IMG/VR virus record: IMGVR_UViG_3300026534_000035 | Coordinates: 16,458-80,457 of that record | Strand: one strand, 5' to 3' | Source of the DNA: a virus | Length of the DNA stretch: 64,000 nt | Shown: in pieces, positions 1 through 64,000 of the stretch | Layout of the letters: each line of letters opens with the position of its first letter | Numbering within the stretch: the first letter of the stretch is position 1 | Notes under the pieces: model-generated | Databases searched by the model: none | Seen by the model: the letters and a program-made list of their open reading frames with translations, nothing else | Told to the model about the DNA's origin: nothing | Program-made: the position numbers and the translations under genes

Positions 1-2
1 GG

Positions 3-449
3 TCAAGGATAAAACTAGGCTTGTTTCAGGATGATTGTTTATTATCAGTTATGACTTTTTCTAAACCTTCTATATCTAAGGGGGCTAAGTATTATAATGA
101 AGGTTCATATGAGTTAAGCAGATTTTGTACTAAGAGTGGGTGTAGAGTAATTGGTGCGGCTTCAAAATTATTGAAGTTTTTTATCAGAAACTATAGTTGT
201 GAAAATCTGTTTTCATATGCAGATAGAAGGTGGTCTGATGGAAATTTGTATTATAGTATAGGATTTAGTTTATCAGGAATAAGTAGGCCTAATTATTGGT
301 ATATTAAAAATGGCAAAAGGTTTCACAGGTTTTCTTTTAGAAAAAAGGATTATGAACCTAAAGAAGTCAGTGAATGGGAATTAAGACGTAGACAAGGATT
401 AAATAGAATCTGGGATTGCGGCAATCTAAAATTTGAATTAAATAAATAG
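3..449 (+). CDS. 5'-truncated phage protein; C-terminal GNAT/Mom-like domain of the type found in Hef-like endonuclease proteins
   Basis: Frame is open from the window edge. Motifs ELSRFC, VIGAASKLL, YADRRWSDGNLY..IGF and IWDCG. Confidence 0.55.
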   Translation, partial: SRIKLGLFQDDCLLSVMTFSKPSISKGAKYYNEGSYELSRFCTKSGCRVIGAASKLLKFFIRNYSCENLFSYADRRWSDGNLYYSIGFSLSGISRPNYWYIKNGKRFHRFSFRKKDYEPKEVSEWELRRRQGLNRIWDCGNLKFELNK

Positions 450-466
450 GAGGATTTAATTTTAAA

Positions 467-691
467 ATGAGTGAAAGATATGTTGGAACCGTGAAATGGT
501 TCAGTAATGAAAGAGGATACGGTTTCGTTATTCCTGATTCTGATCCTGATGTAGAGTATTTTGTGCATTTTAGTAGCATTCAGATGGATGGTTATAAGAC
601 TTTAAAGGCAGGTCAAGTTGTATCTTTTGAGTTGAAAGATACTGATAAGGGCATCCAGGCTGTAAATATTAAATTAGAAGAAAAAGAGTAA
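467..691 (+). CDS. Cold-shock domain protein (CspA family)
   Basis: GTVKWFSNERGYGFV (RNP1), YFVHFSSI (RNP2), GYKTLKAGQ.V.F and KG.QAVN; SD AGGAGG upstream. Confidence 0.95.
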   Translation: MSERYVGTVKWFSNERGYGFVIPDSDPDVEYFVHFSSIQMDGYKTLKAGQVVSFELKDTDKGIQAVNIKLEEKE

Positions 692-786
692 ATATATTTA
701 AATAATGCCATGTGTTTTATATTTTTAAAATCGGCTATATAAATTACAAAGACCCTGGCCGGTGGTCTTATCAAAAGGAGGAAAAA

Positions 787-1467
787 ATGGTCTATGTTAA
801 TAAATTTGTAGTAGCTGTTAAATCTAATGGACGAATTGTTAGAGATTCTAACGGTATAGTGAGGTTGCCGTTTGGTTCGGATTATTCTTTGTTATTAAAA
901 AATAAAAATTCAGTAAAAGCATTGGTTAATGTTGAAATAGACGGCGAAAATGTTTTAGACGGTAATTCAATTCTTGTAAGCCCTAACCAATCGACAATTC
1001 TTAAAGGTTTTATGGATGGGAGAAGAGTTAGAAACAGATTTAGGTTTATTCGTAAGACGAGACAGATTTCAAAATATAGGGGAGATAAAATTGATGATGG
1101 ACTTATACGGGTAGAGTTTAGGTTTGAAAAAATAAAACCAGCTATTATAGTTACCCCATATGTTCCCTATATTAAATATTATGGTAATTATTCTACAAAT
1201 ACTACTGCTAATATTTGTTGTAGTTCTTCCGATTCTGGGATAACTACTCGTGGAGCTGAAATTAATCAAGTATTTAATTATGGGCACATTGGTGAACTTG
1301 AACCAGATTCAAGTGTTATAGTGTTGAAATTAGTTGGTAAAACTAAGTCTGGTAAAATTCATAAAGTTGTTGCTTCTAAGAGTAAAATAACATGTTCTAT
1401 ATGTGGTAAGAAATCTAAGCATTATGCTAAATTTTGTAGTAGGTGTGGAACATATATAAAATCTTAA
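787..1467 (+). CDS. Hypothetical protein with C-terminal zinc ribbon
   Basis: SD AAGGAGG before ATG 787, preferred over the track start at 712. C-terminal CSICG...CSRCG. Confidence 0.75.
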   Translation: MVYVNKFVVAVKSNGRIVRDSNGIVRLPFGSDYSLLLKNKNSVKALVNVEIDGENVLDGNSILVSPNQSTILKGFMDGRRVRNRFRFIRKTRQISKYRGDKIDDGLIRVEFRFEKIKPAIIVTPYVPYIKYYGNYSTNTTANICCSSSDSGITTRGAEINQVFNYGHIGELEPDSSVIVLKLVGKTKSGKIHKVVASKSKITCSICGKKSKHYAKFCSRCGTYIKS

Positions 1468-1468
1468 T

Positions 1469-1497
1469 TTGACAAATAAAACATATGGCATTATTAA
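1469..1497 (+). promoter_or_regulatory. Possible sigma70-type promoter
   Basis: Perfect TTGACA, 17-nt spacer, imperfect -10 (TATTAA). Very close to the next SD, so weak. Confidence 0.3.
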
Positions 1498-1509
1498 TAG
1501 GAGTTATTT

Positions 1510-1923
1510 ATGCTTGTAGGTGAATTATTATTAAGAATTAAAATATTAAAGAAAAATATAAAAGATATAAAAAGACATTTAGCTAATAAAGAAGAAAATA
1601 ATTCTAACAATAGTTATAATGACTTTATATCACAGTTGTTTGCTCACATTGAACAGTTGAGAAGTTATACTACTATTTTAATGAGGAGCAATGAGTCATC
1701 TAAGATATCTGTCGGTAATAAAGAGGTTACCATCTCTGATGCAGTTTCTTTAAAAAAGGCTATAACACATAAGATAGAAATACTAAGTTCTATGATTGAG
1801 AACAATACGAATAGAGATTTAAACATCTTTAATCTTATAGAAGAGCGAGACAAGCTTTTCGAAGAATATATCTATTTAATGTCTTTAATTAATGATAATG
1901 ATTGGAGCAAAGAAATCCAATGA
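1510..1923 (+). CDS. Hypothetical helical/coiled-coil protein
   Basis: ORF with SD AGGAG; helical heptad pattern. Confidence 0.7.
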   Translation: MLVGELLLRIKILKKNIKDIKRHLANKEENNSNNSYNDFISQLFAHIEQLRSYTTILMRSNESSKISVGNKEVTISDAVSLKKAITHKIEILSSMIENNTNRDLNIFNLIEERDKLFEEYIYLMSLINDNDWSKEIQ

Positions 1924-2150
1924 TTAAAAAAATGTGGGTTAAATTTAATGGGATGGATGTAGAATGTTTTTGTGACTATCATCATAGAAAATGTGTTTCC
2001 AAAGAATGTAGGCCTTTTGTAGTGAAATTTATAGACATATCGGAAGAAGAAAAAGCGGAAGAAGTCACTCGTGAGTTTGATAAAGCGGCAAAAAAGTTTC
2101 AATCAGAGTTGGTAAAAACTTTGAAAGTGATGGATAGAATTAAGAAGTAG
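1920..2150 (+). CDS. Hypothetical protein, Cys/His cluster
   Basis: ATGA overlap with the upstream stop; CFCDYHHRKCVSKEC. Confidence 0.6.
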   Translation: MIKKMWVKFNGMDVECFCDYHHRKCVSKECRPFVVKFIDISEEEKAEEVTREFDKAAKKFQSELVKTLKVMDRIKK

Positions 2151-2162
2151 GAGGGTTTAAGT

Positions 2163-2771
2163 ATGATTGTAGGTATTAGTGGCAAAGCGAGGTCTGGAAA
2201 GGATACGTTTGGAAAATTTTTGGCGGAGGAATTAAGTAAATCAGAAGCAGAGCTTTATATATTAATGGCCTATGCAACTGAGCTTAAAAATAAAGTTCAA
2301 AAAGATTTTGATTTGTCTTATGCTCAATTATGGGGGGATAAAAAAGAAGTTGAAGATAAGCGTTATCCAAAGCCGGATGGTTCGGGATTTTGGACTGCTA
2401 GAGAAATTTTACAAAATTATGGTCAGTTTTATAGAACTATAGACTATCGTTTTTGGATTAAAAAGCTGTTTGATGTTATAGATGATAAAAATTATAAAAA
2501 CGTAATAATTACTGATTTAAGACATCCAAATGAAGTAGATGCAGTACTTGATAAAGGCGGTTTTCATATAAAAATTATTAGGCCTTCTAAAAGTAAACCA
2601 ACTATTCATAATTCTAAACATATATCAGAAACAGCTTTGGAGAAGGATTATAAAGTAGATATAAAAGTTAATAATGATGGTAATTTGGATGCTTTAAAAA
2701 ACAATACAAAAGAGGTTGTTAAGGCTTTGTATTTCTTATTAGAAGGATCAAAGTCTAAGAATAATAAATAA
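2163..2771 (+). CDS. Deoxynucleoside monophosphate kinase (T4 gp1-like)
   Basis: P-loop IVGISGKARSGKDT, then REILQ.YG, VIITDLRHPNE and HISE. Confidence 0.88.
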   Translation: MIVGISGKARSGKDTFGKFLAEELSKSEAELYILMAYATELKNKVQKDFDLSYAQLWGDKKEVEDKRYPKPDGSGFWTAREILQNYGQFYRTIDYRFWIKKLFDVIDDKNYKNVIITDLRHPNEVDAVLDKGGFHIKIIRPSKSKPTIHNSKHISETALEKDYKVDIKVNNDGNLDALKNNTKEVVKALYFLLEGSKSKNNK

Positions 2772-2784
2772 AAGGAGAATTAAA

Positions 2785-3120
2785 ATGGCTAAAAAGAAAC
2801 AAAAAACATTTAATATTTCTGTGGATCCTGCTCAAGTTGTTTATACCAGTATTTCAAAGTCAAGCGGTGGGTATAATAATGCTAGAATGGTAGTAAAGGC
2901 TAATGATAAAGAGTATATGTCCATTAGTTATGAGTGGGAAGGCTCCGGAGTTCCTGCTTTTGCTATTAATTTAATGAGTTTTATGCAGAAAAATGGTGTA
3001 GAGACATCCGGGGTTTGGAAAGGTCAAGAGAAGGCCTACGAAGAATACGCTGCACAGTGTGGGAACAAAAAGAAAACAAAGAAAAAAGACAAAACTAAGA
3101 AGTCAGATAAAGAGATGTAA
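2785..3120 (+). CDS. Hypothetical protein, Lys-rich tail
   Basis: ORF with SD AAGGAG. Confidence 0.7.
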   Translation: MAKKKQKTFNISVDPAQVVYTSISKSSGGYNNARMVVKANDKEYMSISYEWEGSGVPAFAINLMSFMQKNGVETSGVWKGQEKAYEEYAAQCGNKKKTKKKDKTKKSDKEM

Positions 3121-3144
3121 ATAATAAAGTAAGGGGGTATTAAT

Positions 3145-3390
3145 ATGGCTATACCAATAGAAGATTTTAGAGAACCACAATGGGTTAGGTATCTTACTAG
3201 ATACCCACTTTCAGATGATAGGACTATGAGATTTTCTACGGTAGTTGCCCCACGACACTACCCCCAAAGGTATAATAGCGATGACCCTAGTACAGCTTGG
3301 AAACAAGCAGGTTATAATCCTAATGATAATTCTACTAGAGTTCAGCACATCAATCTAACTTCTGATGATTATACCCTTAGACCCTATTAG
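3145..3390 (+). CDS. Hypothetical protein
   Basis: ORF with SD GGGGG, in operon context. Confidence 0.65.
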   Translation: MAIPIEDFREPQWVRYLTRYPLSDDRTMRFSTVVAPRHYPQRYNSDDPSTAWKQAGYNPNDNSTRVQHINLTSDDYTLRPY

Positions 3391-3420
3391 TTGTAATAGA
3401 ATTAAAGGAAAGGTTATAGA

Positions 3421-3981
3421 ATGGTTCAATATAATAGACGTATAGAGATGTTCAAGGATGAATTGGATAGAATCTTTGATACTAAAATTAAAGAGTTTAC
3501 TAAAGTTTGTTTAATGGTAGCCCCAGATTATTTTTTTACTGATTGTCCTGCTAGTAGTAGTGGTAAGTATCATCCATTGGATGAACTTGCTGGGGATGGT
3601 ACTGTAATACATACAAAAAAAGTTTTTACTGTTGCTTATGCTATGTGTAGAGCTTTAGGTTGTGAAAATAGAAGAGACGAAGTTTTGTCTTCTTGTATAA
3701 TTCATGATTTATGTAAACAAGGTTTGAAAAAAACAGGGCATACAGTTAAAAATCACCCAGAATTAGCTGCTAATCTTCTAGAATCAGTGCAAAAGGATAC
3801 TCAGTATTTAAAAACTGATTCTTTTAAAATAATTTATAATGCTGTTTTTTATCATTACGGTCCATGGACTGTGAATAAATATACAAAGAGCTTATCTATG
3901 TATACTCCTGAAGAATTGTGTGTTTATTTATCTGATTATACAGCTAGTAAACGGGAATTTGAAATTCATTATAAGAAATAG
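3421..3981 (+). CDS. HD-domain phosphohydrolase
   Basis: ASSSGKYHP, HTKKV, IIHDLCK, H..H.GPW and terminal D(Y). Confidence 0.85.
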   Translation: MVQYNRRIEMFKDELDRIFDTKIKEFTKVCLMVAPDYFFTDCPASSSGKYHPLDELAGDGTVIHTKKVFTVAYAMCRALGCENRRDEVLSSCIIHDLCKQGLKKTGHTVKNHPELAANLLESVQKDTQYLKTDSFKIIYNAVFYHYGPWTVNKYTKSLSMYTPEELCVYLSDYTASKREFEIHYKK

Positions 3982-3989
3982 GGGGAGAC

Positions 3990-4319
3990 ATGTTTAATAA
4001 TTCGGAGTTTAAAAGAGATTTAAATAGACGTATGAAAAACACTTCGATAGGAGAACTTTCTCCAGGAGTTACTCCTAGGAGATATACACCTCCGGGAGGA
4101 GAGAAGCAGCATAGAGAGCGAATTCATAGAGAGAGTAAATTTGCTGATGAACATAAAAACCTACCTTTTTCTTTTTCTAAGCCTGTAAAACCCAAGCGTC
4201 ATAAATTTGTCGAATGTGATAGTTGCGGTAGTATTTTTTATGTACCAGTAAATACGGTTGGAGTTGTTTGCAGAGAATGTAAAAAATTTTCATCTGTTTC
4301 GGAGGTGGTTAATGCATAA
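3990..4319 (+). CDS. Hypothetical protein with zinc ribbon
   Basis: CDSC...CREC at the C-terminus. Confidence 0.7.
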   Translation: MFNNSEFKRDLNRRMKNTSIGELSPGVTPRRYTPPGGEKQHRERIHRESKFADEHKNLPFSFSKPVKPKRHKFVECDSCGSIFYVPVNTVGVVCRECKKFSSVSEVVNA

Positions 4320-4812
4320 TAAAAGGGGTAGAAGGGGCAGACCTATAGGATATAAGCTTAGTGAGGAGAGTAAACGAGCTATAAGTGAGGCTAAAAAAGG
4401 TCAATTTCATAGACAAGAGACAAAAGATAAAATTTCAAAATCATTAATTGTGTATTTTAGAAATAAAAACCCCGTTTCTGTAGAAATGATAAAGTATTAT
4501 AGTAGACTTAATAAAGGCGAGGCGTGTGAGTGGCTAGGCAACAGTAGAGAACACATAGATTGTTGTGATGAACTTGTTACAGAAAAAACCTTACGTAATA
4601 AACAAAAAATAGAAATAACGTGTGGTGCTAATATAGAATTATTTAGTCATTCATTGACTCCAGAACTACTTGTACTATTCAAAGAATATGCGACACGACT
4701 CGGAATAACTACTGATTTGGCTTATGACTTATTGGAGAATGATGAAAAAGGCTCACCCTATTCATATCCTCCAGAGGCTATTAATGACCCAGTAGATAAA
4801 GACCAGGAGTAA
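4312..4812 (+). CDS. NUMOD3/AT-hook DNA-binding protein
   Basis: SD GGAGG before ATG 4312. RGRP followed by LSEESKRAISEAKKG and HRQETKDKISKS (NUMOD3-like). Confidence 0.7.
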   Translation: MHNKRGRRGRPIGYKLSEESKRAISEAKKGQFHRQETKDKISKSLIVYFRNKNPVSVEMIKYYSRLNKGEACEWLGNSREHIDCCDELVTEKTLRNKQKIEITCGANIELFSHSLTPELLVLFKEYATRLGITTDLAYDLLENDEKGSPYSYPPEAINDPVDKDQE

Positions 4813-4815
4813 ATT

Positions 4816-5352
4816 ATGGCAGGTGTTAAAGGTAGAAGCGGCCGCCGCGGAAAGGTTGAGCCGAAGAAATTATTAAAAAACATTGTTCCGGTGTCAGATT
4901 TGTACACTGAAGAAGAATTAAAATTGTATAATAATCTACTTGAGGTGTATTTGTTGGACTTTGATAGTGATGATCTAACTTCAAGTGATATGGATGACAT
5001 CATTGATTTAGCAAAAAATAGAGTAATAGAAATTCGTCTATTAAAAACTAGTAAAGAATCTCCAGACAGGCAGTTAGATATTTCTGCTGCGCTAGATAAA
5101 ATAAGAAAGCAAAATGATAAAATAAAAGAGAATCTTTCTTATCGTAGGAAAGATAGAATAGATCCTCATAAATATAAAGGGTTTTCTATAGTAGATTTAG
5201 CTGTTGCTTTTGATGAAGAATGTAAATTAAAGTTACAAGAAAAGACTCAAAAACTACTAGAAAAAGAAAAAGAAATTTTAAAAAAACGGGAAGAGAGTGG
5301 GTACGTAGGAAATAGATTCGATACGGATGTAACTGAAGAGGATAAAAAATAA
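4816..5352 (+). CDS. Putative terminase small subunit
   Basis: Directly abuts terL. N-terminal MAGVKGRSGR is typical of small terminases; helical. Confidence 0.55.
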   Translation: MAGVKGRSGRRGKVEPKKLLKNIVPVSDLYTEEELKLYNNLLEVYLLDFDSDDLTSSDMDDIIDLAKNRVIEIRLLKTSKESPDRQLDISAALDKIRKQNDKIKENLSYRRKDRIDPHKYKGFSIVDLAVAFDEECKLKLQEKTQKLLEKEKEILKKREESGYVGNRFDTDVTEEDKK

Positions 5353-7077
5353 ATGGCATCTGATTATTCTGTTGTAATGGAGCAAGGTAAGAGGTTAATA
5401 GAGTTTTATAGACAAAATCCTTGTATAGCAGCTTATGACTTATTGGGTGTTGATTTGGCTCCTATTCAACGCCTTGTTTTTAAAGATATGTGGTTTAAAA
5501 ACTATGTTATAGCCGTTTGTGGAAGAGGGGCAGGTAAAACGTATCTATTAGGTCTTCTTGCTACATTAAGTGGATTACTTTATCCCGGATATAGAGTTGG
5601 TTTAATTGGTCCTGTTTTTAGGCAATCAAAAATGATTTTTTCAGAAGTAGAAAAGCTATATTCTAAATCTTCTATTTTGAGACAGGCGTGTGTTAAAAAG
5701 CCTACAAGAGGTTCTGACTTATGCTATTTGCAATTCAAATCGGTAGGTGGAAATAATGGATCCTACATAGAAGCACTTCCTTTGGGAGTAGATGGAGGCA
5801 AAGTTCGTGGGTCTCGTTTTTATTTAATTGTAATAGATGAGTTGGCCCAAGTTCCTGATAAAATACTTGACATGGTGGTTAGACCAATGGCTGCGACTTC
5901 CTTGGAACCTATGGAAAATGTCCGTAGAATAGAAAAACAAACACGTTTAATAGAGTTGGGACTAGCTACAAAAGATGACTTCGAGGATTCTACAGTAAAT
6001 AAAATAGTTATGGCGTCGTCTGGTTATTATAAATTTAATCATATGTGGCGTAGAATGAAAGATTATTGGCGCCAGCTGGATGAAGCCCAAAGACGTGGTG
6101 AAGAATGCCAATATGCTGTTTGGCAAGTTCCATATCAAGATTTACCAGACGGCTTCTTAGATTTAAATAACATCAATGAAGCTAAGCGAGTTATGTCTTC
6201 AGTTGAGTTTCAAATGGAATATGAAGCCGTTATGATTTCTGATTCAGAGGGGTTTTTTAAGGCATCATTATTAGATAATTGTACTTTTAATAGCGGTGTA
6301 GTTTTTGAAGAAGTTGGAAAAAAGGGTTATAAATACATAGTTGGGGTTGACCCAAACCAAGGTGGTGATGCTAGTTGTGGTGTATCTATAATTAAATGCT
6401 CGCATCCAAATGAGTTAGTAAATGTATATGAACTTAAGGGAAAAACTACCCAAGAACTAACTATGTTTATTCAGGATATAATTAAAAAATTTGATTGTTT
6501 TATTTACATGGATCGCGGCGGCGGCGGAAAAGCAATAATGGATTTATTAGAAGAGGGCTATAATGATTCAAAACCAGTCATAGATGTAGAAAATCCAGAC
6601 AATAGATTTAAAGAAGGTAAACGTATATTACATATGATTAATTTTACTCCAACTTGGATTTCTGATGCTAATTTTGCTACATTATCTATGCTGGAAGATA
6701 AAAATTTAAAATTTCCAGAACCCCCTGTTTCTAGTATAGCAGATGATGAGGCTTTGGCATTTGAGAGAGTAAAGATACTGAAATCCCAGATGTTAAATAT
6801 TGTAGTTAGTCAAACTAGGACTGGGGTTTTACATTTTGATACTCCTAGAAAAGGCCAAAACAAAGACTTGTATTCTTCGTTGATTTTAGCTGCGTATGGA
6901 GTTAAAGATTATGAGCACTCATTAGAAGAGGATACCTCCCCTGTGTTATTTAATAGTGGTGGTATGCTGCGCCCGCATGATAAATCTAATTGGAATGAGC
7001 TTACTTCTGGTAACGTGCCTGGTAATGCTATAACTAATTCCGCAGCACTTTTGGCAGGCAAAAAAAGAATTAAATAA
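5353..7077 (+). CDS. terL: Terminase large subunit
   Basis: Walker A CGRGAGKT, Walker B LIVIDE, motif III ASS, RNase H-like nuclease IVGVDP...YMD...KDLYSS. Confidence 0.95.
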   Translation: MASDYSVVMEQGKRLIEFYRQNPCIAAYDLLGVDLAPIQRLVFKDMWFKNYVIAVCGRGAGKTYLLGLLATLSGLLYPGYRVGLIGPVFRQSKMIFSEVEKLYSKSSILRQACVKKPTRGSDLCYLQFKSVGGNNGSYIEALPLGVDGGKVRGSRFYLIVIDELAQVPDKILDMVVRPMAATSLEPMENVRRIEKQTRLIELGLATKDDFEDSTVNKIVMASSGYYKFNHMWRRMKDYWRQLDEAQRRGEECQYAVWQVPYQDLPDGFLDLNNINEAKRVMSSVEFQMEYEAVMISDSEGFFKASLLDNCTFNSGVVFEEVGKKGYKYIVGVDPNQGGDASCGVSIIKCSHPNELVNVYELKGKTTQELTMFIQDIIKKFDCFIYMDRGGGGKAIMDLLEEGYNDSKPVIDVENPDNRFKEGKRILHMINFTPTWISDANFATLSMLEDKNLKFPEPPVSSIADDEALAFERVKILKSQMLNIVVSQTRTGVLHFDTPRKGQNKDLYSSLILAAYGVKDYEHSLEEDTSPVLFNSGGMLRPHDKSNWNELTSGNVPGNAITNSAALLAGKKRIK

Positions 7078-7157
7078 AAACATAATTAACTAACCTGCTT
7101 ATTTATAGAGCTATTAGTGTTTTTAGCTTCTGTATAGGTAAAATAGTGGAGGCACTG

Positions 7158-7646
7158 ATGCTTTATAATGACTTATCTATTTTCAATAGATCTTTTTGGG
7201 ATTTATGGATTCAGAAACTTCTTAGAAATATAGCTTCCGTAAAATACCAATGGCTAGCTTTTTTATACGTACCGGTTGTGTGGGGAATGTTTCATACTAA
7301 TCCTGCAGATAAAACCCCATGGATTTCATCGGCATTAGGATTAGGATTTTTGGGTGGTGGTTTTATAACATTGGCTACGAGTAGGATGATTGTTAGAACT
7401 AAGCTTAGAGAAGATGCAGATGATACTTCTAAACCTTACCCAAGAACTGAAGCGGTTACTGAACCAAATATATCTAAATCAGATGTTAGAAAAGCGGCGG
7501 TAATTAAGAAGAAAATAGAGAAGGCTATAGATGAGTCTGAAATATCTAGTGCGAAAGCTAGAGCTGCTAAGAAGAAATTAGAATTATATAAAGCTACCTT
7601 GAATACAAGTGGTATACATGATAATTCGTTAGATACGGATATATAG
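7158..7646 (+). CDS. Membrane protein with two TM segments (holin-like?)
   Basis: SD GGAGG before ATG 7158. Hydrophobic WLAFLYVPVVWGMF and ALGLGFLGGGFITLA; charged tail. Confidence 0.55.
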   Translation: MLYNDLSIFNRSFWDLWIQKLLRNIASVKYQWLAFLYVPVVWGMFHTNPADKTPWISSALGLGFLGGGFITLATSRMIVRTKLREDADDTSKPYPRTEAVTEPNISKSDVRKAAVIKKKIEKAIDESEISSAKARAAKKKLELYKATLNTSGIHDNSLDTDI

Positions 7647-7648
7647 TT

Positions 7649-8629
7649 ATGAAAGTTTATATTACCTTATGGGATATAATGAAATCCATTATAGTTATTG
7701 GCATTGTAGCTTTGTTATTTTTTAAAGGAGATTTATACTGGGATAAAGTAGCCTCTGCTATGGGTAATAAAAATTCCACTCAGATTACTAGGCCAGTTTT
7801 AGAAAGAATAACTGAAAACGCAGTTCGATTGTCTAACAAAGCTAATGATAAAAGATTTAGTGAATTAGAGAAAAAATTAGATAGGTCTAATTCTATAGCT
7901 TTAAAAATAGCAAAAGAATATGCTAATAAAACTGGTTCTAATTTAAAAACTTTGGGTCAAATTGTTGCTGACATGAAGTCATCATTTAATACCCAAAAGC
8001 CTGATAAATATATTGATAAAGAAAAAATTTCTAGGTCTTATGATGATGTTGATATAGTTAGAACTATGCCTAATGGAGAGCAGTTGCCTATGGGCTGGGT
8101 AAAATATCATCCAGCATTAAATGATGAAGATCCTTTTACAGTATTTAACTATCCTCTTGAGTATTATACAACTATAGTTAAAACAGAGAATGAAGATGGG
8201 CTTTTTTCATATAGTGTAGATGCTTATGTAGAGAATAATTATGTTAAAAAAGTAAGAGGCAAAAAATTTCCATTACATATAAAAAATGTTACATTTGAAG
8301 AAAAACTTATAAAAGATAAAAAATTTAGATTTAATCCAAGAATAGCTCTTGGAGGCGCTTTTAATGATAAAAATATATTTCCTATGTTGAATGTGAGTTT
8401 ATGGAGTTATGGTAGAACTAAGAGGGATATGGATTGGCGGTTTGGTATTTTTGGAGCCGGCGCTTATAGTTCTAATGGTTCAACTTATGGTGCACTCTCT
8501 GCTTCTCCCTTTGAATATAACTTAGGAAACCATATACCATATATTGAAAACTTATTCATAGGACCGACATTTAATTTTACTACTGGCGGAGATACGGCTT
8601 TTGGGTTTGAGATTTCTATACCGTTTTAG
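7649..8629 (+). CDS. Membrane-anchored protein with C-terminal beta-strand region ending in Phe
   Basis: N-terminal TM IIVIGIVALLFF, coiled coil, amphipathic beta-strands, ends FGFEISIPF. Confidence 0.6.
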   Translation: MKVYITLWDIMKSIIVIGIVALLFFKGDLYWDKVASAMGNKNSTQITRPVLERITENAVRLSNKANDKRFSELEKKLDRSNSIALKIAKEYANKTGSNLKTLGQIVADMKSSFNTQKPDKYIDKEKISRSYDDVDIVRTMPNGEQLPMGWVKYHPALNDEDPFTVFNYPLEYYTTIVKTENEDGLFSYSVDAYVENNYVKKVRGKKFPLHIKNVTFEEKLIKDKKFRFNPRIALGGAFNDKNIFPMLNVSLWSYGRTKRDMDWRFGIFGAGAYSSNGSTYGALSASPFEYNLGNHIPYIENLFIGPTFNFTTGGDTAFGFEISIPF

Positions 8630-8638
8630 GAGGATACT

Positions 8639-8824
8639 ATGAGTGATGTAAAAAGCAAAACACCGTGGTGGATAGAGGATTGGCCAGAAGATTATACTAG
8701 ATCCAGAAGCGGCGCAACATATAATATAGATGATATTATAGGTAGAAAAGATTATCAAAAATATAGTTTAGATACTGATGATCCTACTACAGTTTCAGGA
8801 CAAGATGGTAAGATTTTAATATAG
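8639..8824 (+). CDS. Small hypothetical protein
   Basis: SD AGGAGG; fits the operon. Confidence 0.65.
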   Translation: MSDVKSKTPWWIEDWPEDYTRSRSGATYNIDDIIGRKDYQKYSLDTDDPTTVSGQDGKILI

Positions 8825-8833
8825 GGGATTTAT

Positions 8834-10711
8834 ATGAAATCAGAGGATATTCAAAAAATAACTAAAGAGTTGAAAGAAAAATTTCCTGAAGTAGGTATAG
8901 AAAGCATTGATGTTGACGAGACTTCAGGTAAATCCACGTTTTATTTAAGACCCACTAAAAAAACACTGGCTTTTTTAGATAATCAAGGGGCGGTAATTCC
9001 GAAACAATATCAGGAAAAAGCAGCTGTTATCAATAGAGATGCTATAAATAGAAGTAATTTGGACTTATTAAGGGGCGTTGCTGATGCTTATACCGAAACA
9101 CCCATCAACGCGTTTAAAAGGGCCATAAAATATTATTTTGTAAACCCATTGGTTGGGTCGTCTGTGGACTTGCTGTCCGCTTTAACTTGTAAAGGTTTTG
9201 AGAATGATATTGATGATGATAAGATTAAACAGTTTTATGATGTGTGGGCATTTGATGTAGACTTTAAACAGGTTTTGGATTGGATTGCCTTAGATTTTTT
9301 TAAGGTAGGGCAGGTGATAACTTACAAAGTTGTAGCTAAATATGAACCCAGGGTTTCTTACTTATCTCCTGTACCAGGAACTAAAATAAAGAAACCATCC
9401 AAAAAATCGGCAGGACTAGAAACAGCGGCTAAGAAGAATATTTGGTCAAAAGGCCATTTGCCCATAGCTTATACAGTTTTAAACCCCACTCTAACTACTA
9501 TAGAGGGTAATTTATTGTTTGATAAAGTTTCTGTTAAAATAACCTTACCGCAAGAATTAACTGGGCTGCTTAAAAAGCCTAAAAATGAGCTTACTGAAAA
9601 TGAAAAGGATTTAATAAAATCTCTGCCCGCGGATTTAAAAAGGGCTGCTGAAAAAGGCGGAGAATACCAACTTGATTCTAGATTAATAGGTATTATAAAT
9701 TACAGAAAGCAACCTTATGAAAGGTATTCCAGACCTAGAATAGGAAGAATTTTTGATGCGTTAGAATATAAAAGACAATTACAAGAAGCAGATACTAGCA
9801 CTTTAGATGGTATTTCCAATTACATCCTTAAAGTGACTATTGGTAATGATGAATATCCTGTGACTCAGCAAGAAGAGCTTACTGCTGTTGCTAATTTATT
9901 TAATACCACTAGTAAAAGTTTTGACGTGGTATGGAATCACACTCTACAGATAGAAAAAATAGTTTCCCCTGAAATTGAAGCTATTTTAGGGCAAGATAAA
10001 TATAAACAAGTTAATGAAGATATTACTGGTGGTTTATCTATTCCAAGAATGATGTTGGATGGTGTAGGAGAATTGGGTACAGCAGAATCTCAAATGGTTT
10101 CCAAAAGTATTTCTGAATTGGTAACATACGCTAGAAATCAAATTGAAGGATGGATTTACATGGAATATAGACAGATAGCAGAAACTATGGGTTTTGATAG
10201 GTTTCCTAAAATTCGTTGGGATGAAGGTATTCTTAAAGATCCTATTTTATACATGAATACTTTAGCGGCATTGGTGGATAGACGCATGATAAGTTACAAA
10301 ACTGCATTAGAAGAGCTGGGGTATGATTATCCTAATGAAGCCAACAATATGAAATCAGAATTTGATTTAGTTCAGTCAGGTATTTTCGGAATTATAGGAT
10401 CCCCTTGGCAACAAGCTAAAACACAGCCTTCACAGGGCGCACCTACTGGTTCTCCCTCACAGGGTAGACCTAAGGGACAAACTAATACCAAGACTAAGGA
10501 GACCGCTCCTAGTGCTCAAAGAGGACAAAAACCAAACCAAAAATTACAAGATTTAAAGAAGAAAGCCGCCTCTTTAAAGATAATTGAAAATATACCAGAA
10601 ATGACAGCAAAACAATATGCCGCTTTTTTGGACGGAGCTAAGGAAATACTTAATGAAGATGAATTTGCTGTATTTTTAGACAATGTTTCAAAAGTTAGGT
10701 TTGGTGTGTAA
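8834..10711 (+). CDS. Portal protein
   Basis: Position between terL and protease; 625 aa; RKQPYERY, helical core, C-terminal GRP low-complexity tail. Confidence 0.8.
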   Translation: MKSEDIQKITKELKEKFPEVGIESIDVDETSGKSTFYLRPTKKTLAFLDNQGAVIPKQYQEKAAVINRDAINRSNLDLLRGVADAYTETPINAFKRAIKYYFVNPLVGSSVDLLSALTCKGFENDIDDDKIKQFYDVWAFDVDFKQVLDWIALDFFKVGQVITYKVVAKYEPRVSYLSPVPGTKIKKPSKKSAGLETAAKKNIWSKGHLPIAYTVLNPTLTTIEGNLLFDKVSVKITLPQELTGLLKKPKNELTENEKDLIKSLPADLKRAAEKGGEYQLDSRLIGIINYRKQPYERYSRPRIGRIFDALEYKRQLQEADTSTLDGISNYILKVTIGNDEYPVTQQEELTAVANLFNTTSKSFDVVWNHTLQIEKIVSPEIEAILGQDKYKQVNEDITGGLSIPRMMLDGVGELGTAESQMVSKSISELVTYARNQIEGWIYMEYRQIAETMGFDRFPKIRWDEGILKDPILYMNTLAALVDRRMISYKTALEELGYDYPNEANNMKSEFDLVQSGIFGIIGSPWQQAKTQPSQGAPTGSPSQGRPKGQTNTKTKETAPSAQRGQKPNQKLQDLKKKAASLKIIENIPEMTAKQYAAFLDGAKEILNEDEFAVFLDNVSKVRFGV

Positions 10712-10744
10712 GTCCTTTTAAATTTTAAATAAGGAGAATTTTAA

Positions 10745-11923
10745 ATGGAAAACTCAGTTTATTTAGAGGCAGATATTAAAATAGAAGAAGGAACTGAGGC
10801 TTTATGGGAAGCAGCTTCATCAGTCATAGAATTACCAAAAGACAAAGAAAAACAAGTGGATTTGATGTATTTTTCTGCTATTTTTGTTTCTTCAGGAGAA
10901 AATCTTAATCATGCCTATTTTACACCTTCCGAACTTGTGAAAGCCGAAGGTACTATTATTAATAAAGCTTTAGATGTAGAGCATAAGGAAGATGAAATAA
11001 TTGGTCATATTTATGATAGGGTTTTTATGGATAAGGAAGGCAACTCGTTAGATTTGGAAGAATTAGCCAGTATGGAAACTGCTAGTTTGGATAGTAAAGA
11101 TATTCACATTGCTATTGCTGGTATTATTTACAAAAACAGGTTTCCAGAAATAGCTAAAGAAGTTGCTGAAGGAAAATGGAAAGTTAGTATGGAAGCATAC
11201 TATCAAGACTATGATATAAAGATAGGTGATTTACTTATATCTAAAAAAGAGGCTGAGTTTTTAGGTATAGCTTCTAACAATAGTATGTTAGGAAAAGTGG
11301 CTAAGGTATTTAAGGAGAAAAAAGAAATTGCCAAAGGAGCTGTAGCACGTGTTCTCAGAGGACTAACCTTTTCAGGTTGCGGAATAGTTGAAAAACCAGC
11401 TAATCCTCCGTCAGTAATCTTAGAAACTGCAAAACAAACTGATAAAAAAGAAGATAGTACTGAGTTGGAAATAGTGTTGGAATTGGATGAGGATAATAAT
11501 GTAACCTATTCTAAGGTAGAAGGCCCTAAAAATAAAGATAACATTTCTGTTGAATCAAAAAACACTTCTACCAAAGAAAATTCAGAGGATAAAAAGTCTA
11601 CAGAGGAAACTGAGGCAGGAAAGTTAGAGTATAAGGATACTGTTGGTCTTTGTGTTAATTACCAAAGGTATGTGTATAAAGATGAGTCTTCTAGGTCTGA
11701 AGCTGATTTACTACACCAAGATTGGTGTAGTAAGTATTCTACTGGTTGTACTTCTTTTTCTAGGAGTGCTACCGATGAAGATTGTTTGATACACAAAGTA
11801 GAGAAAGCCATTTCTGTTTACTTGAAATCTTTAGAAAAGAAATCAAGTGTAGAGGCAAGACGGAAAAGTCTTTTAAAAACTTTGGAAATGACCATTGCTA
11901 ATGCTAGAAGCAAAGATTTTTAA
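10745..11923 (+). CDS. Prohead maturation protease with Cys-rich C-terminal extension
   Basis: NLNHAYF, LDVEH..IIGH, VSME (candidate catalytic Ser), FSGCGIVEKPANP; position after portal. Confidence 0.75.
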   Translation: MENSVYLEADIKIEEGTEALWEAASSVIELPKDKEKQVDLMYFSAIFVSSGENLNHAYFTPSELVKAEGTIINKALDVEHKEDEIIGHIYDRVFMDKEGNSLDLEELASMETASLDSKDIHIAIAGIIYKNRFPEIAKEVAEGKWKVSMEAYYQDYDIKIGDLLISKKEAEFLGIASNNSMLGKVAKVFKEKKEIAKGAVARVLRGLTFSGCGIVEKPANPPSVILETAKQTDKKEDSTELEIVLELDEDNNVTYSKVEGPKNKDNISVESKNTSTKENSEDKKSTEETEAGKLEYKDTVGLCVNYQRYVYKDESSRSEADLLHQDWCSKYSTGCTSFSRSATDEDCLIHKVEKAISVYLKSLEKKSSVEARRKSLLKTLEMTIANARSKDF

Positions 11924-11941
11924 TTGAAGGAGGTATAGAAT

Positions 11942-12370
11942 ATGCCACAACTGAACGTCGGTCAAACAGGGACACTTAAAAGTGTTCCTAAGCTTACCAA
12001 GATTTCCGCTGATGACAATACTCGAATGGTTTTTAAGAGTATGGGCAATAATCATGTCTACCCTTTTATGTGGGGATCAAGTCATTTGATTAGCGGCGGA
12101 GCCGATACTGTTGTAGCCAGTGGTGTTAAATTTCATGGGCTAGAGTTAGCTAAACATTGTAATATAGTGTTAACTGTAACAAGTGGTACTCAAGATGGTT
12201 ATGTTTACATAGAAAAAGATATTGCATCTAATATGGTTACAGTTAAATCTACTGGTAGTAACAGTGTAGAAGTTGACATTAGATGGATGCTTGCATCTAC
12301 AGATCCTGAAATTGAAGGGCTACATTGTAGTGGGTTGGGAACCCCTTTCCCAAGCCAATGGAGTAGATAA
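11942..12370 (+). CDS. Hypothetical virion-associated protein
   Basis: SD AAGGAGG; beta-rich; in head module. Confidence 0.6.
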   Translation: MPQLNVGQTGTLKSVPKLTKISADDNTRMVFKSMGNNHVYPFMWGSSHLISGGADTVVASGVKFHGLELAKHCNIVLTVTSGTQDGYVYIEKDIASNMVTVKSTGSNSVEVDIRWMLASTDPEIEGLHCSGLGTPFPSQWSR

Positions 12371-12472
12371 AACTGATTAGTTTTAGGAATAGGATAAGGA
12401 ATTAATAATAAAAATACTAAGAATAGATTTTTAATGTCAGGTTGGTATTAAATTACATAGGAGGTATTATTG

Positions 12473-13186
12473 ATGGATGAAAAACTTTATGAGGATATTA
12501 AGTCTGTAGTTGCTAAAATTTTTTCAGAAAAAGAAGAATCTGAAAAAGTTGCGCAGACCGAAGAAGCTCTTCGTGAAGCAGCAGATACAATTGCTGATTT
12601 AACTACTACGCTTGAAAAAAGAAATGAGGAATTGAAGGTTTATGAAACTGAAGCCACAGAATTAAAAGAACAAGTTTCTACTTTTGAATCTGAGCTTGAG
12701 GCAGCCCAGGAAGAGAAGAAAGAACTTGAGACTAAAATGGCTGAGGTTGAAGCGTCGCTCGAAGATATTAAGAAAGACAGACTTTCAGAAAAAAGAATGG
12801 CTGAGTTGGAAGAAGCGGGTGTTAAGATCGCTGATGATGAGGCTCAGACAGCTAAAGTCAGAGAAATGTCTGATGAGGAATTTGTTTCATATAAAAGTGA
12901 ATTGGTTTCTATTCGTGAATCTGTTGTGGCCGAATTGGCAAAAAATAAGGAAAGTTCAACAGATGACAACGCAGAAGACTCCGGAAAAACTGCAAGTACA
13001 AAGGCAGCTGATGAGAAAGCCAGTGATGGAGATGATGATGGAGGAGATCCTCCTCCGGCAAACATTGATAAAACAAAAGCAGTTACAGCTGCTTTAAATT
13101 TTGAAGGCCGTCCTTCAGATGATATGATTGCTAAATATGCGGAGTTAGGAAAAGCGTTGGCGGAAGAAATGAAGAAGTCTAAATAA
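12473..13186 (+). CDS. Capsid scaffolding protein
   Basis: Very acidic coiled coil located between protease and capsid genes. Confidence 0.7.
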   Translation: MDEKLYEDIKSVVAKIFSEKEESEKVAQTEEALREAADTIADLTTTLEKRNEELKVYETEATELKEQVSTFESELEAAQEEKKELETKMAEVEASLEDIKKDRLSEKRMAELEEAGVKIADDEAQTAKVREMSDEEFVSYKSELVSIRESVVAELAKNKESSTDDNAEDSGKTASTKAADEKASDGDDDGGDPPPANIDKTKAVTAALNFEGRPSDDMIAKYAELGKALAEEMKKSK

Positions 13187-13221
13187 TTTTGTTAGTAATT
13201 TAATTAAGGAGGAAAAAGGAT

Positions 13222-13887
13222 ATGTTTGTACCAAGACATCCTGTTGTTGAAAACCAATTCTGTACTTATGGTGCGCAGACGGGGACCGGATCAGCTGGAG
13301 TAGGCGGTGTTATTTGTTATGCTGGAGCTGCCTTATACCTATCTAATAGTGCTGCTAATCAAGAGGCCATAGTGTACAGGTATGATAGAGTAAGTACCGA
13401 ACCTACAAATGCTGATGAGCGTGTGCCTTTTGGTTTATCTATGCAAAAGGTAAAGACTGATTATCACCAAGTTCATCCTACAATGTATTTTATGCCTGGT
13501 GATTTAGGGTCTAGTGATGTTATCGCTGCTCCTACATATGATGGCGCGGGTAATATTACAGGCACCGCTGAAGCTCCTGTAGGTGTGGCACATCTAGGTA
13601 TTTGGGACACAGTACATTATACTGCAGAGTTTACAGGTACTGCTGGAACAAATGCAGTTGTTTCTGCTGCTATAGCTCCTGGTGCTCTTATGTATGTGGC
13701 TGCAAATGCTGGCGCTAGACTTACTACAAGTAATTCAGCTGCTGGTAGTGATACATATGATGGAAAGCGTCTGCCTCATGTGACCACTGTTGTAGCCAGA
13801 GTGTGTAAAGGTGTTAGTGCTGCTAAAGCTACAGCCAATATCAATAACGTTACGCTTTACCCCATCAGAGTGAAACTGATGGTTTAA
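13222..13887 (+). CDS. Head decoration/capsid cement protein
   Basis: Ala/Gly/Thr-rich beta protein immediately upstream of the major capsid gene. Confidence 0.6.
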   Translation: MFVPRHPVVENQFCTYGAQTGTGSAGVGGVICYAGAALYLSNSAANQEAIVYRYDRVSTEPTNADERVPFGLSMQKVKTDYHQVHPTMYFMPGDLGSSDVIAAPTYDGAGNITGTAEAPVGVAHLGIWDTVHYTAEFTGTAGTNAVVSAAIAPGALMYVAANAGARLTTSNSAAGSDTYDGKRLPHVTTVVARVCKGVSAAKATANINNVTLYPIRVKLMV

Positions 13888-13957
13888 TTTTATAAAAAAA
13901 TGGGATTAAGGCATGTTTTAATGCTTCCCAAATTATTTCAAGGAGGAGTTTGATATT

Positions 13958-16900
13958 ATGGAAAGACAAGAAATGATGGAGCTTTTTAGAGCTACTGCTG
14001 ACATTAATACTAAAGAAGGCATAGCTGCTTATAGGGCTTTTGCTGCTGCCATTACAACTCCTATCCTGCAGAAGGTTGAATTGGAATCTATTATGAGACA
14101 GTTGTTTGCCGTGGAGCGTTTGGGTCCCGGCGCACAGGCTTAATGGTACTCACTGGGGGTATACGGCCTGTTAAAACTTTGCTATATGCTGGAAAATCCT
14201 AAAGCCGTCCTTTACTGATATGGTGATAATAAGGAGGATATATGGACAATCATGCAGGTAACTTATTAAAGTGTTGTAGTACTAATTATTTGGCTGGTTT
14301 GATAGATAGTGATTTTGGAGTTTACATACATAAGTTTTTTCCAAGAGGAAAACTACAGTTAAGACCTACAATTCAGTTTGTTAGTGCTAATAAAGATATA
14401 ATTGAGGTTTTACATCAAGTTTTTAAAAGTGTTAATATAAACCATCATATTGCACATAGAAAAGGCACTGTGAGTAGAGACAAAAAGGAATTGACTATTT
14501 CCAGATTATCTAAATGTAGAGACTTTTCTGAATTGTACAAGGCCAGTTGTGTAGTAAGACGCGGGCAGTTAGAGCTAATTTCTAAATATTGTGCAAACAG
14601 ATTATTTATGGTAGATAATTATGGATGGAAACAAAATAATACTCCATATACTAAATATCAAATGACTTTATATGATGAATTATCTTTTTTAAATAGTAAT
14701 TATAATAAAGATTATGGGTTTAGAAACCGTACTTTATCATGGTTAGCAGGTTTTATAGATGGTGATGGTTCCTTTTGTTTTGTAGTAACTAATAAAAATA
14801 GAATTATCCCTACTTTGGATATTATTACTGGATCTGATACTTGTTTAGCTAATTTGATTGAAATTTTTGATGCCGCGGGCATAAAATATTATATTAGAAA
14901 ATCTCCATCTAAAGCTACTAAAAGAATTAAAACCAATAAAATATATAATATATATATAAGATCCTTTAATTCTTTATTTAAAATATCTAACTTACTAAAA
15001 GATAAATTGATTATAAAGCATCAGCAATGTAAGAATATTATTGATTATATTAATTTATGTAATGAATGTAGATCAATAACATATACTAAGTCTGATATAG
15101 TTTGTAGAAATAAAATATTAAACACTAAATAAGACACCTCAGAGACTAATACGCAAAGCACCTAATGGTGATGATAGAGTCCACTTATTATAGAAATATA
15201 ATAAATTAAGTGGTTTACCCAGTCGCTAAATCATTTGGCGCCCTATATAGTAATATGTAGGTGAAAAAGAGAACTATATGCTGGAAACTCCTGTTAGGCT
15301 TTAAGTACCAAAGTGTAAAAATCTTAAAGATAGGGACAATCAGCAGGGAAGCCTTTTTTATTGGCCCCTCAACGACTATGAAAAGGAACAATTACATGAA
15401 GAAAAATCTTCACACACAAACAAATAGTAAGTACTATAAGCTTTCTTTATTAGCATCCATGGCTTTATGGGATGGTCATATAACTAAAAAAGGAAGATTA
15501 TGTGTTAGACATAGCCAAAAACAACTAGAATACTTACAATGGAAGGCTGATTTATTGTATAATGCTTTTGATAGAAAAGTAAACGTTAATAAGTATGGTG
15601 GTAAATATCCATACTGTGAAATATCTTTTACAAATGACATAACTAAACGTTTAAGAAAGTTATTATATATAGATGACAAAAAAACTATTAGTCAGTCAGC
15701 TTTAAATTTATTAAAAACTTCTGTTGCTTTATTAATAATGTATTTAGATAATGGTTGTTTAGTCTTGCATAAGTTTAAGAATGATAAAACTAAAATTAAA
15801 AGTAGAGAAATATATCTATCTAGCCATTCTTTTGGTTATAGTGGTAACGAAATGTTAAAATGTTGGTTTAAGCGTAACTTTAATATTACCACTAGTTTAA
15901 GAAAAGATAGAGGCCGTACTTACATCGCTTTTAATGCCACTAATGCTAATAAACTTTTAAATTTGTTTGATGCTGTTCCTGACAGTATGGTGTATAAGAT
16001 TGATATGAAATACACTTACCCACGTTCTCCTTCCTTATAGGAAGATGATATAGTCTGAACTCATAGGAAACTATGAGAGGGAAAGTCGAAGAACTTTCCC
16101 CGCCTAGTTTTTATACTAGGTCATAAAAGTAACAGAGTGGAAGATTTCGAGATTCCAGTTTGGGTCCTTCCTGGATTAGGATATGTAGCACAGAATTTTA
16201 TTGAAGGCATTGGAGAAGAGGTGTATGTTCCCACTTTTACAATCGATGCCTCAGCAGATTGGAAATTAACGTATGCACGTGACTCTCGTATTGATATTGC
16301 TCAACGTGCAGCTGCTAGAGTAGCCAAAGACTTGGCTAATTATGAGGAAGAGTGTGGTTGGCGTGTAATTATGCCCGCTGCTACTTCTGCTTTTTCGGGT
16401 AAAGGTTTGTTGGGTTCTCGCCCAGCTCCTATTTATGAAATTAGCAACGCTTCTACAGGTGCTGGTTATTTGTCAAAGGAGCTGATTAATAAAATGATGG
16501 TGGGTTTCAAAAGAATCGGCCGTCAGTTAACTGACATTTATATTTCTCCTGAGGACGCTGCTGATATTCGTGAATGGACTGACACAGATATTGATCCTGT
16601 CACTAGACGTGAGATTTTTCAGGCTTCTGGTATGGGATCTATTTGGAGTGTTAGGCTCCATGAAGTACAGCACTTAGGAGCTGTTGGGTTGTACAATATC
16701 AATGGTCATTCATCTCAGTATGGTAAATTTATTGCTGATAGTGGGGAAAGTTATAACGCTTATACTTTAGATAACCCCAATGTTACCAATGCTGATGGTA
16801 CTATAGCTACTTTGGGCGAAACACAGATTATAGGTTTTGATTTGTCTACAAACGATTCACTAGTCATGCCTATCAGAAAAGAGTATGAAGCTCTTGAAGA

Positions 16901-17012
16901 TCCAACTTTATTGCGTAGTCAAAAACAAGGCTTTTTTGGTTGGGCTGAATTAGGTTTCGCATGTTTGGATAGTAGAATGCTGGGAATTGGTGTTATTGAC
17001 CGTAGTTTATAA
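13958..17012 (+). CDS. Major capsid protein, spliced: join(13958..14140,15213..15227,16140..17012), 356 aa
   Basis: Exons join in frame as ...LGPGAQA-VYPVA-EDFEIPVW.... Strong SD AAGGAGG; HK97-like size and position; ends GFFGWAELGFACLD. Confidence 0.9.
14141..15212 (+). mobile_element. Group I intron 1 in the capsid gene (1072 nt)
   Basis: Exon ends in U. P1 ACAGGCU/GGCCUGU (14165-14171) with U.G. P element TATGCTGGAAA, Q AATCATGCAGG, R TCAGAGACTA, S GATAGAGTCC. P3 CTTTGC/GCAAAG, P9 with GAAA loop, terminal G at 15212. Confidence 0.92.
14242..15132 (+). CDS. Intron-encoded two-motif LAGLIDADG homing endonuclease
   Basis: YLAGLIDSDFG and WLAGFIDGDGSF; SD AAGGAGG. Confidence 0.9.
   Translation: MDNHAGNLLKCCSTNYLAGLIDSDFGVYIHKFFPRGKLQLRPTIQFVSANKDIIEVLHQVFKSVNINHHIAHRKGTVSRDKKELTISRLSKCRDFSELYKASCVVRRGQLELISKYCANRLFMVDNYGWKQNNTPYTKYQMTLYDELSFLNSNYNKDYGFRNRTLSWLAGFIDGDGSFCFVVTNKNRIIPTLDIITGSDTCLANLIEIFDAAGIKYYIRKSPSKATKRIKTNKIYNIYIRSFNSLFKISNLLKDKLIIKHQQCKNIIDYINLCNECRSITYTKSDIVCRNKILNTK
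15228..16139 (+). mobile_element. Group I intron 2 in the capsid gene (912 nt)
   Basis: P1 CGCUAAA/UUUGGCG with U.G; P2 with GUAA loop. P element TATGCTGGAAA, Q AATCAGCAGG, R TCAACGACTA, P3 GAGAAC/GTTCTC, S GATATAGTCT. P9 CTCATAG-GAAA-CTATGAG plus two more hairpins; terminal G at 16139. Confidence 0.92.
15396..16040 (+). CDS. Intron-encoded LAGLIDADG_2 (I-SceI-like) homing endonuclease
   Basis: LASMALWDGHI, HS.KQLEYL.WK and LLIMYLDNG. SD AAGGA before ATG 15396; the track start at 15261 lies in the ribozyme core. Confidence 0.85.
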   Translation: MKKNLHTQTNSKYYKLSLLASMALWDGHITKKGRLCVRHSQKQLEYLQWKADLLYNAFDRKVNVNKYGGKYPYCEISFTNDITKRLRKLLYIDDKKTISQSALNLLKTSVALLIMYLDNGCLVLHKFKNDKTKIKSREIYLSSHSFGYSGNEMLKCWFKRNFNITTSLRKDRGRTYIAFNATNANKLLNLFDAVPDSMVYKIDMKYTYPRSPSL

Positions 17013-17026
17013 AATGAAAAAAAGAG

Positions 17027-17066
17027 TCAATGTGCTCTGTTAGTAAAAGGGTGCAGAGCACATTGA
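17027..17066 (+). terminator. Stem-loop after the capsid gene
   Basis: 13-bp inverted repeat TCAATGTGCTCTG/CAGAGCACATTGA; no U-tract on the + strand. Confidence 0.5.
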
Positions 17067-17081
17067 AACTTAGAATGGTTT

Positions 17082-17402
17082 ATGATGTTTTATAAATTAA
17101 TTTTTGCAGTGGTAGTTACTGAAGCTTTTACTGAATTAATTACTAAGGCTGAAATAACAGAGCCTATTAGGAAGTTTATATTTACTAAAGGACATAAGAA
17201 CAGGGTTTTTAATTGGTTACATAGGTTATTGGATTGTGGGTATTGTACGTCGGTTTGGATAGGTGCGTTTATGGCGTTGTTTTTATTTAAGGATGTTCAT
17301 TTTGTGACCCCTTATTTGGATTGGTTGTTTATAGGATTGGTGCTTCATAGATTTTCTAATGTATTACATTTTGTAATTGATAAGCTTAGAGGATCAATGT
17401 AA
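17082..17402 (+). CDS. DUF1360-like small membrane protein
   Basis: I.EPIR, LLDCGYCTSVWIG; hydrophobic segments. Confidence 0.7.
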   Translation: MMFYKLIFAVVVTEAFTELITKAEITEPIRKFIFTKGHKNRVFNWLHRLLDCGYCTSVWIGAFMALFLFKDVHFVTPYLDWLFIGLVLHRFSNVLHFVIDKLRGSM

Positions 17403-17429
17403 TTTAAATTCTATGGAAGGAGCTTAAAT

Positions 17430-19427
17430 ATGGCAAGAAGCTTATTTGAACAACTACAGCAAGTTAGAGGTACTCGTACATTTTTCACAGATATGAAACG
17501 ACGCCTTGCTGAAACTGCTGGTAGACATTATTATACTGGCACGCTGACAGCCGTTTCTGGTTCTACTACAGTTACAGATCCTTCTAGTTTTGGAGTAGAC
17601 GAGGTCAATAACTTCGTTGTTATTGATAGTGGCGCTGCAGCCGGCACTTATAAAATTACTGCCGTGTCTGGAACTACTGCTACTATTAATCCTGCAGCTG
17701 CTGGGAGTGATTCAAGTGCGGCTTATAGGCGACACTACTTTCAAAACTTGGAAGATGATTTGAACTATATTAGATACATGATGGATCTTGTTGTAGGTGA
17801 GGATAGTTGGTATGATGAGCCTAATACCAACCTTAAAGATATGGCTTATCTTATCCCCAAACGTCCTAATTATGTAGGGGAGACTTCTCAGTATGCTATT
17901 AGGCCTGGTACTGTTTCATTCGCCATTGATGATATTGATCAGACTGGTAAAGTTAGTAGTGGTGCCCCTTCAACTGAATATACTGATAATACATCAAGTG
18001 TTTCGGCAGGTACATCTATTAGATTTACTGATGATAACACCATGGAAATCAGTATTTCTGGCGGTTTTTATCCCGCGGATGAAGGCACACTTTATATTTA
18101 TAGAGATTCTGCTGTTATAGGCCAGTTAGATCTGGCTTCTGCTTGGACTAGTGATGGTTGTTCTTACGAAGATTCTGAATCTGATGTAGGAACTAACCCA
18201 AATCACACAGCAGGAGGTACTGGTACTGACGTTATTAGTCTTACTAATAGACGTTGTATGAATACATCAGTTGATGGTTACTCTAGTTTTTGGCCAGCCT
18301 ATCAAATTGCTAGTATGAGTGCTACAGTGACTTTGCCAGCAGGATTCCAGGGACAAATCACCGTACAACATTCTGTCGGTGGTAGTCAGAATTATACTTA
18401 TGCTAGTTTCTGGGTAGATACAACAAGTCAGGCAATAACTGCTGCTGCTCCAACAGTTTCCTTGGCATCTGCGACTAATAAACATCTTAGCGGTGTTCCT
18501 TATTATACATCAAATACTACTTTCACTGTAACTGGTAATAATAGTGATACATTATTTGATCGTGGTTATGTTGATAATCCTATGACGTTGCATGTGGGAC
18601 AATTTAATGCGTCTGATGTAACTCCTACATTATCGCAGATTGGCTTTACTGAGCCATTGGCCATTACTGATACTATATCAGGACAGTCAGGTTATTCCGC
18701 TACTATTACTGTTGGTACGGGTAATTTTAGGGATATGGATGCTAGAGCCCAGGCCACTTACAGAAATGTGTTTGCGAGTGCTACCTCTGGTGACTCTGCT
18801 GCTGGAACATATAGAATTGATACATATGGAACAACTAGCACGAGCACAGTAGAGTATTTTGATGATGAAAATAAACGTTTTAAGGGTGATGAGAATTTTA
18901 ATAATACAAGTATTACTTGGACTGACAGCAACTGGAGTTCTTCTGATAATATTACTACATTAACAGAAAAAGGTCTGGTTGTTTATAATGGTACCTTAAA
19001 GTATCCTACAATTAATCATTCTACATTCTCCCCAGCCGGACCAGATTATTCAGGTCAGACAGGGGACTTTTATTATTACAGGGTGTTTATTGCTTCAGGC
19101 GTGTTTACTCAAGGTACTATAACTTTTGATGGTTGGAGTAATGCTCTTAATGTGATTCAAGGAAGTAACGTGCAGGTCCAATTAAGATATCCTAATTGCT
19201 CTGATTATGGTAATAACAATACAAGTGTTTGGCAAGATTTAAGTGTTGATCAGACGGTGTATGGAGGTAATGGGTGTCTTGGTTCTGGTTCGTCTGGATC
19301 TTCTGTTGCTTTTAGTTTTGGAACTACTAGCTCTAGTTCTTATGGTAATAGAGTTATCATGAGAATTAAATTCTCAGCTAGTTCGGTGACGGCATTGAAT
19401 TCTGTCACTTTTAGTCCTACATTGTAA
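17430..19427 (+). CDS. Putative virion structural protein (S/T/G-rich, beta)
   Basis: 665 aa. N-terminal MARSL..QL.Q.R and LE.DLN.IR motifs shared with the 23054 ORF. Confidence 0.65.
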   Translation: MARSLFEQLQQVRGTRTFFTDMKRRLAETAGRHYYTGTLTAVSGSTTVTDPSSFGVDEVNNFVVIDSGAAAGTYKITAVSGTTATINPAAAGSDSSAAYRRHYFQNLEDDLNYIRYMMDLVVGEDSWYDEPNTNLKDMAYLIPKRPNYVGETSQYAIRPGTVSFAIDDIDQTGKVSSGAPSTEYTDNTSSVSAGTSIRFTDDNTMEISISGGFYPADEGTLYIYRDSAVIGQLDLASAWTSDGCSYEDSESDVGTNPNHTAGGTGTDVISLTNRRCMNTSVDGYSSFWPAYQIASMSATVTLPAGFQGQITVQHSVGGSQNYTYASFWVDTTSQAITAAAPTVSLASATNKHLSGVPYYTSNTTFTVTGNNSDTLFDRGYVDNPMTLHVGQFNASDVTPTLSQIGFTEPLAITDTISGQSGYSATITVGTGNFRDMDARAQATYRNVFASATSGDSAAGTYRIDTYGTTSTSTVEYFDDENKRFKGDENFNNTSITWTDSNWSSSDNITTLTEKGLVVYNGTLKYPTINHSTFSPAGPDYSGQTGDFYYYRVFIASGVFTQGTITFDGWSNALNVIQGSNVQVQLRYPNCSDYGNNNTSVWQDLSVDQTVYGGNGCLGSGSSGSSVAFSFGTTSSSSYGNRVIMRIKFSASSVTALNSVTFSPTL

Positions 19428-19454
19428 ACTTATAAGAAAGGAGAAATCTAAATT

Positions 19455-22400
19455 ATGGCGTTTAATGATACTTATAGAGAAAGCATTCAAAGTAAGCATC
19501 TTAGCAATGTAGGATTTACTTCAACTGCCAAAGGCGTTACTAATGAGGCATTTGCTCTTAAGAACCCACATCAGGTTTTAGCTAGTCAAGTTCCAGTAAC
19601 TGATGTAGTTTCTGATTATGGGCCACTTACTGCTAGTGGTATTGCTGCTGGTAAAGTTGAAGAGCACATTGTAAAGCTAACAGCAGATCCTACAGTTAAT
19701 AGTAATAAAGCGTGGATTGCTTACGAAGATAATTGTCAAACAGCAGGACATTCGTCTAGAGGTCATGTAAGATTAGACCAATGGATGAGATATGCTGAGA
19801 CACAGTATAAACTACGATTATTTGAGGATAATGGTACAGGTACTGGTTACGATTCCAATAAAGAAATTTTACCTTCAGAAACATCTTTCAATTGGGAATA
19901 TGACCAGTCTGCTGGTGTTGTATATTTTGACGCGGACCCCTCTGCCAATGGTAAAACTCTTCCATTGTGGGGCGTTTTTTATAAATATACTGGTGATATG
20001 GTTTCGGATTCACTTGCGTCAATTAGTGGAACCGTTGGCGCCCATAATCATGATGATAGATACTACACTAAGACTCAACTTGACAATGGTCAATTAGATA
20101 ATCGTTATTATACAGAAACAGAGATAGATAGTATGCTGACTACTACCTCTGGTTATTTACAAAGTGAAATTGATAATACGTATACTCAGTCTGAGGTTGA
20201 TAGTTTAATTAGTACTACTTCTGGATCGTTGCAGAATGATATTGTTTGGGAACAAACCTGGAGTGGCGTAATTCAGCCCAAGGCTGGTAAATATTTAGGT
20301 TCACCTATTTATACTACGGGTGATGTAACAATTGGCGGAAATTTAACTGTTACTGGTACACAGTTTATTTCTAATACTGAGACAGTTCAAATTGAAGACA
20401 ATTTATTAGTAATTAATTCTGGAGAAACCGGCGCAGGCGTAACCGAAGGTCAAGCTGGTATTCAAGTAGATCGCGGGACTGCTCCTGATTATTTCTTCTT
20501 ATATGATGAGAATCAAGATAACTTTAGGGTTGGGGTTTCTGGTACTCTTCAGGCTGTTGCTACACGAGAAGACTCTCCAGATAGTAACAGGGTTCCTTGG
20601 TGGGATGGTACTAATTATAGATTTGATACACATGGAACCTCTTATATAACGATTGATACTACAGCTGATTCTATTAGTGCTTATGCTGGTTCTACAAAGC
20701 TTATGGGGGTAGCTTCTTCCTCACAGAGTTTTGGTGATACAGCTGCTGATGGTACCAATATAGTTGTAAGTCAAAGTAATGAGACCGTTGTAATAACTGC
20801 ATCTGGTGTAACAGAAGCTACTTTTGGTACTAATGGTATGAGTTTGAGCTCAGGTGCGTCTGTAACTGATATTACTACAGTGATGGCCACACCTGGTGAT
20901 GACGATACGTTAGTTACTGAAAAAGCTATTTATACATATGTAGATTCAGTTTCGGGTACTTTGAGCCAAAGTACTACTAATCTTGATATATATAGATCTT
21001 TTACAGATGGTACTTCTACATCTGATGCATCCGGTAATACTGATACATTTACATTTGCAGGTACTGGTGGTACTACCGTAACTATTGATTCAGCTACGGA
21101 TAAATTGACTATTGATTCTTTCGACACATTCTTAGATCTTACTGACACACCTGGTGCTTACACAGCTAATAATACTCTTTATATGACAGCTGCTGGAATT
21201 GCCAGTAATTCGTCTGTAACGTTTGATCCAAGTAATAGTGAATTTAATGTAGGCGGTGTTTTTAGTTTATCGGCTGGTACTACTGTAAATGAAATAGTTT
21301 CAAGTGTTGATAGTAATTCTACTGATGATCAATTGCCCACAGCTGGTAGTGTGTTTAGTTTAGTAAATTCAGTTTCTGGTACACTAAGTAGTGCTACTAC
21401 CGCTTTAGATTTTTATAAGTACATAACGGATGGCGCTAATACTGCTGAGGCATCCGGGAATGATGATACACTTACTTTTGCTGCTACTGGTGGGGCATCA
21501 GTTACAGTTACACCTGGAACTGACACTATTACTATCGATGCTTTTGATACATTCTTGGAATTGACAGATACTCCAAGTGGCTATACAGCTAATAATATGC
21601 TCTATATGACGGCTACTGCTGTTGCTGATACCTCTGCTATGACATTTAATCCTACAACTAGTGGTGTAACGTTTGCTCACGATGTTAGTGTTGAGGGTTA
21701 TTTATCATTAGCTAGTGGAACTTCCGTTAATGAAATTGCAACTTCTATTGGCAGTAATACTAATGATCAGCTGATTACGGCCAAGGCGGTTGAAGATTAT
21801 GTAGATGGCCAGATGAATTTGGTAGATGCATATAAATATGTAACCAATGGTACTACAACAACTACAGCTTCAGGTCTAGATACACTTACTATAAATGGTA
21901 GTAACGGTGTGTCTATTACAGTAGATTCCTCTACAGATACAGTTAGTGTGGTTGGGCCTTCGCAGCCAGTGGCTTACGAGGCTGAACTTACTTATAACGC
22001 CTCCGGTGGTTATTGGGCATACAATGGCGGTTTTGCTTCAGTGCCTAGTGATTTAGAAGTGTTCTTAAACGGTGTAAAAAATAAGAACGATTCCGATTAT
22101 TATACAGCCGCTGTTGTTGGTGGCGAGTTAAGAATCACCTTTGCCTTTGATACCTATGCGGAAGATTGGGCTAATATAACTTATGGTACTGTTTGGAATG
22201 GAGCTACTTGGTCTAGTATAACATCTAATGCTAATGTTTCATCTGGACAAAGAATTATTGTTGATACTTCTGGCGGAACTGCTTACACATTAACATTGCC
22301 TGGAAGTCCTACAATGGGAGATGAAATTCATTTCTTAGATGGTGGGTATAATTGTGGTACAGTTAATGTAACACTTGCTAGAAATGGTAATAATATAATG

Positions 22401-22490
22401 GGCTTGTCCCAGGATATGACTATTGATACAGACGGCGCAGCATTTAAACTAGTGTATTATAATGCAAGTCGTGGTTGGGTTATTTTCTAA
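19455..22490 (+). CDS. Large fibre-like virion protein
   Basis: HNHDDRYY repeats, internal duplicated TFL.LTDTP..Y modules, C-terminal TLP.SP.MG...GW module like T4 proximal fibre domains. Confidence 0.7.
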   Translation: MAFNDTYRESIQSKHLSNVGFTSTAKGVTNEAFALKNPHQVLASQVPVTDVVSDYGPLTASGIAAGKVEEHIVKLTADPTVNSNKAWIAYEDNCQTAGHSSRGHVRLDQWMRYAETQYKLRLFEDNGTGTGYDSNKEILPSETSFNWEYDQSAGVVYFDADPSANGKTLPLWGVFYKYTGDMVSDSLASISGTVGAHNHDDRYYTKTQLDNGQLDNRYYTETEIDSMLTTTSGYLQSEIDNTYTQSEVDSLISTTSGSLQNDIVWEQTWSGVIQPKAGKYLGSPIYTTGDVTIGGNLTVTGTQFISNTETVQIEDNLLVINSGETGAGVTEGQAGIQVDRGTAPDYFFLYDENQDNFRVGVSGTLQAVATREDSPDSNRVPWWDGTNYRFDTHGTSYITIDTTADSISAYAGSTKLMGVASSSQSFGDTAADGTNIVVSQSNETVVITASGVTEATFGTNGMSLSSGASVTDITTVMATPGDDDTLVTEKAIYTYVDSVSGTLSQSTTNLDIYRSFTDGTSTSDASGNTDTFTFAGTGGTTVTIDSATDKLTIDSFDTFLDLTDTPGAYTANNTLYMTAAGIASNSSVTFDPSNSEFNVGGVFSLSAGTTVNEIVSSVDSNSTDDQLPTAGSVFSLVNSVSGTLSSATTALDFYKYITDGANTAEASGNDDTLTFAATGGASVTVTPGTDTITIDAFDTFLELTDTPSGYTANNMLYMTATAVADTSAMTFNPTTSGVTFAHDVSVEGYLSLASGTSVNEIATSIGSNTNDQLITAKAVEDYVDGQMNLVDAYKYVTNGTTTTTASGLDTLTINGSNGVSITVDSSTDTVSVVGPSQPVAYEAELTYNASGGYWAYNGGFASVPSDLEVFLNGVKNKNDSDYYTAAVVGGELRITFAFDTYAEDWANITYGTVWNGATWSSITSNANVSSGQRIIVDTSGGTAYTLTLPGSPTMGDEIHFLDGGYNCGTVNVTLARNGNNIMGLSQDMTIDTDGAAFKLVYYNASRGWVIF

Positions 22491-22562
22491 TACCCCGTAA
22501 TTATGTTTTAACCTATGTTTTAAAGGAAAAGTTAATGATTATTTAGAAAAGGAGAAGTTATT

Positions 22563-23024
22563 ATGAATGGTTATGTACAAAATAAATCACCTATGTGGGC
22601 TCACGCTATGAAAAGAACCATAGGCCCTGGTAGAAAGATACCTTTAGATGAACTGTATGAACAATATGGGAAGAAATATTCTTTGACACCTGGAGATGAA
22701 TTCGTAGCGTGGCTCAAGAGTGTGAAACTTAAAGATACTAATAAATGGGAAGTAGTTTTATTGCCAGATAATGCTGAAATGGAAGAAGAAGTTGTTGTTT
22801 CTAAAGAAAAAGACGATAAAAGTTTAGGCAGGGTTGATGATATGGATGCCTTGGATATTGTTGATCTTACTGTTAGAAAGGCTAGAGAACTAATTCCTGT
22901 TTGTACTAATAAAAAATTACTTAAATTAGCTTTAAATGAGGCTAATAGTAGAGCACATAAAGATAGTTTATGTAGAATTTTGAGAAAACGAATTCAAGAA
23001 TTAGATAGTATGGTTAGAAGTTAA
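22563..23024 (+). CDS. Hypothetical protein
   Basis: SD AAGGAG; 153 aa. Confidence 0.7.
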   Translation: MNGYVQNKSPMWAHAMKRTIGPGRKIPLDELYEQYGKKYSLTPGDEFVAWLKSVKLKDTNKWEVVLLPDNAEMEEEVVVSKEKDDKSLGRVDDMDALDIVDLTVRKARELIPVCTNKKLLKLALNEANSRAHKDSLCRILRKRIQELDSMVRS

Positions 23025-23053
23025 ATACATAATAGTTAGGGGGAAAATAAAAC

Positions 23054-24355
23054 ATGGCTAGAAGTTTACTCAGACAGCTAGAACAAATTAGGCGTTCGAT
23101 GACATATGATGACGCGGTTTCTAATGTAAATTCTTCTAGTGTTGCAGAACCCACTGTATCAGGTTCCCTAGAGGCTGATTTGAATGTAATCAGAACTCTC
23201 GTCAAAGACGCTAAGGGTACTACCAACTGGTTTGATTCTTTAGGTAAGTATTTTGATCCTAGTAATACTGATGCCAGTAATACAAATAATAAGGAGTTGA
23301 ATTTATCTAATTTATCTGGTAATACACTAGATGCAAAAACTATAATTCTTCCAGTACGAGAAGATAACTCTGGGAATGGTTTTGCTGTAACTAGTGCTAG
23401 TACTGGGTTTCTATTTACTACTACGGCTCCATATGCTACTCCTGCCGACAGACGTGGTTTACCTATTTTTGCAAGTACTGCAAACAATGGGTCTTATTAC
23501 GATGAGGGTGGCTCGGATCGTGTTTGTATGATAGATGTTATAGATATGAATACTGGTTCTCAGATTAAAACCAATGCAGGTGACACTATCTATGCTAAGT
23601 TTCATGATGGTGCTGACTTTGCTGGTTCTGGCGCTGGAAATGATGTTTATGTTCGTTTTTACGCCAATAATAGTGCTACAGATTTAAGCACAGTGTCGGG
23701 TACCACTCCTTCTCATATTCAGATTGTGTATCCTAGAAGAAAAGTTTTATCAGATATGGAAGAATATGATTGGGCACGTACAGATTTCATTAATTCTTGG
23801 GAAGGTGATGTAGAATTAATGGAAGATATTTATAACTTGTGGAGTTATACTGGTGCTACTGATAATGATGGCAGTCCTTTGCCATGGAGTAATGACACAG
23901 CTAGTTACATACTATCATCTAATCCAAGTGACTTGAAGTCCGCAGTTGATGCGCTTAATGATGGTATTGGGAGTAGATTATATTCCCAGGATAATTATAT
24001 CAGCGATGGTCAAACTATTACAGCTTCTTTAGATGCTATTGATCAAGAACTTAAAACTTTAAGTGATAGTATTACTGCAAGTTCAGCTGATAAATATGTG
24101 GAAACACTTAGTTCAAGTATTACTAAGAATGTAGCACATACGTTACCTGGTAGTATTAGTTATACTCCTGATTCTACATCCGGAGCTGAAGGCAAAAATA
24201 TGGATGTATATGTAGATGGTCAGTTGCTCGCTGCTTCTACGGGTACTAATGGTGCCAATGGAGACAGAGATTATTCTGAAACTAGTAGTACAAGTATTAC
24301 TTTTATGTTTGATGTACAGGCTGGAAGAAACATAACATATGTAATAAGGCAATAA
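23054..24355 (+). CDS. Putative virion structural protein
   Basis: S/T/D-rich; N-terminus paralogous to the 17430 ORF; C-terminal VYVDGQLL...DYSE module. Confidence 0.65.
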   Translation: MARSLLRQLEQIRRSMTYDDAVSNVNSSSVAEPTVSGSLEADLNVIRTLVKDAKGTTNWFDSLGKYFDPSNTDASNTNNKELNLSNLSGNTLDAKTIILPVREDNSGNGFAVTSASTGFLFTTTAPYATPADRRGLPIFASTANNGSYYDEGGSDRVCMIDVIDMNTGSQIKTNAGDTIYAKFHDGADFAGSGAGNDVYVRFYANNSATDLSTVSGTTPSHIQIVYPRRKVLSDMEEYDWARTDFINSWEGDVELMEDIYNLWSYTGATDNDGSPLPWSNDTASYILSSNPSDLKSAVDALNDGIGSRLYSQDNYISDGQTITASLDAIDQELKTLSDSITASSADKYVETLSSSITKNVAHTLPGSISYTPDSTSGAEGKNMDVYVDGQLLAASTGTNGANGDRDYSETSSTSITFMFDVQAGRNITYVIRQ

Positions 24356-24369
24356 GAAATAAAAAATAA

Positions 24370-24398
24370 CAGTGGCTCGATTATTTATCGGGCCACTG
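24370..24398 (+). terminator. GC-rich stem-loop
   Basis: CAGTGGCTCGAT/ATCGGGCCACTG; A-tract upstream, no clear U-tract. Confidence 0.5.
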
Positions 24399-24430
24399 AA
24401 GAATTTGGGTTTAAAGGGGGAAGTTTAAAT

Positions 24431-24784
24431 ATGCAAGTTCAAAGTCCTAATAGAGAAGAAGATACTAAATTAAGGAATATTTTATTTAAGGCCGAGGATA
24501 AGAAACTTATAAGTAAGGAAGAAGTTGGTTTTATTTCAGCTTTGGTAAAAAGATATAATGCTGAGATTGAACGAAAGATAAAACAGCTTTATACCCTTCA
24601 AGGGGAAATAGCACAATTAAAAACTAATGAATTGATTATAGTAAATATGTTAGAAAATGTTATAGCAGCTGCTGAAAGAGATGAAGCTAGACGGGAAACC
24701 ATGAAGCGTATAAGAGGGGAAGGTCAGGAAACGGCAGCCGCTGAAAAACAGGAGTCAAGTGTAGAACCGACACATAGCGATTAA
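24431..24784 (+). CDS. Coiled-coil hypothetical protein (possible fibre chaperone)
   Basis: Heptad pattern; position among fibre genes. Confidence 0.65.
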   Translation: MQVQSPNREEDTKLRNILFKAEDKKLISKEEVGFISALVKRYNAEIERKIKQLYTLQGEIAQLKTNELIIVNMLENVIAAAERDEARRETMKRIRGEGQETAAAEKQESSVEPTHSD

Positions 24785-24818
24785 ATAAAATACTTTTATA
24801 TTGATAGAGGTAAATTTG

Positions 24819-24923
24819 ATGACCAGAACGTACTATTTTAAAAACTCTGATAAAAATAGTCCACTCCTAAAGGAGTATTCTGGTCATTTGTATTTTGTGA
24901 GTATACAAAATAGGAGACGGTAA
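24819..24923 (+). CDS. Possible 34-aa small ORF overlapping a structured leader
   Basis: SD AGAGGT at 24806-24811, then ATG ACC AGA...CGG TAA. Below the track size cut-off. Confidence 0.35.
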   Translation: MTRTYYFKNSDKNSPLLKEYSGHLYFVSIQNRRR

Positions 24924-24928
24924 TTTAC

Positions 24929-25693
24929 ATGATTGTTTTAAGGAAACTAGGTGGGAAAGGAATAACGTCAGTAGTTGTAGCTGATCCTTTGTCTGGTTTA
25001 AAGGATGGAAGTAATCAGGTATTTAATACTACTACTAATTACATTAAAGATAAGATTACTATATTTTTTAATGGACAAGCTCTTCATAGTCCGAGTGATT
25101 TTATTCAAAGCGGACCAAAAGAAATAACTTTTATACATGTATTTCCCACCAGTGATTCAGAACTTAGAGCAATTTATGAAGTAGAAGGAAGCTCATTTAA
25201 TATTGATCATGGAGCATTAAGTGGTTTATTAGATGATGATCATCCACAGTATTTAAATACTGTTAGAGGTGATAGTCGGTATTATACCAAATCAGAGATA
25301 AATACTTTATCAGGTACTCTCTATGATGCTATATTAAATCATCACGATGAGTTTATAGGTTTATTGGATACCCCGACCACTTATAGTGGTCATGAAGGTA
25401 AGTATGTTAAAGTTAGAAATGATGGTTCTGGGTTAGAGTTTTCTGAAATAAAGGACGAATTAAATGGAAAAGAGTCATTAGTAAGTGGTGCGACTTCTTT
25501 GTTTGTGCCTTTTTCTAATGTACTTAGTTCTTCGAATTATACTACTACAGTGTCTTTAGAAAACACTATTGATGCAGAACCTTCGATTTACTCTACACTA
25601 GTTTCTAACACAACTGTAAGTGGTTTTACTGTTTTATTTTCTGGTGATATGGATTCACCTAATTATAAACTAAATTGGATAGTTAAAATATGA
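24929..25693 (+). CDS. Modular fibre/decoration protein
   Basis: DG.N.VF..IFFNGQ module, DHG.L.GL.DDDHPQY repeat, DTPTTYSG module, C-terminal GFTVLFSG domain (H-lectin-like). Confidence 0.7.
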   Translation: MIVLRKLGGKGITSVVVADPLSGLKDGSNQVFNTTTNYIKDKITIFFNGQALHSPSDFIQSGPKEITFIHVFPTSDSELRAIYEVEGSSFNIDHGALSGLLDDDHPQYLNTVRGDSRYYTKSEINTLSGTLYDAILNHHDEFIGLLDTPTTYSGHEGKYVKVRNDGSGLEFSEIKDELNGKESLVSGATSLFVPFSNVLSSSNYTTTVSLENTIDAEPSIYSTLVSNTTVSGFTVLFSGDMDSPNYKLNWIVKI

Positions 25694-25709
25694 GGAGGGT
25701 ATTTAATAA

Positions 25710-26765
25710 ATGGCTAAATTTCAAAGCAAACATTTAAAACTAAAAGACAACCAACGAGTTTATTTTGGCACTGGTGACGATGTTAGTTTGTATTATGATG
25801 GCACTGATTTTCTGTCAGACGCCCCTATAGTTGGAGAAAAAGCTACTAAAAACACACATTTAGTTCGTTATGACCAACTATTGACTACTTCTGGAACATT
25901 ACAGGATCAAATCACAGCGTTGTCTATATTAGATTGGCAGGAATCGGTTGAATCTCGTTCAGCTACTCCGCCTGCTACTCCTGCTCAAGGGCAAAGGTTT
26001 TTAGTAATACCAACAGCTACTGGCGCCTGGGCGGGACATGAAGACGATATAGCTGAATATAATGGTAGTTCTTGGGATTTTGTAACTCCTACAGCAGGCA
26101 CTGCCGTATATGTGGAAGATGAACAACTTCTATATTTGTATGATGGTTCACAGTGGGGGCCTATGGGAATGTCTATGTCCCATAGTGACTTGCAAGATTT
26201 AGGAAATGATGATCATACTCAATACATTAGAGTAGATGGAACTAGAGCTTTTACAAGCACCGTTGGTGGCGTTGATCCTATAGCATCTAGTGATTTAACT
26301 ACTAAAAACTATGTAGATAATGAGATTGCTACTTTAAGTGGTTCCTTAGTCAATGACATGATCACTGACCATGGTGATTTAACTGGATTAGGAGATGATG
26401 ATCATCCACAGTATGTGAGAGTGGATGGAACCAGAGGTTTTACGGCTACCGTTAGTGGTGTTGATCCAGTGCAGCCTACTGATCTAGCTACCAAAGAATA
26501 TGTTGATCAACAGGTCGGCGGAGGAATTAAAACTGGTAGAGAAACTTTAGCTACTAATGACAGTAGTAAGTCAGTAACCTTTGCTAGTGCTTACGCAGAT
26601 ACTAATTATACTATTAGTGTTATGATGAATAACACGGTGGACGCTAATCCAGCTATTTATCCGACAATTATTTCTGCTAAGGCAACTACTGGGTTTACAG
26701 TTTTATTTTCTGGTGATATTGATTCTACTAATTATCAACTTGAATGGATTTGTGTGCACGACTAA
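25710..26765 (+). CDS. Modular fibre protein with DUF2793-like domain
   Basis: PP..P.QG.R.LV...ATGAWAGHE..IA.Y....W.F..P; two DDH.QY repeats; C-terminal domain paralogous to the 24929 ORF. Confidence 0.7.
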   Translation: MAKFQSKHLKLKDNQRVYFGTGDDVSLYYDGTDFLSDAPIVGEKATKNTHLVRYDQLLTTSGTLQDQITALSILDWQESVESRSATPPATPAQGQRFLVIPTATGAWAGHEDDIAEYNGSSWDFVTPTAGTAVYVEDEQLLYLYDGSQWGPMGMSMSHSDLQDLGNDDHTQYIRVDGTRAFTSTVGGVDPIASSDLTTKNYVDNEIATLSGSLVNDMITDHGDLTGLGDDDHPQYVRVDGTRGFTATVSGVDPVQPTDLATKEYVDQQVGGGIKTGRETLATNDSSKSVTFASAYADTNYTISVMMNNTVDANPAIYPTIISAKATTGFTVLFSGDIDSTNYQLEWICVHD

Positions 26766-26787
26766 ATAAACTTAATGGCGGAAAACA

Positions 26788-28821
26788 ATGGGTAGATTTA
26801 AGGGTAAAGACTTATATCTAAAAAACGATGACCAAATTTATTTTGGTGATAATAAGGAAGTCGCTCTGTGGTATGACAACAATGATTTGCAATTAAATCA
26901 TACCATTAGTGGTGTTGCTGCCACAGAGGACTACCATCTTGTACAAAAGCAATATGTAGACGCTACTGCTTCTGGGAGCCAAGGCCCTCCAGGATATGGG
27001 GTATTTGCGTTTGCTAGGGTAGATGCTGATGGTACGCTTAGAGATAGTTATAATTTATCTGTTAATAAATCTGCTACTGGAACTTACGATTTTACTTTCA
27101 CATCTCGACCTAAAAATGAATATTATAGTGTACAAGCGCAGCCGTATCAAACTGTTACCGATACGAACGCTATGGTATCAAATGTAACTACTACTGGTTT
27201 TACTATTAAAGTAGGGCAAGGTGATAATGGGTCTTCTCCAGATACACTGCGGGATACTGATTTTTCGGTAATAGTTATAAACTCAGATGGATCAACTACT
27301 ACGGCTAGCGGAGTAGGTTATTTGTGTGCATGTCAAATAAGACGTACTACAGATTATACATATACCACATCTTGGGAGGATGTAACTTGCGACACTACGG
27401 ACGTTGAAAATACTTCATTACTAACTCATGATACTACTAACACTGAACGTATTAATATTGGAGCTACAGGTATATATTCAATAAGTTATGACATGAAAGC
27501 CGCGTTAGATCCAAATTCTTCTACGAGTGTTGTTAGGGCGTCTGGTAGGTTGGTGAAGAATGATACCACCGTTATTCCAGGTAGTGTGATTTACGCGGAT
27601 GTGTATCAGGGAGAGATCCATGATGTAGATGCTACTTGTATTGCGCAGCTTACAGTTGGTGATTTTATTTCCTTGCAAGCTATGAAGGGTAACACCGATA
27701 CCATGACAGCTCCTTACGACACTATTTTAAATATAGTAAAATTAGATGGAGTTAAAGGAGTTAAAGGAGATAAAGGAGATAAAGGAGATAAAGGCGAAGA
27801 CGGTGTAGTCACTATTTCAGGGTCTCTTACAGGTTATTTTGATGCTTATGATAGCACTGGGGGAACGACTGTTGGTACATCTTGGGTAGATGTGCCACTT
27901 ACTACCGAAAGACATAAAACATCTGATTTATTTTCTCATAGTTCGGGTTCTTCTGAATTGGAAGTACTTAAGTCTTATACATATATAATTACTGCTAGAG
28001 TTACTACAGCTATTACCAATGGTACTAACAGAACTGATAGTATTATGCGAATAGTTAAAGATACTGGAAGTGGTTATTCAGAAATTCCAGGCTCGCGCGG
28101 AAAAATGTATAACAGAACCAATAATTATGGAGAGAATACTGCTACAGTAACTGTTATAACTCCTTTGAATAAAAACGATAAAATAAAAGTTCAGGCGATT
28201 AGAGATAATGGAACTTCTACTCTTGAATTAGAACAAAACGGTTCGTCTCTTTCTGTTTTTACTACTACTGGAGAAAAGGGTGAAAAGGGTGCTGATGGGG
28301 CTCCTGGATCAGGTTCCAATATGTCAATAAAACACGAAGACACTACTGTATCAGGTAGCCCATTTTCAATAATGAATTTTACTGGAGATTCTGTACAGGA
28401 TGTGAGAGATGAAGGCGGAGGTCAAGTAGAAGTTTATATAGAGTCTACTTTTGGTTCTTGGTATGGTTGGGCTACAAGTGATAGCACTAGTAGTACTAAT
28501 AGCACTTCTTATGTTAATAAGCTGATTTATACTACTCCAACTGTTCCTGCGGGAGATTATAGAATAGGTTGGCAATTTGAATGGCGCAGAAACAGTACTG
28601 GTAATGATTTTAAAGCACGGGTACAAATAGATGATACTACTACATTAATGGAAATGAATGAAGAAAGTAAGGATCCTAATTCGTGGCACCATGTGGGAGG
28701 TTTTTCTATTTCTAGTTTATCTAATGCAATTCATCACATAGATATAGATTTTTCCGGGGAAACTACTAGTAATCGGAGCTATATTAGAAGAGCACGAATT
28801 GAGTTTTGGAGGATTTCTTAA
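26788..28821 (+). CDS. Modular fibre protein with collagen-like repeats and C1q/TNF-like beta domains
   Basis: GVKGVKGDKGDKGDKGEDG and GEKGEKGADGAPG; G.Y.I....L..GD.I.(L/V)QA domains. Confidence 0.7.
   Translation: MGRFKGKDLYLKNDDQIYFGDNKEVALWYDNNDLQLNHTISGVAATEDYHLVQKQYVDATASGSQGPPGYGVFAFARVDADGTLRDSYNLSVNKSATGTYDFTFTSRPKNEYYSVQAQPYQTVTDTNAMVSNVTTTGFTIKVGQGDNGSSPDTLRDTDFSVIVINSDGSTTTASGVGYLCACQIRRTTDYTYTTSWEDVTCDTTDVENTSLLTHDTTNTERINIGATGIYSISYDMKAALDPNSSTSVVRASGRLVKNDTTVIPGSVIYADVYQGEIHDVDATCIAQLTVGDFISLQAMKGNTDTMTAPYDTILNIVKLDGVKGVKGDKGDKGDKGEDGVVTISGSLTGYFDAYDSTGGTTVGTSWVDVPLTTERHKTSDLFSHSSGSSELEVLKSYTYIITARVTTAITNGTNRTDSIMRIVKDTGSGYSEIPGSRGKMYNRTNNYGENTATVTVITPLNKNDKIKVQAIRDNGTSTLELEQNGSSLSVFTTTGEKGEKGADGAPGSGSNMSIKHEDTTVSGSPFSIMNFTGDSVQDVRDEGGGQVEVYIESTFGSWYGWATSDSTSSTNSTSYVNKLIYTTPTVPAGDYRIGWQFEWRRNSTGNDFKARVQIDDTTTLMEMNEESKDPNSWHHVGGFSISSLSNAIHHIDIDFSGETTSNRSYIRRARIEFWRIS
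27748..27792 (+). repeat. 9-bp tandem repeat, five copies (collagen G-x-K)
   Basis: GGAGTTAAA x2 followed by GGAGATAAA x3. Confidence 0.9.
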
Positions 28822-28842
28822 TGATAGGGGGTAAGGTAAAAA

Positions 28843-30741
28843 ATGAGTTTTAAATACATATATTCTATAGAAAAGGATTTTCCTAATTCTAAAGTTGACA
28901 CAGAAGCTCTTGTTTATGAGATAAGAGAATCTAGTATAACTATAGCCTTGGATTACGTTTTTATATCTAATGAAATAGAATGTCATATATTTATGAAGGC
29001 GGAGCTTGTTGAAGATGAACATCTTATTTTAAATCAAATAGTTAGTCAACATACAGGAGAACCTCTTCCAGGAGTACAACAATCTAATACAGTTGATGTT
29101 ACCAGAATAATTAATGAGAATAATAAGTGTGTTGATGTAGACGATCGTGGAAGAATGAAAGTTTTGAGTTTTGTTACCCCCCAAGAACACGAGCTTTCAG
29201 GTCCCCAGCATACTGGGAGGTTGTCTTCAAAACAACTCCCCGATTGTGTGGCTAGATGCACAGATTTAACGGCTTTGTCGGGAACTCTAACTCAAAATAT
29301 GTATGATTTTGCAGAAGAGTATTATGATAAACCGGAGATAGATTTATTTTTGAAGGGAAAGGCTCCACTGGCGCATGATCATGATTTACGATATTATAAA
29401 AAACCAGAAATAGATGATTTAATTATTACAGATCATAATAAATTATCAGGCCTATCTAATGATGATCACTTACAGTATTTGAATGTTGAGAGAGGCGATG
29501 ATAGGTATTTTACTAAAATTTCTGTTTATACTATTTCAGGTAGTTTACAGAATGATATAGATAGCAAGTCAGACAGCAACCATATACATGATGATAGGTA
29601 TTATACTGAAGAGGAAGTAAATTCTAAATTATCTAGTAAGTCTGACCTTTCTCATACACATTTACATAAAGATTTAGATGGACTATCTGAAGATGACCAT
29701 CCACAATATCTATTGGCTAATGGCAAGCGACATGTCGATGGTGATTTAATTATTTTTGGTAACTTATCTGTTAGTGGGACCCAGTTTATTACTAATACTG
29801 AGATTGTAGAAATTCAGGATAACTTACTTCTTATAAATAATGGTGAACAAGGGCCTGGTGTTTCTTCTGGATTAGCTGGAATTGAGATAGATAGAGGAAC
29901 GGAGCCTTCTTACAGATTTATTTTTGATGAAGTTCATGATGCCTTTAAAGCTGGTGCTTCAGGGACAGAAGATACTGTGGCATTAGTACAGGATTTTCCT
30001 ATTACAGAAGGATATGTTCCTTATTGGGTTTTACATAATAATGATGTAATACCTCATTATGAATTAAGTATAAAGGATAGTTTACATATAAACAACATCG
30101 CTTCTAAAGATTTTGTAAATTCCACTGCAATTTCTTTACAGCAAAACATTGATACAAAAGCAGATTTAAGGCATACCCATGTAGAGTCGGATATTACTAA
30201 TTTAGTTCATGATGCGGTAAAAATACATGGGAGGCCTATAGACAAGCCACAACCCGAAGATGATGGTAAACGCATTATTTATAATGCATCAGAAAACAAA
30301 TTTGAATTACGACAAAGTGGATCCGGCGGCGGCGGTGAGTCTTTCCCATTCTCGTATTTTTATAGAGTAGCATCTCCTGAAAAAGTGTCTACTACTGCTT
30401 ATGAAGAGAAGTGGTATGAGAAAACTAAATTAGTAGTAAATGTTCCAGAAGGTACTTATAGAATAGGGTGGTATTATCAGTGGTTATGTACATCTACAAG
30501 TAGAAGTATCATTGTGAATTTGTTTGAAGATGGGGTAGATTTACATGATTATAGATTTGATGGTATTTTATACTCGGAAGTAGAGCCCAAGGATTATAGA
30601 TGTTATTACACAGATAGTGGTTTTAGATATATAGAGTTGGATGAAGGTGAGCACACGTTTAGATTGCGTTTTCAAGCAAGTAGACATGGGGCTGTAGTTT
30701 ATATGTGGAATACAGAGATTGAGTTTTGGAGAGTAGGATAA
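28843..30741 (+). CDS. Modular fibre protein with HxH repeats
   Basis: HDHDLRYY, HIHDDRYY and DDH.QY repeats; GNL.V.GTQFI.NTE module shared with 19455; C-terminal IEFWR domain shared with 26788. Confidence 0.7.
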   Translation: MSFKYIYSIEKDFPNSKVDTEALVYEIRESSITIALDYVFISNEIECHIFMKAELVEDEHLILNQIVSQHTGEPLPGVQQSNTVDVTRIINENNKCVDVDDRGRMKVLSFVTPQEHELSGPQHTGRLSSKQLPDCVARCTDLTALSGTLTQNMYDFAEEYYDKPEIDLFLKGKAPLAHDHDLRYYKKPEIDDLIITDHNKLSGLSNDDHLQYLNVERGDDRYFTKISVYTISGSLQNDIDSKSDSNHIHDDRYYTEEEVNSKLSSKSDLSHTHLHKDLDGLSEDDHPQYLLANGKRHVDGDLIIFGNLSVSGTQFITNTEIVEIQDNLLLINNGEQGPGVSSGLAGIEIDRGTEPSYRFIFDEVHDAFKAGASGTEDTVALVQDFPITEGYVPYWVLHNNDVIPHYELSIKDSLHINNIASKDFVNSTAISLQQNIDTKADLRHTHVESDITNLVHDAVKIHGRPIDKPQPEDDGKRIIYNASENKFELRQSGSGGGGESFPFSYFYRVASPEKVSTTAYEEKWYEKTKLVVNVPEGTYRIGWYYQWLCTSTSRSIIVNLFEDGVDLHDYRFDGILYSEVEPKDYRCYYTDSGFRYIELDEGEHTFRLRFQASRHGAVVYMWNTEIEFWRVG

Positions 30742-30757
30742 TATTGGAGGGATTATT

Positions 30758-31756
30758 ATGGCGGCACAAAAATACACATTTTTAATATCAGTAGATTTTC
30801 CTAATAAGATAGTTGCTGCTGATAGGTTGGAAGCGGAGATTAATTCAGCGGATGAAATTTTAGTAGCATTGGACTATATTACAGTTGTGGGGGATACTTG
30901 TGATATTTGGTTCAAAGAATCTTTGAGTCCAGAAGGGGAAGTTAAATTACGTGAAATAGTTGCTAATCATAGTGGTCAGCCTTTGGATCAATATGATAAA
31001 ATAGAAGTGGTAAATAAAGTAGAGTTGGCAGTAACTAATCGGTCTAATAAATTAGAAGTTCACGAATCTTCTCGTGTTAGAGGAACGACAACATATTTCA
31101 CTGGCGCCGGAGATAATGTAAATGATATAACGGATGTTGGTAATGGAGAACTTTTTATATTAAAACATAGAGTTGGAGAGTCGTTTGAGCAAAATTTGTA
31201 TATTGATTTCAATATTGTAGAAAACGAGACTTGGATTCATGAGGGGTATGTAATTTGGCATAATGCCCAATTTGATACTATTTCTTTTACTATTGTCCCT
31301 TGTTTAACTGAATACACTGTTTCAAGTGGAACTAATTTTAATTTATATGGGGGTTATTTAGTAGTTCCTGCAGCAGGTGATGGGCATATTGAAGTGACCT
31401 CTGATTTAACTGATGCTAGAGGGGGTCTAGTATATATACCAGTTTCAGAAGATGGGACTAGGCGTACTCCTGCATTTTGGAATGCAGATTGGAATTCTGC
31501 CACGAAGAAGTATGAAAATATAACTCCAGCACCAACGGGAAATGGCTCTTACAACATGTTTACATTAGAAGTTCCTTTAGGAAGATTTGTAAATAGATTG
31601 CCTCTACTCGGGCAGGGGTTTCAAAGAATGCAAAGTGCTGATTCAGATGAACTTGGGCAGGGTATGCGGCTTAGAGCCACATTATACACCACTGAGCCAG
31701 ACCATGACTGGGAAATGGCGTGTATGTTAACATTACATAGAGCACACACAGTGTAA
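30758..31756 (+). CDS. Putative virion protein
   Basis: N-terminal DFPN...H.G.PL domain shared with the 28843 ORF. Confidence 0.65.
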   Translation: MAAQKYTFLISVDFPNKIVAADRLEAEINSADEILVALDYITVVGDTCDIWFKESLSPEGEVKLREIVANHSGQPLDQYDKIEVVNKVELAVTNRSNKLEVHESSRVRGTTTYFTGAGDNVNDITDVGNGELFILKHRVGESFEQNLYIDFNIVENETWIHEGYVIWHNAQFDTISFTIVPCLTEYTVSSGTNFNLYGGYLVVPAAGDGHIEVTSDLTDARGGLVYIPVSEDGTRRTPAFWNADWNSATKKYENITPAPTGNGSYNMFTLEVPLGRFVNRLPLLGQGFQRMQSADSDELGQGMRLRATLYTTEPDHDWEMACMLTLHRAHTV

Positions 31757-31779
31757 GAAGCTGTAGAAAGGATTTAATT

Positions 31780-32496
31780 ATGTATTTATTTTTATCTGAT
31801 TTACATTTAGGGTCGCCATTATTTAAAATTAAGAATGAATTATTAAAATTAATTACTGATGATAAATATAGCAGAATATATATTATCGGGGATATTATTG
31901 ATACTTGGGAAGAGGACTACCATAAAGTAGTTTCAGAATTTAAGGATGTAATTGATTGTATAAACAACTCTCCTAAATTTATTGTTCTAATTAAAGGGAA
32001 TCATGATCCAGAGATAAGTATTATGAAATTCTTGTTTCCTAACAAGCCCGTGTATTTTAAATATGAAACGTCTTTGGGTAATAATACGGCCTTATTGTTT
32101 CATGGTGATGAATTCGATTATAAAATTACTAAGCATATAACTTTAGCCAGGTTTTTATTTCCTATACAGTGGTTCTTAGAGCGTCTAGGATTTAATTTTA
32201 ATTGGTTTACTTTAAACTTATATCATTCTATATCAAAAAAAGTCCAACATAAAAAATACGATGCCTTGGTGCTGGATATTGAAAAAGAAGCAGTTGAAAA
32301 ATATAAGGATTATGACTTGATAATTATGGGGCATACACACAAACATAAACTAATTAAATTAAGTGATAACAGATACTATATTAATACTGGAGCATTGATA
32401 AATTATCCTGTTTATGCTGAGTTTAATGAAGAAGATTCTACCTTTACAATTAAAAAATTTGAAGGAGTAGAATATAATGATAAAGCTAATTTATAA
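31780..32496 (+). CDS. Calcineurin-like metallophosphoesterase (LpxH/YbbF-like)
   Basis: SDLHLG, GDIID, GNHD, HGDEFD, GHTH and Y.NTG. Confidence 0.9.
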   Translation: MYLFLSDLHLGSPLFKIKNELLKLITDDKYSRIYIIGDIIDTWEEDYHKVVSEFKDVIDCINNSPKFIVLIKGNHDPEISIMKFLFPNKPVYFKYETSLGNNTALLFHGDEFDYKITKHITLARFLFPIQWFLERLGFNFNWFTLNLYHSISKKVQHKKYDALVLDIEKEAVEKYKDYDLIIMGHTHKHKLIKLSDNRYYINTGALINYPVYAEFNEEDSTFTIKKFEGVEYNDKANL

Positions 32497-33052
32497 CATT
32501 AAATCTAAAATAATAGCCTGGGTAGCTGATATACGTATTTATGGTTGGCCGATGTTTTTTATATTTGCTGGGGAGTCACACTATCAAATAAAAGGGCCAG
32601 ACCAACGTCAAATTTTGAATTTATTACAACCAGGGGATGTTTTACTGAGGCGGTATGATCACTATTTAGGTAGTTTAACTATAAAAGGGTATTGGTCTCA
32701 TGCTGCTTTATACGTTGGGGACGATCATGTTATTCATATGTTAGGTAAAGGAGTTACGAAAGAGGATATCCTTACTTTTATGAGATGTGATAATATAATG
32801 ATATTAAGATTAAAAGATAACTATATTGTACCTGGAGCAATTGATAAAGCATATAAATTTTTAAATGAGGGCGTGAATTATGATTATAATTTTGACTATA
32901 CTACCGCTGCTAGGCTATACTGTACTGAAATGGTAGATAATTGCATAGGTTACAAAGTTAAACAAGAATATCCTGATAAAAAATTCATCCTTCCAGATTA
33001 TTTTAAAGACTGTACTGATGTGTTTGACATTATTTGGACAAAGAAAAAATAG
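32477..33052 (+). CDS. Permuted papain-like NlpC/P60 enzyme (YiiX/YaeF, C92 family)
   Basis: LQPGDVLL, YWSHAALYVG, YDYNF and LYCTEMV (His before Cys). Confidence 0.88.
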   Translation: MIKLIYNIKSKIIAWVADIRIYGWPMFFIFAGESHYQIKGPDQRQILNLLQPGDVLLRRYDHYLGSLTIKGYWSHAALYVGDDHVIHMLGKGVTKEDILTFMRCDNIMILRLKDNYIVPGAIDKAYKFLNEGVNYDYNFDYTTAARLYCTEMVDNCIGYKVKQEYPDKKFILPDYFKDCTDVFDIIWTKKK

Positions 33053-33061
33053 AGGTGTGTT

Positions 33062-33544
33062 ATGGCACGTAGTGAAATTAGAGAAGATCAAGTAAAAGAT
33101 GATGATTTTTTGTCGCCGTGGGAACACGATCATGAAGCACACCATTATTTTATACGAGAGTTAGATACACCTACTACATATAGTGGGTATGCTGGTAAGT
33201 ATGTAAGAGTTGATACTACTGCTAGTGGACTTATTTTTTCGGATGTTGTGTTAGAGGAAAATTGGCAAAAAATATCTTCAAATTATACTGCCTCTGTTGG
33301 TGACTGTTTGTTTTTGGACTCTACTGTAAGTGGTATTGTGATAACTTTGCCAAGTAATCCTTCAATGGGTAACAAGATAAAGTTTATAGATGGTCCAGGT
33401 AATTGTTCTACTAATAATGTAACAATTTCTGGCGCGGGCCAAAAGATTTTTGGAAATAATGATGATCTTATAGTAGATGAAGACGATGCATATTTTGCAT
33501 TGGTTTATTATAATAGTTCTGTTGGTTGGAAATTAGGAGTGTAA
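33062..33544 (+). CDS. Small modular fibre-related protein
   Basis: DTPTTYSG module shared with 24929; C-terminal domain paralogous to the 19455 C-terminus. Confidence 0.7.
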   Translation: MARSEIREDQVKDDDFLSPWEHDHEAHHYFIRELDTPTTYSGYAGKYVRVDTTASGLIFSDVVLEENWQKISSNYTASVGDCLFLDSTVSGIVITLPSNPSMGNKIKFIDGPGNCSTNNVTISGAGQKIFGNNDDLIVDEDDAYFALVYYNSSVGWKLGV

Positions 33545-33562
33545 ATTTTATGGAGGATTGTT

Positions 33563-34606
33563 ATGGATCAAGCTTTTAGTGATTTAAAATATAAATATGT
33601 GGATAATGCAATTACTACACTATCCGGAAATATAGTTAGTGATGCTCCCTCTCAGTTAGATACATTAAATAAAATAGCTTTGTCTATTAATTCTGACCCA
33701 AATTATAAAACTCATACCCATGATGATTTATATTATGGAAAAGATTACATAGACACTGCTCTTAGTGGTACAGGTAGTGGGACTACAAAGTATATGTTGT
33801 TTGATTTTAATTTTAATAAAGACTATGATCTTGATACTTTGTTTACTACCGGATATTCGAGTAACTTTGTCCCTCAAACTGGAATAATAAGTGACGTTAT
33901 TTTATCGGGATATGTTTCTGGTAAAATTAATATAGAATTAATAAAAAACAATTCAGTAGAAAATGTGCCAGATGTTGGGACTGTTATTATGACGCCGTCC
34001 TCAGGAATTGAGTTTACTGGTAAAGCTTTTGGAGGTGATAAAGTAATGAATATTACACCTTCTAGGCATGCAAGTAACAATTCAATAGATAGTGATTTGG
34101 CAACGTTTGATAACATATTTTTTAATGATTTTGAATACAGGTTTGGTGATAGCCCCAAACGTCTAATGTCCACTAAAATAACTATTTCTACTCATAATGG
34201 TTGGATAAGTACATTAGATGGGAATTTAGATGTTTATTACATCCCTGTGGGTAAAACAATCCCATCTGAGTATGTGAAGTTAGGCACTATTCATTGTTAT
34301 AGTGGGGATCCTGATTGGTCTCATCATGTCTCTGAAATTATAGTTTCTAATAATGGGTGGGTTTATGCTGATGGTATATATCTTGTTCATACAGACGGAG
34401 CTTTTGAGGAGGGCTGGGCACACCTTGAAGAAGTTGAGTGTTACACGTTTGATAATCCTCCTTATACCGCTGATAGGATAGGCTCTTTTTCAAATTGGTC
34501 TGATACCACATTATCTGCTGGAGATATTTTATCTGCTAGATTAGTAAGTAATCAAAAAAGCATTATTTATGTTAATGTTAGTGTTATTATGGAGGTAAAT
34601 AGCTAA
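33563..34606 (+). CDS. Fibre-related protein
   Basis: APSQLDTLNKIALSINSDPNY resembles a common tail-fibre motif; HTHDDLYY. Confidence 0.6.
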   Translation: MDQAFSDLKYKYVDNAITTLSGNIVSDAPSQLDTLNKIALSINSDPNYKTHTHDDLYYGKDYIDTALSGTGSGTTKYMLFDFNFNKDYDLDTLFTTGYSSNFVPQTGIISDVILSGYVSGKINIELIKNNSVENVPDVGTVIMTPSSGIEFTGKAFGGDKVMNITPSRHASNNSIDSDLATFDNIFFNDFEYRFGDSPKRLMSTKITISTHNGWISTLDGNLDVYYIPVGKTIPSEYVKLGTIHCYSGDPDWSHHVSEIIVSNNGWVYADGIYLVHTDGAFEEGWAHLEEVECYTFDNPPYTADRIGSFSNWSDTTLSAGDILSARLVSNQKSIIYVNVSVIMEVNS

Positions 34607-34983
34607 TGCATTTGGATTCAGATATAGTTAAATTATTCAATGAAACAGGGGTTGAGGCATTAAAAGAGGTTATAGAAATGGGTAAAACTGAGTCATTTAG
34701 AAATTATATGATTCAGAATTTTAGGTGGTTTATGGGCAACTTTGTTCCTCATGGACAACGACATAGATGTGAAGCAGCGTGGTATAGATTTTATATTGAT
34801 CATGGAAGGCTTATTAAACAAATAGATTATAATAAGATAATAAATAAAACATTATCGGAAGAGGAAGTAATAAAACATCTTATGTCAGTAGCTGATGCTT
34901 ATGAGGAGCAGTATGGGCTGGATGTACTAAATTCTAAAAAATCTAAGAAAATTAATAAGACCTTATTATTAAAAGGATTTTAA
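34606..34983 (+). CDS. Hypothetical protein
   Basis: TAATG coupling; SD GGAGG. Confidence 0.6.
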   Translation: MHLDSDIVKLFNETGVEALKEVIEMGKTESFRNYMIQNFRWFMGNFVPHGQRHRCEAAWYRFYIDHGRLIKQIDYNKIINKTLSEEEVIKHLMSVADAYEEQYGLDVLNSKKSKKINKTLLLKGF

Positions 34984-35005
34984 ATAAGTATATAGGAGAA
35001 GAAAA

Positions 35006-35536
35006 GTGATTCGTGCTGATATAAATGAAGAGTTTCCAATATCTGTATCTTTGGTCGATGAGGTAGACGGGACTTTAGTTACTAATCAAGTTGTTAAGTA
35101 TGATGTACGCACTATAAATGATACTTCACTTTCTCCTCCATTGACTGGTGTTTTGTCTGAATCTTCAGTAGAGCCTGGTATTTATACTACTGATTTAGCA
35201 ATAAGTTCTCCTGGAGAATATATTTTTTACGCTACTTGTTCTGGTTTTTTACCGAATACTGAAGAGATACTTATAAATGAAGAAAATGTTTATGAACTAA
35301 TTAAACAAAACAGACATTATAATATTTCAGTAGAAGATGTTCCTAGAACAAATACAATTCCTACTGCTTCACAGGCAGTAAGACATGTTCCATTAGGTAA
35401 AACTGATTATATTATTACCACTATTAAATATGATAATATGTCAGATTGGTCTGGAAGCACTGTTTCTGGGACCACCTATGCTTGGTATAGAACAATAAAT
35501 GAGGATGTTCCTTATAAGATGGGAGGCCCGTTCTAA
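35006..35536 (+). CDS. Putative virion protein (Ig-like)
   Basis: GTG start with SD AGGAG; E...PGIY......PGEY pattern. Confidence 0.6.
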   Translation: MIRADINEEFPISVSLVDEVDGTLVTNQVVKYDVRTINDTSLSPPLTGVLSESSVEPGIYTTDLAISSPGEYIFYATCSGFLPNTEEILINEENVYELIKQNRHYNISVEDVPRTNTIPTASQAVRHVPLGKTDYIITTIKYDNMSDWSGSTVSGTTYAWYRTINEDVPYKMGGPF

Positions 35537-35964
35537 TGGATGTAAGGTACCTAGGATGGGCGGGGTATCAATTAGCACCTTGTGCCGCTACTGCTAGTGG
35601 TATAGGTGGCTCTGGTTCTATTGAACTAGAAGAAGGATGGCAACTAATAGCCATACCAATTCAATATGGATACTGGGATTCTTCCACTCATTCTCATGTT
35701 CATGACGGCATTACGCCAGCAAAATTTAAGAATTATGTTTTAGATCAAATAACTGATGTTTATGGATCAGGTGTTGTTGAAGTAGCAAATACGTATTTGG
35801 GGGATAATCAGTTTTTTTGGTCCTATGTTGTAGGAAGTACACCAGAAAGCAGTCCAAATAATTTTAAATTAGTATATGCAGATGGTCCTAATTTAGAAAT
35901 TACAGGTTTTTGGATTAAAATAATAGGTCCTAATAGTCCATATATAATTGTTTGGGGAGAATAA
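35536..35964 (+). CDS. Putative virion protein
   Basis: TAATG coupling; L..GWQLI.IP motif. Confidence 0.6.
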   Translation: MDVRYLGWAGYQLAPCAATASGIGGSGSIELEEGWQLIAIPIQYGYWDSSTHSHVHDGITPAKFKNYVLDQITDVYGSGVVEVANTYLGDNQFFWSYVVGSTPESSPNNFKLVYADGPNLEITGFWIKIIGPNSPYIIVWGE

Positions 35965-35967
35965 TAG

Positions 35968-37743
35968 ATGGCGCTGAATATTACATTAGATGGTTTTGTT
36001 TATAAAGAAGATGGGACTATAAGTTCATCTAATGTGTCTTATCAAGCTTACTTTTACAAAGCCAACTCTGGTTCCTCTAATTCAAAGTGGAACAGTTCTC
36101 GTATTGTGGAAGCGACTGGTTATTATTCTATTAATTTGGGAGATGGTGATTGGCTTACTCAAAATGGTTCTGCCGCCGCCGGCGATGTTATTATTTTGGT
36201 TTTTTGGTCGCCAGTATCTGCTGACAGAATGGACTCATGTGGTTTTTTAACTCAATGGTCTTGTTTTAGAGTAGTTTTGGATGGCTCAAGTACTTATACA
36301 ACACAGGTTCAGATTAAATCAAACTATTGCCCCAATCTTAGTTGGTCATTACCAACTACGGGGTTGGTTAATCATAATATTACATTGGCGAATAATAGCA
36401 CTGATCAGCATCAGTGGAATTTTATGGGAAATACTATGTACCAGAGAAATACTTGGTACACTACTCTCATGTCAGTGAACAAGGTGAACAATTCTGGTTA
36501 CGATTGGGGAGATGGTAATTTCAATAGTAATTTACCAGGGACCACAAACGGCACTCATAGTTGGTCTTCTAGTGGGGATTATGATGTACAAATAATTATT
36601 GAGGATGATTGTGATTGTACAGTAACAGGCACCGATACTATTAGGATTTTTAATAATCCCCCTGTGCCAGACATCGCTATGACACCGGCTGATCCAGATC
36701 CTAATGAGCCAGTAGCGTTCAGATACTCTGGAACAGACGTTGATGATAGTATTAGTAATATAGCATGGGTGATAGAAGATAATGGTTCCTACGGTCATAC
36801 AGACACTTTAGCAGATGTTGGGAGAGACACGACTGTTCCTCACACCGAAGGGCTGGGCACATCTTGGTGTGGAGAGTCTGCTTCTGCTGGTGCTTTTACT
36901 AATCCAGGTAGCCATAAAGTTTCAATTGTTATAAGTTGGTGGGATGGATTTAATATTCAAACAATGAATTATGAGGAATATTTTAATCAGCGGGTTTTTA
37001 ATGGCCCTACTGTAAGTTTTACTCAGATCCCAGCTCAGGCTACTGTGGGTTCTGGGGTTGTGTTTGATAACTCTACTATTAATTATGATAGGGTGGGTTT
37101 AGGCTTACCTAATTGTACCGAATATGATTGGTTCTGGACCGATGGTAGTATTACCAATAGTGAGTTGGATAAGCTTTATGATTTTGATTTTGAGAGGACT
37201 CCGACTTCTGTTGATTGTAATGTAAGGTTATGTGCTTCTTGGAGTGATGGTTGGCAGACTCATTACTCTTGTCACACTGAATCAGTGGTGTTTAAAACCA
37301 CAGTGACAGTGTCAGAAGAGGACTGTTATTATAAACTTGGATTAATTGGAACATCTTCAGATGGAAGTGTTTCGGGCTATAGTTGGACTGTATCATCAGG
37401 AACCACTGAAACAGGTCCTTGGACCGAGGTCTGGAATAGTCCTACTAATATGAGTCAAAACCCAAAAACAATTTGTTTTACTGCTATAGGTTGGTATAAA
37501 ATAGATGGGTATATATATGGTGGTGGAACTACTTCCGATAGTGAAATAATTTACATTACTGAAGTATGCCCAGCCACAGTTTCGGGAACTGTTCCAGTGT
37601 GTGAACCTGAAATAACAAGTCACGAAATAGGCAATGTAACTATTAAAGTGGATGAAGTTTTGAAACCTCATATGAGGGGTTCGTTTGACATGAAACCATG
37701 CGTAACTACTATTAATACTTTTCCTGGGCCTAAGAATTTATAA
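35968..37743 (+). CDS. PKD/Ig-like domain virion protein
   Basis: YDWGDG...H.W...G.Y.V.I PKD signature; further Ig-like repeats; many Cys. Confidence 0.75.
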   Translation: MALNITLDGFVYKEDGTISSSNVSYQAYFYKANSGSSNSKWNSSRIVEATGYYSINLGDGDWLTQNGSAAAGDVIILVFWSPVSADRMDSCGFLTQWSCFRVVLDGSSTYTTQVQIKSNYCPNLSWSLPTTGLVNHNITLANNSTDQHQWNFMGNTMYQRNTWYTTLMSVNKVNNSGYDWGDGNFNSNLPGTTNGTHSWSSSGDYDVQIIIEDDCDCTVTGTDTIRIFNNPPVPDIAMTPADPDPNEPVAFRYSGTDVDDSISNIAWVIEDNGSYGHTDTLADVGRDTTVPHTEGLGTSWCGESASAGAFTNPGSHKVSIVISWWDGFNIQTMNYEEYFNQRVFNGPTVSFTQIPAQATVGSGVVFDNSTINYDRVGLGLPNCTEYDWFWTDGSITNSELDKLYDFDFERTPTSVDCNVRLCASWSDGWQTHYSCHTESVVFKTTVTVSEEDCYYKLGLIGTSSDGSVSGYSWTVSSGTTETGPWTEVWNSPTNMSQNPKTICFTAIGWYKIDGYIYGGGTTSDSEIIYITEVCPATVSGTVPVCEPEITSHEIGNVTIKVDEVLKPHMRGSFDMKPCVTTINTFPGPKNL

Positions 37744-37756
37744 TGGAGGATACTAA

Positions 37757-38707
37757 ATGATTTCTTTAACTTTTACAGTAGATAATGTGGATACTGTTTT
37801 ACAGATTTATGATCAAATAGAAGTTATAAAATACACAGGCACTGATGCGCAGCCCGAAACCCCTGTGGGCGATGTAATAGCTTTGACTGATTGGGTAGTT
37901 GTTAGTGGTACGGGTTCTAATGTACCTATTAGTTTATCTTCTGGTCAATCACAATATCAAGCGTATGATACATCAGGAACTGCTTCTAATTGGTATTCTT
38001 CTAGGTATAGCTCATCAACAGATAGTAGTGTTTATAGTGGTTGGACTGATCCTATTTTAGGTGAGGCTGGTGATTTATATTATAATCCTCTTTTTCCGGC
38101 GGAGATAGATTATGGAAGTACTGATCAAATGATCATAGATCGGATTAGAGTATTAATAGGAGATCCTAAAGGATTGAACAGAGAAGTTGGGGAACCAGAA
38201 ACTGCTTCTATAATGGACAATAATAAAACTTATTATTTAGAAGAAAAAGGCTGGCCAGTTTCTATAACTATGAATGGTAAACAATTTACCGATATAGGTA
38301 ATCCTACTATAAATGGGTACAGGTATTTAACTTTTAAAGAAGATATCTCTAAGCCAGTTACAATAAGTGGAGTAACATATGCAGTGGATGTATGGTATTA
38401 TACTTTTAGAAATAGTGATAGACAAATTATGGCTGTTTATGAAAGCACTCCTCCGCCTGCAGGATTAACCACTTCAACAGCTACTACAGAGGTTTATATT
38501 TTAGCGGCCGCGGTGGATCTTGTAAGGTCTGAGTTGTTGCTAGATGCTAATGAGGATGGGGCTTTGGTGGCTGATGAAGGAAGTAAATACAATCCCACGC
38601 CAGGGCTTGATGCTAGAAGACGACTTTTAAATGATTTAAATAAAAAACTATCAGATTTAATTCATTCTCTTAAAATGGGTGGGATAACTGGTGTTCTTAT
38701 TGACTAA
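37757..38707 (+). CDS. Putative head-tail adaptor
   Basis: IRVLIGD motif and helical C-terminus; first gene of the neck cluster. Confidence 0.55.
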   Translation: MISLTFTVDNVDTVLQIYDQIEVIKYTGTDAQPETPVGDVIALTDWVVVSGTGSNVPISLSSGQSQYQAYDTSGTASNWYSSRYSSSTDSSVYSGWTDPILGEAGDLYYNPLFPAEIDYGSTDQMIIDRIRVLIGDPKGLNREVGEPETASIMDNNKTYYLEEKGWPVSITMNGKQFTDIGNPTINGYRYLTFKEDISKPVTISGVTYAVDVWYYTFRNSDRQIMAVYESTPPPAGLTTSTATTEVYILAAAVDLVRSELLLDANEDGALVADEGSKYNPTPGLDARRRLLNDLNKKLSDLIHSLKMGGITGVLID

Positions 38708-38724
38708 TACTTCCAGGAGTTGAG

Positions 38725-39324
38725 ATGAGACGAAAACGAATCAGTAAAAGAACTCGTGAAAAATTTAAGAAAACTATTAGAAATGTAATCGGTGATCTTA
38801 GTAGAGAAGTATTGGTATATTTAAAACCAAGGACTAGTGAATGTCCAAATTGTTATTATGACAAATTGACTAATTCATCTACTGGCAAATGTAAATGGAA
38901 TCCTGTAGAGGCAAGGGATAAACAACAGGCTTGGATCGCAGCGGGCAACAAAACAACTAGATATAAGTTTTTTGTAAAGGGCCGATGTCCTGTATGTGGA
39001 GGCAAAGGTTACTTAGAGACTATTAGAAAAAAATGGGTTGATGCTTTAGTGATTTGGAATCCCGGATCAAGAATTGCTGGGAATGATGCTATGGCAACTC
39101 CTGCGGGCACAGAGGGAACTACTACTGTAGAATTAAAATTACACCCTAGATATTATGATTTACTAAAAGAGTCTCAAAAAATAGTTGTTGATAATATAGA
39201 GTGTAATATGACAAGGCCTCCTCTTCTTAGAGGTCTGGGAAATGAAGCAGTATTGATAATTACCGCTCATACGACTGGTAAGTTTGATAAAGATGTTGGA
39301 AAAGATATTAAGGAGTATAGATGA
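38725..39324 (+). CDS. Putative head-closure/neck protein with zinc finger
   Basis: CPNC...CPVCGGKG; position in the neck cluster. Confidence 0.55.
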   Translation: MRRKRISKRTREKFKKTIRNVIGDLSREVLVYLKPRTSECPNCYYDKLTNSSTGKCKWNPVEARDKQQAWIAAGNKTTRYKFFVKGRCPVCGGKGYLETIRKKWVDALVIWNPGSRIAGNDAMATPAGTEGTTTVELKLHPRYYDLLKESQKIVVDNIECNMTRPPLLRGLGNEAVLIITAHTTGKFDKDVGKDIKEYR

Positions 39325-39929
39325 TGGCTATTTTTAATGATGTTAATAAAGCCATTAAAGTAACTAAGAAAAAGTTAGCTACATTATTTAATTCATCTTT
39401 AACTGATGAAGTTAAAACTATGATAGAAGAAGCCTATGAAGAAAAACTATTTGGAGTAGTCCCAAAAGGTGATTTAGGACGACCAGAAGATTTCTATGAC
39501 TTATTTGTGGAGAGATTAAACAATTTTGAATTTGTAAGACACGAAGCTGAGTCTTTACATTTTAATTGTCCTTCCATAGATACGTTTGATTTTAGTGGTG
39601 CTCTATCTTTTTTGAAGGTTATTTTAGAAGGAATTGTTGGTTTTTATTATATAATACCTTCAGAAACTTATAGGTTACTAGGGTATACTCCACCAGATTT
39701 TAGCACTGATATTTATTTGATTAATGAAAATGACCCACTAGTTAATGATATCACACAACGTCTGGGGAAGCAGTTTTTGAATGTGTACGCCTTTTCTAAT
39801 AGTGGCCCAATAGATATTTTTAGTGAGGCAAAAGATTTTATTGATACCTTTGCTCATAAAATTATTAAAAATTCGCTTGTAGAAATAACCAATAAAATAG
39901 AAAAAGATTACAGTGGGAGAGTTGTATAA
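39321..39929 (+). CDS. Hypothetical neck/tail completion protein
   Basis: ATGA overlap; assignment from synteny only. Confidence 0.5.
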   Translation: MMAIFNDVNKAIKVTKKKLATLFNSSLTDEVKTMIEEAYEEKLFGVVPKGDLGRPEDFYDLFVERLNNFEFVRHEAESLHFNCPSIDTFDFSGALSFLKVILEGIVGFYYIIPSETYRLLGYTPPDFSTDIYLINENDPLVNDITQRLGKQFLNVYAFSNSGPIDIFSEAKDFIDTFAHKIIKNSLVEITNKIEKDYSGRVV

Positions 39930-40873
39930 TGAGTTATGAAATGAAGAGTATAAGGAAAGAGGATCTTAGTGTATACCATTATCTAAAAGAAGTAGTTTTG
40001 TCTGATTTTGTAGAAATAGATGAAAATATCCCTTTGGTATATAGCGAAAAATTATCTAGTGTTAATAATGATGCGGATCCTTCTACGAATATCTTAGTTT
40101 ATACAGCTGAAACTGTTACCCAGCCTAATCCAATTTCCAGAGGACGTGGTTGGTTATATTTTGATACAGTGTCAGGAACTCAATCACAGTTGTGTGAGCC
40201 CTATATAGTTGTGTCAGGAACTCGTGCGGATGGTGTACCGGTATTTGGGACCCCCGAACAATCCACTTCCGTGATTGTTTATGATTCTAATTTTAATATA
40301 ATTGACAGCTCATTGTATATGATAGACTATGTTGATGGACGAATAGTCACTGATGATGTTTCATTGGATTTAGCTTACGTTACATACAAATGGTATTATG
40401 TAAGTGTTGTGGAGGGCTGGGAACTACTTGATGTGGCTGATCCTCCAATAGTTGTTATAGATATTCAATCCACCGTTAAAATGGGCTATCAATTAGGTGC
40501 TGGAAAAAAGATTATAAGACGTGGTGATATTCATATTTTTGCCTCCAGTTCAGCAGAACTTAAAGATTTGTCAGAGACTATTTATGATGGGTTATATTTG
40601 AGAAGCTGTCCTTTGTATAATTTTTCTTTGGGCGATGTTTTAGATTATGATGGAACTTTTTATGGGAGAAAAGAAGACCCTAATAAACTAACCTCCCTAT
40701 TTGATAGAACCCATAGTAAAAAAATTATAGGTAATTTAGAGTTTAATAAAGTTGTGGCACGTAATGTTGGTTTACCACCAATATTAACACGAAATAGAGA
40801 AGAAATAATGAATGATTTAAATGCTTACAGAGCAAAAGTAAGTTTTGAATTGATATCTTATACACCTGCATAG
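39929..40873 (+). CDS. Putative tail terminator
   Basis: P.VVID....G.QLG...IHIFA pattern; directly upstream of the tail tube gene. Confidence 0.55.
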   Translation: MSYEMKSIRKEDLSVYHYLKEVVLSDFVEIDENIPLVYSEKLSSVNNDADPSTNILVYTAETVTQPNPISRGRGWLYFDTVSGTQSQLCEPYIVVSGTRADGVPVFGTPEQSTSVIVYDSNFNIIDSSLYMIDYVDGRIVTDDVSLDLAYVTYKWYYVSVVEGWELLDVADPPIVVIDIQSTVKMGYQLGAGKKIIRRGDIHIFASSSAELKDLSETIYDGLYLRSCPLYNFSLGDVLDYDGTFYGRKEDPNKLTSLFDRTHSKKIIGNLEFNKVVARNVGLPPILTRNREEIMNDLNAYRAKVSFELISYTPA

Positions 40874-40996
40874 GAAAAGGCCTTATCGTTTTTAGCTTGC
40901 CTCGGCTAATCTACGATAAACTAATGTATTGGTAAGATATCGAAAACCAACCTGATTACTTTTTCTGATAAGGATAAAATAGGAGGAGTAAGTAAT

Positions 40997-42601
40997 ATGG
41001 CTAGAAATAGAATAATTTATGCGTCTCAGAGCGTGTGGTGTAATGGTGAGGTCCTTTATAGAGTTCAATCTTTGGGATCAACCACTACGTTTACGTCAGA
41101 AGACATTTTTGAATTAGGTCATTTAGACATCGTAGATGTTGTAGATGATGTTCCTGCAGTGGCAGTTACATTAAATACAAATGACTTTGGTGATCTTCGG
41201 ACGGCAGCTACTTTGGCACAATTACCCGCTGTAAAACGTGCTATGAACGCCACTACTAATAGTACTAATGCTAATTTAAGAGTGGTGGACAGCGCCGGTA
41301 TGGCTACAGGTACTTATTTACATGGTGTCTGTTTGGCTGACTTTGCAGTGGTATGTGGTAATTTGCCTGGTGTTACGTTGTGGGCGCCAGTTCAGGATGA
41401 GTGTTCTTTGGGCACTTTGGATCCTAACATTGACCAAACTCTGTTCTTAGACGAAGTTTATGTTAACAGTATAGAGCTAGGTTATACAACTGGAGCTAAT
41501 GCAACTGAAAACTTTGGAGCTGAAACAGATAATAAAAAATGGTTTTTAAATGATGGTAGATTTATAACAATGGATGCCTTCGATGGAGCAACACTTGCTT
41601 CAGGAATTAGTGCAGGGTATATTACACTAAGTCTTCCAATCTCAGCTACCATTCCTACCTTGTCTGATGGCACTATTGGTTTTCTGCGTAAATCAGAAGA
41701 TGGTGCTCCCGCAGTTACTTGGTATGATGTTTCTGCTAATGCAGTAAAGAATGTGGAAATAGTAGTTGGTGTGGCTGCTGCTACTGATACTTACGTATAT
41801 CACAAAACAGCTACAGAGCACAGAGTGTATTTACCAACTGGCGCAGATGCTCCAGCAGCGGCAGACAGAATAGAGGTAATTTATTCCGCTGATGCTTATG
41901 GTACTTCTGCTACTGGTAAGTATTTTGAAATTTTGGATACTACTAGTCGTCCTGACATGATTGGCGCAATTAGACAGGGCCAGGTGGAAGTTTACATTGT
42001 TTCTGATTCTGATACATCTTATAGAGGTGCTTGGAGATTGACTGGTTGTACAACTACGGCTGACCTAACTCGTACACCTTTGGCAGAATTAGGACATTTG
42101 GCACCATATGATAGACCACTAACAGTTCCTGTTCCGATTACAGTAACTGTAGACTCTACCATGGGTGACTTGGAGAATTGGGCTATGTTTGCAGATCAGC
42201 TGCCTGCTTATGATGCTAATACTCTGGATGATATTAGTCTTACAGATTTAATGTCTTCAGATGATCTTAAGTTGGTCGTTATGGTTTATGCTCAAACCGA
42301 CGAAGAAGCTGGTGGAACTGGTTCTAATAGAAAAATTGCTGCGAATAGTCCTTTGATTGGCCAGAATTATTGGGTAGATGGTGTTATGGGAACATACGCC
42401 GCCGCCGGCGAATCAGAACACCCATTGAAAACTATTATTGTTGAGCATCTAAAAATTACGGATGAGGGTAACACTTTAGATATGGGTGCTAATATGACAC
42501 AGACTTTTGGTTTCAGGTCAACAAATGACTTGTATATGATTAAGGGTGGTGTGTCTATTACGAATATTACTAGTGGAAATAAAGTAAGACGTAACGGATA
42601 A
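40997..42601 (+). CDS. Major tail tube protein
   Basis: MARNRIIYA, RVQS, IFELG, internal repeat with ELG; strong SD; followed by chaperones and tape measure. Confidence 0.75.
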   Translation: MARNRIIYASQSVWCNGEVLYRVQSLGSTTTFTSEDIFELGHLDIVDVVDDVPAVAVTLNTNDFGDLRTAATLAQLPAVKRAMNATTNSTNANLRVVDSAGMATGTYLHGVCLADFAVVCGNLPGVTLWAPVQDECSLGTLDPNIDQTLFLDEVYVNSIELGYTTGANATENFGAETDNKKWFLNDGRFITMDAFDGATLASGISAGYITLSLPISATIPTLSDGTIGFLRKSEDGAPAVTWYDVSANAVKNVEIVVGVAAATDTYVYHKTATEHRVYLPTGADAPAAADRIEVIYSADAYGTSATGKYFEILDTTSRPDMIGAIRQGQVEVYIVSDSDTSYRGAWRLTGCTTTADLTRTPLAELGHLAPYDRPLTVPVPITVTVDSTMGDLENWAMFADQLPAYDANTLDDISLTDLMSSDDLKLVVMVYAQTDEEAGGTGSNRKIAANSPLIGQNYWVDGVMGTYAAAGESEHPLKTIIVEHLKITDEGNTLDMGANMTQTFGFRSTNDLYMIKGGVSITNITSGNKVRRNG

Positions 42602-42617
42602 TGTATCTATAGGAAAA

Positions 42618-42642
42618 AGAGTGGGCACTTTGTGTCCACTCT
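42618..42642 (+). terminator. Stem-loop after the tail tube gene
   Basis: AGAGTGGGCAC-TTT-GTGTCCACTCT; A-tract upstream, no U-tract. Confidence 0.5.
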
Positions 42643-42667
42643 GATCAAAAAAGGAGGAGTATAGGAT

Positions 42668-42925
42668 ATGTCTGGGAAAGATAAAAGTATGGACAAAATG
42701 AATAGGTTTGTTAAATCAGAAGTAACGGCTATGTTTGAACGTATTCTTGATTATGCACAAATAGCAGTTCCAACTGAAGCTGTGTATAAAGCCCTAAGAT
42801 CAAAAATTTTACGGGCGGGGAATGATTGTATAAGAAGAATACAAGCACATAATACAAAATTCTATGATGTAGAATACAAACCTGTTTCTGAGGATGTAAT
42901 AAAAGTAGATAAAGTAACTAACTAG
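42668..42925 (+). CDS. Hypothetical protein
   Basis: ORF with SD; LRSKILRAGNDCIR. Confidence 0.7.
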   Translation: MSGKDKSMDKMNRFVKSEVTAMFERILDYAQIAVPTEAVYKALRSKILRAGNDCIRRIQAHNTKFYDVEYKPVSEDVIKVDKVTN

Positions 42926-42956
42926 AAGAGGAAATGGTATAGGAGGTGTATATAAA

Positions 42957-43706
42957 ATGGTAGAAGAAAAAACTGATGATAGACGTGTTTTTATAGGACC
43001 AGATGAAGTAACTGAGTATTTTATTGCTACTCCAAGCGCAGAAGATATTAGGGGAGCAGATTGGCAGTATAGTAAAGTTTATACTTCAAGCTTGGTAGCG
43101 GGAATAACTACAAGTGCCGAGATGATGGATATTTTGATGAGACGGGGTATTATAGGCCCTGAGTTTGAGCAACGTTCACAAGAACTTACTGAAAATTTAA
43201 ATAAAGCTATTTTGGAATTGGATGCTGCAAAGACTCCTGAAGAAAAACAAGCCTTGGCCATAGTAGTAGCCAATGCTAGAGAAGAATTATTCCAATGGAG
43301 TCAAAGACTTAATGGTCCTATGGCTAATACATGTGAACAATTGGCTGATGATGCACGTTTAGAGTATTTAACATCGTGTATGGTTCAAGATAAAGACGGA
43401 AAAAGAGTTTGGGATTCGTACGAAAGTTATTTAACTGAAAGAAATCAGGGTTTGGCTAATAGAGCTAGATTTGAAGTAATGTTGTTCTTACAAGGATTAG
43501 ATTCTGATTTTTTGGAGAACACACCAGAAGCAGTGGCGGTTAAAGAAGCAGAAAGACAATTACTAGCTGAATCTGAAAAAGCTATTAATTTAGCCAATGC
43601 CATGATGGAAGAAGAAGCTCAGAAAAAGTCTAAGCCCAGTTCTAATAAAAAGAAAACTACCAAGAAAAGTTCTTCTAAGAAAAAAACTACTAAAGCAAAG
43701 AAATAA
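42957..43706 (+). CDS. Putative tail assembly chaperone
   Basis: Acidic helical protein between tube and tape measure genes. Confidence 0.55.
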   Translation: MVEEKTDDRRVFIGPDEVTEYFIATPSAEDIRGADWQYSKVYTSSLVAGITTSAEMMDILMRRGIIGPEFEQRSQELTENLNKAILELDAAKTPEEKQALAIVVANAREELFQWSQRLNGPMANTCEQLADDARLEYLTSCMVQDKDGKRVWDSYESYLTERNQGLANRARFEVMLFLQGLDSDFLENTPEAVAVKEAERQLLAESEKAINLANAMMEEEAQKKSKPSSNKKKTTKKSSSKKKTTKAKK

Positions 43707-44710
43707 TGGATTTATCTTTAGAGGAATTGGAAGGCTACCTGAATGTTATTTTAATAGCTCAAAAAATAATAGAAATCAGGGGGCTGGAACTGGTATTTAA
43801 GCAACCAGATGTCGCTTTGAAAATGAAAGCGGCTATGGTTTATAATAAAGCGTATAAGGAGGCCATTAATAGTGGTCTCCTTTCTCGCAAAGACTTGTCT
43901 GAATTAATTAAAAAAAGACATATAATTTCTGAAGAAGAACTTAATAGGCTTAGTAGGTTAGAGAGTAAATTAGAAGCTCAAAAAATTTTGTTGAGCAAAA
44001 CTACAAAAGTTAGAGCTAATCAGGATAGACTTAAAAAAATAATTTCGGATTTGGAATCTGAAATATTTAGTATTAAAGAAAAAGAAATGTCCAAACTTAT
44101 GCTTTCTGCGGAAACTAAAGCAGAAGAAGACAGGTATAATTTTTTATGTGCCAAAAGTGTATATCATAATGATTCTCTTTTTTGGCCATCTTATGAGATA
44201 TATAAAAAAGAAACGAATTTGTTATTAAAGAATGAAATTTTATCTGAGTTTATGGCTTTTTATAATGGTATTTCTACAGATGTTATTAGATATATTGCTA
44301 GACATAATTTATGGAGAGTGAGATATGTAACAAGTAGAAAAACTTCTGAGGCATTATTTGGTAGACCTACTTCAGAGTATACAATAGATATGCTTAATTT
44401 AGCTTTTTGGTCTAATTATTATCAACAGATTTATGATATGTTGCCAGAAGACAGGCCCCCTGAAAGTATTATAGAAGATGATGAAGCACTAGATGCTTAC
44501 ATGAAATCTTTCTATGATGAACAAGAAAAAGAAGCAATGGCAAGGAAGGCGGAACGGAAAATAGGTGGCAAACTGTCAGCGTTTGATCAAGAAGAAGTAA
44601 TAGTAACTCGATCTAATGAGTTATATGAAGATATTAAATATGATAAACCAAGAGAAGCGCAACGAATAAGGGATAAAACGGATATTAGGAAAAAGGCACG
44701 GCGTAGATAG
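43706..44710 (+). CDS. Putative tail assembly chaperone 2
   Basis: TAATG coupling; RPP..IIEDD.ALD motif; directly precedes the tape measure gene. Confidence 0.55.
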   Translation: MDLSLEELEGYLNVILIAQKIIEIRGLELVFKQPDVALKMKAAMVYNKAYKEAINSGLLSRKDLSELIKKRHIISEEELNRLSRLESKLEAQKILLSKTTKVRANQDRLKKIISDLESEIFSIKEKEMSKLMLSAETKAEEDRYNFLCAKSVYHNDSLFWPSYEIYKKETNLLLKNEILSEFMAFYNGISTDVIRYIARHNLWRVRYVTSRKTSEALFGRPTSEYTIDMLNLAFWSNYYQQIYDMLPEDRPPESIIEDDEALDAYMKSFYDEQEKEAMARKAERKIGGKLSAFDQEEVIVTRSNELYEDIKYDKPREAQRIRDKTDIRKKARRR

Positions 44711-44757
44711 GTATATATAATTATATAATATTTTATTATTAATTGGAGGAGCTTATC

Positions 44758-47700
44758 TTGGCTAATGACATTAATGTAAATTTTAATTTAAAAAACAACC
44801 CTTCTAACTTACCGGCGGCTCCTACTTTATCAGGAAACAAGCAGCTGGCTGCAACATTAGAGAAAATATTAGTTCCAGTTCTAAAAAACATTGAGCGAGG
44901 CTCATCTGATGCACTTAAACGTGCAATGATAGAGTATAGTAAATCTACGTCTCAAGGTGGGGGTTCTGCTAATTCCAAAGAATTTGAAAAAATTTTTAAT
45001 AGTAGTTTTAATAATTTTGGTAAAAGACTCGCTCGTATATTAGAACAGCTTATTTTACATCTCAATAAAGGTACTAGTCCACAACAATTTCAAACAGAAC
45101 TTAAAAAAGCTATACGTACTGAGGTAGATATAGCTTTAAATAAGTTTCAAAAGAAGGCCTCCTCTCATAATATAGGTATATCTACATCCCAGCAAACACA
45201 AGCAGCCGAAAAAATCACTGATGCATTGGTTAAAAAATACGATGCGTCATTAAGTGGGCATGTTGCGAAATTATCTGTTGCTATTAATGAACTTAAACAG
45301 CTGACAGAAAAAAGTATGCTTGCTATTAAAGAAGGAAAACAAGCGTATGAGAATAAAGATTTAAAGCATGCTGTTTCTGCTATTCAAAAAGGGATAGAGG
45401 TTTTACATCAAAAAGAACAAACACAAGCAGCTTTTAAAGAACTTAAAGAGGTTAGTAAGCAATTAGGCGAGCAGCAAAAAGATGTTGCTAAGCAGATAGC
45501 AGAAGGTATTAAAACTTTAAAGAGCACTGTAGATAGTAGAGCATATAGAGCTAAAAAAGAGATATCTAAATCTCCTGTTGAGGTTTCTACTGGAATTACT
45601 AAAGAAGTTATAACTGCCTTAAAAAAGATTCCTGGGATTTCTGAAAACAAAGAGCTCATTAAAAAAATAGAGCTTATTAACAACAATATAACAAGTATAG
45701 AAACAGCTGTTAAATCTTTTAAAGAGCTTAAAAAAGTAGTTGATCAAGCTAAAAAAACAAAATCAATAGATGTAGAAGAGTATAAAAAAATAGTACAGCT
45801 TTTTAAAGATTTAAGTACTGCTGGTGGAAAATTTAAAACACTTCCTAGACGAGATAGGGAAGAGCTTAAATCTCCAGTAGTAGAAAAAATGGTAGCTGTT
45901 GTAGCTAAGTATGATAAAAGAGCTCAAGCTCTTTTAGAATATATACATAGTATTCAAAAACCGACCGCCGAACCTTCTACAGTGTCTATAGCACCTAAAG
46001 GTATTAAGTCGATTGAGACCGCTGTCGAAAAGGGGATTGAAGAGGGGTCTAAGAAAAAAACTGCTGTTGATAAGGCAATGGCTGCTTATACAGCAAAAGA
46101 AATTAAAAATGTAGTAAAGGAATTTATTTCTGAATACAAAAAAACAATACAAGAAGCATCTTCTAAAAAAATAGATACTAAGTTTCTAGAAGCCGCATAT
46201 AAGTCAGGTAGTTTAAAAGGAGTAATTAAAAAGGCGACTGAAATTAAAGGAACAGAAAAATTAAGAGAGTCTGCTAATGTTTTATTAGGAATGGGTGACC
46301 AAAAAGACATATCTAAGGCTATTTCTGATATGTCTGATAAATTTGGAAGTATAAGTGACGGCTTAGACTCGCTTCAAGATACTTTAAAAAGAGCCACTAA
46401 ACAAGTGGAGGAGTCTGTTCCAGAGGGTTTGAAAAAGAAGGGCGAAGATGTAGCAGCCGGTTTAGAAGATTTAAAGAAAAGTATTGAAGAGAGTGTAAAA
46501 GCTAGTGATGGAGTCACAGAAGAATTAAAGAACATTAAACCGCCTACTAAGTCTACTCCGAAATATAGTTCTTCAAGAGATACTTTAAATAGAATAAGTT
46601 TACAAAAAAAACTACAACAACGACAAGTTACTGAATACCCTGAAACTTTAATTTCTCCTGATTTGGATATTAAAAAACTGTTGGGGTCTTCTTTAAAATC
46701 TAAAAATAAGTCTATATCCGAAGCCTCTAAAGAAATAGGTAAAAATGTAGAAGACTTGGCTAGTTCTTTGAGTAAATTACAAAAAGATATTGTAGACACT
46801 CTAGAAAACGGCTTACCTCGTAAAAAGAACTGGCATTGGGAAATAGTTAAAAGAGCTGGTGATGATATCTCTAAGTATTTTAAAGCCGCCGGCGGAGCAG
46901 GTGAAGCTAATGCTAAAAATGCTCGTTATTGGAAATTACAAATTGCGGATGTGTCGAAACTTAAAGAATTTTTAGAAAAAGGCTCAGACGATTTAACTGG
47001 TGTGGTTACACTAGTAAATGAAGCTAAAAGAAAATTAATTAATGATATTACTAAGTATAAATCTAATACGAATGATTTGGCTGAAGGAATAGCTGAATGG
47101 ATAAAAACTACTTCTGATAGAGAAATAAAAGAATGGGGTGATATAAAAAATTCATATGTGGCACACAGAAATAAACAGCTTAGTGTAATAAAGAAAAAAT
47201 ATAAGGGTGGCACGGTATCTAGAGCTATGATTGACGATATTAAGAAGACTTTTTCTGAGGATCTTTCTAATATCTTTCAGGATACCTATGCTACAGTGGT
47301 TGCTAATAAAGAACTCTCTTCTAAAAATTTAGTTAGGAATATTCACATCCCTGCATTACGCTTATCTAAGACTGGAACACCTGTTTTGGAAACGGCATCA
47401 GGAAGCCAACGTGCAGTAGCTGGTTTTGCCAAATTTACTACCGGTTTAGAAAAATTGTTTTCTAAAGTAGAAAAAACTTCTATACCATTAGAAGATATAG
47501 GAAAGTATAAAGAAGAAATTCAGTCTATTGGGATTAGACCTACTAGTGTTAGTGAGTTAGGAAAGGCTAATGCTGTTGCTGAAAGCATGTTTTCTGATTT
47601 AGCTAAAACTGCAAATCTTAGTGTAAGTGATATGAAGCAGCAATATAAAGAAGCTGCTATTATGAAGGGAGCGGAATTAAAGCGGCGCGGAGTTATTAAA

Positions 47701-50700
47701 GACGTACCTACCTATGTTAATAAAATTAGCGAAGCATTTGACAAATTTAAGTCTGGTCCAATTGATATTTTAATGTCTGAGATGAATAAATTAGGCGTTA
47801 GTGCTTATGATTTGGTCAAGTCTATGGATTCTATAAAATTTGAAAATGTGTATGATGTATACAAAAAGGTTTTGTCAGAACCCCTTCAAAAATTAGCAAG
47901 TCGTCCAAATAATAGTAATATCCGTAATTTTGAACAAGCTACAAGGCAGGTAGAGCAGTTGATGCCTTTAGCTCCTCAAAGTAGAGTCCGACGAGCTTAC
48001 CACCAGCAAAATGTTTTAAATTTAAGGACTTATACTTCTGATGTTTATAAGGGCTTAGGTTATTCTGAAAGGCAGCAACTTACTTCCCCTGATGCCCAAA
48101 AAAGACTGATAAAAGATTTAAACTTAAGATTTGATGAAATGTCAAAGGAAGCCAAAGTATTGAAACAGTCTGGCTTGTCTAGAACAAATGCTTTGCCGTA
48201 TAGAGTTAAGCAAATTTCTAGTTTGGGGTTGCCTGAGTCTCAGGCTGGAAGTATAGCTGACTTTACTCGCGGAAAAGTATTGTCTGAACGTGATGAGTAT
48301 GAAAAAGGAGTTAAGCATTTAAAAGTATTAGGTGGTATGGGTGTTAAGATGTACACAGAAAATCTAGCCAAGATGGCTCCTTTTGGTCAATTTCAACAAA
48401 TAGGTAGAAACATTGCTAGTACAACTAATGCTTTAACTTCTAATTTAGATAAAATAAAGAAATTACCTGGAGTAAAATTAGAAGGGGTTAGTACCGAATT
48501 TCCTACACTTAGGACTCAAAAAGAACAAGCACTTATTAGATCTGGAAGATACGGGACTCAAGGCTATGGATTTAATGTATTAACTGAACTAAGGCATAGT
48601 GCTTCCACCTTTGAAGATCAAATAGTTGTATCTGGTAAGTTGGCTAAGGCTCTTACTGCTATTGTTCGAAATATAGTTATGCCGAGTGCTAAGGGAAGAG
48701 CGTATAATAAGAGCGAGCTAGAAGAAATTAGTAAACCTATAGCCTCTGCTGTTGAGGACCTTCAGAAAAAATTAGTGGCTGATACTCCTATGAATAAAAG
48801 AATTGGTGAAGTAAGTCGTGTTTTTCAGAAAGTTCTAGGAGTAGAGCAAAAGTATAAGGGTCGCGCGGATAAAGCCCTTGTCAATGAAATAAAAGATACT
48901 CTATCAGTTGTCCGAGGAGAAGACGTAAATGTTCAAACGGCTAAATTAACTGAAGTGTTTCTTAATCACTTTGGTAGAAAGCTTACTACTAGATATGGCT
49001 CCAAAGGTGTTAGTATAGCGACTGAGGTTGGTCCTGATAAGTCGGACTACATGAAAAGTTTAAAACAAGTTTTGAAACAATATGCTAGAGAAGGCACTAA
49101 AATAAAAGTTCTGCCCGTTGATCAAGTTAAAAAAGGAGCAGGTTTAGGTGTAGCCGTTCTGCCGAAGTCTATGGGGGAACTATTAGCAGAGCTTATAGAT
49201 AAAAATAAAGATAAACTAATAGCTTCTGGTAAAAGTTCACAAGCAATTTCAGGATTAAAAACACAGTTATTAGAATCTGGTAATAAATTCATACTTGATT
49301 TATTTAAAGATGCGTCAAAAGGATTAGTTACTGAAAATGAAGCTTTAAAACAAGCTTCTTTATACAAAAAAATAAATGATATACTAAGATCAGTATATGC
49401 TGATTTTAAAGGGTTGCCGAGCGGAATTGAGGGTATAAAAAAAGTAAAAGAATTATACACTTCTAAAACAAAAGGTAAAGGAGAGTTGTATAAGGAAGTC
49501 CCAATCGATGTTAGGATTAGCTCTAAAGGTATAGGTAAGCGTGGCTTACAGCCCGAAGTCTTAGAGGCAGTAATGAATAATATTGTAGGTAGTGCTAAAG
49601 GGCCTACAACAATAAAATCTGATTTTGAGAAAAATAAACTATATCAAAAACTATTGGGTGGTCCTAAGACTCCTGGTCGTTTAAGTGTAATTAGTGAAGC
49701 ATTAGGATATAAGTCAACTGTTCCTGGAACATTAGAACAAAAACTTAAGGATCCTACAAGAATAAAAAAATTAGAAAAACAACTTTTACAAAAATTTGGT
49801 AAAGACAAACCTGATTTATCAAAATATGCCGCAGAATTAGAGGCACTTTCTAATTATTATGTGGATGTAATTGATGAATTGGGAAAACGTAGGAAAAGTT
49901 TAGTTGGTAAAAAGTTTTTGGAAATTGTTGAAGAGCCGGGAGAAACTCAGAAATGGACTAAGCAACAAGTAGTCAAAGCACAAAAAGGACTAAAATTAAA
50001 TATTCAAGCTTATACTGCCTATGCTGATATCTTTGGTAAGAATTCGGCCATAATGAAGGAGATTTCTGGTAAACAAAGTTTGCAAGCAAAAGAAGCTATG
50101 GAATATTTGAAAGCTTTAGAGGCCAGTCCTTATAGTTCCGCAAATAATTCTGATTTAGTGAAAAAATTAAAAGAGGGTTCTAAAAAGGTTAAATTAGGTA
50201 ATATATCAACTTTTGATTTGTCTACTGGTATGTTTAAACCAGGGTCTAATAGAGACTTAACTGGTTCAGTGTTTGATGTTAAAAAATTTCCTACTGCTTT
50301 TACTACTCAAATTCCTAAGACTACTGGTAAACCAGGAGAAACCGAACCTTTTTATGTTCCCGGCCCCCTGGCGCGAGGAAATTATCCCGAACCATTAATT
50401 GCGGGAGAACACGGGGTTACTACAATTGGCAGAAGATTACAGCATGTGATAAACATGGCAAAAGCTGCTGAAGATTTAATTAAATTGCCAAAAGAATTAG
50501 ACAAACAAATTTCAGTGCTAGAAGATGAGTTAGCTAAGCTACTTAAATCTGGTGCTAGTACAAAAGAAATAGACATTGTCACTAAGCATTTAGAGTCAGC
50601 TAAAGCTGAAAAAGCTAATTTACTTTCTGGAGCAAATGCTTTGGATGCTAAAAAAATTAATCAAATTGCTCCTTTAATTATTAAAAAAGTAACCAAAGCT

Positions 50701-53700
50701 TCACCAGAAGAAAAGGAACATTTTAGAAAAGTAATATCTGAATTTGTTGGTCAAGAAGTAGGTACTACTGGTTCACTTGGCGGTTTAGGTCCTGCTTTAG
50801 ATACTCTAGTTGGTCCAATGGCTGATTTAAATAAAGGGGTGTCATTGAAACAGGCCGTTAATATGGCTAATGAAGTAGTTAAAATTTTAAGTAAAAATGT
50901 TGGTCAACGAAGTAAAGAAGAAAAAGATTTATTGGATAGATTTAGAAATCTAAAAGATGTTGCTACTAATACCGCATTTAAGGGGCAAGATTTAACGTCT
51001 GATGATGTTTTAAAAAACGTAGCTACTCAGTATGCTAAGTGGAGCAAAAAAAGAGCTTCTGCTCCGACTTATTTGAGTCAGATTCGCAGTAATAAAACGG
51101 CTGTGTTGGACTTAGTTAAAAAGTTTGGAATTAAAAAAGATTTAGGGATTGATTTAGAGTCAGAGTATAAGAAGCGACTTCAATTACTTGAGAAAGCTAA
51201 AATTGATTATTATAAAGAATTAGCTGAAAAAGCTGTTGGTAAAAAAGGCGCTGTAGCAGAAGTTTTATTTACAAGGCATGTTCCTGCACAATTAGGAAAG
51301 GCCGTTACTGCAGTAGTTGATAAAACCAAGGAACTTAATAGTTTTAAAAGTTTTTTGTCTAAGTTTTATGAAAAAAGTGAAAAACAGTTGGGGCCTGATT
51401 TAGCTAAAGAGTTGGGAACAGAAGAAGAATATTCTAAGTTATCAAAAGAAATAGGCGACATATCAACTAAACATAGTGAAATTATTCATAAATATGTAAA
51501 GCAGAATATTCCCGTATTGAAGCAGACTGAAATAGGTATTCCTGCTTCGGCAGCAAAGAATATTCCTGTGGAATTTACTAAGAAATATAGAATAGAAAAA
51601 GAAGGCTTATTGAGCGAAGTACCTAAAGAAGCTCAAAAACCAACAAAGGGTAGTTTATTTGATTTACTGTCCTATAAAAGAAAGCTGGAAACCTCTAAAC
51701 GATTAACTAAAGACGTTGTTACTGGTGGTCCTGGTAAAGATGTTTCTCAGGATATAAAGAAATACATAGATAATGAGCTTTTACCTTATATTGAAAGTGT
51801 AAGATTTCCTTTTACTGGAACTTCGAGTGTACAGCCATATAAAGCTAAGCTACTTCCTTCTATAAAAGGCGAGGCTGGAGTAGATTTAACTAAGCATATT
51901 TTAGCTGTTCCAGGGATTCCTGATTTCGGCAAAGGTGGTATAGAAGAGTTTGATAAAATAATTCAACATCTTAAGGATAAGATAGAAAAAGCAAGTGCTC
52001 TTAGAGAACAAGCGTATAATGCTGGGGATGTTGGAAAAGCCCAAAAACTTACTGCCGTAATAGAGGAACTAACTAAAGCTATTTCTGCAGTTATTCCTAA
52101 ATATACAGCCGTGCAACAAAAGCTGGATTTTGATGGCGACCAAATAGAAATCCATAGTGCTGTAACTGAAGCTGCTAGAAAAGATATTAAAAAGCATTTT
52201 GAAAGTTTGAGCAAAGATGTAGATAGTACAGCAGCCAAGTTTAGAGATGCCTTTACCTATGACCCCACAAAAAGTGATGCTCCCGGAGGTAAATACACTT
52301 TAGCTGAAATGGCGGCCGCTTTTGAAAAGAAATTTCCTGCTAAAAAAGGTTTTGAGTTTTTAAAGAAGCCCTTTTTGACGTCAGATTTAAAATATATTTC
52401 CCCTCAAAAACAACTATCTATTTTGTCAGAGCAGTTACAAGGAAATGTAAAAACTGTTTTGGAAAATGTTATAGAGAAAAGCGTGATAGGTGTTAATGAG
52501 AAAGGTATTTCAAATAAAGAACTTATTAAAGAGGCTATCAAGGCTGTACCAGAATCTAAGGATACACTATCTTATTCAAAAGCTTTATTGAATGCTATCA
52601 AGAAGTTAGACTCAGACATTAATAAAAGTTCTGGTAAACCTAGTAATTTAACTAAGATGGTCACTGGTGGTGTTGCAAATAGCCTATATGAAACTAAATT
52701 TAAGAACGCTATTGAAGCGCAATTATTTAAAATTCATACGGGGCCTGAAACTGAAGCTATTACTAGAGTTCAGAAATTTGCCAGCGCCAGAACTTCCTTC
52801 CCTAAAGGTCCTTTAACAAAAGTTGGGGTAGATTTTAAGAAAGAGTACATTACTCAAATGAATGAAATGTTAAGGTTCGCTTTACAGAAAGGAATGGATG
52901 TAAAGCATGCTGGAGCAGGTACTGTTTCTGGAGATATAGTTAAAGGGCTTACTAGTGGTAAAGAGGGTTTAAAAACTCTTTTGGAGAAAATAGGACTAGT
53001 TGGTAATAAGCCTTCTGAAGATTTTAAAGGGCTAAAAGAGTTTGCGGATATAAATGCAAAAGCTATAAGAAATCAAGTAGGTAAATTGACCAATGAAGAA
53101 GTTTTAAAGCAGGCTCAAGAATTGGTGCCGGAAAAAGACTTGTCGAATAAAAGCAGGGAAACATTAACTCAAATTATTGTAAACAAATTGGGGTTTAAAG
53201 GGTTTTTGGAAGACCTTCAAAAGGGAATTCATCAAGAGGTTTATAAAGCCCTGCTTGAAGAAGCTAAAAAAATGCCAGCCTACCAAAGAAAGGGCAAGCC
53301 TGTAGAGCAATATGCTACGGAAAAACTTAATCAATTAACTACAGATAAACGTGCAGATTTACTTAATAAATATTTTATACAAACTAAATTGCCGTTGTAC
53401 GGAACTCGCACATCCACTGCTACAGGTGTTGGTCAGTTACGAGAGATAACCCGTAAATATGGCAAAGAGGCTATAAGTGTTCCTAATTTAGAACTACCTA
53501 AAAATGTAAAAAATGATTACGTGGAGAAATTTAAGATAGCTGCAGCCACTGCTCAAAATGTGCGTGAAAAAATAGGACAGTTTGGTTCCGAAGGCATTTC
53601 CGGTCCTTTTTCTGATATGGTAAGCACCAGTATAGATGCTATCTATAATGAACAACGCAAAGTAAATAAAATTGCACAGAGTATACAAGGAACACCATAT

Positions 53701-56700
53701 GAAAAAGTAAGTAAAAAAGTAGAGGATTTAGCGGACAGGATTGTTAATGAAAAAGGCATTCCAGAGTTTGCTAAAAAGCTGTTTTATGGTAAAGGAAACC
53801 TATCTCCCAAGTTTTTGAAAAACATGGAATCTCAAGTAGAGGATTATACTCGTTTAGCTGGTTTGCCAAATTTGGAGGTTGGAGAAAAACAACGTGTTAG
53901 AGATGTGTCTATTTCAAAGTTCTCTAAGATTTTAAGAAAACAAGTCCCTGAACTTGATGAAAATCAAATAAAAGACTATTCCGAACGATTATCTCGAAAA
54001 GCCATTGCTCTTTACAAATTAGACAGAGCTATGACTGCTTTTGTAGAAAAGGCCAAATCTGGGGCTTATATCACCGATTTATTTCCTTCAAGTGAAGATA
54101 GAAAGCTTGCTGCCAAAACAGGGATATCCTCTAAGAATTTAATACGTGATAATATTAGTAAGCAAAAAGAAGCTTTAAAAAATGTTCAGGCTTCGTATTC
54201 AAGTGCTGAAGAGAGTGCTGAAAAGATTAGAGAAGGTAAGCGTAGAGCAGGTGTTTTCGGAGGCGGCGGAAATTTTGGCGAAGGAGTTCCTGGAGGAACT
54301 ACTGGTATGCCTTCTGGCGGCGGTGTTGTTCCGGTTTATATCGTGGGTGTTGCTGAGAATGTCGGTAACATAATTTTTACTCGCGGCGGCGGACAGCAGG
54401 TAACCCCACCATCTGGGCTGGCTGGACAATATGCAGAACCTAAATTATATAATGTTCAGAGATTAAGAGATTTAGCTAATAAAGCCTCTGGCAATATAAA
54501 TATTATGAAGGGTTCTGATTTTGGTAGTATTTATAGAGCAAGTGCTTTTCATGGCGGAGGACCTTATTTAGGTGAGGGTAAAGGAAATGTAAGTGACTTT
54601 GAAAAATCAGCTAGGGTGAATAGATTACAAGTTAAAGCTATGGTGAAAACGATGCTTGGTGCACAAGCACCAGCTACTTCACCTAAGGGACAATTATTAG
54701 AGTCTTCTGCTATTTTAGGCACCGGTCTTCATTCTAAAATTGAAAAATATATGAAGGATTTGTATGGGGACAAAGCAGAGTTTGAAAAAATGATTGTTCT
54801 CCAGAACAAAGAAATCGGCACTATAACTGGACACATAGACGCTGTAATAAAAGAAGGTGATAAATATAAAAAAGTTATAGACGTAAAGACTGTATCTGCT
54901 AGTAGAGTCAAGGATATTGGGGCTGCCATAAAACGAGCAAAAAGTTCTAAATACTCAGATATAAAGAATTTAATTAAGGACTATGAGTCTCGTAGAAAAT
55001 TAGAAGAAGTTGCTTCTCAGTTAAATATTTATTTGAAAGCATTGGGTACCGATTTGGAAGCAGAGGCCCAATTCTATAACAGATTTAAGCCCGAAGCAGG
55101 TCCTACTATAGTCAAGTTTAAATTTGATCCAGCACGTTATAAAAGAGATATAGCTAATGTTAAAAGGGCACGTGAGGCCATTGTTGCTTCTGGTGCTAAG
55201 TTTGCTAAGACTGCATCTTTAGAAGAAGTTAAATCTGCTAAACCGCAAGAATTGACTAAAAAAGAAGAGGAGTATTTAATAAATGCAGGTAAATCTTATT
55301 TTATAGATTCTGTAAGGAAGCTAGCAGAGAAAAAGCACGGTAAAGCAGGCAGTGCTAAGTTTAGTTCTGTTGAAGATATTAAAAAAAGAATAAGTATTGA
55401 AAAAACAAGACTTGGGTATCACTCTATGGCTACAGGCCCAAGTATTGAAGAAATTTTAAATCCACCTCCTGTTATTCCAGGCACTGGCGCTAAAGTAGAG
55501 TTTCAAAATCTTAGGAATTTACATGCTATAACAAAGGCCTTCCAACAACAACAGGGTTTTGAGGTGTCTAAGTCTGGTATGAGAGGCCTTCCTACTGAAA
55601 TTCAAGACATGTTAAGAAGTGTGCAGGCTTCTGGCCCCAAAGGCCCAGAATTTACAGATCTTATTAATAAACTTAAAGATGCGGGCGTGATGAAACATAA
55701 AGATGTTTTTAAGTCCTGGCGTTTATATAAGATTGCTGTAGGGGATTTCTTTGTTAAAGAGATGGAAAGGGCGCAGAAAGATATTAAATATTTTAAGGAA
55801 GCCAATGATTATACTTCTGCTTTAAATGCTGCAGGTAAATTTAAACGAAATTTAAGTCAGATGCAGGGATATATTAGACAAAATATAGGGAAGCCTACTG
55901 ATATATATACTCATAATAAGCGATATTTATATCCCGGTTTGGCCAAAGCGGCCGGAGTTTATGTTAATCCTTCTGATGTAGCTAAGAACGTTACCGCTCC
56001 AATTGGTGATGACGCCAAACTTATGAAGATTTTTAATACAGTCACCAAAGATTTATCAAATCAGAAAGAAATGTCTACTCCAATAGAAAAGGCCAGAGAT
56101 GTTTTAAGATCACTAGGTAATTTAGACGAGAATGTGGTAAAAGTCCTCACTGATGCTGAAAAACTGAAACGAATGGGCACAGAAGTTATACAAGCATGGG
56201 ATGTTAATAAAATCTCTGAGAATTTAACTAAATTAAGAACTGCCTTAGAAGGTTTTGCTAAACAGAATCTTACGGAAGACTTTGAGGCTCCTCAAAGAAA
56301 AAATCTTGAGTTAACGATTAAGCTACTCAAGCAAGTTGAAGATAAATTTGCTTTAATAGGTCATCAGCGGAAACGTGATTTTTCTGGTAATTGGGGAGAC
56401 ATGGGTTTAATTCCAGTTCCTAAATTCGAAACCCCAGATGTTCAAAGAGCCATGCACGAAACTAATTTAAGGAGGGTTAGACAATATTTTAATGTTCCTG
56501 AAGCAAAAGGCGGTCCTAAAATAGGACAGTATTTTACTTACCATGAAAAAATCAGTGATGCTACGGGGAATGTTATAACCAATAAAGCTTTCAATTTCAA
56601 AAAGCAAGGAGAGGCTTTGGATAGGCTAGGTAGGAAATATAGTGTAGTGTCTGAAAGCATGGTTGACCTTATTAAGCGAGGGCAAGATTATAATAGAACC

Positions 56701-59700
56701 ATGTCTGCAGCTATAGGCAGAGCTGCTAGGTGGGGAGCAGCATCTACTATTGTTTATGGTGGCGCTAGGAAGTTATTAGATACCATTAAATTAGTGGCTG
56801 ATGTTGAGACTGAGATGTCTAAGTTGAGAATGGTAATGAACTCTGTTACTACTGATTTTGGTAGAATGGAGAAATCAGCTATAGAGATGGCAAAAGCATA
56901 TGGTGTGCCTATAAAAAATGTATTAGAAGGTATGCGTATTTTTGCTCAACAGGGTTTGAAACAGTCTGAGGTTATAGATAAAACACGTACAGCAACTCTG
57001 GCAGTAAATGTTACTACATTAAATGCTAAAGATGCTACAGAAGCTCTTACTGCGGCTACTAAAGCTTATGGGAAGGAAGGGCAAAGTGCTCTTAGGTTTT
57101 TGGATTCATGGTCAGAAGTAGAGGCTCGTCACGCTATTACAGCAGCTGATATGGCAGACGCCATTAAAAAATCGGCTTCAGCCGCAAAAAATGCCGGCTT
57201 TACTTTTGATCAACTAAATGGAATTGTAGCAGCTATTGGATCTACTACACGACAAACAGGTAAAGAGATTGGAACTTCTACTAGATTTATTTTTAGACGG
57301 CTGACTTCTGATAGAGGCCCAAAAGCGTTGGCCAAAATAGGAATTCCAACTGTTACTGGTACAGGGGAACTTAGAAAAGGATTTGATGTCTTAGATGATT
57401 TAGCTAAAAAATGGGACACTTTAACCCATGCCCAGAAAATGAATATTGCTCAGGCTGTTGGTGGCACCCGACAATATAACTCGGTTTTGGTTTTAATGGA
57501 TCATTGGGATGAGGCATTACAAGCTATAAAGCATAGTACAGATTCAAAGGGTTCAGCAGAAAGACGAAATGCTGAAATAATGAAAACCTATACTAAGCAG
57601 CTTGAACAAATGAAACAAACTGCTTCTGAGACAGCCATTCAATTTGGAAAGTTATTTTTACCCTTAGCTAAAACAAGTGTTAAGGGAATAAAAATGTTTT
57701 TGGAAGTTATTAATTCTATTCCAACAAGTATTAAATTTGCTATGGGTGCCGCGGTTGCTTTTATGGCTTATTTAGCAAAAGGGCACACACTTATTCAGAA
57801 TTTAGTAGACTCTTTTAGATCAGGCGAAGTAGCTCTGTCTGGGTTTTTTAAAGCTATGAAAACTGGTTTTAAAGTAGGGATGTTTGAAGTATTTGGTTTC
57901 GGTAAGAAAAATGATCCATTATTGAAAGGATTACACACTATAGGTGATACTATTCAAGGTGCTTTTGGTAAAAAACAAGGGATGACTTTGAATAATTTTC
58001 AATCATCTCTTGGTAAACTTGGATATGTTGCTACAGAAGTATCAAAAGCATTCAATAAAATGGTTATAGGTAACACTTTAAGCGGAGCTGCTACAGCTAC
58101 TGGTTTGGCTGGTAAAGGGTTTGAGAAAACAGGTAAATTTGTAAGAAATACTTTTGGTGTAGAGGGTTTTACTAATACAATCAATGCTGCCCGCGCGGGG
58201 AAAGATATTCTAACATCTAAAGGGGCTTTTAAGGCAATTAGCGAAGGCGGACTTTCAGGATTAAAAGATATTTTTGGTGGAGCTATGGGTATTGGTGCGG
58301 AATTTGTTGGAATGTCATCTACTCTAGTTGGTAAGTTTTTGGATTATTTGAGTAAGAAATTAGGTGTTGCTGCTGGTGCATTCATAAAGAAATTTGCTGC
58401 TGAGAATACAACCTTTATGAAGGCCGTAACTCCTATGGTTGCTACAGTAATGGCTATGTATCCTGCTTTGAAAGGAATTGCTCATTACTGGAGAAAAATG
58501 ACAATGTCTGCTCAGGATTACGAGAAGGCATTGTATGCATCTATAAGAACTAATTCTGAGCAATTAGATGCTCTAAAGAAAATTAGTTACGAATATAAAT
58601 CAATTGATAAATTGGTACATAAAGCTAATTTAGCACGTAAGCCACAAGTTAAAGCTGAACAAATGCGACTTGGTACTTATGTTGATCCATTAGTAACTAT
58701 GGGAAAGGTTCAGGTTAGGTTGGTAGATGTTAATAATAGACTAGCAAAAGCTAATAGTAGTTTAATAGTGGGATATGACCAATTAGGAAATGCAGTTTTT
58801 AAAGCTAGAGGAAATGTTGAAGACTATATAAAAACACTTCAAAAAGTGAGGACTAAGAAAGGTTTAGAAACCTCTATGGAAGTGTTAAGTAAGTATGTCC
58901 ATGATTTGTCCCAAACAGGAGGGTTTGAAACAGCTAAAAAAGTTATTAAGGATTTACTTGAGGAAGTTCCTGTTGTTGGAGAGAAACTGGCTAAACCAAT
59001 AAAACTGTCTCCCATTAAAGTGGTTGAATTGGCAGTTAAAAAGCTTAATAGACTAGTAGCAATTAAAAATAAATATCCATTATCTAATGCAGTTGACTCT
59101 GATATAAAACGTTTACAAGAAAAATTGATAGCTGCTAAAAAAGCTTTAAAAACCACTTATGAAGGGATGCAGAATGTATTTAAAAATAGATTGGATTTTA
59201 CTGGATTAAGTAGAAAAGAAATAGAAAGTATACTTAGTTCTAAAGTATTTAAAGATGCTTACAAAGTAATGATTAAATTAGATCCTCAATATCAGATAAA
59301 AGGTATTAAGGGTCAAATAACGGCTGGGGATCTTCAAGGGTCAGAAATTCTAAAACAAATTTTTCCTAAAATTTCTGGAATGATAGGGCCACGTAAAAAT
59401 CTTACGGAGGCTTATTTAGCTCAAGCAGGAATTAGTGCTAGACGGCCTAATAAACAAGGAAAGATTATGGCTCAGTCTGGAGATATTGTTACTTTAACTG
59501 GTCCTGGGGAACGTATGTTAAGTGCTGCGGGTGGTCAAGCAGTGCTAGAATTTAAGAAAACTGCTGAAGGTATTGGCAGGTGGTTGTTGACCTATGTAGA
59601 TAAGAAAACAGGAGAAATTAAAAGTAAGCCTTTTAATGCTATGACACAAATAGCTAATGTTGAGAAAATTTTTCCTACATTTAAAGCACAACGAGACTTG

Positions 59701-62700
59701 AGAGAAAGAATAGATGCTCTTTCCGAAATAGTGAGTGGTGCGGCCGCGGGCCTTAAAGGTGTAGGAGCTAAACCTTTTAAAAAGAACCTTTCTTTGGGAG
59801 AAAGATTCTTTAGTGGTATACCAACATCTACTTTGATACAAGCTAACAAAGGTTTTGAGCTTAAAACCACTCCAAAGGGTATGCAACCATTTTATGGTAA
59901 TATTGAATTTCAGAAAAAATGGCCAGAAGAGTTTAGAAAATATTACCAAAAACCACTGGAAGAGTATAATAAACAACTTGAGACTTTAAAAGGTCGTAAA
60001 CTTACTGGGTTAGGTCCTAAAGCTACGGCTGTTAGCAAGGAGACCGCTGCTGAATTAGCTAAGAAGCGAGCACTCATTGAAAACAATCAAGTGGTTTTTC
60101 AATATAGGGCTGCTTTAATGGATCTAAATAAGACTTTAGAAGAAAACATTAGAACTGTTGAAGCCAATGTAGCTATTGAGAAGGATAGACAAAGATTAGA
60201 AAAAGAAACAAGTGGTTACATGAAAGGTGTTGCAAAAGGATTTGATGCTATTAACTTAGGTATTCAAGATTTTAATAAACTTACTGCATTACAAAGAACT
60301 TTGCGTACTAGTTCTACCGCACGAGAAGCGGCAGGAAATATTCTTACTGCTCAAACACGTCGTTCGGGTGCTATGGAAAACATTAGCTCAATAGAGAAAT
60401 CTATACAAGCTATAAAAGGGATTACTGCACCAGCAAAAGGGTTTGGTACCATTATGTCTGCTAAACAAAGAGCGCAGTATGTAGAGCTGGTTTCTGCAGG
60501 TGCCAACAAAGATACTGCGATGCTAGCTGTTAGCAGTAAAAACATAGAAGTTAATACGAAAGATACAGTAACAGAGCTTAAAAAGGCAGGAGAGTTTTTA
60601 AGAGGGATTTATGAAAGAACAGTTGAACCAAGGTATGGAGTTGATGCTGCTCTTGGTGAGCTTAAAGACCTTCTTTCAAAACCTTTAAAAATGACCTTTT
60701 TAAAAAGAGACTTTCTAACTCCTCATTTTTATGATAAGCCAGGCCTAATTGTTAGAGCCATGAATAAAATCTTTGGGTATGAGGATAGGATGAGAAGTAA
60801 AGGTAATTTGAAAGGAGTGGCCTATGCAGAAAAACAATTAGACCGTCTGGCCAAAGAATTAGTCTATTATACTGGTAGTATAGAAAAGGCCAGACAGACG
60901 GTAGAAAAGTATAGTGGCTATAGTGGCGGCAAAGTAAAAGCTAATGAAATTGAACAACGACTTTATAAAGGTTTAAATTCAGAACAGTTTGTACAGGATT
61001 TAAGTAGCGCTGTTAAAGAAAGTAATAAGAAGGCTTGGTTTTCTTTTACTAAGAAAACTCCTGTTAAAAAAAGTGATGCTTATGAAACGTATAAAAAGTT
61101 AGAAGAAGAAGGTAAAAAACCTTGGCATGATACAGCTAAGAATACATTGAAGACTTATGCTGTTTTAGGAGCCTATAGTGCATTTAGAAAAGGGGCTTAT
61201 AATAAAACTTATAAAGTTTTAAAAGAGCAAGCAGATTATATCCACCAACAACTTAAAATTGGAAAACTTACCAATGCCAAAAAGATAGCTCTAAGTAAAA
61301 AACTTATCTTTTTGAATGAGGGAATGAAAAAAGAAACCTCCAAAATTCAGCTAGCTAAGTTGATCCAAACAGGGGCTATGGTTAGTGGCGGTGGCATGGC
61401 AGTTGCTAGGGTATTGGGACTCAGTAGTACTGCTCAAAAAGTAGTGGGCGGCGGCGCCGGCGGAGTTTATGCAGCTATAAAAGCATACAAATTACTGGGT
61501 AAAAAAATTCCTGTGTCTTTGGAGAAGGCGTTTAATGCAGTTGAGGAAAAATTACAAGAGAGACAAAAAACTGCTGGTAAAACAGGTGGTTGGGTGATTA
61601 AAAAAGTATTGGATTTTAAGATAGCTTCTAAACTTAATGAGTTAAATAAAGAGGCTCAAAAATTTGCTGAAACTCAAACAGGTGTAAAAACAGAACAGTT
61701 AGCTAGTTATACCAAAGAAGCCCGTGCTAGAATAGATAAGATGAGCAAGCCAGAAAGGGCAAGAGAAGTAGAGAAATTAAGACGAGAAGCATCTGCTGCA
61801 TCAGGAAGAAGATCTGTTATTAGTGATGCTATTTTGGCTAGTATAGTAGGGACTGCTGTAGGCTATTTAGCTAAACAAGGTTCTTTAAGAACACAAGTGG
61901 CTGATAGAACAAAATTAGCAGAGAAGCAATCACGCGCAATTGATGAGTTTAGGAAGAAGTATCCTAAAGAGTTTGAGAAAGTTCTTGAAAGAAGTATAAA
62001 AAAGAGTTTACCGCCTGAAGTAGTTCAGACTCGTAAAAAAACGGAAGAAGCTAAGGCTAAATTTAGTCTAGTTAATCCTGCTTTGTCTCCAGAAGATGAA
62101 AGAAAACGAATTTTAAAGAAGGCTCAAGAAGATAAAAAAATTAATGAACTTGAGGTTAAAAGATTAAATAAAATAACTTCAACTAATAAAAAGATACTTA
62201 ATGATGAAGTTGGTACTTCTAAAATTCGTATAGCTAAAGAACAAACATATGATAATATTAGAAGAAGAAATTTAGAACGTACCGTAAAAGCATTTAGCAG
62301 ACCTGAGGCTGGGCCTGGTTTGCGTGGTTTTATTGGACCTGCTCCAGTAATTAGATCAGACAAAGAGTTAAGCACCCAACAAAGACTTTATAAAGAGGCG
62401 CCTTCTAATATTAAGGATGCTATAAATAAAACTACATTATTAAATTCAACTTTGGGCGACCTTAGCGATGCTTATGCTAAGCAAATGGGGGATATTCAAG
62501 GTAATATTAAAACTATTCATACTTTAATTGAGGAAAGAAAACGGTATCAAGATGAACTTAAGAAAACCCCCTCTACAGACACAGAGAAAAGAACACAACT
62601 TTCTGATAGTATTACTAGAGATAATGAAGCAATTAAAACTTTAACAAAAAGAATTCAAGAACAAAGAGATGTAGCCATAAAATACAGAGAAGAATTACTA

Positions 62701-64000
62701 AAGGGAACTACTGTTTTAGATAAAGCTACTAAATTGTTTGCTAAACTAGTTGATGTATCACGAGTATTTGATAATTTGAGGAATTCTATTGAAAAGCTTG
62801 CTGTAAGTGAGGCTGTTCAGCAGTTACCAGGAGTTAAAAAATTCACTGAAGGGATGAATAAAACTCTTGGCGGTAGTGGCCCTTTTGCGCCTACATTGGT
62901 AACTCCAGAAATTAGGCGCCGCGCTGAAGCTGTAGGTATGCCTATTAAAGGCATGGAAGTAGGCCCGTTTGATTTGAAAAAGATTAATATTATGCACGAT
63001 ATTATGAGTGGTGGGCTACAGGGGCAGTCATTATCTAATGCTTTTCAACGTTTGGCGGATTTGCCCGCCGAAAAACAGGCATATAAGTATCAACAGGAAC
63101 AGCTTAAATACAATCAGCAGGTTAAAGCGCAAGGCTCTGTAATACAGCAAACCGAGGCTGGTTTAACGGAGCTTATTAAATCAAATAAGTATACTCCAGA
63201 ACAAAGTACTTTATTAAAGAGCACCAGGGATATTGCTGATAAAATAATGGCTAGTTTGGCCACACCTAAGAATATAAATTCGGAAATAAAAAAATATGAA
63301 GGGGTTTCTTATGCTAAAGACTATGTAGAACAACTTAAAAAACTAAGAGCAGCTGGAGCAACTCAAGTTCGTAGTATTGATCCTACCTTACTAAAGAATT
63401 TAACTGATGCATTTAAGAATATACAATTGAAGTTTGGTACAGGTTTGGATAATTTAATAAAAGATTTGAATAAAGAACAGAATTTTTCGCCGATTACTAA
63501 ACGACAAGATACTCAAACCGACATTTTGAAAAATATTGAGACTAGCTTGTCTGGTGGCAAAGAAACAGCTATTGGGAGAAAAGATGAAAAATCACTTTGG
63601 GATAAGATAAAGAGCTTCTTTAGTCCCCCTACAATTGTAAAAAAGCTTCCCCGTAGAGCTACTGGTGGAGATGTTTTTCATGGTCAAGTTCATGGAATTG
63701 GTAGTGCTACAAGTGATTCTAATTTAGTTAGAGTAAGTAGAGGAGAGTACGTTACCAAAACAGATAGTGCACGGAAAGTGGGCTATGATGTGCTTAACTA
63801 TATTAATAATAAAGCAGAGTTGCCTTTGGAAGCAGCTAAGCAAAGAGTTCAGAAAGCTGGGTTTGCTCTTACAAATTCCAATAGATATCAGCACGGTGGT
63901 GTTATAGATTGGATGTCGCAAGAATATCACAAGGGTGTTGATACACTCAAAGCTATTCCAAGCAAAATGAAAAAGTTTTTCATAGGCGAGAATGATTTTA
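44758..64000 (+). CDS. Giant (>6,414 aa, 3'-truncated) tape measure polyprotein: two-barrel RNA polymerase, PD-(D/E)XK nuclease and TP901-type tape-measure core
   Basis: SD GGAGG and TTG start. The track reports no closed ORF in this frame, and the stretches translated by hand are stop-free. Motifs TFEDQIVVS, GRKLTTRYGSKGV, LDFDGDQIEIH, GHID..IDVKT..QL..Y; tape-measure core at 56701-57700; ATGG..G.G..TSDS...S.GEYV near 63660. Confidence 0.93.
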   Translation, partial: MANDINVNFNLKNNPSNLPAAPTLSGNKQLAATLEKILVPVLKNIERGSSDALKRAMIEYSKSTSQGGGSANSKEFEKIFNSSFNNFGKRLARILEQLILHLNKGTSPQQFQTELKKAIRTEVDIALNKFQKKASSHNIGISTSQQTQAAEKITDALVKKYDASLSGHVAKLSVAINELKQLTEKSMLAIKEGKQAYENKDLKHAVSAIQKGIEVLHQKEQTQAAFKELKEVSKQLGEQQKDVAKQIAEGIKTLKSTVDSRAYRAKKEISKSPVEVSTGITKEVITALKKIPGISENKELIKKIELINNNITSIETAVKSFKELKKVVDQAKKTKSIDVEEYKKIVQLFKDLSTAGGKFKTLPRRDREELKSPVVEKMVAVVAKYDKRAQALLEYIHSIQKPTAEPSTVSIAPKGIKSIETAVEKGIEEGSKKKTAVDKAMAAYTAKEIKNVVKEFISEYKKTIQEASSKKIDTKFLEAAYKSGSLKGVIKKATEIKGTEKLRESANVLLGMGDQKDISKAISDMSDKFGSISDGLDSLQDTLKRATKQVEESVPEGLKKKGEDVAAGLEDLKKSIEESVKASDGVTEELKNIKPPTKSTPKYSSSRDTLNRISLQKKLQQRQVTEYPETLISPDLDIKKLLGSSLKSKNKSISEASKEIGKNVEDLASSLSKLQKDIVDTLENGLPRKKNWHWEIVKRAGDDISKYFKAAGGAGEANAKNARYWKLQIADVSKLKEFLEKGSDDLTGVVTLVNEAKRKLINDITKYKSNTNDLAEGIAEWIKTTSDREIKEWGDIKNSYVAHRNKQLSVIKKKYKGGTVSRAMIDDIKKTFSEDLSNIFQDTYATVVANKELSSKNLVRNIHIPALRLSKTGTPVLETASGSQRAVAGFAKFTTGLEKLFSKVEKTSIPLEDIGKYKEEIQSIGIRPTSVSELGKANAVAESMFSDLAKTANLSVSDMKQQYKEAAIMKGAELKRRGVIKDVPTYVNKISEAFDKFKSGPIDILMSEMNKLGVSAYDLVKSMDSIKFENVYDVYKKVLSEPLQKLASRPNNSNIRNFEQATRQVEQLMPLAPQSRVRRAYHQQNVLNLRTYTSDVYKGLGYSERQQLTSPDAQKRLIKDLNLRFDEMSKEAKVLKQSGLSRTNALPYRVKQISSLGLPESQAGSIADFTRGKVLSERDEYEKGVKHLKVLGGMGVKMYTENLAKMAPFGQFQQIGRNIASTTNALTSNLDKIKKLPGVKLEGVSTEFPTLRTQKEQALIRSGRYGTQGYGFNVLTELRHSASTFEDQIVVSGKLAKALTAIVRNIVMPSAKGRAYNKSELEEISKPIASAVEDLQKKLVADTPMNKRIGEVSRVFQKVLGVEQKYKGRADKALVNEIKDTLSVVRGEDVNVQTAKLTEVFLNHFGRKLTTRYGSKGVSIATEVGPDKSDYMKSLKQVLKQYAREGTKIKVLPVDQVKKGAGLGVAVLPKSMGELLAELIDKNKDKLIASGKSSQAISGLKTQLLESGNKFILDLFKDASKGLVTENEALKQASLYKKINDILRSVYADFKGLPSGIEGIKKVKELYTSKTKGKGELYKEVPIDVRISSKGIGKRGLQPEVLEAVMNNIVGSAKGPTTIKSDFEKNKLYQKLLGGPKTPGRLSVISEALGYKSTVPGTLEQKLKDPTRIKKLEKQLLQKFGKDKPDLSKYAAELEALSNYYVDVIDELGKRRKSLVGKKFLEIVEEPGETQKWTKQQVVKAQKGLKLNIQAYTAYADIFGKNSAIMKEISGKQSLQAKEAMEYLKALEASPYSSANNSDLVKKLKEGSKKVKLGNISTFDLSTGMFKPGSNRDLTGSVFDVKKFPTAFTTQIPKTTGKPGETEPFYVPGPLARGNYPEPLIAGEHGVTTIGRRLQHVINMAKAAEDLIKLPKELDKQISVLEDELAKLLKSGASTKEIDIVTKHLESAKAEKANLLSGANALDAKKINQIAPLIIKKVTKASPEEKEHFRKVISEFVGQEVGTTGSLGGLGPALDTLVGPMADLNKGVSLKQAVNMANEVVKILSKNVGQRSKEEKDLLDRFRNLKDVATNTAFKGQDLTSDDVLKNVATQYAKWSKKRASAPTYLSQIRSNKTAVLDLVKKFGIKKDLGIDLESEYKKRLQLLEKAKIDYYKELAEKAVGKKGAVAEVLFTRHVPAQLGKAVTAVVDKTKELNSFKSFLSKFYEKSEKQLGPDLAKELGTEEEYSKLSKEIGDISTKHSEIIHKYVKQNIPVLKQTEIGIPASAAKNIPVEFTKKYRIEKEGLLSEVPKEAQKPTKGSLFDLLSYKRKLETSKRLTKDVVTGGPGKDVSQDIKKYIDNELLPYIESVRFPFTGTSSVQPYKAKLLPSIKGEAGVDLTKHILAVPGIPDFGKGGIEEFDKIIQHLKDKIEKASALREQAYNAGDVGKAQKLTAVIEELTKAISAVIPKYTAVQQKLDFDGDQIEIHSAVTEAARKDIKKHFESLSKDVDSTAAKFRDAFTYDPTKSDAPGGKYTLAEMAAAFEKKFPAKKGFEFLKKPFLTSDLKYISPQKQLSILSEQLQGNVKTVLENVIEKSVIGVNEKGISNKELIKEAIKAVPESKDTLSYSKALLNAIKKLDSDINKSSGKPSNLTKMVTGGVANSLYETKFKNAIEAQLFKIHTGPETEAITRVQKFASARTSFPKGPLTKVGVDFKKEYITQMNEMLRFALQKGMDVKHAGAGTVSGDIVKGLTSGKEGLKTLLEKIGLVGNKPSEDFKGLKEFADINAKAIRNQVGKLTNEEVLKQAQELVPEKDLSNKSRETLTQIIVNKLGFKGFLEDLQKGIHQEVYKALLEEAKKMPAYQRKGKPVEQYATEKLNQLTTDKRADLLNKYFIQTKLPLYGTRTSTATGVGQLREITRKYGKEAISVPNLELPKNVKNDYVEKFKIAAATAQNVREKIGQFGSEGISGPFSDMVSTSIDAIYNEQRKVNKIAQSIQGTPYEKVSKKVEDLADRIVNEKGIPEFAKKLFYGKGNLSPKFLKNMESQVEDYTRLAGLPNLEVGEKQRVRDVSISKFSKILRKQVPELDENQIKDYSERLSRKAIALYKLDRAMTAFVEKAKSGAYITDLFPSSEDRKLAAKTGISSKNLIRDNISKQKEALKNVQASYSSAEESAEKIREGKRRAGVFGGGGNFGEGVPGGTTGMPSGGGVVPVYIVGVAENVGNIIFTRGGGQQVTPPSGLAGQYAEPKLYNVQRLRDLANKASGNINIMKGSDFGSIYRASAFHGGGPYLGEGKGNVSDFEKSARVNRLQVKAMVKTMLGAQAPATSPKGQLLESSAILGTGLHSKIEKYMKDLYGDKAEFEKMIVLQNKEIGTITGHIDAVIKEGDKYKKVIDVKTVSASRVKDIGAAIKRAKSSKYSDIKNLIKDYESRRKLEEVASQLNIYLKALGTDLEAEAQFYNRFKPEAGPTIVKFKFDPARYKRDIANVKRAREAIVASGAKFAKTASLEEVKSAKPQELTKKEEEYLINAGKSYFIDSVRKLAEKKHGKAGSAKFSSVEDIKKRISIEKTRLGYHSMATGPSIEEILNPPPVIPGTGAKVEFQNLRNLHAITKAFQQQQGFEVSKSGMRGLPTEIQDMLRSVQASGPKGPEFTDLINKLKDAGVMKHKDVFKSWRLYKIAVGDFFVKEMERAQKDIKYFKEANDYTSALNAAGKFKRNLSQMQGYIRQNIGKPTDIYTHNKRYLYPGLAKAAGVYVNPSDVAKNVTAPIGDDAKLMKIFNTVTKDLSNQKEMSTPIEKARDVLRSLGNLDENVVKVLTDAEKLKRMGTEVIQAWDVNKISENLTKLRTALEGFAKQNLTEDFEAPQRKNLELTIKLLKQVEDKFALIGHQRKRDFSGNWGDMGLIPVPKFETPDVQRAMHETNLRRVRQYFNVPEAKGGPKIGQYFTYHEKISDATGNVITNKAFNFKKQGEALDRLGRKYSVVSESMVDLIKRGQDYNRTMSAAIGRAARWGAASTIVYGGARKLLDTIKLVADVETEMSKLRMVMNSVTTDFGRMEKSAIEMAKAYGVPIKNVLEGMRIFAQQGLKQSEVIDKTRTATLAVNVTTLNAKDATEALTAATKAYGKEGQSALRFLDSWSEVEARHAITAADMADAIKKSASAAKNAGFTFDQLNGIVAAIGSTTRQTGKEIGTSTRFIFRRLTSDRGPKALAKIGIPTVTGTGELRKGFDVLDDLAKKWDTLTHAQKMNIAQAVGGTRQYNSVLVLMDHWDEALQAIKHSTDSKGSAERRNAEIMKTYTKQLEQMKQTASETAIQFGKLFLPLAKTSVKGIKMFLEVINSIPTSIKFAMGAAVAFMAYLAKGHTLIQNLVDSFRSGEVALSGFFKAMKTGFKVGMFEVFGFGKKNDPLLKGLHTIGDTIQGAFGKKQGMTLNNFQSSLGKLGYVATEVSKAFNKMVIGNTLSGAATATGLAGKGFEKTGKFVRNTFGVEGFTNTINAARAGKDILTSKGAFKAISEGGLSGLKDIFGGAMGIGAEFVGMSSTLVGKFLDYLSKKLGVAAGAFIKKFAAENTTFMKAVTPMVATVMAMYPALKGIAHYWRKMTMSAQDYEKALYASIRTNSEQLDALKKISYEYKSIDKLVHKANLARKPQVKAEQMRLGTYVDPLVTMGKVQVRLVDVNNRLAKANSSLIVGYDQLGNAVFKARGNVEDYIKTLQKVRTKKGLETSMEVLSKYVHDLSQTGGFETAKKVIKDLLEEVPVVGEKLAKPIKLSPIKVVELAVKKLNRLVAIKNKYPLSNAVDSDIKRLQEKLIAAKKALKTTYEGMQNVFKNRLDFTGLSRKEIESILSSKVFKDAYKVMIKLDPQYQIKGIKGQITAGDLQGSEILKQIFPKISGMIGPRKNLTEAYLAQAGISARRPNKQGKIMAQSGDIVTLTGPGERMLSAAGGQAVLEFKKTAEGIGRWLLTYVDKKTGEIKSKPFNAMTQIANVEKIFPTFKAQRDLRERIDALSEIVSGAAAGLKGVGAKPFKKNLSLGERFFSGIPTSTLIQANKGFELKTTPKGMQPFYGNIEFQKKWPEEFRKYYQKPLEEYNKQLETLKGRKLTGLGPKATAVSKETAAELAKKRALIENNQVVFQYRAALMDLNKTLEENIRTVEANVAIEKDRQRLEKETSGYMKGVAKGFDAINLGIQDFNKLTALQRTLRTSSTAREAAGNILTAQTRRSGAMENISSIEKSIQAIKGITAPAKGFGTIMSAKQRAQYVELVSAGANKDTAMLAVSSKNIEVNTKDTVTELKKAGEFLRGIYERTVEPRYGVDAALGELKDLLSKPLKMTFLKRDFLTPHFYDKPGLIVRAMNKIFGYEDRMRSKGNLKGVAYAEKQLDRLAKELVYYTGSIEKARQTVEKYSGYSGGKVKANEIEQRLYKGLNSEQFVQDLSSAVKESNKKAWFSFTKKTPVKKSDAYETYKKLEEEGKKPWHDTAKNTLKTYAVLGAYSAFRKGAYNKTYKVLKEQADYIHQQLKIGKLTNAKKIALSKKLIFLNEGMKKETSKIQLAKLIQTGAMVSGGGMAVARVLGLSSTAQKVVGGGAGGVYAAIKAYKLLGKKIPVSLEKAFNAVEEKLQERQKTAGKTGGWVIKKVLDFKIASKLNELNKEAQKFAETQTGVKTEQLASYTKEARARIDKMSKPERAREVEKLRREASAASGRRSVISDAILASIVGTAVGYLAKQGSLRTQVADRTKLAEKQSRAIDEFRKKYPKEFEKVLERSIKKSLPPEVVQTRKKTEEAKAKFSLVNPALSPEDERKRILKKAQEDKKINELEVKRLNKITSTNKKILNDEVGTSKIRIAKEQTYDNIRRRNLERTVKAFSRPEAGPGLRGFIGPAPVIRSDKELSTQQRLYKEAPSNIKDAINKTTLLNSTLGDLSDAYAKQMGDIQGNIKTIHTLIEERKRYQDELKKTPSTDTEKRTQLSDSITRDNEAIKTLTKRIQEQRDVAIKYREELLKGTTVLDKATKLFAKLVDVSRVFDNLRNSIEKLAVSEAVQQLPGVKKFTEGMNKTLGGSGPFAPTLVTPEIRRRAEAVGMPIKGMEVGPFDLKKINIMHDIMSGGLQGQSLSNAFQRLADLPAEKQAYKYQQEQLKYNQQVKAQGSVIQQTEAGLTELIKSNKYTPEQSTLLKSTRDIADKIMASLATPKNINSEIKKYEGVSYAKDYVEQLKKLRAAGATQVRSIDPTLLKNLTDAFKNIQLKFGTGLDNLIKDLNKEQNFSPITKRQDTQTDILKNIETSLSGGKETAIGRKDEKSLWDKIKSFFSPPTIVKKLPRRATGGDVFHGQVHGIGSATSDSNLVRVSRGEYVTKTDSARKVGYDVLNYINNKAELPLEAAKQRVQKAGFALTNSNRYQHGGVIDWMSQEYHKGVDTLKAIPSKMKKFFIGENDF
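47341..52920 (+). other. Single-chain beta/beta'-like RNA polymerase domain within the giant ORF (about residues 860-2720)
   Basis: Collinear RpoB-like then RpoC-like motifs; DFDGD at 52126-52140. Confidence 0.88.
54532..55180 (+). other. PD-(D/E)XK (RecB/Cas4-like) nuclease domain within the giant ORF
   Basis: RASA, GTGLHSKIE, E, GHIDA, IDVKT and SQLNIY. Confidence 0.8.
56701..57750 (+). other. TP901-family tape measure core domain
   Basis: FAQQG; AAKNAGFTFDQLNGIVAAIGSTTRQTGKEIGTSTRFIFRRL; WDTLT..QK..IAQAVGG.RQYN. Confidence 0.88.

Follow-up and report, generated by a model that had tools for sequence, protein, structure and literature searches.

The gene at 13958-17012 of the window, the 64-kb stretch of DNA analysed here, is an HK97-fold major capsid gene split by two group I introns. 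The DNA comes from the metagenome of a hydrothermal vent and belongs to a jumbo phage that has not been cultured; the record spans 80 kb, with an estimated completeness of 29%. The sequence makes it very probable that the gene consists of three exons, the middle one a micro-exon, and of two introns with LAGLIDADG open reading frames (ORFs), both removed by RNA splicing. The features are listed in Table 1.

The capsid gene was recognised by its homologues. Among intact homologues, L002 and L003 come closest to exon 1, which shares 93-95% identity with their N-termini; exon 3 has 96% identity to P0003, the closest full-length, uninterrupted homologue. Exon 3 has a weak match to a PHROG major head protein (E 6.5e-4) and a tblastn match to the major head protein (gp27) of phage G (E 2e-7). 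The AF2 model of P0003 reached a pLDDT of 88. In a Foldseek comparison with the PDB, the top 14 matches of this model were all HK97-fold capsid or GTA proteins, at a probability of 1.0 and E 7e-9 to 5e-8. By the predicted HK97 fold of this full-length homologue, the product is a capsid protein. The gene is preceded by an acidic coiled-coil ORF and followed by a large structural ORF. Gene callers produced a truncated protein of 291 aa (P0001, P0002) and a 61-aa orphan; the first-pass annotation of the DNA had anticipated such a truncation by automated annotation.

Table 1. Features of the interrupted capsid gene, with coordinates in the window
Feature	Coordinates	Strand	Description
MCP exon 1	13958..14140	+	61 aa, C-terminus ...LGPGAQA; last base U14140; from ORF list
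Intron 1 P1 and P10	14135..14170	+	Pairing check
Group I intron 1	14141..15212	+	1072 nt; capsid site 61.00; first codon TAA; ends with G15212
Intron 1 5' core	14177..14267	+	P3 5' strand 14177-14182; P element/P4 14186-14195; Q element/P4' 14248-14257; P6/P6a 5' strand 14257-14267; from Rfam, pairing, orthologues
HEG1	14242..15132	+	296 aa; two-motif LAGLIDADG homing endonuclease, looped out of P6a
Intron 1 3' core	15128..15212	+	P6a/P6 3' strand 15128-15138; R element/P7 5' 15139-15148; P3 3' strand GCAAAG 15153-15158; P8 hairpin 15159-15170; S element/P7 3' 15173-15181; P9 hairpin with GAAA loop 15185-15204; omega-G 15212
Micro-exon	15213..15227	+	15 nt, GTTTACCCAGTCGCT, encodes VYPVA; from homologue alignment, independent contigs
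Intron 2 5' core	15222..15379	+	P1 15222-15230 with 15234-15242, U15227.G; P2 15242-15261; P3 5' strand GAGAAC 15269-15274; P/P4 15278-15287; P5; Q/P4' 15338-15346; P6 15346-15368; R/P7 5' strand GACUAU 15374-15379; from Rfam alignment, pairing check
Group I intron 2	15228..16139	+	912 nt; capsid site 66.00; ends with G16139
HEG2	15378..16040	+	LAGLIDADG_2 family; between P7 5' strand and P3 3' strand
Intron 2 3' core	16024..16139	+	P3 3' strand GUUCUC 16024-16029; P8 hairpin 16030-16044; S/P7 3' strand AUAGUC 16050-16055; P9 with GAAA loop 16061-16076; P9.1 16079-16100; P9.2 16103-16120; omega-G 16139
MCP exon 3	16140..17012	+	290 aa and stop; first bases GAAGATTTC

Joining the three exons yields 61+5+290 = 356 aa, the length of most homologues among the 120 exon-3 matches listed. 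Uninterrupted homologues of this length number in the hundreds and read ...LGPGAQAVYPVAEDFEIPVW... across both joins. The expected alignment of intronless homologues, GAQA-xYPVA-EDF, was found as GAQA-VYPVA-EDF, read through in 7 of 7 full-length homologues. Of the 80 best relatives in IMG/VR, 77 have exactly 15 nt of DNA separating the flanks of exons 1 and 3, and VYPVA is nearly invariant across 78 uninterrupted loci. The predicted spliced protein would carry GAQAVYPVAEDF across the joins, a span to be expected among virion peptides.

The positions of the joins were examined by a junction scan in which every alternative split was scored. Two equally good splits per junction were obtained, and no more. 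Exon 1 ends with ...CAGGCT at 14140, directly followed by TAA. Only one of the two splits places a U immediately ahead of the 5' splice site and closes the intron with G. It is the split of the first-pass annotation, whose coordinates for exons, micro-exon and introns hold to the base. Both introns end with G (G15212, G16139), and a G can likewise be placed at the intron end at nearly all other examined capsid-gene junctions in relatives. The micro-exon is the target of both introns: 15213-15219 pairs in P10 of intron 1 and 15222-15227 in P1 of intron 2. With the first 7 nt and the last 6 nt engaged, guide pairing occupies nearly the whole micro-exon.

Two other runs yielded near-identical contigs that cross the micro-exon and include the adjoining ends of both introns, which excludes an assembly chimera. 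One of them, from another study and another run (X2), covers 15047-15425 with 0 differences; the other, also from another run (X4), covers 15179-15329 with 0 differences. A twintron is an intron inserted in another intron, without a coding exon in between. This arrangement was rejected: the 15 nt between the introns code for the conserved VYPVA, which the uninterrupted homologues also have.

Both insertions are group I introns, as judged from sequence motifs and predicted pairing. Both introns contain the P, Q, R and S motifs in the expected order, a combination that the remainder of the 64-kb window lacks. P1, P3, P4, P6, P7, P8 and P9 were located and pairing-checked in both, and the 5' splice site has the U.G wobble in P1 with the internal guide sequence. 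The U.G P1 helices and P/Q/R/S cores of the first-pass annotation thus stood up to the pairing check. The Infernal search that it proposed gave a divided result. Rfam yielded no group I match in the whole window at gathering thresholds and none in 13900-16300 at E up to 10. No full-length match of either intron reaches the RF00028 gathering score of 50 bits, because the ORFs split both cores, with about 890 nt in P6a of intron 1 and 660 nt between P7 and P3' of intron 2. The halves were then searched each as its own stretch, with the ORF left out, in the truncated-hit mode of Infernal, and all four matched RF00028, the 5' halves in its P1-P6 part and the 3' halves in its P7-P9 part. For intron 1, the 5' half (14141-14268) scored 15.5 bits (E 0.05) and the 3' half (15120-15203) 31.5 bits (E 6e-7). 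The values for intron 2 were 34.6 bits (E 1.2e-7; 15218-15392, model positions 1-164) and 26.6 bits (E 2.2e-5; 16030-16077). ORF-less relatives with the common 3' motif have a full-length RF00028 match of 73-98 bits. Homologues, half-matches, pairing and covariation together uphold the earlier proposal that two group I introns interrupt the capsid gene on either side of a 15-nt micro-exon.

The insertion sites are named by the codon.phase numbering of P0003; site 61.00 falls exactly between codons 61 and 62. In P1 of intron 1, the exon end CAGGCU (14135-14140) pairs with the guide GGCCUG (14165-14170) in 6 of 6 positions, including the terminal wobble U14140.G14165. Directly 5' of this guide, GGUAUAC (14158-14164) pairs with the micro-exon to form P10, in 6 of 7 positions. 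The P5 extension contains a Shine-Dalgarno sequence, AAGGAGG. Covariation was read from alignments of 2-4 sequences, without statistics. The site-61 orthologues in L231 and L123 have compensatory changes in P3, P9 and P10. P3 appears as CUUUGC/GCAAAG, UUUCGC/GCGAAA and UCUUGC/GCAAGA, and the P9 stems are wholly different in sequence, all paired and closed by GNRA loops. In L231, the P10 guide shifts with a synonymous change of the 3' exon, from C-G to U-A.

Intron 2 follows the same plan. The exon end GUCGCU and the adjoining intron bases AAA pair with UUUGGCGC in P1, according to the Rfam alignment. L178 carries the orthologue at site 66, with compensatory changes in P1, P2, P3, P8, P9 and P9.2. 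Its P1 guide is changed from GGCGC to GGCCAC, matching the exon change from GUCGCU to GUGGCU.

P7 of intron 1 is short, with four clean pairs only (GACU/AGUC), and the 5' half of this intron matches Rfam weakly. Both would suit a dead capsid gene on the contig of a defective phage, with splicing lost through decay of both introns or at least of intron 1. This is very unlikely. The odd P7 sequence is kept in all three diverged site-61 orthologues, while the other helices stay paired via compensatory changes and the guide sequences follow synonymous exon changes. None of the three exons is disrupted or out of frame, and exon 3 has the high identity to P0003 given above. The same DNA was present in at least two further runs, and the contig had a depth of 14.6 in the likely source run. 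The runs that matched the stretch were DNA runs; a search for RNA runs containing it found none.

Both intron ORFs code for LAGLIDADG proteins, as first proposed from the sequence; their Pfam matches exceed the curated cutoffs. The start of HEG1 overlaps Q and its stop the 3' strand of P6a. HEG1 matches LAGLIDADG_3 with 27.2 bits (cutoff 22.5) and Hom_end with 25.5 bits (cutoff 21.1), and has weak matches in the PDB to single-chain enzymes of the I-OnuI type. Its motifs LAGLIDSD and LAGFIDGD both have the D. Orthologues with 54% identity are located inside the site-61 introns of L231 and L123. HEG2 is 220 aa long from the ATG at 15378, or 214 aa from the ATG at 15396, which has the better Shine-Dalgarno sequence. 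It matches LAGLIDADG_2 with 66.4 bits (cutoff 25); a PDB sequence search gave no match at E up to 1. Motif 1 of HEG2 is LWDG, with the acidic residue present. Motif 2 is LDNG, where 13 of 13 aligned relatives have DDG: an N replaces the D before the G, a residue that is presumably catalytic, as in I-SceI. HEG2 may be crippled by this change. Since HEG2 lacks the acidic residue before the G in motif 2, intron 2 may no longer be mobile. The likely inactivating change also fits a dead capsid gene, but decay of an endonuclease gene leaves the ribozyme unharmed.

LAGLIDADG ORFs dominate both insertions, and the family occurs in inteins too. The insertions might accordingly be free-standing homing endonuclease cassettes or inteins, the capsid being made of separate polypeptides or by protein splicing. 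The likelihood of this is close to nil. An in-frame intein is excluded because exon 1 meets TAA at once, as the first codon of intron 1, and the frame of the micro-exon stops 11 codons into intron 2. A micro-exon of 5 aa is impossible as a separate subunit, and the non-coding flanks of both ORFs are group I core with RF00028 matches.

In the preferred explanation, a very conserved N-terminal stretch of the gene houses two mobile group I introns, independent of each other and separated by 15 nt. The internal guide sequence of each would pair with the end of the upstream exon to form P1, with the U.G at the splice site. Following the group I mechanism, each intron would be removed, up to its terminal G, by two transesterifications initiated by guanosine. 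Only after both splicing events would the three exons form a continuous mRNA for the 356-aa capsid protein. The LAGLIDADG genes in peripheral loops (P6a; P7-P3') could account for the arrival of the introns and their spread among capsid alleles. Self-splicing, its efficiency and order, and the activity of the endonucleases are predicted features.

An addition to two-step splicing, not a replacement, would be an alternative joining: given the similarity of the two cores, intron 1 might at times contribute its 5' splice site, and intron 2 its 3' splice site, to a single join. CTATATGCTGGAAA is common to the P elements of both introns. Such joining is rather unlikely, and so is its product, an in-frame capsid variant with the micro-exon skipped and VYPVA missing. 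The frame would be kept, since 15 nt are 5 codons. The near-invariance of VYPVA in the uninterrupted loci makes it unlikely, therefore, that a variant without it is functional.

The capsid gene is interrupted at many sites across the phage clade to which the window belongs. At least 10 insertion sites were counted, single genes carry up to four or more introns, and further capsid micro-exons measure 20-39 nt. A family of I-OnuI-like LAGLIDADG proteins, 31-57% identical to HEG1, is associated with related ribozymes at the neighbouring sites 58.00, 61.00, 70.67 and 93.67. Orthologous ribozymes contain unrelated endonuclease genes in different loops, and the intron of L075 resembles a chimera of the two introns of the window. 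Searches of viral contigs with each endonuclease protein recovered distant relatives only; the DNA core motifs recovered more. Protein databases hold 86 clusters of short N-terminal capsid fragments of this clade. On a 169-kb JGI contig, the protein fragments P0009 and P0143 resemble a second double interruption between AQA and EDF.

Tentatively, and at somewhat less than even chances, the capsid gene could be a place of intron retargeting in this jumbo-phage clade, which is widespread in the environment. Sites would shift by a few bases as guide sequence and endonuclease specificity both change, and about 15 nt (7 for P10 and 6 for P1) would come near the minimum length of an exon shared between neighbouring group I introns. 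The clade's insertion sites, related endonucleases and intron-less alleles offer a ready series for homing-site evolution, and its endonucleases are a source of new LAGLIDADG specificities. With two guide pairings nearly filling it, the micro-exon offers a compact test case for the non-interference of neighbouring group I introns. If splicing occurs as predicted, each transcript must undergo two ribozyme reactions before the most abundant virion protein can be made; splicing must therefore be efficient and correctly ordered. Short N-terminal fragments and truncated capsid calls also mean that capsid-based taxonomy and counting mishandle such genomes unless introns are modelled.

The first-pass annotation had considered two LAGLIDADG introns in the capsid gene unusual. 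This rarity was overstated, given the published cases and the many insertion sites in the phage's own clade. Capsid-gene introns of phages, including multiple ones, are already published, and the window is another example. In crAss-like phages of the Delta and Zeta groups, group I introns have the capsid gene among their typical targets, and one such gene lies in five fragments (Yutin et al. 2021, PMC7886860). Like the phage of the window, these are uncultured and have capsid introns with endonuclease ORFs and broken annotation. They are gut phages, whereas the window represents a vent or sediment jumbo-phage clade. The crAss-like introns were found by protein domains, and the study contains no 15-nt micro-exon and no guide-sequence analysis (PMC7886860).

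Mycobacteriophage LittleE has a single group I intron in the major capsid gene, with splicing demonstrated by RT-PCR (Pope et al. 2013, PMC3706429). As in the window, the exon finishes with U and the intron with G, and the ORF is LAGLIDADG-like, related to I-CreI. The difference is one intron instead of two, with the ORF on the opposite strand (PMC3706429). A capsid-gene group I intron of lactococcal phage Tuc2009 is mentioned there by citation. LittleE and Tuc2009 are small siphoviruses of Actinobacteria and Firmicutes, in contrast to the jumbo phage of the window.

The DNA of intron 2 points to relatives in Bacillus jumbo phage AR9, with terL annotated as five joined pieces, and in SPbeta-like phages, with a ribonucleotide reductase intron. 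Its core (about 15279-15358, P3-P6) is 80-85% identical at the DNA level to stretches in the interrupted genes of AR9 and SPbeta-like phages, including about 80% identity to a stretch of some 80 bp within the five-piece terL span of AR9. By this comparison of DNA cores, intron 2 and the AR9 and SPbeta-like introns belong to the same phage intron lineage. The multiply interrupted host genes of AR9 and the SPbeta-like phages serve as terminase and in nucleotide metabolism, as opposed to the capsid gene in the window.

Jumbo gut (Jug) phages have about 18 group I introns per genome, and metatranscriptome reads confirm splicing for 37 of 76 introns (PMC12880540). They resemble the phage of the window as jumbo phages with a heavy load of group I introns and homing endonucleases, LAGLIDADG included. 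The Jug introns described there, most of them short and without an ORF, are located in terL, in nrdD and in the gene for DNA polymerase, whereas those of the window interrupt the capsid gene and bear ORFs (PMC12880540).

The capsid gene in the window very probably carries two functional group I introns, both required for capsid expression. The parent IMG/VR record comprises 80 kb, with an estimated completeness of 29%, and likely originates from a hydrothermal-vent metagenome. Four plus-strand ORFs lie within 13958-17012. A protein search yielded 631 relatives of the 290-aa C-terminal part, and a majority of the best 120 have 356 aa, exactly the sum of 61, 5 and 290. The homologues run unbroken as ...LGPGAQA-VYPVA-EDFEIPVW..., the continuity (GAQA-xYPVA-EDF) that the first-pass annotation had set as a check on its double-intron model. 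The uninterrupted reference protein P0003 is 96% identical over exon 3. Of the 80 best IMG/VR loci, 77 have exactly 15 nt of DNA between their matches to exons 1 and 3, and this stretch ranks among the most conserved of the gene. A junction scan scored each alternative split of both junctions. The best protein score, a U at the exon end and a G at the intron end coincide only at the junctions proposed by the first-pass annotation, and the exons were therefore placed there. Homologue lengths and spacing agree. Introns account for 65% of the capsid gene span.

An artefactual origin of the micro-exon is ruled out by near-identical contigs from two sequencing runs other than the source run. The X2 contig, from another study, covers 15047-15425 and the X4 contig 15179-15329; each spans the end of intron 1, the micro-exon and the start of intron 2.

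Features of the interrupted capsid gene, helices of both introns, matches to the Rfam model RF00028 (Intron_gpI) and insertion sites in relatives (P0003 codon.phase numbering; L, IMG/VR loci)
Feature	Position	Strand	Details
61-aa ORF	13958-14143	+	
Exon 1	13958-14140	+	
Intron 1	14141-15212	+	1072 nt
Intron 1 5' half, RF00028	14141-14268		15.5 bits, E 0.05
296-aa ORF (HEG1)	14242-15132	+	LAGLIDADG_3 and Hom_end (Pfam)
Intron 1 3' half, RF00028	15120-15203		31.5 bits, E 6e-7
Micro-exon	15213-15227	+	VYPVA
Intron 2 5' half, RF00028	15218-15392		34.6 bits, E 1.2e-7; model positions 1-164
Intron 2	15228-16139	+	912 nt
HEG2 ORF	15261-16040	+	LAGLIDADG_2 (Pfam, 66 bits); likely starts 15378 or 15396
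Intron 2 3' half, RF00028	16030-16077		26.6 bits, E 2.2e-5
291-aa ORF	16137-17012	+	
Exon 3	16140-17012	+	
Intron 1 P1			CAGGCU/GGCCUG, wobble U14140.G14165
Intron 1 P3			CUUUGC/GCAAAG
Intron 1 P4			one bulge
Intron 1 P6 and P6a			enclose the ORF
Intron 1 P7			GACU/AGUC
Intron 1 P8			4-bp hairpin
Intron 1 P9			8-bp hairpin, GAAA loop
Intron 1 P10			guide GGUAUAC, micro-exon GUUUACC, 6/7 pairs
Intron 2 P1			GUCGCU/AAA (exon/intron) with UUUGGCGC, U15227.G
Intron 2 P2, P4, P5, P6, P8, P9.1, P9.2			all present
Intron 2 P3			GAGAAC/GUUCUC
Intron 2 P7			GACUAU/AUAGUC
Intron 2 P9			GAAA loop
Insertion site	58.00		L075, L191, L199, L345, L380
Insertion site	61.00		window, L231 group, L123, L383, L384
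Insertion site	64.67		L191
Insertion site	66.00		window, L178
Insertion site	70.67		L087 group, L173
Insertion site	80.33		L295
Insertion site	93.67		L118, L123, L173
Insertion site	137.33		L191, L231 group, L301, L115
Insertion site	between 205 and 214		L115
Insertion site	about 210		L295

Sequence evidence for a capsid gene is weak on its own, with matches to a PHROG major head protein (E 6.5e-4) and to the major head protein of Bacillus phage G (tblastn, 2e-7). The assignment is supported by the predicted fold of P0003. Its AlphaFold model (mean pLDDT 88) has HK97-fold capsid proteins of phiXacJX1, HK97, cyanophage A4 and T5 as best PDB matches (probability 1.0). In this model, the insertion sites (residues 61 and 66) directly follow the N-terminal helices and fall within the region of the first short strands. 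Upstream, 12470-13186 encodes a 238-aa acidic coiled-coil protein, scaffold-protein-like in appearance; between it and the capsid gene is a 221-aa ORF (13222-13887) with no family match.

With ORFs of about 890 and 660 nt inside the cores, the intact capsid region gave no Rfam match to RF00028, but all four intron halves matched when run as separate stretches. ORF-less relatives, found via a 21-nt 3'-core motif, matched the full model with 73-98 bits. At least 119 IMG/VR stretches (including loci L211-L289), mostly outside capsid genes, contain the 21-nt 3' tail motif of intron 2, GGTCATAMAAGTAACAGARTG, which marks a very widespread phage intron lineage. After the helices had been located, base pairing was checked; together with the half-matches, it bore out the U.G P1 helices and group I cores claimed for both introns. 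The ORF of intron 2 lies between the P7 5' strand and the P3 3' strand. At the equivalent place, the ORF-less relative L103 has a 37-nt insertion. Introns of subgroup IA have their additional P7.1/P7.2 helices at this position.

Orthologous introns were compared in small alignments, and changes are given as read, without statistics. The introns that L231 and L123 carry at site 61 align with intron 1 and contain endonuclease genes whose products are 54% identical to HEG1. Among these three introns, the P3 strands change together, and nearly all bases of the P9 stems differ while pairing stays perfect below GNRA loops; the unusual P7 sequence does not differ between them. A C-to-U change in the 3' exon is accompanied by a G-to-A change in the P10 guide. 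L178 has, at site 66, an intron that aligns with intron 2 and shows compensated changes in P2, P3, P8, P9 and P9.2. Its exon reads GUGGCU and its guide GGCCAC, versus GUCGCU and GGCGC in the window. Guides that track synonymous exon changes would be expected of working ribozymes. Splicing of both introns is inferred.

Pfam confirmed a LAGLIDADG ORF in each intron. The two motifs of HEG1 are LAGLIDSD and LAGFIDGD, and the protein weakly resembles single-chain I-OnuI-type enzymes. The strong Shine-Dalgarno sequence of HEG1 is located within the P5 extension of intron 1. Related endonucleases at sites 58, 61, 70.67 and 93.67 are 31-57% identical to HEG1. The second motif of HEG2 (about 15837-15851) is YLDNG, versus DDG in all 13 aligned relatives from other contigs. 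The aspartate before the glycine is, as we assume from I-SceI, catalytic. HEG2 may therefore have lost one catalytic acid and be a nickase, inactive or kept for another, maturase-like role; this is a lead only. Run X2 carries G15916A (Arg to His) in the HEG2 ORF. The L178 ORF is 24% identical to HEG2 and lies in the P6 loop, not between P7 and P3'. The site-66 ribozymes are orthologous, but this difference suggests that their ORFs arrived by separate invasions.

When exon 1 served as the protein query, 86 clusters of short N-terminal fragments of the capsid protein were retrieved, which end after PG58, AQA61, VYPV65, VYPVA66, EDFEI71, PVWV75, GLG80, GLGY81 and GEEV94. Base-level sites were taken from the DNA of interrupted capsid genes found via intron motifs. 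Uninterrupted alleles are the majority (77/80 and 84/94 in two best-hit sets). The L191 capsid gene (minus strand, 8882-5405) has three introns (58.00, 64.67, 137.33) and a 20-nt micro-exon; its middle intron has 284 nt and no ORF. At least four introns (61, about 71, about 81, 93.67) interrupt the capsid gene of L123 (IMGVR_UViG_3300034152_000987, minus strand, 4378-1017), with micro-exons of about 30-39 nt. Two of these introns are ORF-less with full-length RF00028 matches; no exon encoding residues 72-81 was located. The single intron of L075:3297-4476 (IMGVR_UViG_3300005613_000027) has 1180 nt and occupies a third site, which precedes that of intron 1 in the window by 9 nt. This intron is intron-1-like in its 5' half and LAGLIDADG ORF and intron-2-like in its 3' half (P7-P9.2 and tail), so that it looks like a recombinant. 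The capsid homologue P0006 (314 aa; L039:4430-4500) lacks about 42 residues in frame (roughly 16-57, N-terminal helices), with no intron there; this could be a genuine deletion or result from misassembly.

The observation of the first-pass annotation was thus confirmed and its interpretation is supported, while the rarity of capsid-gene introns was overstated. Such an intron is described for Tuc2009, and that of LittleE, with a LAGLIDADG-like ORF, is spliced in vivo (PMC3706429). Capsid genes of crAss-like phages are typical targets of introns, and one of them is split into five pieces (PMC7886860). Intron-rich jumbo phages include the Jug phages (PMC12880540) and AR9 with its staphylococcal relatives. 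The core of intron 2 shares about 80% identity with a sequence within the five-piece terL gene of AR9. Since capsid introns and intron-rich jumbo phages are already published, the window capsid gene is a further case of a known interruption. As far as the literature was searched, the 15-nt micro-exon with two guide pairings and the site density of the clade go beyond published cases.

Follow-up and report, generated by a model that had tools for sequence, protein, structure and literature searches.

The giant tape-measure gene

The final 19 kb of the window, by which we mean the whole 64,000-nucleotide stretch analysed, hold a single open frame on the plus strand (44743..63999 in the ORF listing; 6,419 aa) that reaches the window end without a stop, as the earlier note had claimed of a 19-kb frame leaving the window. 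At the given base composition, the probability of an open frame of 6,419 codons is about 1e-235. Because the 80,457-bp contig stops where the window does, the 3' end of the gene is lost; from the likely start codon (Table 1), more than 6,414 aa are visible. Residue numbers used here are counted from 44743 and are therefore 5 above a numbering from the TTG at 44758. When metagenome contigs were scanned for exact copies of the last 40 bases of the window, none turned up to supply the missing C-terminus. When the contig is read as a circle, the frame gains 100 aa and then meets a stop; this reading is uninterpretable because a terminal repeat is absent.

The giant gene stands at the end of a long same-strand block of virion genes that includes terminase, portal and fibre-like genes, and the genes directly upstream of it match no known family. 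The contig represents approximately 29% of the genome. On these 80 kb, no free RNA polymerase (RNAP) was found, no early genes are visible, and no promoter-like motif recurs, in that no 11-mer is present in more than 2 of the 22 intergenic regions. The source is an uncultured giant phage, apparently from a hydrothermal vent. No RNA dataset is among the matching sequencing runs listed, and the only run that contains the sequence in full is a metagenome of a hydrothermal vent, from which this DNA may have come.

Assignment of the gene to the tape-measure proteins follows from its distal part, where ten PHROG tape-measure families match (best E = 2e-67) and Pfam recognises the TP901-type core PF10145, close to the position of about residue 3980 that had been suggested for it. 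The protein has this core in common with TP901-1-type tape-measure proteins, and here the match is well over the Pfam cut-off, but it is 7-10 times longer than they are and carries enzymatic modules preceding the ruler. A nuclease, also mentioned in the earlier note, is present as a PD-(D/E)XK-type domain. A search of five records for the tail sheath family PF04984 was negative, which hints at a non-contractile tail.

Table 1. Features of the giant tape-measure gene (residues numbered from 44743).
Feature	Residues (aa)	Coordinates	Strand	Basis or remark
Giant tape-measure gene		44758..63999	+	likely TTG start, GGAGGAG Shine-Dalgarno 7 nt upstream
N-terminal region	~860 aa in length	44758..47331	+	poorly conserved in family; no Pfam/PHROG match
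Beta-like half	~864-1850	47332..50292	+	AF2 model, VIA search, HHalign
FEDQ	1290-1293	48610..48621	+	equivalent to RpoB NFEDS 812-815; E and D invariant in family
GRKLTTRYGSKGV	1411-1423	48973..49011	+	equivalent to RpoB GDKMAGRHGNKGV 1063-1075, barrel with two active-site lysines
PIDVRISSKGIGKRGLQPEVLE	1587-1608	49501..49566	+	RpoB-equivalent segment; HHalign, conservation
Beta'-like half, with large helical insertions	1850 to ~2966	50290..53640	+	AF2 model (pLDDT 73.7), VIA search
GKKG...F.RHVP...GKAVTAVVD	2166-2193	51238..51321	+	equivalent to RpoC segment at beta' barrel entry
VRFPFTG	2353-2359	51799..51819	+	plausible equivalent of beta' NRAPTLH and free-RNAP RFPCLG; R, P, F and G invariant
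LDFDGDQIEIH	2461-2471	52123..52155	+	Mg-binding aspartate triad; DFDGD at 2462-2466
QKGMDVKHAG	2715-2724	52885..52914	+	invariant block in a low-confidence inter-helix loop; trigger-loop pattern M-x3-H-x-G
PD-(D/E)XK (RecB/Cas4-like) nuclease-type domain	~3326-3469	54718..55149	+	family-conserved G..H, E, D.K, Q..Y
PHROG tape-measure region	~3764-5403	56032..60951	+	PHROG families
PF10145 PhageMin_Tail (TP901-type tape-measure core)	4044-4241	56872..57465	+	Pfam, 91.4 bits (cut-off 33.2)
Sole strongly hydrophobic segment	5692-5710	61816..61872	+	sequence

Conservation of the polymerase region

Approximately 100 metagenomic giant tape-measure proteins, mostly of 6,500-8,000 aa, share the polymerase region. 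Those relatives that are full-length mostly measure 6,900-8,000 aa, an example being the 7,674-aa protein of record G004 (268,764 bp). The islands of conservation in this family coincide with the proposed beta and then beta' motifs, and all 13 of the motifs quoted in the earlier note lie where it had placed them. Among the columns that never vary are E/D and R-K-R-G-K-G, typical of beta, and R-P, D-D-G-D and H, typical of beta'; besides the aspartate triad and the beta lysines and arginines, about 70 further columns are invariant. Given overall identities of 26-43%, the invariance of the active site indicates that it is under selection.

The frame runs uninterrupted from the polymerase to the tape-measure core. 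An in-frame stop between them, which the earlier note had named as evidence against its proposal, is found neither here nor in about 43 related IMG/VR loci, and the same continuous frame is present in at least 77 metagenomic proteins. The closest relative, L001, has its gene displayed as four ORFs; we considered and rejected a split gene at that locus, where homology continues throughout in a single frame and the interruptions are two in-frame TAG codons and one frameshift at an A7 run.

A polymerase fold in two halves

Template-free AF2 models were made of each half. For the beta-like half, the top 9 of 48,161 chains in a VIA search were all RNAP second-largest subunits, with Z up to 9.9 over 306-320 aligned residues; scores were 8.3-9.9 for these chains and 6.3 at rank 9, compared to 5.9 for the next chain. 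The barrel region of this model is at pLDDT below 50. Its sequence carries the conserved lysines of a beta-type second barrel (G.K...R.G.KG) in GRKLTTRYGSKGV, a segment whose R, K, R, G, K and G do not vary across the family.

For the beta'-like half, the top 8 of the 48,161 chains were all RNAP largest subunits (Z up to 11.9, 421 residues aligned), and structural alignments to Rpb1 and beta' extend to about model residue 1113. The isolated double-psi beta-barrel (DPBB) 7dww superposes on this model over 86 of its 86 residues (Z 9.5, rmsd 2.0 A), so the modelled half appears to contain a DPBB with the metal-binding DxDxD (NADFDGD) loop. The motif KLD[FY]DGD..H is retained in 76 of 77 relatives despite their low overall identity, and the number of DFDGD motifs expected by chance in the tape-measure protein is 0.0015. 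The beta' barrel is followed by long helices and by two invariant blocks, QL.K..TG...E...R and NE..R..QKG.DVKHAG. It is plausible that VRFP corresponds to NRAP and that QKGMDVKHAG is the trigger loop.

Relationship to RNA polymerases in sequence

Conventional sequence searches do not reach known RNAPs from the module. A phmmer search of PDB sequences with aa 1-3000 found nothing relevant, hmmsearch against the same sequences with the family profiles A2 and A3 returned only coiled-coil noise, and neither Pfam nor PHROG gave a match at threshold in the first 3,000 aa. PF00562 has no match on the module, and the sole PF00623 match in the genome contig is the DFDGD block, at 13.3 bits (cut-off 25.3). 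A Foldseek search of the PDB with the beta' model gave no match at E <= 0.001, with RNAP largest subunits scattered among the weak rows. Direct HHalign comparison with RpoB/RpoC is suggestive only (P = 0.004-0.04), and comparison with E. coli or proteobacterial RpoB/RpoC and with gp96/gp64 produced only short, motif-level matches (P = 0.004-0.2). Co-folding of the two barrel segments scored 0.01, which gives no verdict either way.

A family of free RNAPs bridges this gap. Related uncultured phages of 228-269 kb encode a free single-chain beta-beta' RNAP of about 1,090 aa (for example, L129:4335-7592), although it is absent from 2 of the 5 large related records. HHalign matched the beta half of the module to this family with a probability of 98.6% (E = 5.4e-16, 392 columns), and the beta' half through four collinear matches (best P = 1.4e-4). 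In the free family, Pfam recognises both PF00562 and PF00623, and only bacterial beta subunits were matched in the PDB (best E = 4e-5). At the level of sequence, then, the link of the module to curated RNAP models is transitive, running through the free phage family. No closer relative of the module was detected than this family, and both have beta followed by beta' on a single chain; the free enzyme, however, is free-standing, half the size and without the helical insertions, whereas the module is embedded. Together, four independent lines of evidence (family conservation, AF2 folds, HHalign matches and the unbroken frame) support the claim of a single-chain two-barrel RNAP in the tape measure.

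Neither the module nor the free RNAP has a match in 50,697 deposited phage genomes (tblastn), and we found no paper describing this family of tape-measure RNAPs. The suggestion in the earlier note that the module may be a distinct lineage holds.

Comparison with known systems

Thermus phage P23-45, cited as a precedent in the earlier note, does encode a tape-measure-fused virion RNAP, gp96, which transcribes the pre-early genes including that of its free paralogue (PMC10770324). The gp96-type fusion is also found in P74-26, G20c and TSP4 (PDB 8H2M; PMC10770324). As in the protein described here, a single giant chain carries a two-barrel RNAP with DFDGD on the N-terminal side of its tape-measure part, and the free paralogue gp64 parallels the free RNAP of the related phages. 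Structurally, gp96, which lacks a clamp, matches the module only in the DFDGD barrel (Z 7.9, 100 residues). By sequence, the free RNAP family matches the gp96 barrel (P = 2.4e-5), and the match of the module to gp96 is not significant (P = 0.03-0.07).

The two fusions differ in several respects. The module is about 2,100 aa and begins after about 860 aa, whereas the gp96 polymerase is about 1,200-1,540 aa and begins at residue 1. The backbone here contains PF10145, compared to Peptidase_M23 without PF10145 in gp96. Unlike gp96, the module can be aligned with beta and beta' subunits of the cellular type across 300-420 residues, and it is accompanied by a nuclease domain. Its hosts are uncultured phages of 228-269 kb rather than 84-kb Thermus phages.

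Cellular RNAPs (RpoB/RpoC; Rpb2/Rpb1) have the same order of hallmark motifs and provide the best fold match for each half. In contrast to these enzymes, the module is a single chain without alpha or omega partners, contains helical inserts that add about 1,000 aa, is embedded in a predicted virion protein, and is similar to them only below the range of HMMER.

The polymerases of phiKZ/AR9-type phages, crAss-like phages (gp66) and N4 share with the proposed system the concept of a particle-carried enzyme for host-independent early transcription, and the fold searches also recovered parts of beta and beta' from the non-virion RNAPs of phiKZ and AR9. The virion RNAPs of phiKZ/AR9, crAss and N4 are capsid-packaged, and they belong to different classes: multi-subunit in phiKZ and AR9, YonO/RdRP-like in crAss, and T7-like in N4. 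To our knowledge, none of them is part of a tape measure.

Proposed function and alternatives

We consider it likely that the gene encodes a tape-measure protein with an embedded single-chain two-barrel RNAP (aa ~864-2966) that is delivered by the virion for early transcription. The predicted domain order is a beta-like half, a beta'-like half with its set of catalytic residues apparently intact, a PD-(D/E)XK nuclease and a TP901-type ruler. By analogy with P23-45 gp96, we infer that the giant protein would form part of the tail and pass into the host cell when infection begins. There the polymerase module would transcribe the earliest phage genes on the incoming DNA, independently of host RNAP. 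The free paralogous single-chain RNAP of related phages probably takes over later. Sequence and models establish the fusion, the homology, the fold and the conserved active-site residues, whereas a place in the virion, ejection, activity and timing are inferred.

An active polymerase could also have a main job other than gene expression, such as pulling in the genome by transcription or making replication primers, and the same structural and sequence evidence fits these roles. Transcription-driven genome entry is known for T7 and N4, and a motor might suit related genomes of 228-269 kb. Chaban et al. put forward a coupling between transcription and the passage of DNA through the tape-measure pore, which favours such a motor. 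These roles are nevertheless compatible with early transcription rather than exclusive of it, and the best fold matches are DNA-dependent RNAPs rather than PolD or the RNA-dependent QDE-1. On balance, we regard a main role as motor or primer enzyme as unlikely.

Alternatively, the giant protein could be a polyprotein from which the polymerase is cleaved for use inside the producing cell, as a late-gene RNAP or assembly factor. Large phage structural proteins are often processed, and the module is flanked by other domains on both sides instead of occupying the N-terminus. However, fusion to the tape measure is without exception among the approximately 43 loci, the related phages already own a free paralogue for intracellular use, and the sole studied case is a virion enzyme (PMC10770324), making this explanation improbable in our view. 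More doubtful still is the proposal that the module is a catalytically dead relic, reused for structural or spacing purposes in a very long tape measure. Large helical insertions, a beta barrel of low confidence and RNAP similarity too weak for HMMER would be expected of a relic, but the aspartate triad, the beta lysines and arginines and the roughly 70 other invariant columns in so divergent a family would not. Finally, a chimeric assembly or a missed stop joining separate polymerase and tape-measure genes, for which the four ORFs of L001 might speak, can be practically discounted given the continuous homology of that locus in one frame and the uninterrupted frame in over 70 independent contigs of differing origin.

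Implications

In a broader interpretation, about which we are evenly divided, these phages would form a large and as yet undescribed lineage of uncultured, siphovirus-like giant phages (approximately 230-330 kb) whose tape measure of 7,000-8,000 aa is a multi-enzyme ejection polyprotein carrying a single-chain RNAP of cellular type, a PD-(D/E)XK nuclease and, in some, a DnaQ-type exonuclease. The fusion would have arisen by duplication of their own free RNAP, independently of the Thermus case, and together with the paralogue it would allow transcription independent of host RNAP.

The family offers many sequences for expression and structural work that make phage culture unnecessary, and the pair of tape-measure module and free enzyme is a new example for the diversification and shrinkage of two-barrel RNAPs. 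It also raises the structural problem of storing a polymerase of about 2,100 residues in a tail tube, or of threading it through one. Tape-measure-fused virion RNAPs were reported in 2024 as a curiosity of one small group of Thermus phages, unrelated to those described here and so far the only group for which the strategy is proven. The same solution built on another tape-measure backbone, in widespread environmental giant phages and with a polymerase far nearer to the cellular beta/beta' architecture, would suggest a general and possibly convergent route for delivering enzymes through a long tail.

Results

The plus strand of the window carries an open frame at 44743-63999 of 6,419 codons with no stop before the window ends, which is also the end of the 80,457-bp contig, the sole contig of an IMG/VR viral record that CheckV rates about 29% complete. 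The probability of such a frame arising by chance at this base composition is approximately 1e-235. Translation most likely begins, as the earlier note proposed, at the TTG at 44758, which has a GGAGGAG Shine-Dalgarno sequence 7 nt before it. Directly 5' of this ribosome-binding site lies a very AT-rich 47-nt spacer (44711-44757, tatatataattatataatattttattattaa...), a possible promoter, with no similar motif at other places on the contig. A full-length match to this DNA was found in one sequencing run only, from a hydrothermal-vent metagenome.

All 13 RNA polymerase (RNAP) motifs that had been read in this frame by eye were found where they had been placed, including DFDGD, for which the expected count in the giant protein is 0.0015. 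The TP901-type tape-measure core claimed behind the polymerase lies in the same frame, and conservation of the tape-measure core starts near aa 3650. Between the two is the nuclease domain that the note had added, which has no Pfam match and retains the pattern G..H, E, D.K, Q..Y across the family. No match to residues 1-3,000 was found in Pfam or PHROGs, among PDB sequences or in 50,697 deposited phage genomes.

Features of the giant tape-measure protein (residues counted from 44743)
Feature	Residues	Window	Strand	Evidence
Giant gene		44758-63999	+	
N-terminal region	1 to ~860		+	Weakly conserved in family
Beta-like half	~864-1850		+	Conservation islands PA..G...T..G (aa ~870-900), FEDQ, GRK..TR.G.KGV, PI..RIS..G..KRGL..E..E
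Beta'-like half	1850 to ~2966		+	Conservation islands GK.G...F.R.VP...KA..A..D, R.PFTG, QKLDFDGD....H, NE..R..QKG.DVKHAG
PD-(D/E)XK / Cas4-like nuclease domain	~3326-3469	54718-55149	+	Protein atlas, score 0.96
Tape-measure region	~3764-5403		+	PHROG tape-measure families
PF10145 (PhageMin_Tail, TP901-type tape-measure core)	4044-4241		+	Pfam; sole Pfam match
Hydrophobic segment	5692-5710		+	Single such segment

Relatives of the DFDGD region are giant proteins of 3,500-8,000 aa (n = 77), nearly all with PF10145. When 1.84 billion representative proteins were searched exhaustively, only 98 matched, every one such a giant or its fragment. Of the 77 relatives, 76 retain KLD[FY]DGDx[IL]x[IVL]H despite an overall identity of just 26-43%, and the conservation map of the family consists of sharp islands that fall on the motifs read by eye. 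Both halves occupy one unbroken frame in 43 of 44 IMG/VR loci retrieved. In the remaining locus, from the closest relative (L001; 57% identity over 4,650 aa), the giant gene appears split into four ORFs. Its breaks are two in-frame TAG codons within conserved sequence (8519-8521 and 9536-9538) and a frameshift at an A7 run (17077-17089); possible causes are suppression or recoding of TAG, programmed frameshifting and errors in sequencing. Since homology in this locus continues in a single frame across the breaks and the other loci are unbroken, polymerase and tape measure are not separated by stops in the family; an in-frame stop between them was found neither here nor in the 43 unbroken loci. 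Some relatives carry further domains: a divergent branch (P0061, P0064, P0065, P0067, P0068, P0070, P0076) has PF00929 (DnaQ/RNase T-type exonuclease) and another protein, P0007, has PF14449, and enzyme cargo therefore differs between branches.

Template-free AlphaFold2 models of the two halves were compared with 48,161 representative PDB chains, among which each retrieved the correct RNAP subunit class. The eight best chains for the beta'-like model (aa 1850-3000; pLDDT 73.7, pTM 0.62) are all RNAP largest subunits, led by Pol II Rpb1 (Z 11.9, 421 residues aligned) and archaeal Rpo1 (Z 11.7) and followed by Pol I, vaccinia, Pol IV, ASFV and Pol V, with Mycobacterium tuberculosis beta' at rank 10 (Z 10.0); AR9 and phiKZ polymerase pieces are also matched. 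Foldseek alone gave no significant match for this model. All nine best chains for the beta-like model (aa 840-1850; pLDDT 68.3) are second-largest subunits, namely Pol I A135 and Xanthomonas beta (both Z 9.9, 306-320 residues aligned), then plastid, Pol IV, phiKZ, Pol III, ASFV, AR9 and vaccinia; Z falls to 5.9 at the first unrelated chain. The alignments span from aa ~864, the first motif of the earlier note, to near aa ~2966. Isolated double-psi beta-barrels also match the beta'-like half; a designed one superposes over 86 of 86 residues (Z 9.5, rmsd 2.0 A), on a stretch ending in DFDGD. In the beta-like half, the barrel was modelled partly at pLDDT below 50.

Direct sequence comparison with cellular RNAP was less decisive. 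HMMER profiles of the two halves found no RNAP among PDB sequences, and Pfam RNA_pol_Rpb1_2 gave one genome-wide match, sub-threshold, on the DFDGD block at the corresponding model positions. In HHalign comparisons with E. coli and proteobacterial RpoB and RpoC, the best single local matches were hallmark motifs of only marginal significance (NADFDGDQMAVH, P = 0.004; GYNFEDSILISERV, P = 0.04; GDKMAGRHGNKGV, P = 0.17-0.19), with sub-optimal matches in part collinear; swapped controls (beta-like against RpoC, beta'-like against RpoB) reached P = 0.14 at best.

An intermediate was provided by related giant phages of 228-269 kb, one rated 100% complete. Each of five related large records encodes one giant tape measure (7,488-7,722 aa), and three also encode a separate protein of ~1,090-1,180 aa with PF00562 (beta barrel, aa ~300-470) and PF00623 (beta' barrel, aa ~720-830), a free single-chain beta-beta' RNAP. 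The free RNAP was not detected in the other two records (G002, 234 kb, 89% complete; G005, 175 kb, 66% complete), which do have the tape-measure polymerase; either the enzyme is not universal or it is encoded in the missing parts. The free family has 361 or more members, and two are encoded on contigs of 307,814 and 311,571 bp, the same sizes as contigs bearing giant tape measures. Against the PDB, its profile matches bacterial RNAP beta subunits only (best E = 4e-5). The beta-like half of the tape-measure family matches this profile over 392 columns (HHalign probability 98.6%, E = 5.4e-16), and four collinear matches link the beta'-like half to it (best P = 1.4e-4), the best pairing RFPFTG...LDFDGD with RFPCLG...LDFDGD. 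Each step of the homology chain, from tape-measure module to free phage RNAP and on to cellular RNAP, thus has statistical backing and does not depend on reading by eye. In a 228-kb relative (L129), the free RNAP gene adjoins an SF2 helicase gene (ResIII and Helicase_C) into which a LAGLIDADG domain intrudes, suggestive of an intein or a homing endonuclease, and a phiEco32-like COOH-NH2 ligase gene comes next; the genes lie at 8439-10877 and 10942-12045.

In this lineage the tail module is essentially uncharted. Over the ~11 kb before the giant gene (33563-44710), ten ORFs reach 125 aa or more. Nine have no PHROG match at E <= 0.01 and the other one (33563-34606) has weak tail-fibre matches only; the genes next to the giant gene on this side resemble no known family. 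A Pfam scan of seven ORFs in 35968-44710 gave a single weak match, to PKD (35968-37743). None of the five related records yielded a tail-sheath family, consistent with a long non-contractile tail. The terminase shares only ~28% identity with its counterparts in Bacillus siphophages. ORFs in the window are nearly all on the plus strand, GC skew there is steadily positive, and ARAGORN found no tRNA or tmRNA gene.

Discussion

The protein described here is one continuous tape measure with an embedded polymerase module, which is homologous to cellular-type beta and beta' subunits and shares their fold, with the two halves in that order in one chain as the earlier note proposed, and we are nearly certain that the RNAP-homologous module sits inside the tape measure. 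The module spans ~2,100 residues, of which roughly 1,000 belong to helical insertions; its catalytic residue set is intact and strongly conserved.

A tape-measure-fused virion RNAP has been known as a kind since 2024, and the precedent that had been invoked, gp96 of P23-45, is such a fusion (PMC10770324). Both systems have a free RNAP paralogue, gp64 in P23-45 and the single-chain RNAP in the related giant phages. Membership of the module in the gp96 family is not supported: there is no significant sequence link, the overlap in fold is confined to one barrel (Z 7.9), the tape-measure Pfam families differ (PF10145 here, Peptidase_M23 in gp96), and the nearest relative is the free RNAP of the module's own lineage. 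These differences bear out the separate lineage that the note had suggested, and they suggest a duplication and fusion event separate from the P23-45 case. Because the free family weakly matches the gp96 barrel (P = 2.4e-5), the module and gp96 may still share a deep ancestry. In the literature searched, tape-measure-RNAP fusions are described for the P23-45 group only, and the giant-phage lineage with a polymerase-bearing tape measure is apparently unpublished.

In P23-45, gp96 transcribes pre-early genes, including that of its free paralogue gp64, and has been proposed to act at the pore formed by the tape measure during DNA entry (PMC10770324). By analogy, the giant protein is probably a vehicle for a virion-delivered polymerase module: the tail would expel it at infection, the module would make the first phage transcripts with no need for host RNAP, and the PD-(D/E)XK nuclease would travel along with it.

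Follow-up and report, generated by a model that had tools for sequence, protein, structure and literature searches.

A PD-(D/E)XK nuclease domain of the RecB/Cas4/lambda-exonuclease clade, without an Fe-S cluster, lies inside a giant tape-measure polyprotein of an uncultured phage, between a fused β/β′-type RNA polymerase and the tape-measure core. The polyprotein is encoded in the window analyzed here, a 64,000-nucleotide stretch of IMG/VR record IMGVR_UViG_3300026534_000035, and the identity of about residues 3243 to 3498 (54469..55236, + strand) as such a domain is confirmed by conserved motifs, profile matches, and predicted fold. As the nuclease belongs to a tape measure and follows an RNA polymerase, this lineage probably injects a nuclease and a polymerase with its genome. 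We infer the presence of the nuclease in the virion, and its ejection, solely from the identity of the protein as a tape measure.

Sequence and predicted fold of the nuclease domain

A sequence-only reading of the window had placed the nuclease at 54532-55180. Translation of this segment (+ strand) recovered every quoted motif in frame, at residues 3326-3334 (GTGLHSKIE), 3348 (E), 3363-3367 (GHIDA), 3379-3383 (IDVKT), and 3425-3430 (SQLNIY) of the giant ORF, but the folded domain is slightly wider than the proposed span. The RecB nuclease motif set comprises the metal ligands His, Asp, and Asp and a catalytic Lys, and the H...D...DxK...QxxxY set of the domain is of this kind. Conservation was judged over 55 distinct homologues with a median identity of 33%. 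The motif I histidine (H3330, helix α1, 54730..54732, +) is invariant in 53/53 sequences, as are E3348 on strand β1 (54784..54786, +; 54/54), the motif II aspartate of GxxD (D3366, strand β2, 54838..54840, +; 53/53), and both D3380 and K3382 of the motif III (D/E)xK, D3380-V-K3382 on strand β3 (54880..54888, +; 54/54 each). In the QxxxY motif of RecB-family nucleases (Q3426-L-N-I-Y3430, 55018..55032, +), Q and Y are invariant in 55/55. Q3296, G3326, and G3363 are also invariant, and positions around the catalytic and metal-ligand residues vary freely. The motif set was thus as complete as had been claimed, with its catalytic residues conserved throughout the homologues, and this invariant active-site set makes catalytic competence likely, as a predicted activity.

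A profile of the homologues matched two Cas4 proteins among PDB sequences, SSO0001 (4ic1; E = 6e-6) and 4r5q (E = 3e-3). In the profile alignment to Cas4 the H, D, and (D/E)xK line up, with H3330 on the SSO0001 histidine, D3366 on its motif II aspartate, and D3380-V-K3382 on the Cas4 E-I-K. A single-sequence phmmer search against the PDB was insignificant (E = 0.3); significance was reached by the profile only. In PHROGs, the phage Cas4-like family phrog_1706 was matched at an E value of 3e-8, and five of the six members tested matched Cas4-like or exonuclease families (E, 3e-8 to 1e-3), several of them matching exonuclease/RecE-like families. The gathering score of Pfam PDDEXK_1 (PF12705) was never reached (best, 20.2 bits; cut-off, 22), and a match of any kind to it came from just 3 of the roughly 20 members examined. 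The PDDEXK_1 miss is a matter of database threshold and not a biological feature; since Pfam annotation overlooks the domain, catalogues of phage proteins do not currently show it. Neither tblastn with the nuclease or with the polymerase part nor megablast with 20 kb gave a match in 50,697 records of isolated phages.

The AF2 model of the domain (pLDDT, 88.9; pTM, 0.88) has an α-β-β-β-α-β topology containing the restriction-endonuclease-like core fold, with QxxxY in helix 172-192 of the model, the next long helix after the core strands. The best 27 Foldseek matches, all at E values of ≤1e-3 and the best at 1e-5, were to Cas4, lambda Exo, RecE, Exo5, AdnAB, MGME1, and LHK-Exo only. The top 41 VIA rows all fell within the Cas4/lambda-exo/RecB clade, led by 4ic1 (Z, 12.2 over 164 residues; rmsd, 3.0; 20% identity), 3syy (12.1), and 7mi5 (11.8), with lambda Exo at 10.4. 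SOX (3pov and the RNA complex 5hsw), Rai1, and the eIF3d cap-binding domain were also among the fold matches (Z, 6 to 8). ESM Atlas look-alikes, taken as a lead only, were all viral PD-(D/E)XK, Cas4, or YqaJ clusters (0.94 to 0.96). The restriction-endonuclease-like fold, on which the earlier proposal depended, was found by AF2, Foldseek, and VIA.

Cas4 (SSO0001, 4ic1; Pcal_0546, 4r5q; Cas4-Cas1-Cas2, 7mi5/8d3l) is the best match in both profile and fold, and the motif order is that of Cas4, with a histidine on α1 followed by GxxD and (D/E)xK-T. In Cas4 proteins, four cysteines bind an Fe-S cluster, and Cas4 proper (PF01930) is encoded in a cas operon, free-standing or fused to Cas1. The tape-measure nuclease, by contrast, has no cysteine and is internal to the tape-measure ORF (in the window and 31 related loci) rather than beside cas1/cas2; it falls below Pfam thresholds, and it lacks the type of Fe-S cluster present in Cas4, AddB, and Dna2. 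The earlier observation that no Fe-S cysteines were visible understated the case: the entire ORF of at least 6,419 residues contains no cysteine, which makes an Fe-S cluster impossible, and relatives of 7,000 to 7,900 residues contain 0 to 4. Lambda exonuclease, RecE, and LHK-Exo are likewise cysteine-free phage PD-(D/E)XK exonucleases and match the fold at Z values of 10 to 12 over 180 to 197 residues (identity, 8 to 16%), although on a monomer model the likeness to lambda exonuclease and YqaJ is one of resemblance, not membership. Lambda-type exonucleases are separate early genes accompanied by a single-strand annealing protein, have a 5′-phosphate pocket, and form toroidal oligomers through which DNA threads, whereas the present domain sits inside a virion structural protein. 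Matches to RecB, AddA, AddB, and AdnAB (Z, 6 to 8.6) are lower than those to Cas4 and lambda Exo; as in the RecB/AddAB types, the nuclease is one domain of a big polypeptide that also has motor or enzyme parts, here without a helicase partner.

Architecture of the giant polyprotein

The giant tape-measure ORF (44743..63999, +) is open at its 3′ end, where the contig end coincides with the end of the window. Circular closure of the contig was considered and rejected: there is no terminal repeat, and the joined frame would stop 100 codons further on, at odds with the 7,000 to 7,900 residues of the family, so the contig is a fragment. A check for expression turned up no listed RNA run containing the stretch. 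Members of the family are uncultured phages, the larger records being 160 to 230 kb and 61 to 86% complete by CheckV. The order within the one polypeptide is N-terminal region, fused β/β′-type RNA polymerase, nuclease domain, and tape-measure core. The core (56872..57465, +) matches Pfam PhageMin_Tail (E = 1e-25) and PHROGs tape-measure families (E values down to 1.5e-67). On a conservation map no other part of the protein is as well conserved, and it was the only part matched when the whole ORF was run against Pfam.

The RNA polymerase part spans about residues 650 to 2900, following a 650-residue N-terminal region. Its β-like barrel region (48544..49602, +; residues ~1268 to 1620) carries the motifs FEDQIVVSG, GRKLTTRYGSKGV, and PID.RIS..G..KRGLQ.E.LE, which are conserved across 17 giants and which we take to resemble RpoB motifs. 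No second nuclease was seen ahead of this region: a profile of residues 840 to 1265 had no significant PDB match apart from a weak one to sigma-28 (E = 0.016), and ESM Atlas returned only weak, tape-measure-like leads scoring below 0.9. The β′-like part (51190..53592, +; residues 2150 to 2950) contains VRFPFTGTSSVQPY and the catalytic DFDGDQ. The AF2 model of this part (pLDDT, 78.5) had only β′/Rpb1 chains among its best 50 Foldseek matches and aligned by VIA to RNA polymerase largest subunits at Z values of 13 to 14, with 565 chains at a Z of ≥8. The metal-binding DFDGD (52126..52140, +) occupies residues 2462 to 2466; each of 16 giant relatives has one DxDGD. The motif was present in 39 of 41 loci, and the same 39 of 41 figure describes the shared layout of a DxDGD-containing polymerase and a tape-measure domain in one polypeptide. 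With polymerase fold and motifs upstream and PhageMin_Tail downstream in a single chain, the proposed position of the nuclease between polymerase and tape-measure core is correct.

A virion RNA polymerase fused to a tape measure is already known from phage P23-45, in which gp96 transcribes pre-early genes (Chaban et al. 2024, PMC10770324); the gp96 group also includes phages P74-26, G20c, and TSP4. The gp96 paper does not mention a nuclease (PMC10770324). The suggestion that a polymerase, nuclease, and tape-measure polyprotein had not been described therefore stands only in part: the polymerase-tape measure fusion has been published, and the addition of a nuclease was not found in the searchable literature. 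Common to gp96 (5,002 residues, no cysteine, DFDGD at residue 779) and the protein of the window is one cysteine-free giant chain with a two-barrel RNA polymerase N-terminal of the ruler. The polymerase of the giant family is far larger than that of gp96, with β-like and β′-like motifs close to those of cellular RNA polymerase, and its members are uncultured phages with the record sizes given above, whereas P23-45 is an 84-kb thermophilic siphovirus. The giant-family HMM gave only negative scores against gp96, i.e., no detectable sequence similarity, and no PD-(D/E)XK domain was detectable in gp96 with the family HMM. Ordinary tape measures can likewise hold an enzyme module within the ruler that is delivered at infection, but known cases target the cell wall, such as the peptidoglycan hydrolase motifs of the mycobacteriophage TM4 tape measure (as cited in PMC12619734). 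No published case of a nuclease-bearing tape measure was found in the searchable literature, in which the P23-45 polymerase is the only nucleic-acid enzyme reported in a tape measure.

Presence and absence of the nuclease cassette

The nuclease forms part of a present/absent cassette of about 450 residues (54094..55443, +; residues 3118 to 3567) comprising a Gly-rich linker, the nuclease domain, and a short tail. About 137 unrelated residues take its place in nuclease-lacking relatives, and blastp collinearity with loci L004, L020, and L025 breaks at window residues 3117/3568. The 39 polymerase-bearing relatives, which were found through the tape-measure core, provide the survey of co-occurrence proposed earlier: the nuclease accompanies the polymerase in 31 and is missing from 8 with collinear flanks, and wherever it occurs, neither its place in the protein nor its flanking sequence differs. 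As such a clean cassette, the nuclease is an accessory module. The tape-measure tree has four presence/absence changes, at least two of them forced by well-supported branches, and nuclease-lacking relatives that keep the polymerase arise in at least two or three places. No separate nuclease gene was found in five cassette-lacking records, which are fragments; the one match involved flanking profile columns. Because the nuclease is missing from 8/39, it is not a strict requirement for the polymerase, and a polymerase that is workable without the nuclease weakens the idea that the nuclease serves in template preparation.

Candidate roles of the nuclease

The domain may be regarded as a putative metal-dependent nuclease in an accessory cassette between the fused β/β′ polymerase and the tape-measure core. 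The favored reading, held with moderate confidence, is that a catalytically competent, Fe-S-free nuclease of the RecB/Cas4/lambda-exo type leaves with the tape measure and most likely acts on DNA ends. The tape measure of siphophage 80α is a trimer whose N termini contact the tail completion protein beside the DNA end in the neck (PMC11661146). If this arrangement holds, the N-terminal half of the giant protein, which includes both enzymes, would be the last part to leave, immediately before the genome, and polymerase and nuclease would therefore be at the DNA entry site. Action on DNA at this site is our best guess. In the preferred version, the nuclease would resect the first-entering genome end 5′ to 3′, like lambda Exo, RecE, and Cas4, and the resected end may leave a single-stranded 3′ tail that the adjacent polymerase could use or that could serve in end joining and circularization. 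Resecting its own genome is risky for a phage unless limited, which counts against end resection, and an attack on DNA of the host or of competitors is nearly as probable as this preferred version. The total lack of cysteine, and hence of an Fe-S cluster, would suit an enzyme that is kept in an extended form inside the tail and refolds after ejection. It is also conceivable, but doubtful, that the three nucleases of a trimer come together where the injection channel opens into the cytoplasm and form a ring like that of lambda exonuclease. The genome end would thread this ring as it enters, its 5′ strand would be resected to a limited extent, and the exposed 3′ strand would pass directly to the polymerase, which lies a few hundred residues further toward the N terminus of the same chain.

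The injected nuclease could instead be a weapon that cuts the host chromosome, plasmids, competing phages, or defense-system nucleic acids on arrival; a protease might first have to free it from the tape measure. The fold, profile, and conservation evidence fits this too, the structural matches include the nuclease domains of RecB, AddAB, and AdnAB, whose targets are broken or foreign DNA, and patchy presence (31/39) with repeated loss is as expected of an accessory, host-dependent arms-race function. Nevertheless, we judge this role somewhat unlikely, as an enzyme tethered to a membrane-associated tape measure could hardly extend into the nucleoid, the tape measure has no known site of cleavage or means of release, nothing found here would spare the phage's own DNA, and the structures matched best belong to end-dependent exonucleases rather than sequence-specific endonucleases. 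A target in RNA, through 5′-end processing of pre-early transcripts or host mRNA shut-off comparable to herpesvirus SOX and Rai1/DXO of the same fold, would agree with the fold matches to SOX, Rai1, and the eIF3d cap-binding domain and with the sharing of one chain by nuclease and RNA polymerase. However, those matches score far lower than the ones to DNA exonucleases (Z, 7 to 8 versus 10 to 12), every sequence-level match is to a Cas4-like or exonuclease family, and the HxnDxn(D)xK plus QxxxY set characterizes DNases of the RecB family, making action on RNA very unlikely.

Roles without nuclease activity, or without benefit to infection, fare worse. A length-ruler protein tolerates large insertions, about 137 unrelated residues can replace the cassette, and the eIF3d cap-binding domain exemplifies noncatalytic binders of the same fold; the domain might accordingly be a perhaps inactive module that binds DNA ends, holding or capping the genome end, or a structural spacer that adds length. 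The invariance of all catalytic and metal-ligand residues over 55 sequences at about 33% identity is unexpected for a spacer or binder, and such a function is highly improbable. A selfish, laterally mobile nuclease resembling a homing endonuclease, inserted in frame and contributing nothing to infection, is scarcely credible, even though the forced changes on the tape-measure tree would suit it. Nuclease divergence tracks that of the polymerase (Spearman, 0.58), with no unusually similar pair and no near-identical nucleases in distant hosts; position and flanks are fixed; no close free-standing homologue was found among 1.84 billion representatives; and there was no sign of an intein or intron.

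Fusion of an enzyme of nucleic acid metabolism to the ruler was known from one phage group only, Thermus phage P23-45 and its relatives. The giant family is a second lineage using this principle, found in many metagenomes, with hydrothermal vents among the sources indicated, much larger, and with no detectable similarity to the first; the novelty lies in the added nuclease and in this larger lineage, unlike gp96 in sequence and undescribed in the searchable literature. A second enzyme, a putative nuclease, would be delivered when the DNA enters. The Cas4-like fold, free of cysteine and Fe-S, may be a natural example of an enzyme built for storage in the tail lumen and refolding. If a ring of nucleases does form, one injected polypeptide would, with no help from host factors, link the entry of the DNA to resection of its end and to transcription of pre-early genes from a single-stranded template. 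More generally, a nuclease working on the entering genome would bear on the question of how a template becomes available to virion polymerases, and one working on host DNA or defenses would represent a new class of preloaded countermeasure.

A giant tape measure fused to a polymerase

The giant tape-measure ORF (44743-63999, + strand) is a single open frame that runs off the end of the window, which is also the end of the 80,457-bp contig; no terminal repeat was found on this contig. The product has at least 6,419 residues, and since its relatives measure 7,000 to 7,900 aa, the contig end removes ~600 to 1,500 residues. Ten PHROGs tape-measure families match it (best E value, 1.5e-67), and the tape-measure core is marked by PhageMin_Tail (nt 56872-57465, + strand; Pfam E value, 1e-25). 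Among 17 giant tape measures, residues 650 to 1900 and 2150 to 2900 are conserved on either side of a variable insert (1900 to 2150), and conservation is moderate in the nuclease (3250 to 3500) and highest in the tape-measure core (3650 to 4350).

Both upstream blocks carry polymerase motifs conserved across the giants. FEDQIVVSG (1290), GRKLTTRYGSKGV (~1411-1423) and PID.RIS..G..KRGLQ.E.LE (1591), all within residues 650 to 1900 (+ strand), resemble NFEDSILVS, GRHGNKGV and SRMNxGQ of RpoB, and these motifs suggest a beta-like barrel. The second block (+ strand) contains VRFPFTGTSSVQPY (2353) and DFDGDQ (2462), which resemble RAPTLH..S.Q and NADFDGDQ of RpoC. DFDGDQ lies in the same frame as the nuclease and the tape-measure core and is identical at its core to NADFDGDQ, the motif that forms the metal site in the beta' subunit of cellular RNA polymerase. 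Folded with 30 homologues, residues 2150 to 2950 gave a pLDDT of 78.5. The best 50 Foldseek matches of this model were all largest subunits of multisubunit RNA polymerases, with weak E values (7e-3 to 4e-2), and VIA-align gave Z scores of 13 to 14 to beta', Rpb1 and the ASFV RNA polymerase, with 565 chains at Z ≥8. The motifs, the beta'-like fold and PhageMin_Tail bear out the sequence-only reading, which had placed the polymerase on one side of the nuclease and the tape-measure core on the other.

A conserved block (window 47260-48537; residues 840 to 1265) lies upstream of the putative beta-like barrel. It had no significant match among PDB sequences; the best weak match, sigma-28 FliA (1rp3; E value, 0.016; profile positions 119-197), could be fortuitous or point to a promoter-recognition element within the protein. 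PDB profile search and the ESM Atlas revealed no second nuclease in this block. The closest relative, L002 (IMGVR_UViG_3300009702_000031; 66 to 79% identical), has one in-frame TAG in its polymerase part (nt ~4421; KRR*ELLEKAK versus KKRLQLLEKAK in the window), beyond which the two sequences remain homologous without a change of frame. Sequencing error, nonsense mutation or read-through could each explain this TAG.

Fold and catalytic residues of the nuclease domain

Translation of 54532-55180 reproduced the PD-(D/E)XK motifs reported in the sequence-only reading: GTGLHSKIE (3326-3334), GHIDA (3363-3367), IDVKT (3379-3383) and SQLNIY (3425-3430), all on the + strand. They are preceded by a Gly-rich stretch (GGGGNFGEGVPGGTTGMPSGGG...) and a short conserved hydrophobic strand (54250-54468, + strand; residues ~3170-3242); the stretch looks like a flexible tether and is part of the cassette that some relatives lack.

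The nuclease signal is marginal for the lone sequence (Pfam PDDEXK_1, 20 bits versus a cutoff of 22; Cas4 SSO0001 at an E value of 0.3 among PDB sequences) but clear once homologues are added. When 1.84 billion representatives were scanned in full with HMMER, 28 relatives emerged, 16 of which are giants (5,817 to 7,930 aa) with the nuclease at the matching relative position and one DxDGD motif each, ~700 to 1,000 residues upstream. A 10-sequence profile matched two solved Cas4 proteins (4ic1, E value of 6e-6; 4r5q, E value of 3e-3), pairing the His, GxxD and (D/E)xK-T with their Cas4 counterparts. In addition, five of six members tested matched phage Cas4-like, “exonuclease” and RecE-like PHROGs families (best E value, 3e-8).

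The AlphaFold2 model (21-row alignment; pLDDT, 88.9; pTM, 0.88) has an alpha-beta-beta-beta-alpha-beta core, in which D3366 sits on strand two, D3380-x-K3382 on strand three and QxxxY in the helix that comes next. Foldseek returned 27 matches at E values of ≤1e-3, comprising Cas4, lambda exonuclease, RecE, Exo5, AdnAB, MGME1, LHK-Exo and similar proteins. VIA-align Z scores were 12.2 to Cas4 4ic1 (164 aa; rmsd, 3.0), 12.1 to LHK-Exo, 11.8 to Cas4 in 7mi5 and 10.4 to lambda exonuclease, with 42 chains at Z ≥8; among the matches listed (ranks 1 to 41, to Z 7.1), every one is a PD-(D/E)XK nuclease of the Cas4/lambda-exo/RecB clade. ESM Atlas look-alikes, a lead only, were viral PD-(D/E)XK, Cas4 and YqaJ clusters. 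The fold is restriction-endonuclease-like, one of the two checks set by the sequence-only reading, and the assignment of fold and motifs is very probably sound.

Conservation was assessed in 55 distinct domain sequences (the representative matches plus 31 IMG/VR loci; median identity to the window, 33%). Q3296, G3326, H3330, E3348, G3363, D3366, D3380, K3382, Q3426 and Y3430 are invariant wherever the column is covered, so the catalytic residues are conserved as the earlier reading required. The His/Asp/Asp-x-Lys and QxxxY set is the RecB-family nuclease pattern. The confident predicted fold contains a complete RecB/Cas4-type active site, and such strict conservation of the catalytic set, amid positions that vary freely, speaks for an active enzyme and against a spacer.

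In Cas4, AddB, Dna2 and Exo5, four cysteines bind a 4Fe-4S cluster. As noted from the sequence, the window domain has none, nor does the entire ORF product. The sixteen giants have zero to four cysteines, and gp96 of Thermus phage P23-45 has none in 5,002 residues. While it waits in extended form in the tail lumen to be ejected and refolded, a protein could presumably neither carry a cluster nor risk disulfides. Avoidance of cysteine may be a general mark of such ejected proteins.

Distribution of the nuclease and its phage

A survey seeded on the tape-measure core, and hence unbiased as to the nuclease, recovered 41 IMG/VR loci. DxDGD lies upstream in frame in 39; the other two, L040 and L041, are ordinary tape measures of ~2,100 aa without DxDGD. 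The nuclease is present in 31 of the 39 (E values, 1e-36 to 1e-90) and absent from L004, L011, L020, L021, L024, L025, L026 and L036, as a six-frame search agrees. Homology to the window in nuclease-less loci extends to residue 3117 and resumes at 3568 (blastp; L004, L020 and L025), with ~137 residues in place of the 450-residue cassette. No separate nuclease copy was found elsewhere in five nuclease-less records, which are fragments.

With the ordinary tape measures as outgroup, a core-region tree has L036 (polymerase without nuclease) as its first branch, and the remaining nuclease-less loci are nested among bearers in at least two to three places. Nuclease presence changes four times, at least two of these forced by well-supported branches; one gain followed by repeated loss would be the simplest history. 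L036 (IMGVR_UViG_3300021513_000001), the deepest polymerase-bearing relative (DLDGD motif; core 46% identical; long branch), could offer a view of the fusion before nuclease gain. Loss of the cassette where the polymerase is kept argues that the nuclease is an accessory module, dispensable in some lineages, and no core step. It is fixed between polymerase and ruler and kept under selection.

CheckV rates a 228-kb relative as 86% complete and a 161-kb relative as 61% complete; these estimates indicate genomes of roughly 260 kb and suggest that the 80-kb record is about one-third of a jumbo phage genome. Window DNA was found in a hydrothermal-vent metagenome run, and the 50,697 deposited phage genomes contain nothing similar to the nuclease or polymerase parts. 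Bacillus Basilisk-like siphophages have terminases that share 28% identity with the one found here. None of the ten ORFs upstream of the giant gene (33563-44710) has a Pfam sheath, tube or other tail match, the sole Pfam match being a subthreshold PKD domain in one ORF, and six out of ten larger ORFs in other parts of the window lack a PHROGs match. A 65%-identical fragment (RLI59799.1), deposited as “phage tail tape measure protein, partial”, comes from a 3,175-bp contig of a Candidatus Asgardarchaeum californiense MAG; it is a weak host pointer, and misbinning is likely.

Possible role during genome entry

The tape measure of phage 80alpha is trimeric, and in the neck its N termini adjoin both the DNA end and the tail completion protein (PMC11661146). 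With the same arrangement here, the N-terminal half with both enzymes would leave the tail last, just before the genome, so that polymerase and nuclease would come to rest where the entry channel opens into the cytoplasm. The closest structural relatives are end-dependent 5'-to-3' exonucleases, which favors limited resection of the entering end; the neighboring polymerase, or end annealing, would then use the resulting 3' single strand. This reading, in which the nuclease acts on the incoming phage genome itself, is a tentative proposal, nearly matched in likelihood by an attack on DNA of the host or of competitors. A role in RNA processing or in binding alone is less likely. A mobile selfish cassette is also less likely, because nuclease divergence tracks that of the polymerase (Spearman 0.58, not corrected for relatedness) and no distant pair with similar cassettes was found. 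As a whole, an active PD-(D/E)XK cassette ejected with the tape measure and acting on DNA ends is a reasonably probable explanation.

The sequence-only reading knew of no RNA polymerase, nuclease and tape-measure combination. This holds in the searchable full-text literature, where no nuclease or Cas4 inside a tape measure was found described, but the fusion of polymerase and tape measure is published: P23-45 gp96, a virion RNA polymerase fused to the tape measure, transcribes pre-early genes (Chaban et al. 2024, PMC10770324). That paper names only P74-26, G20c and TSP4 as other carriers and does not contain the word “nuclease”. Both gp96 and the window protein are cysteine-free tape measures fused to a polymerase, whereas gp96 has no HMM-detectable nuclease, scoring meaningfully with neither the nuclease nor the whole-family HMM. 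Of a system with a single published case, the fusion seen here is a widespread and mostly undescribed variant.
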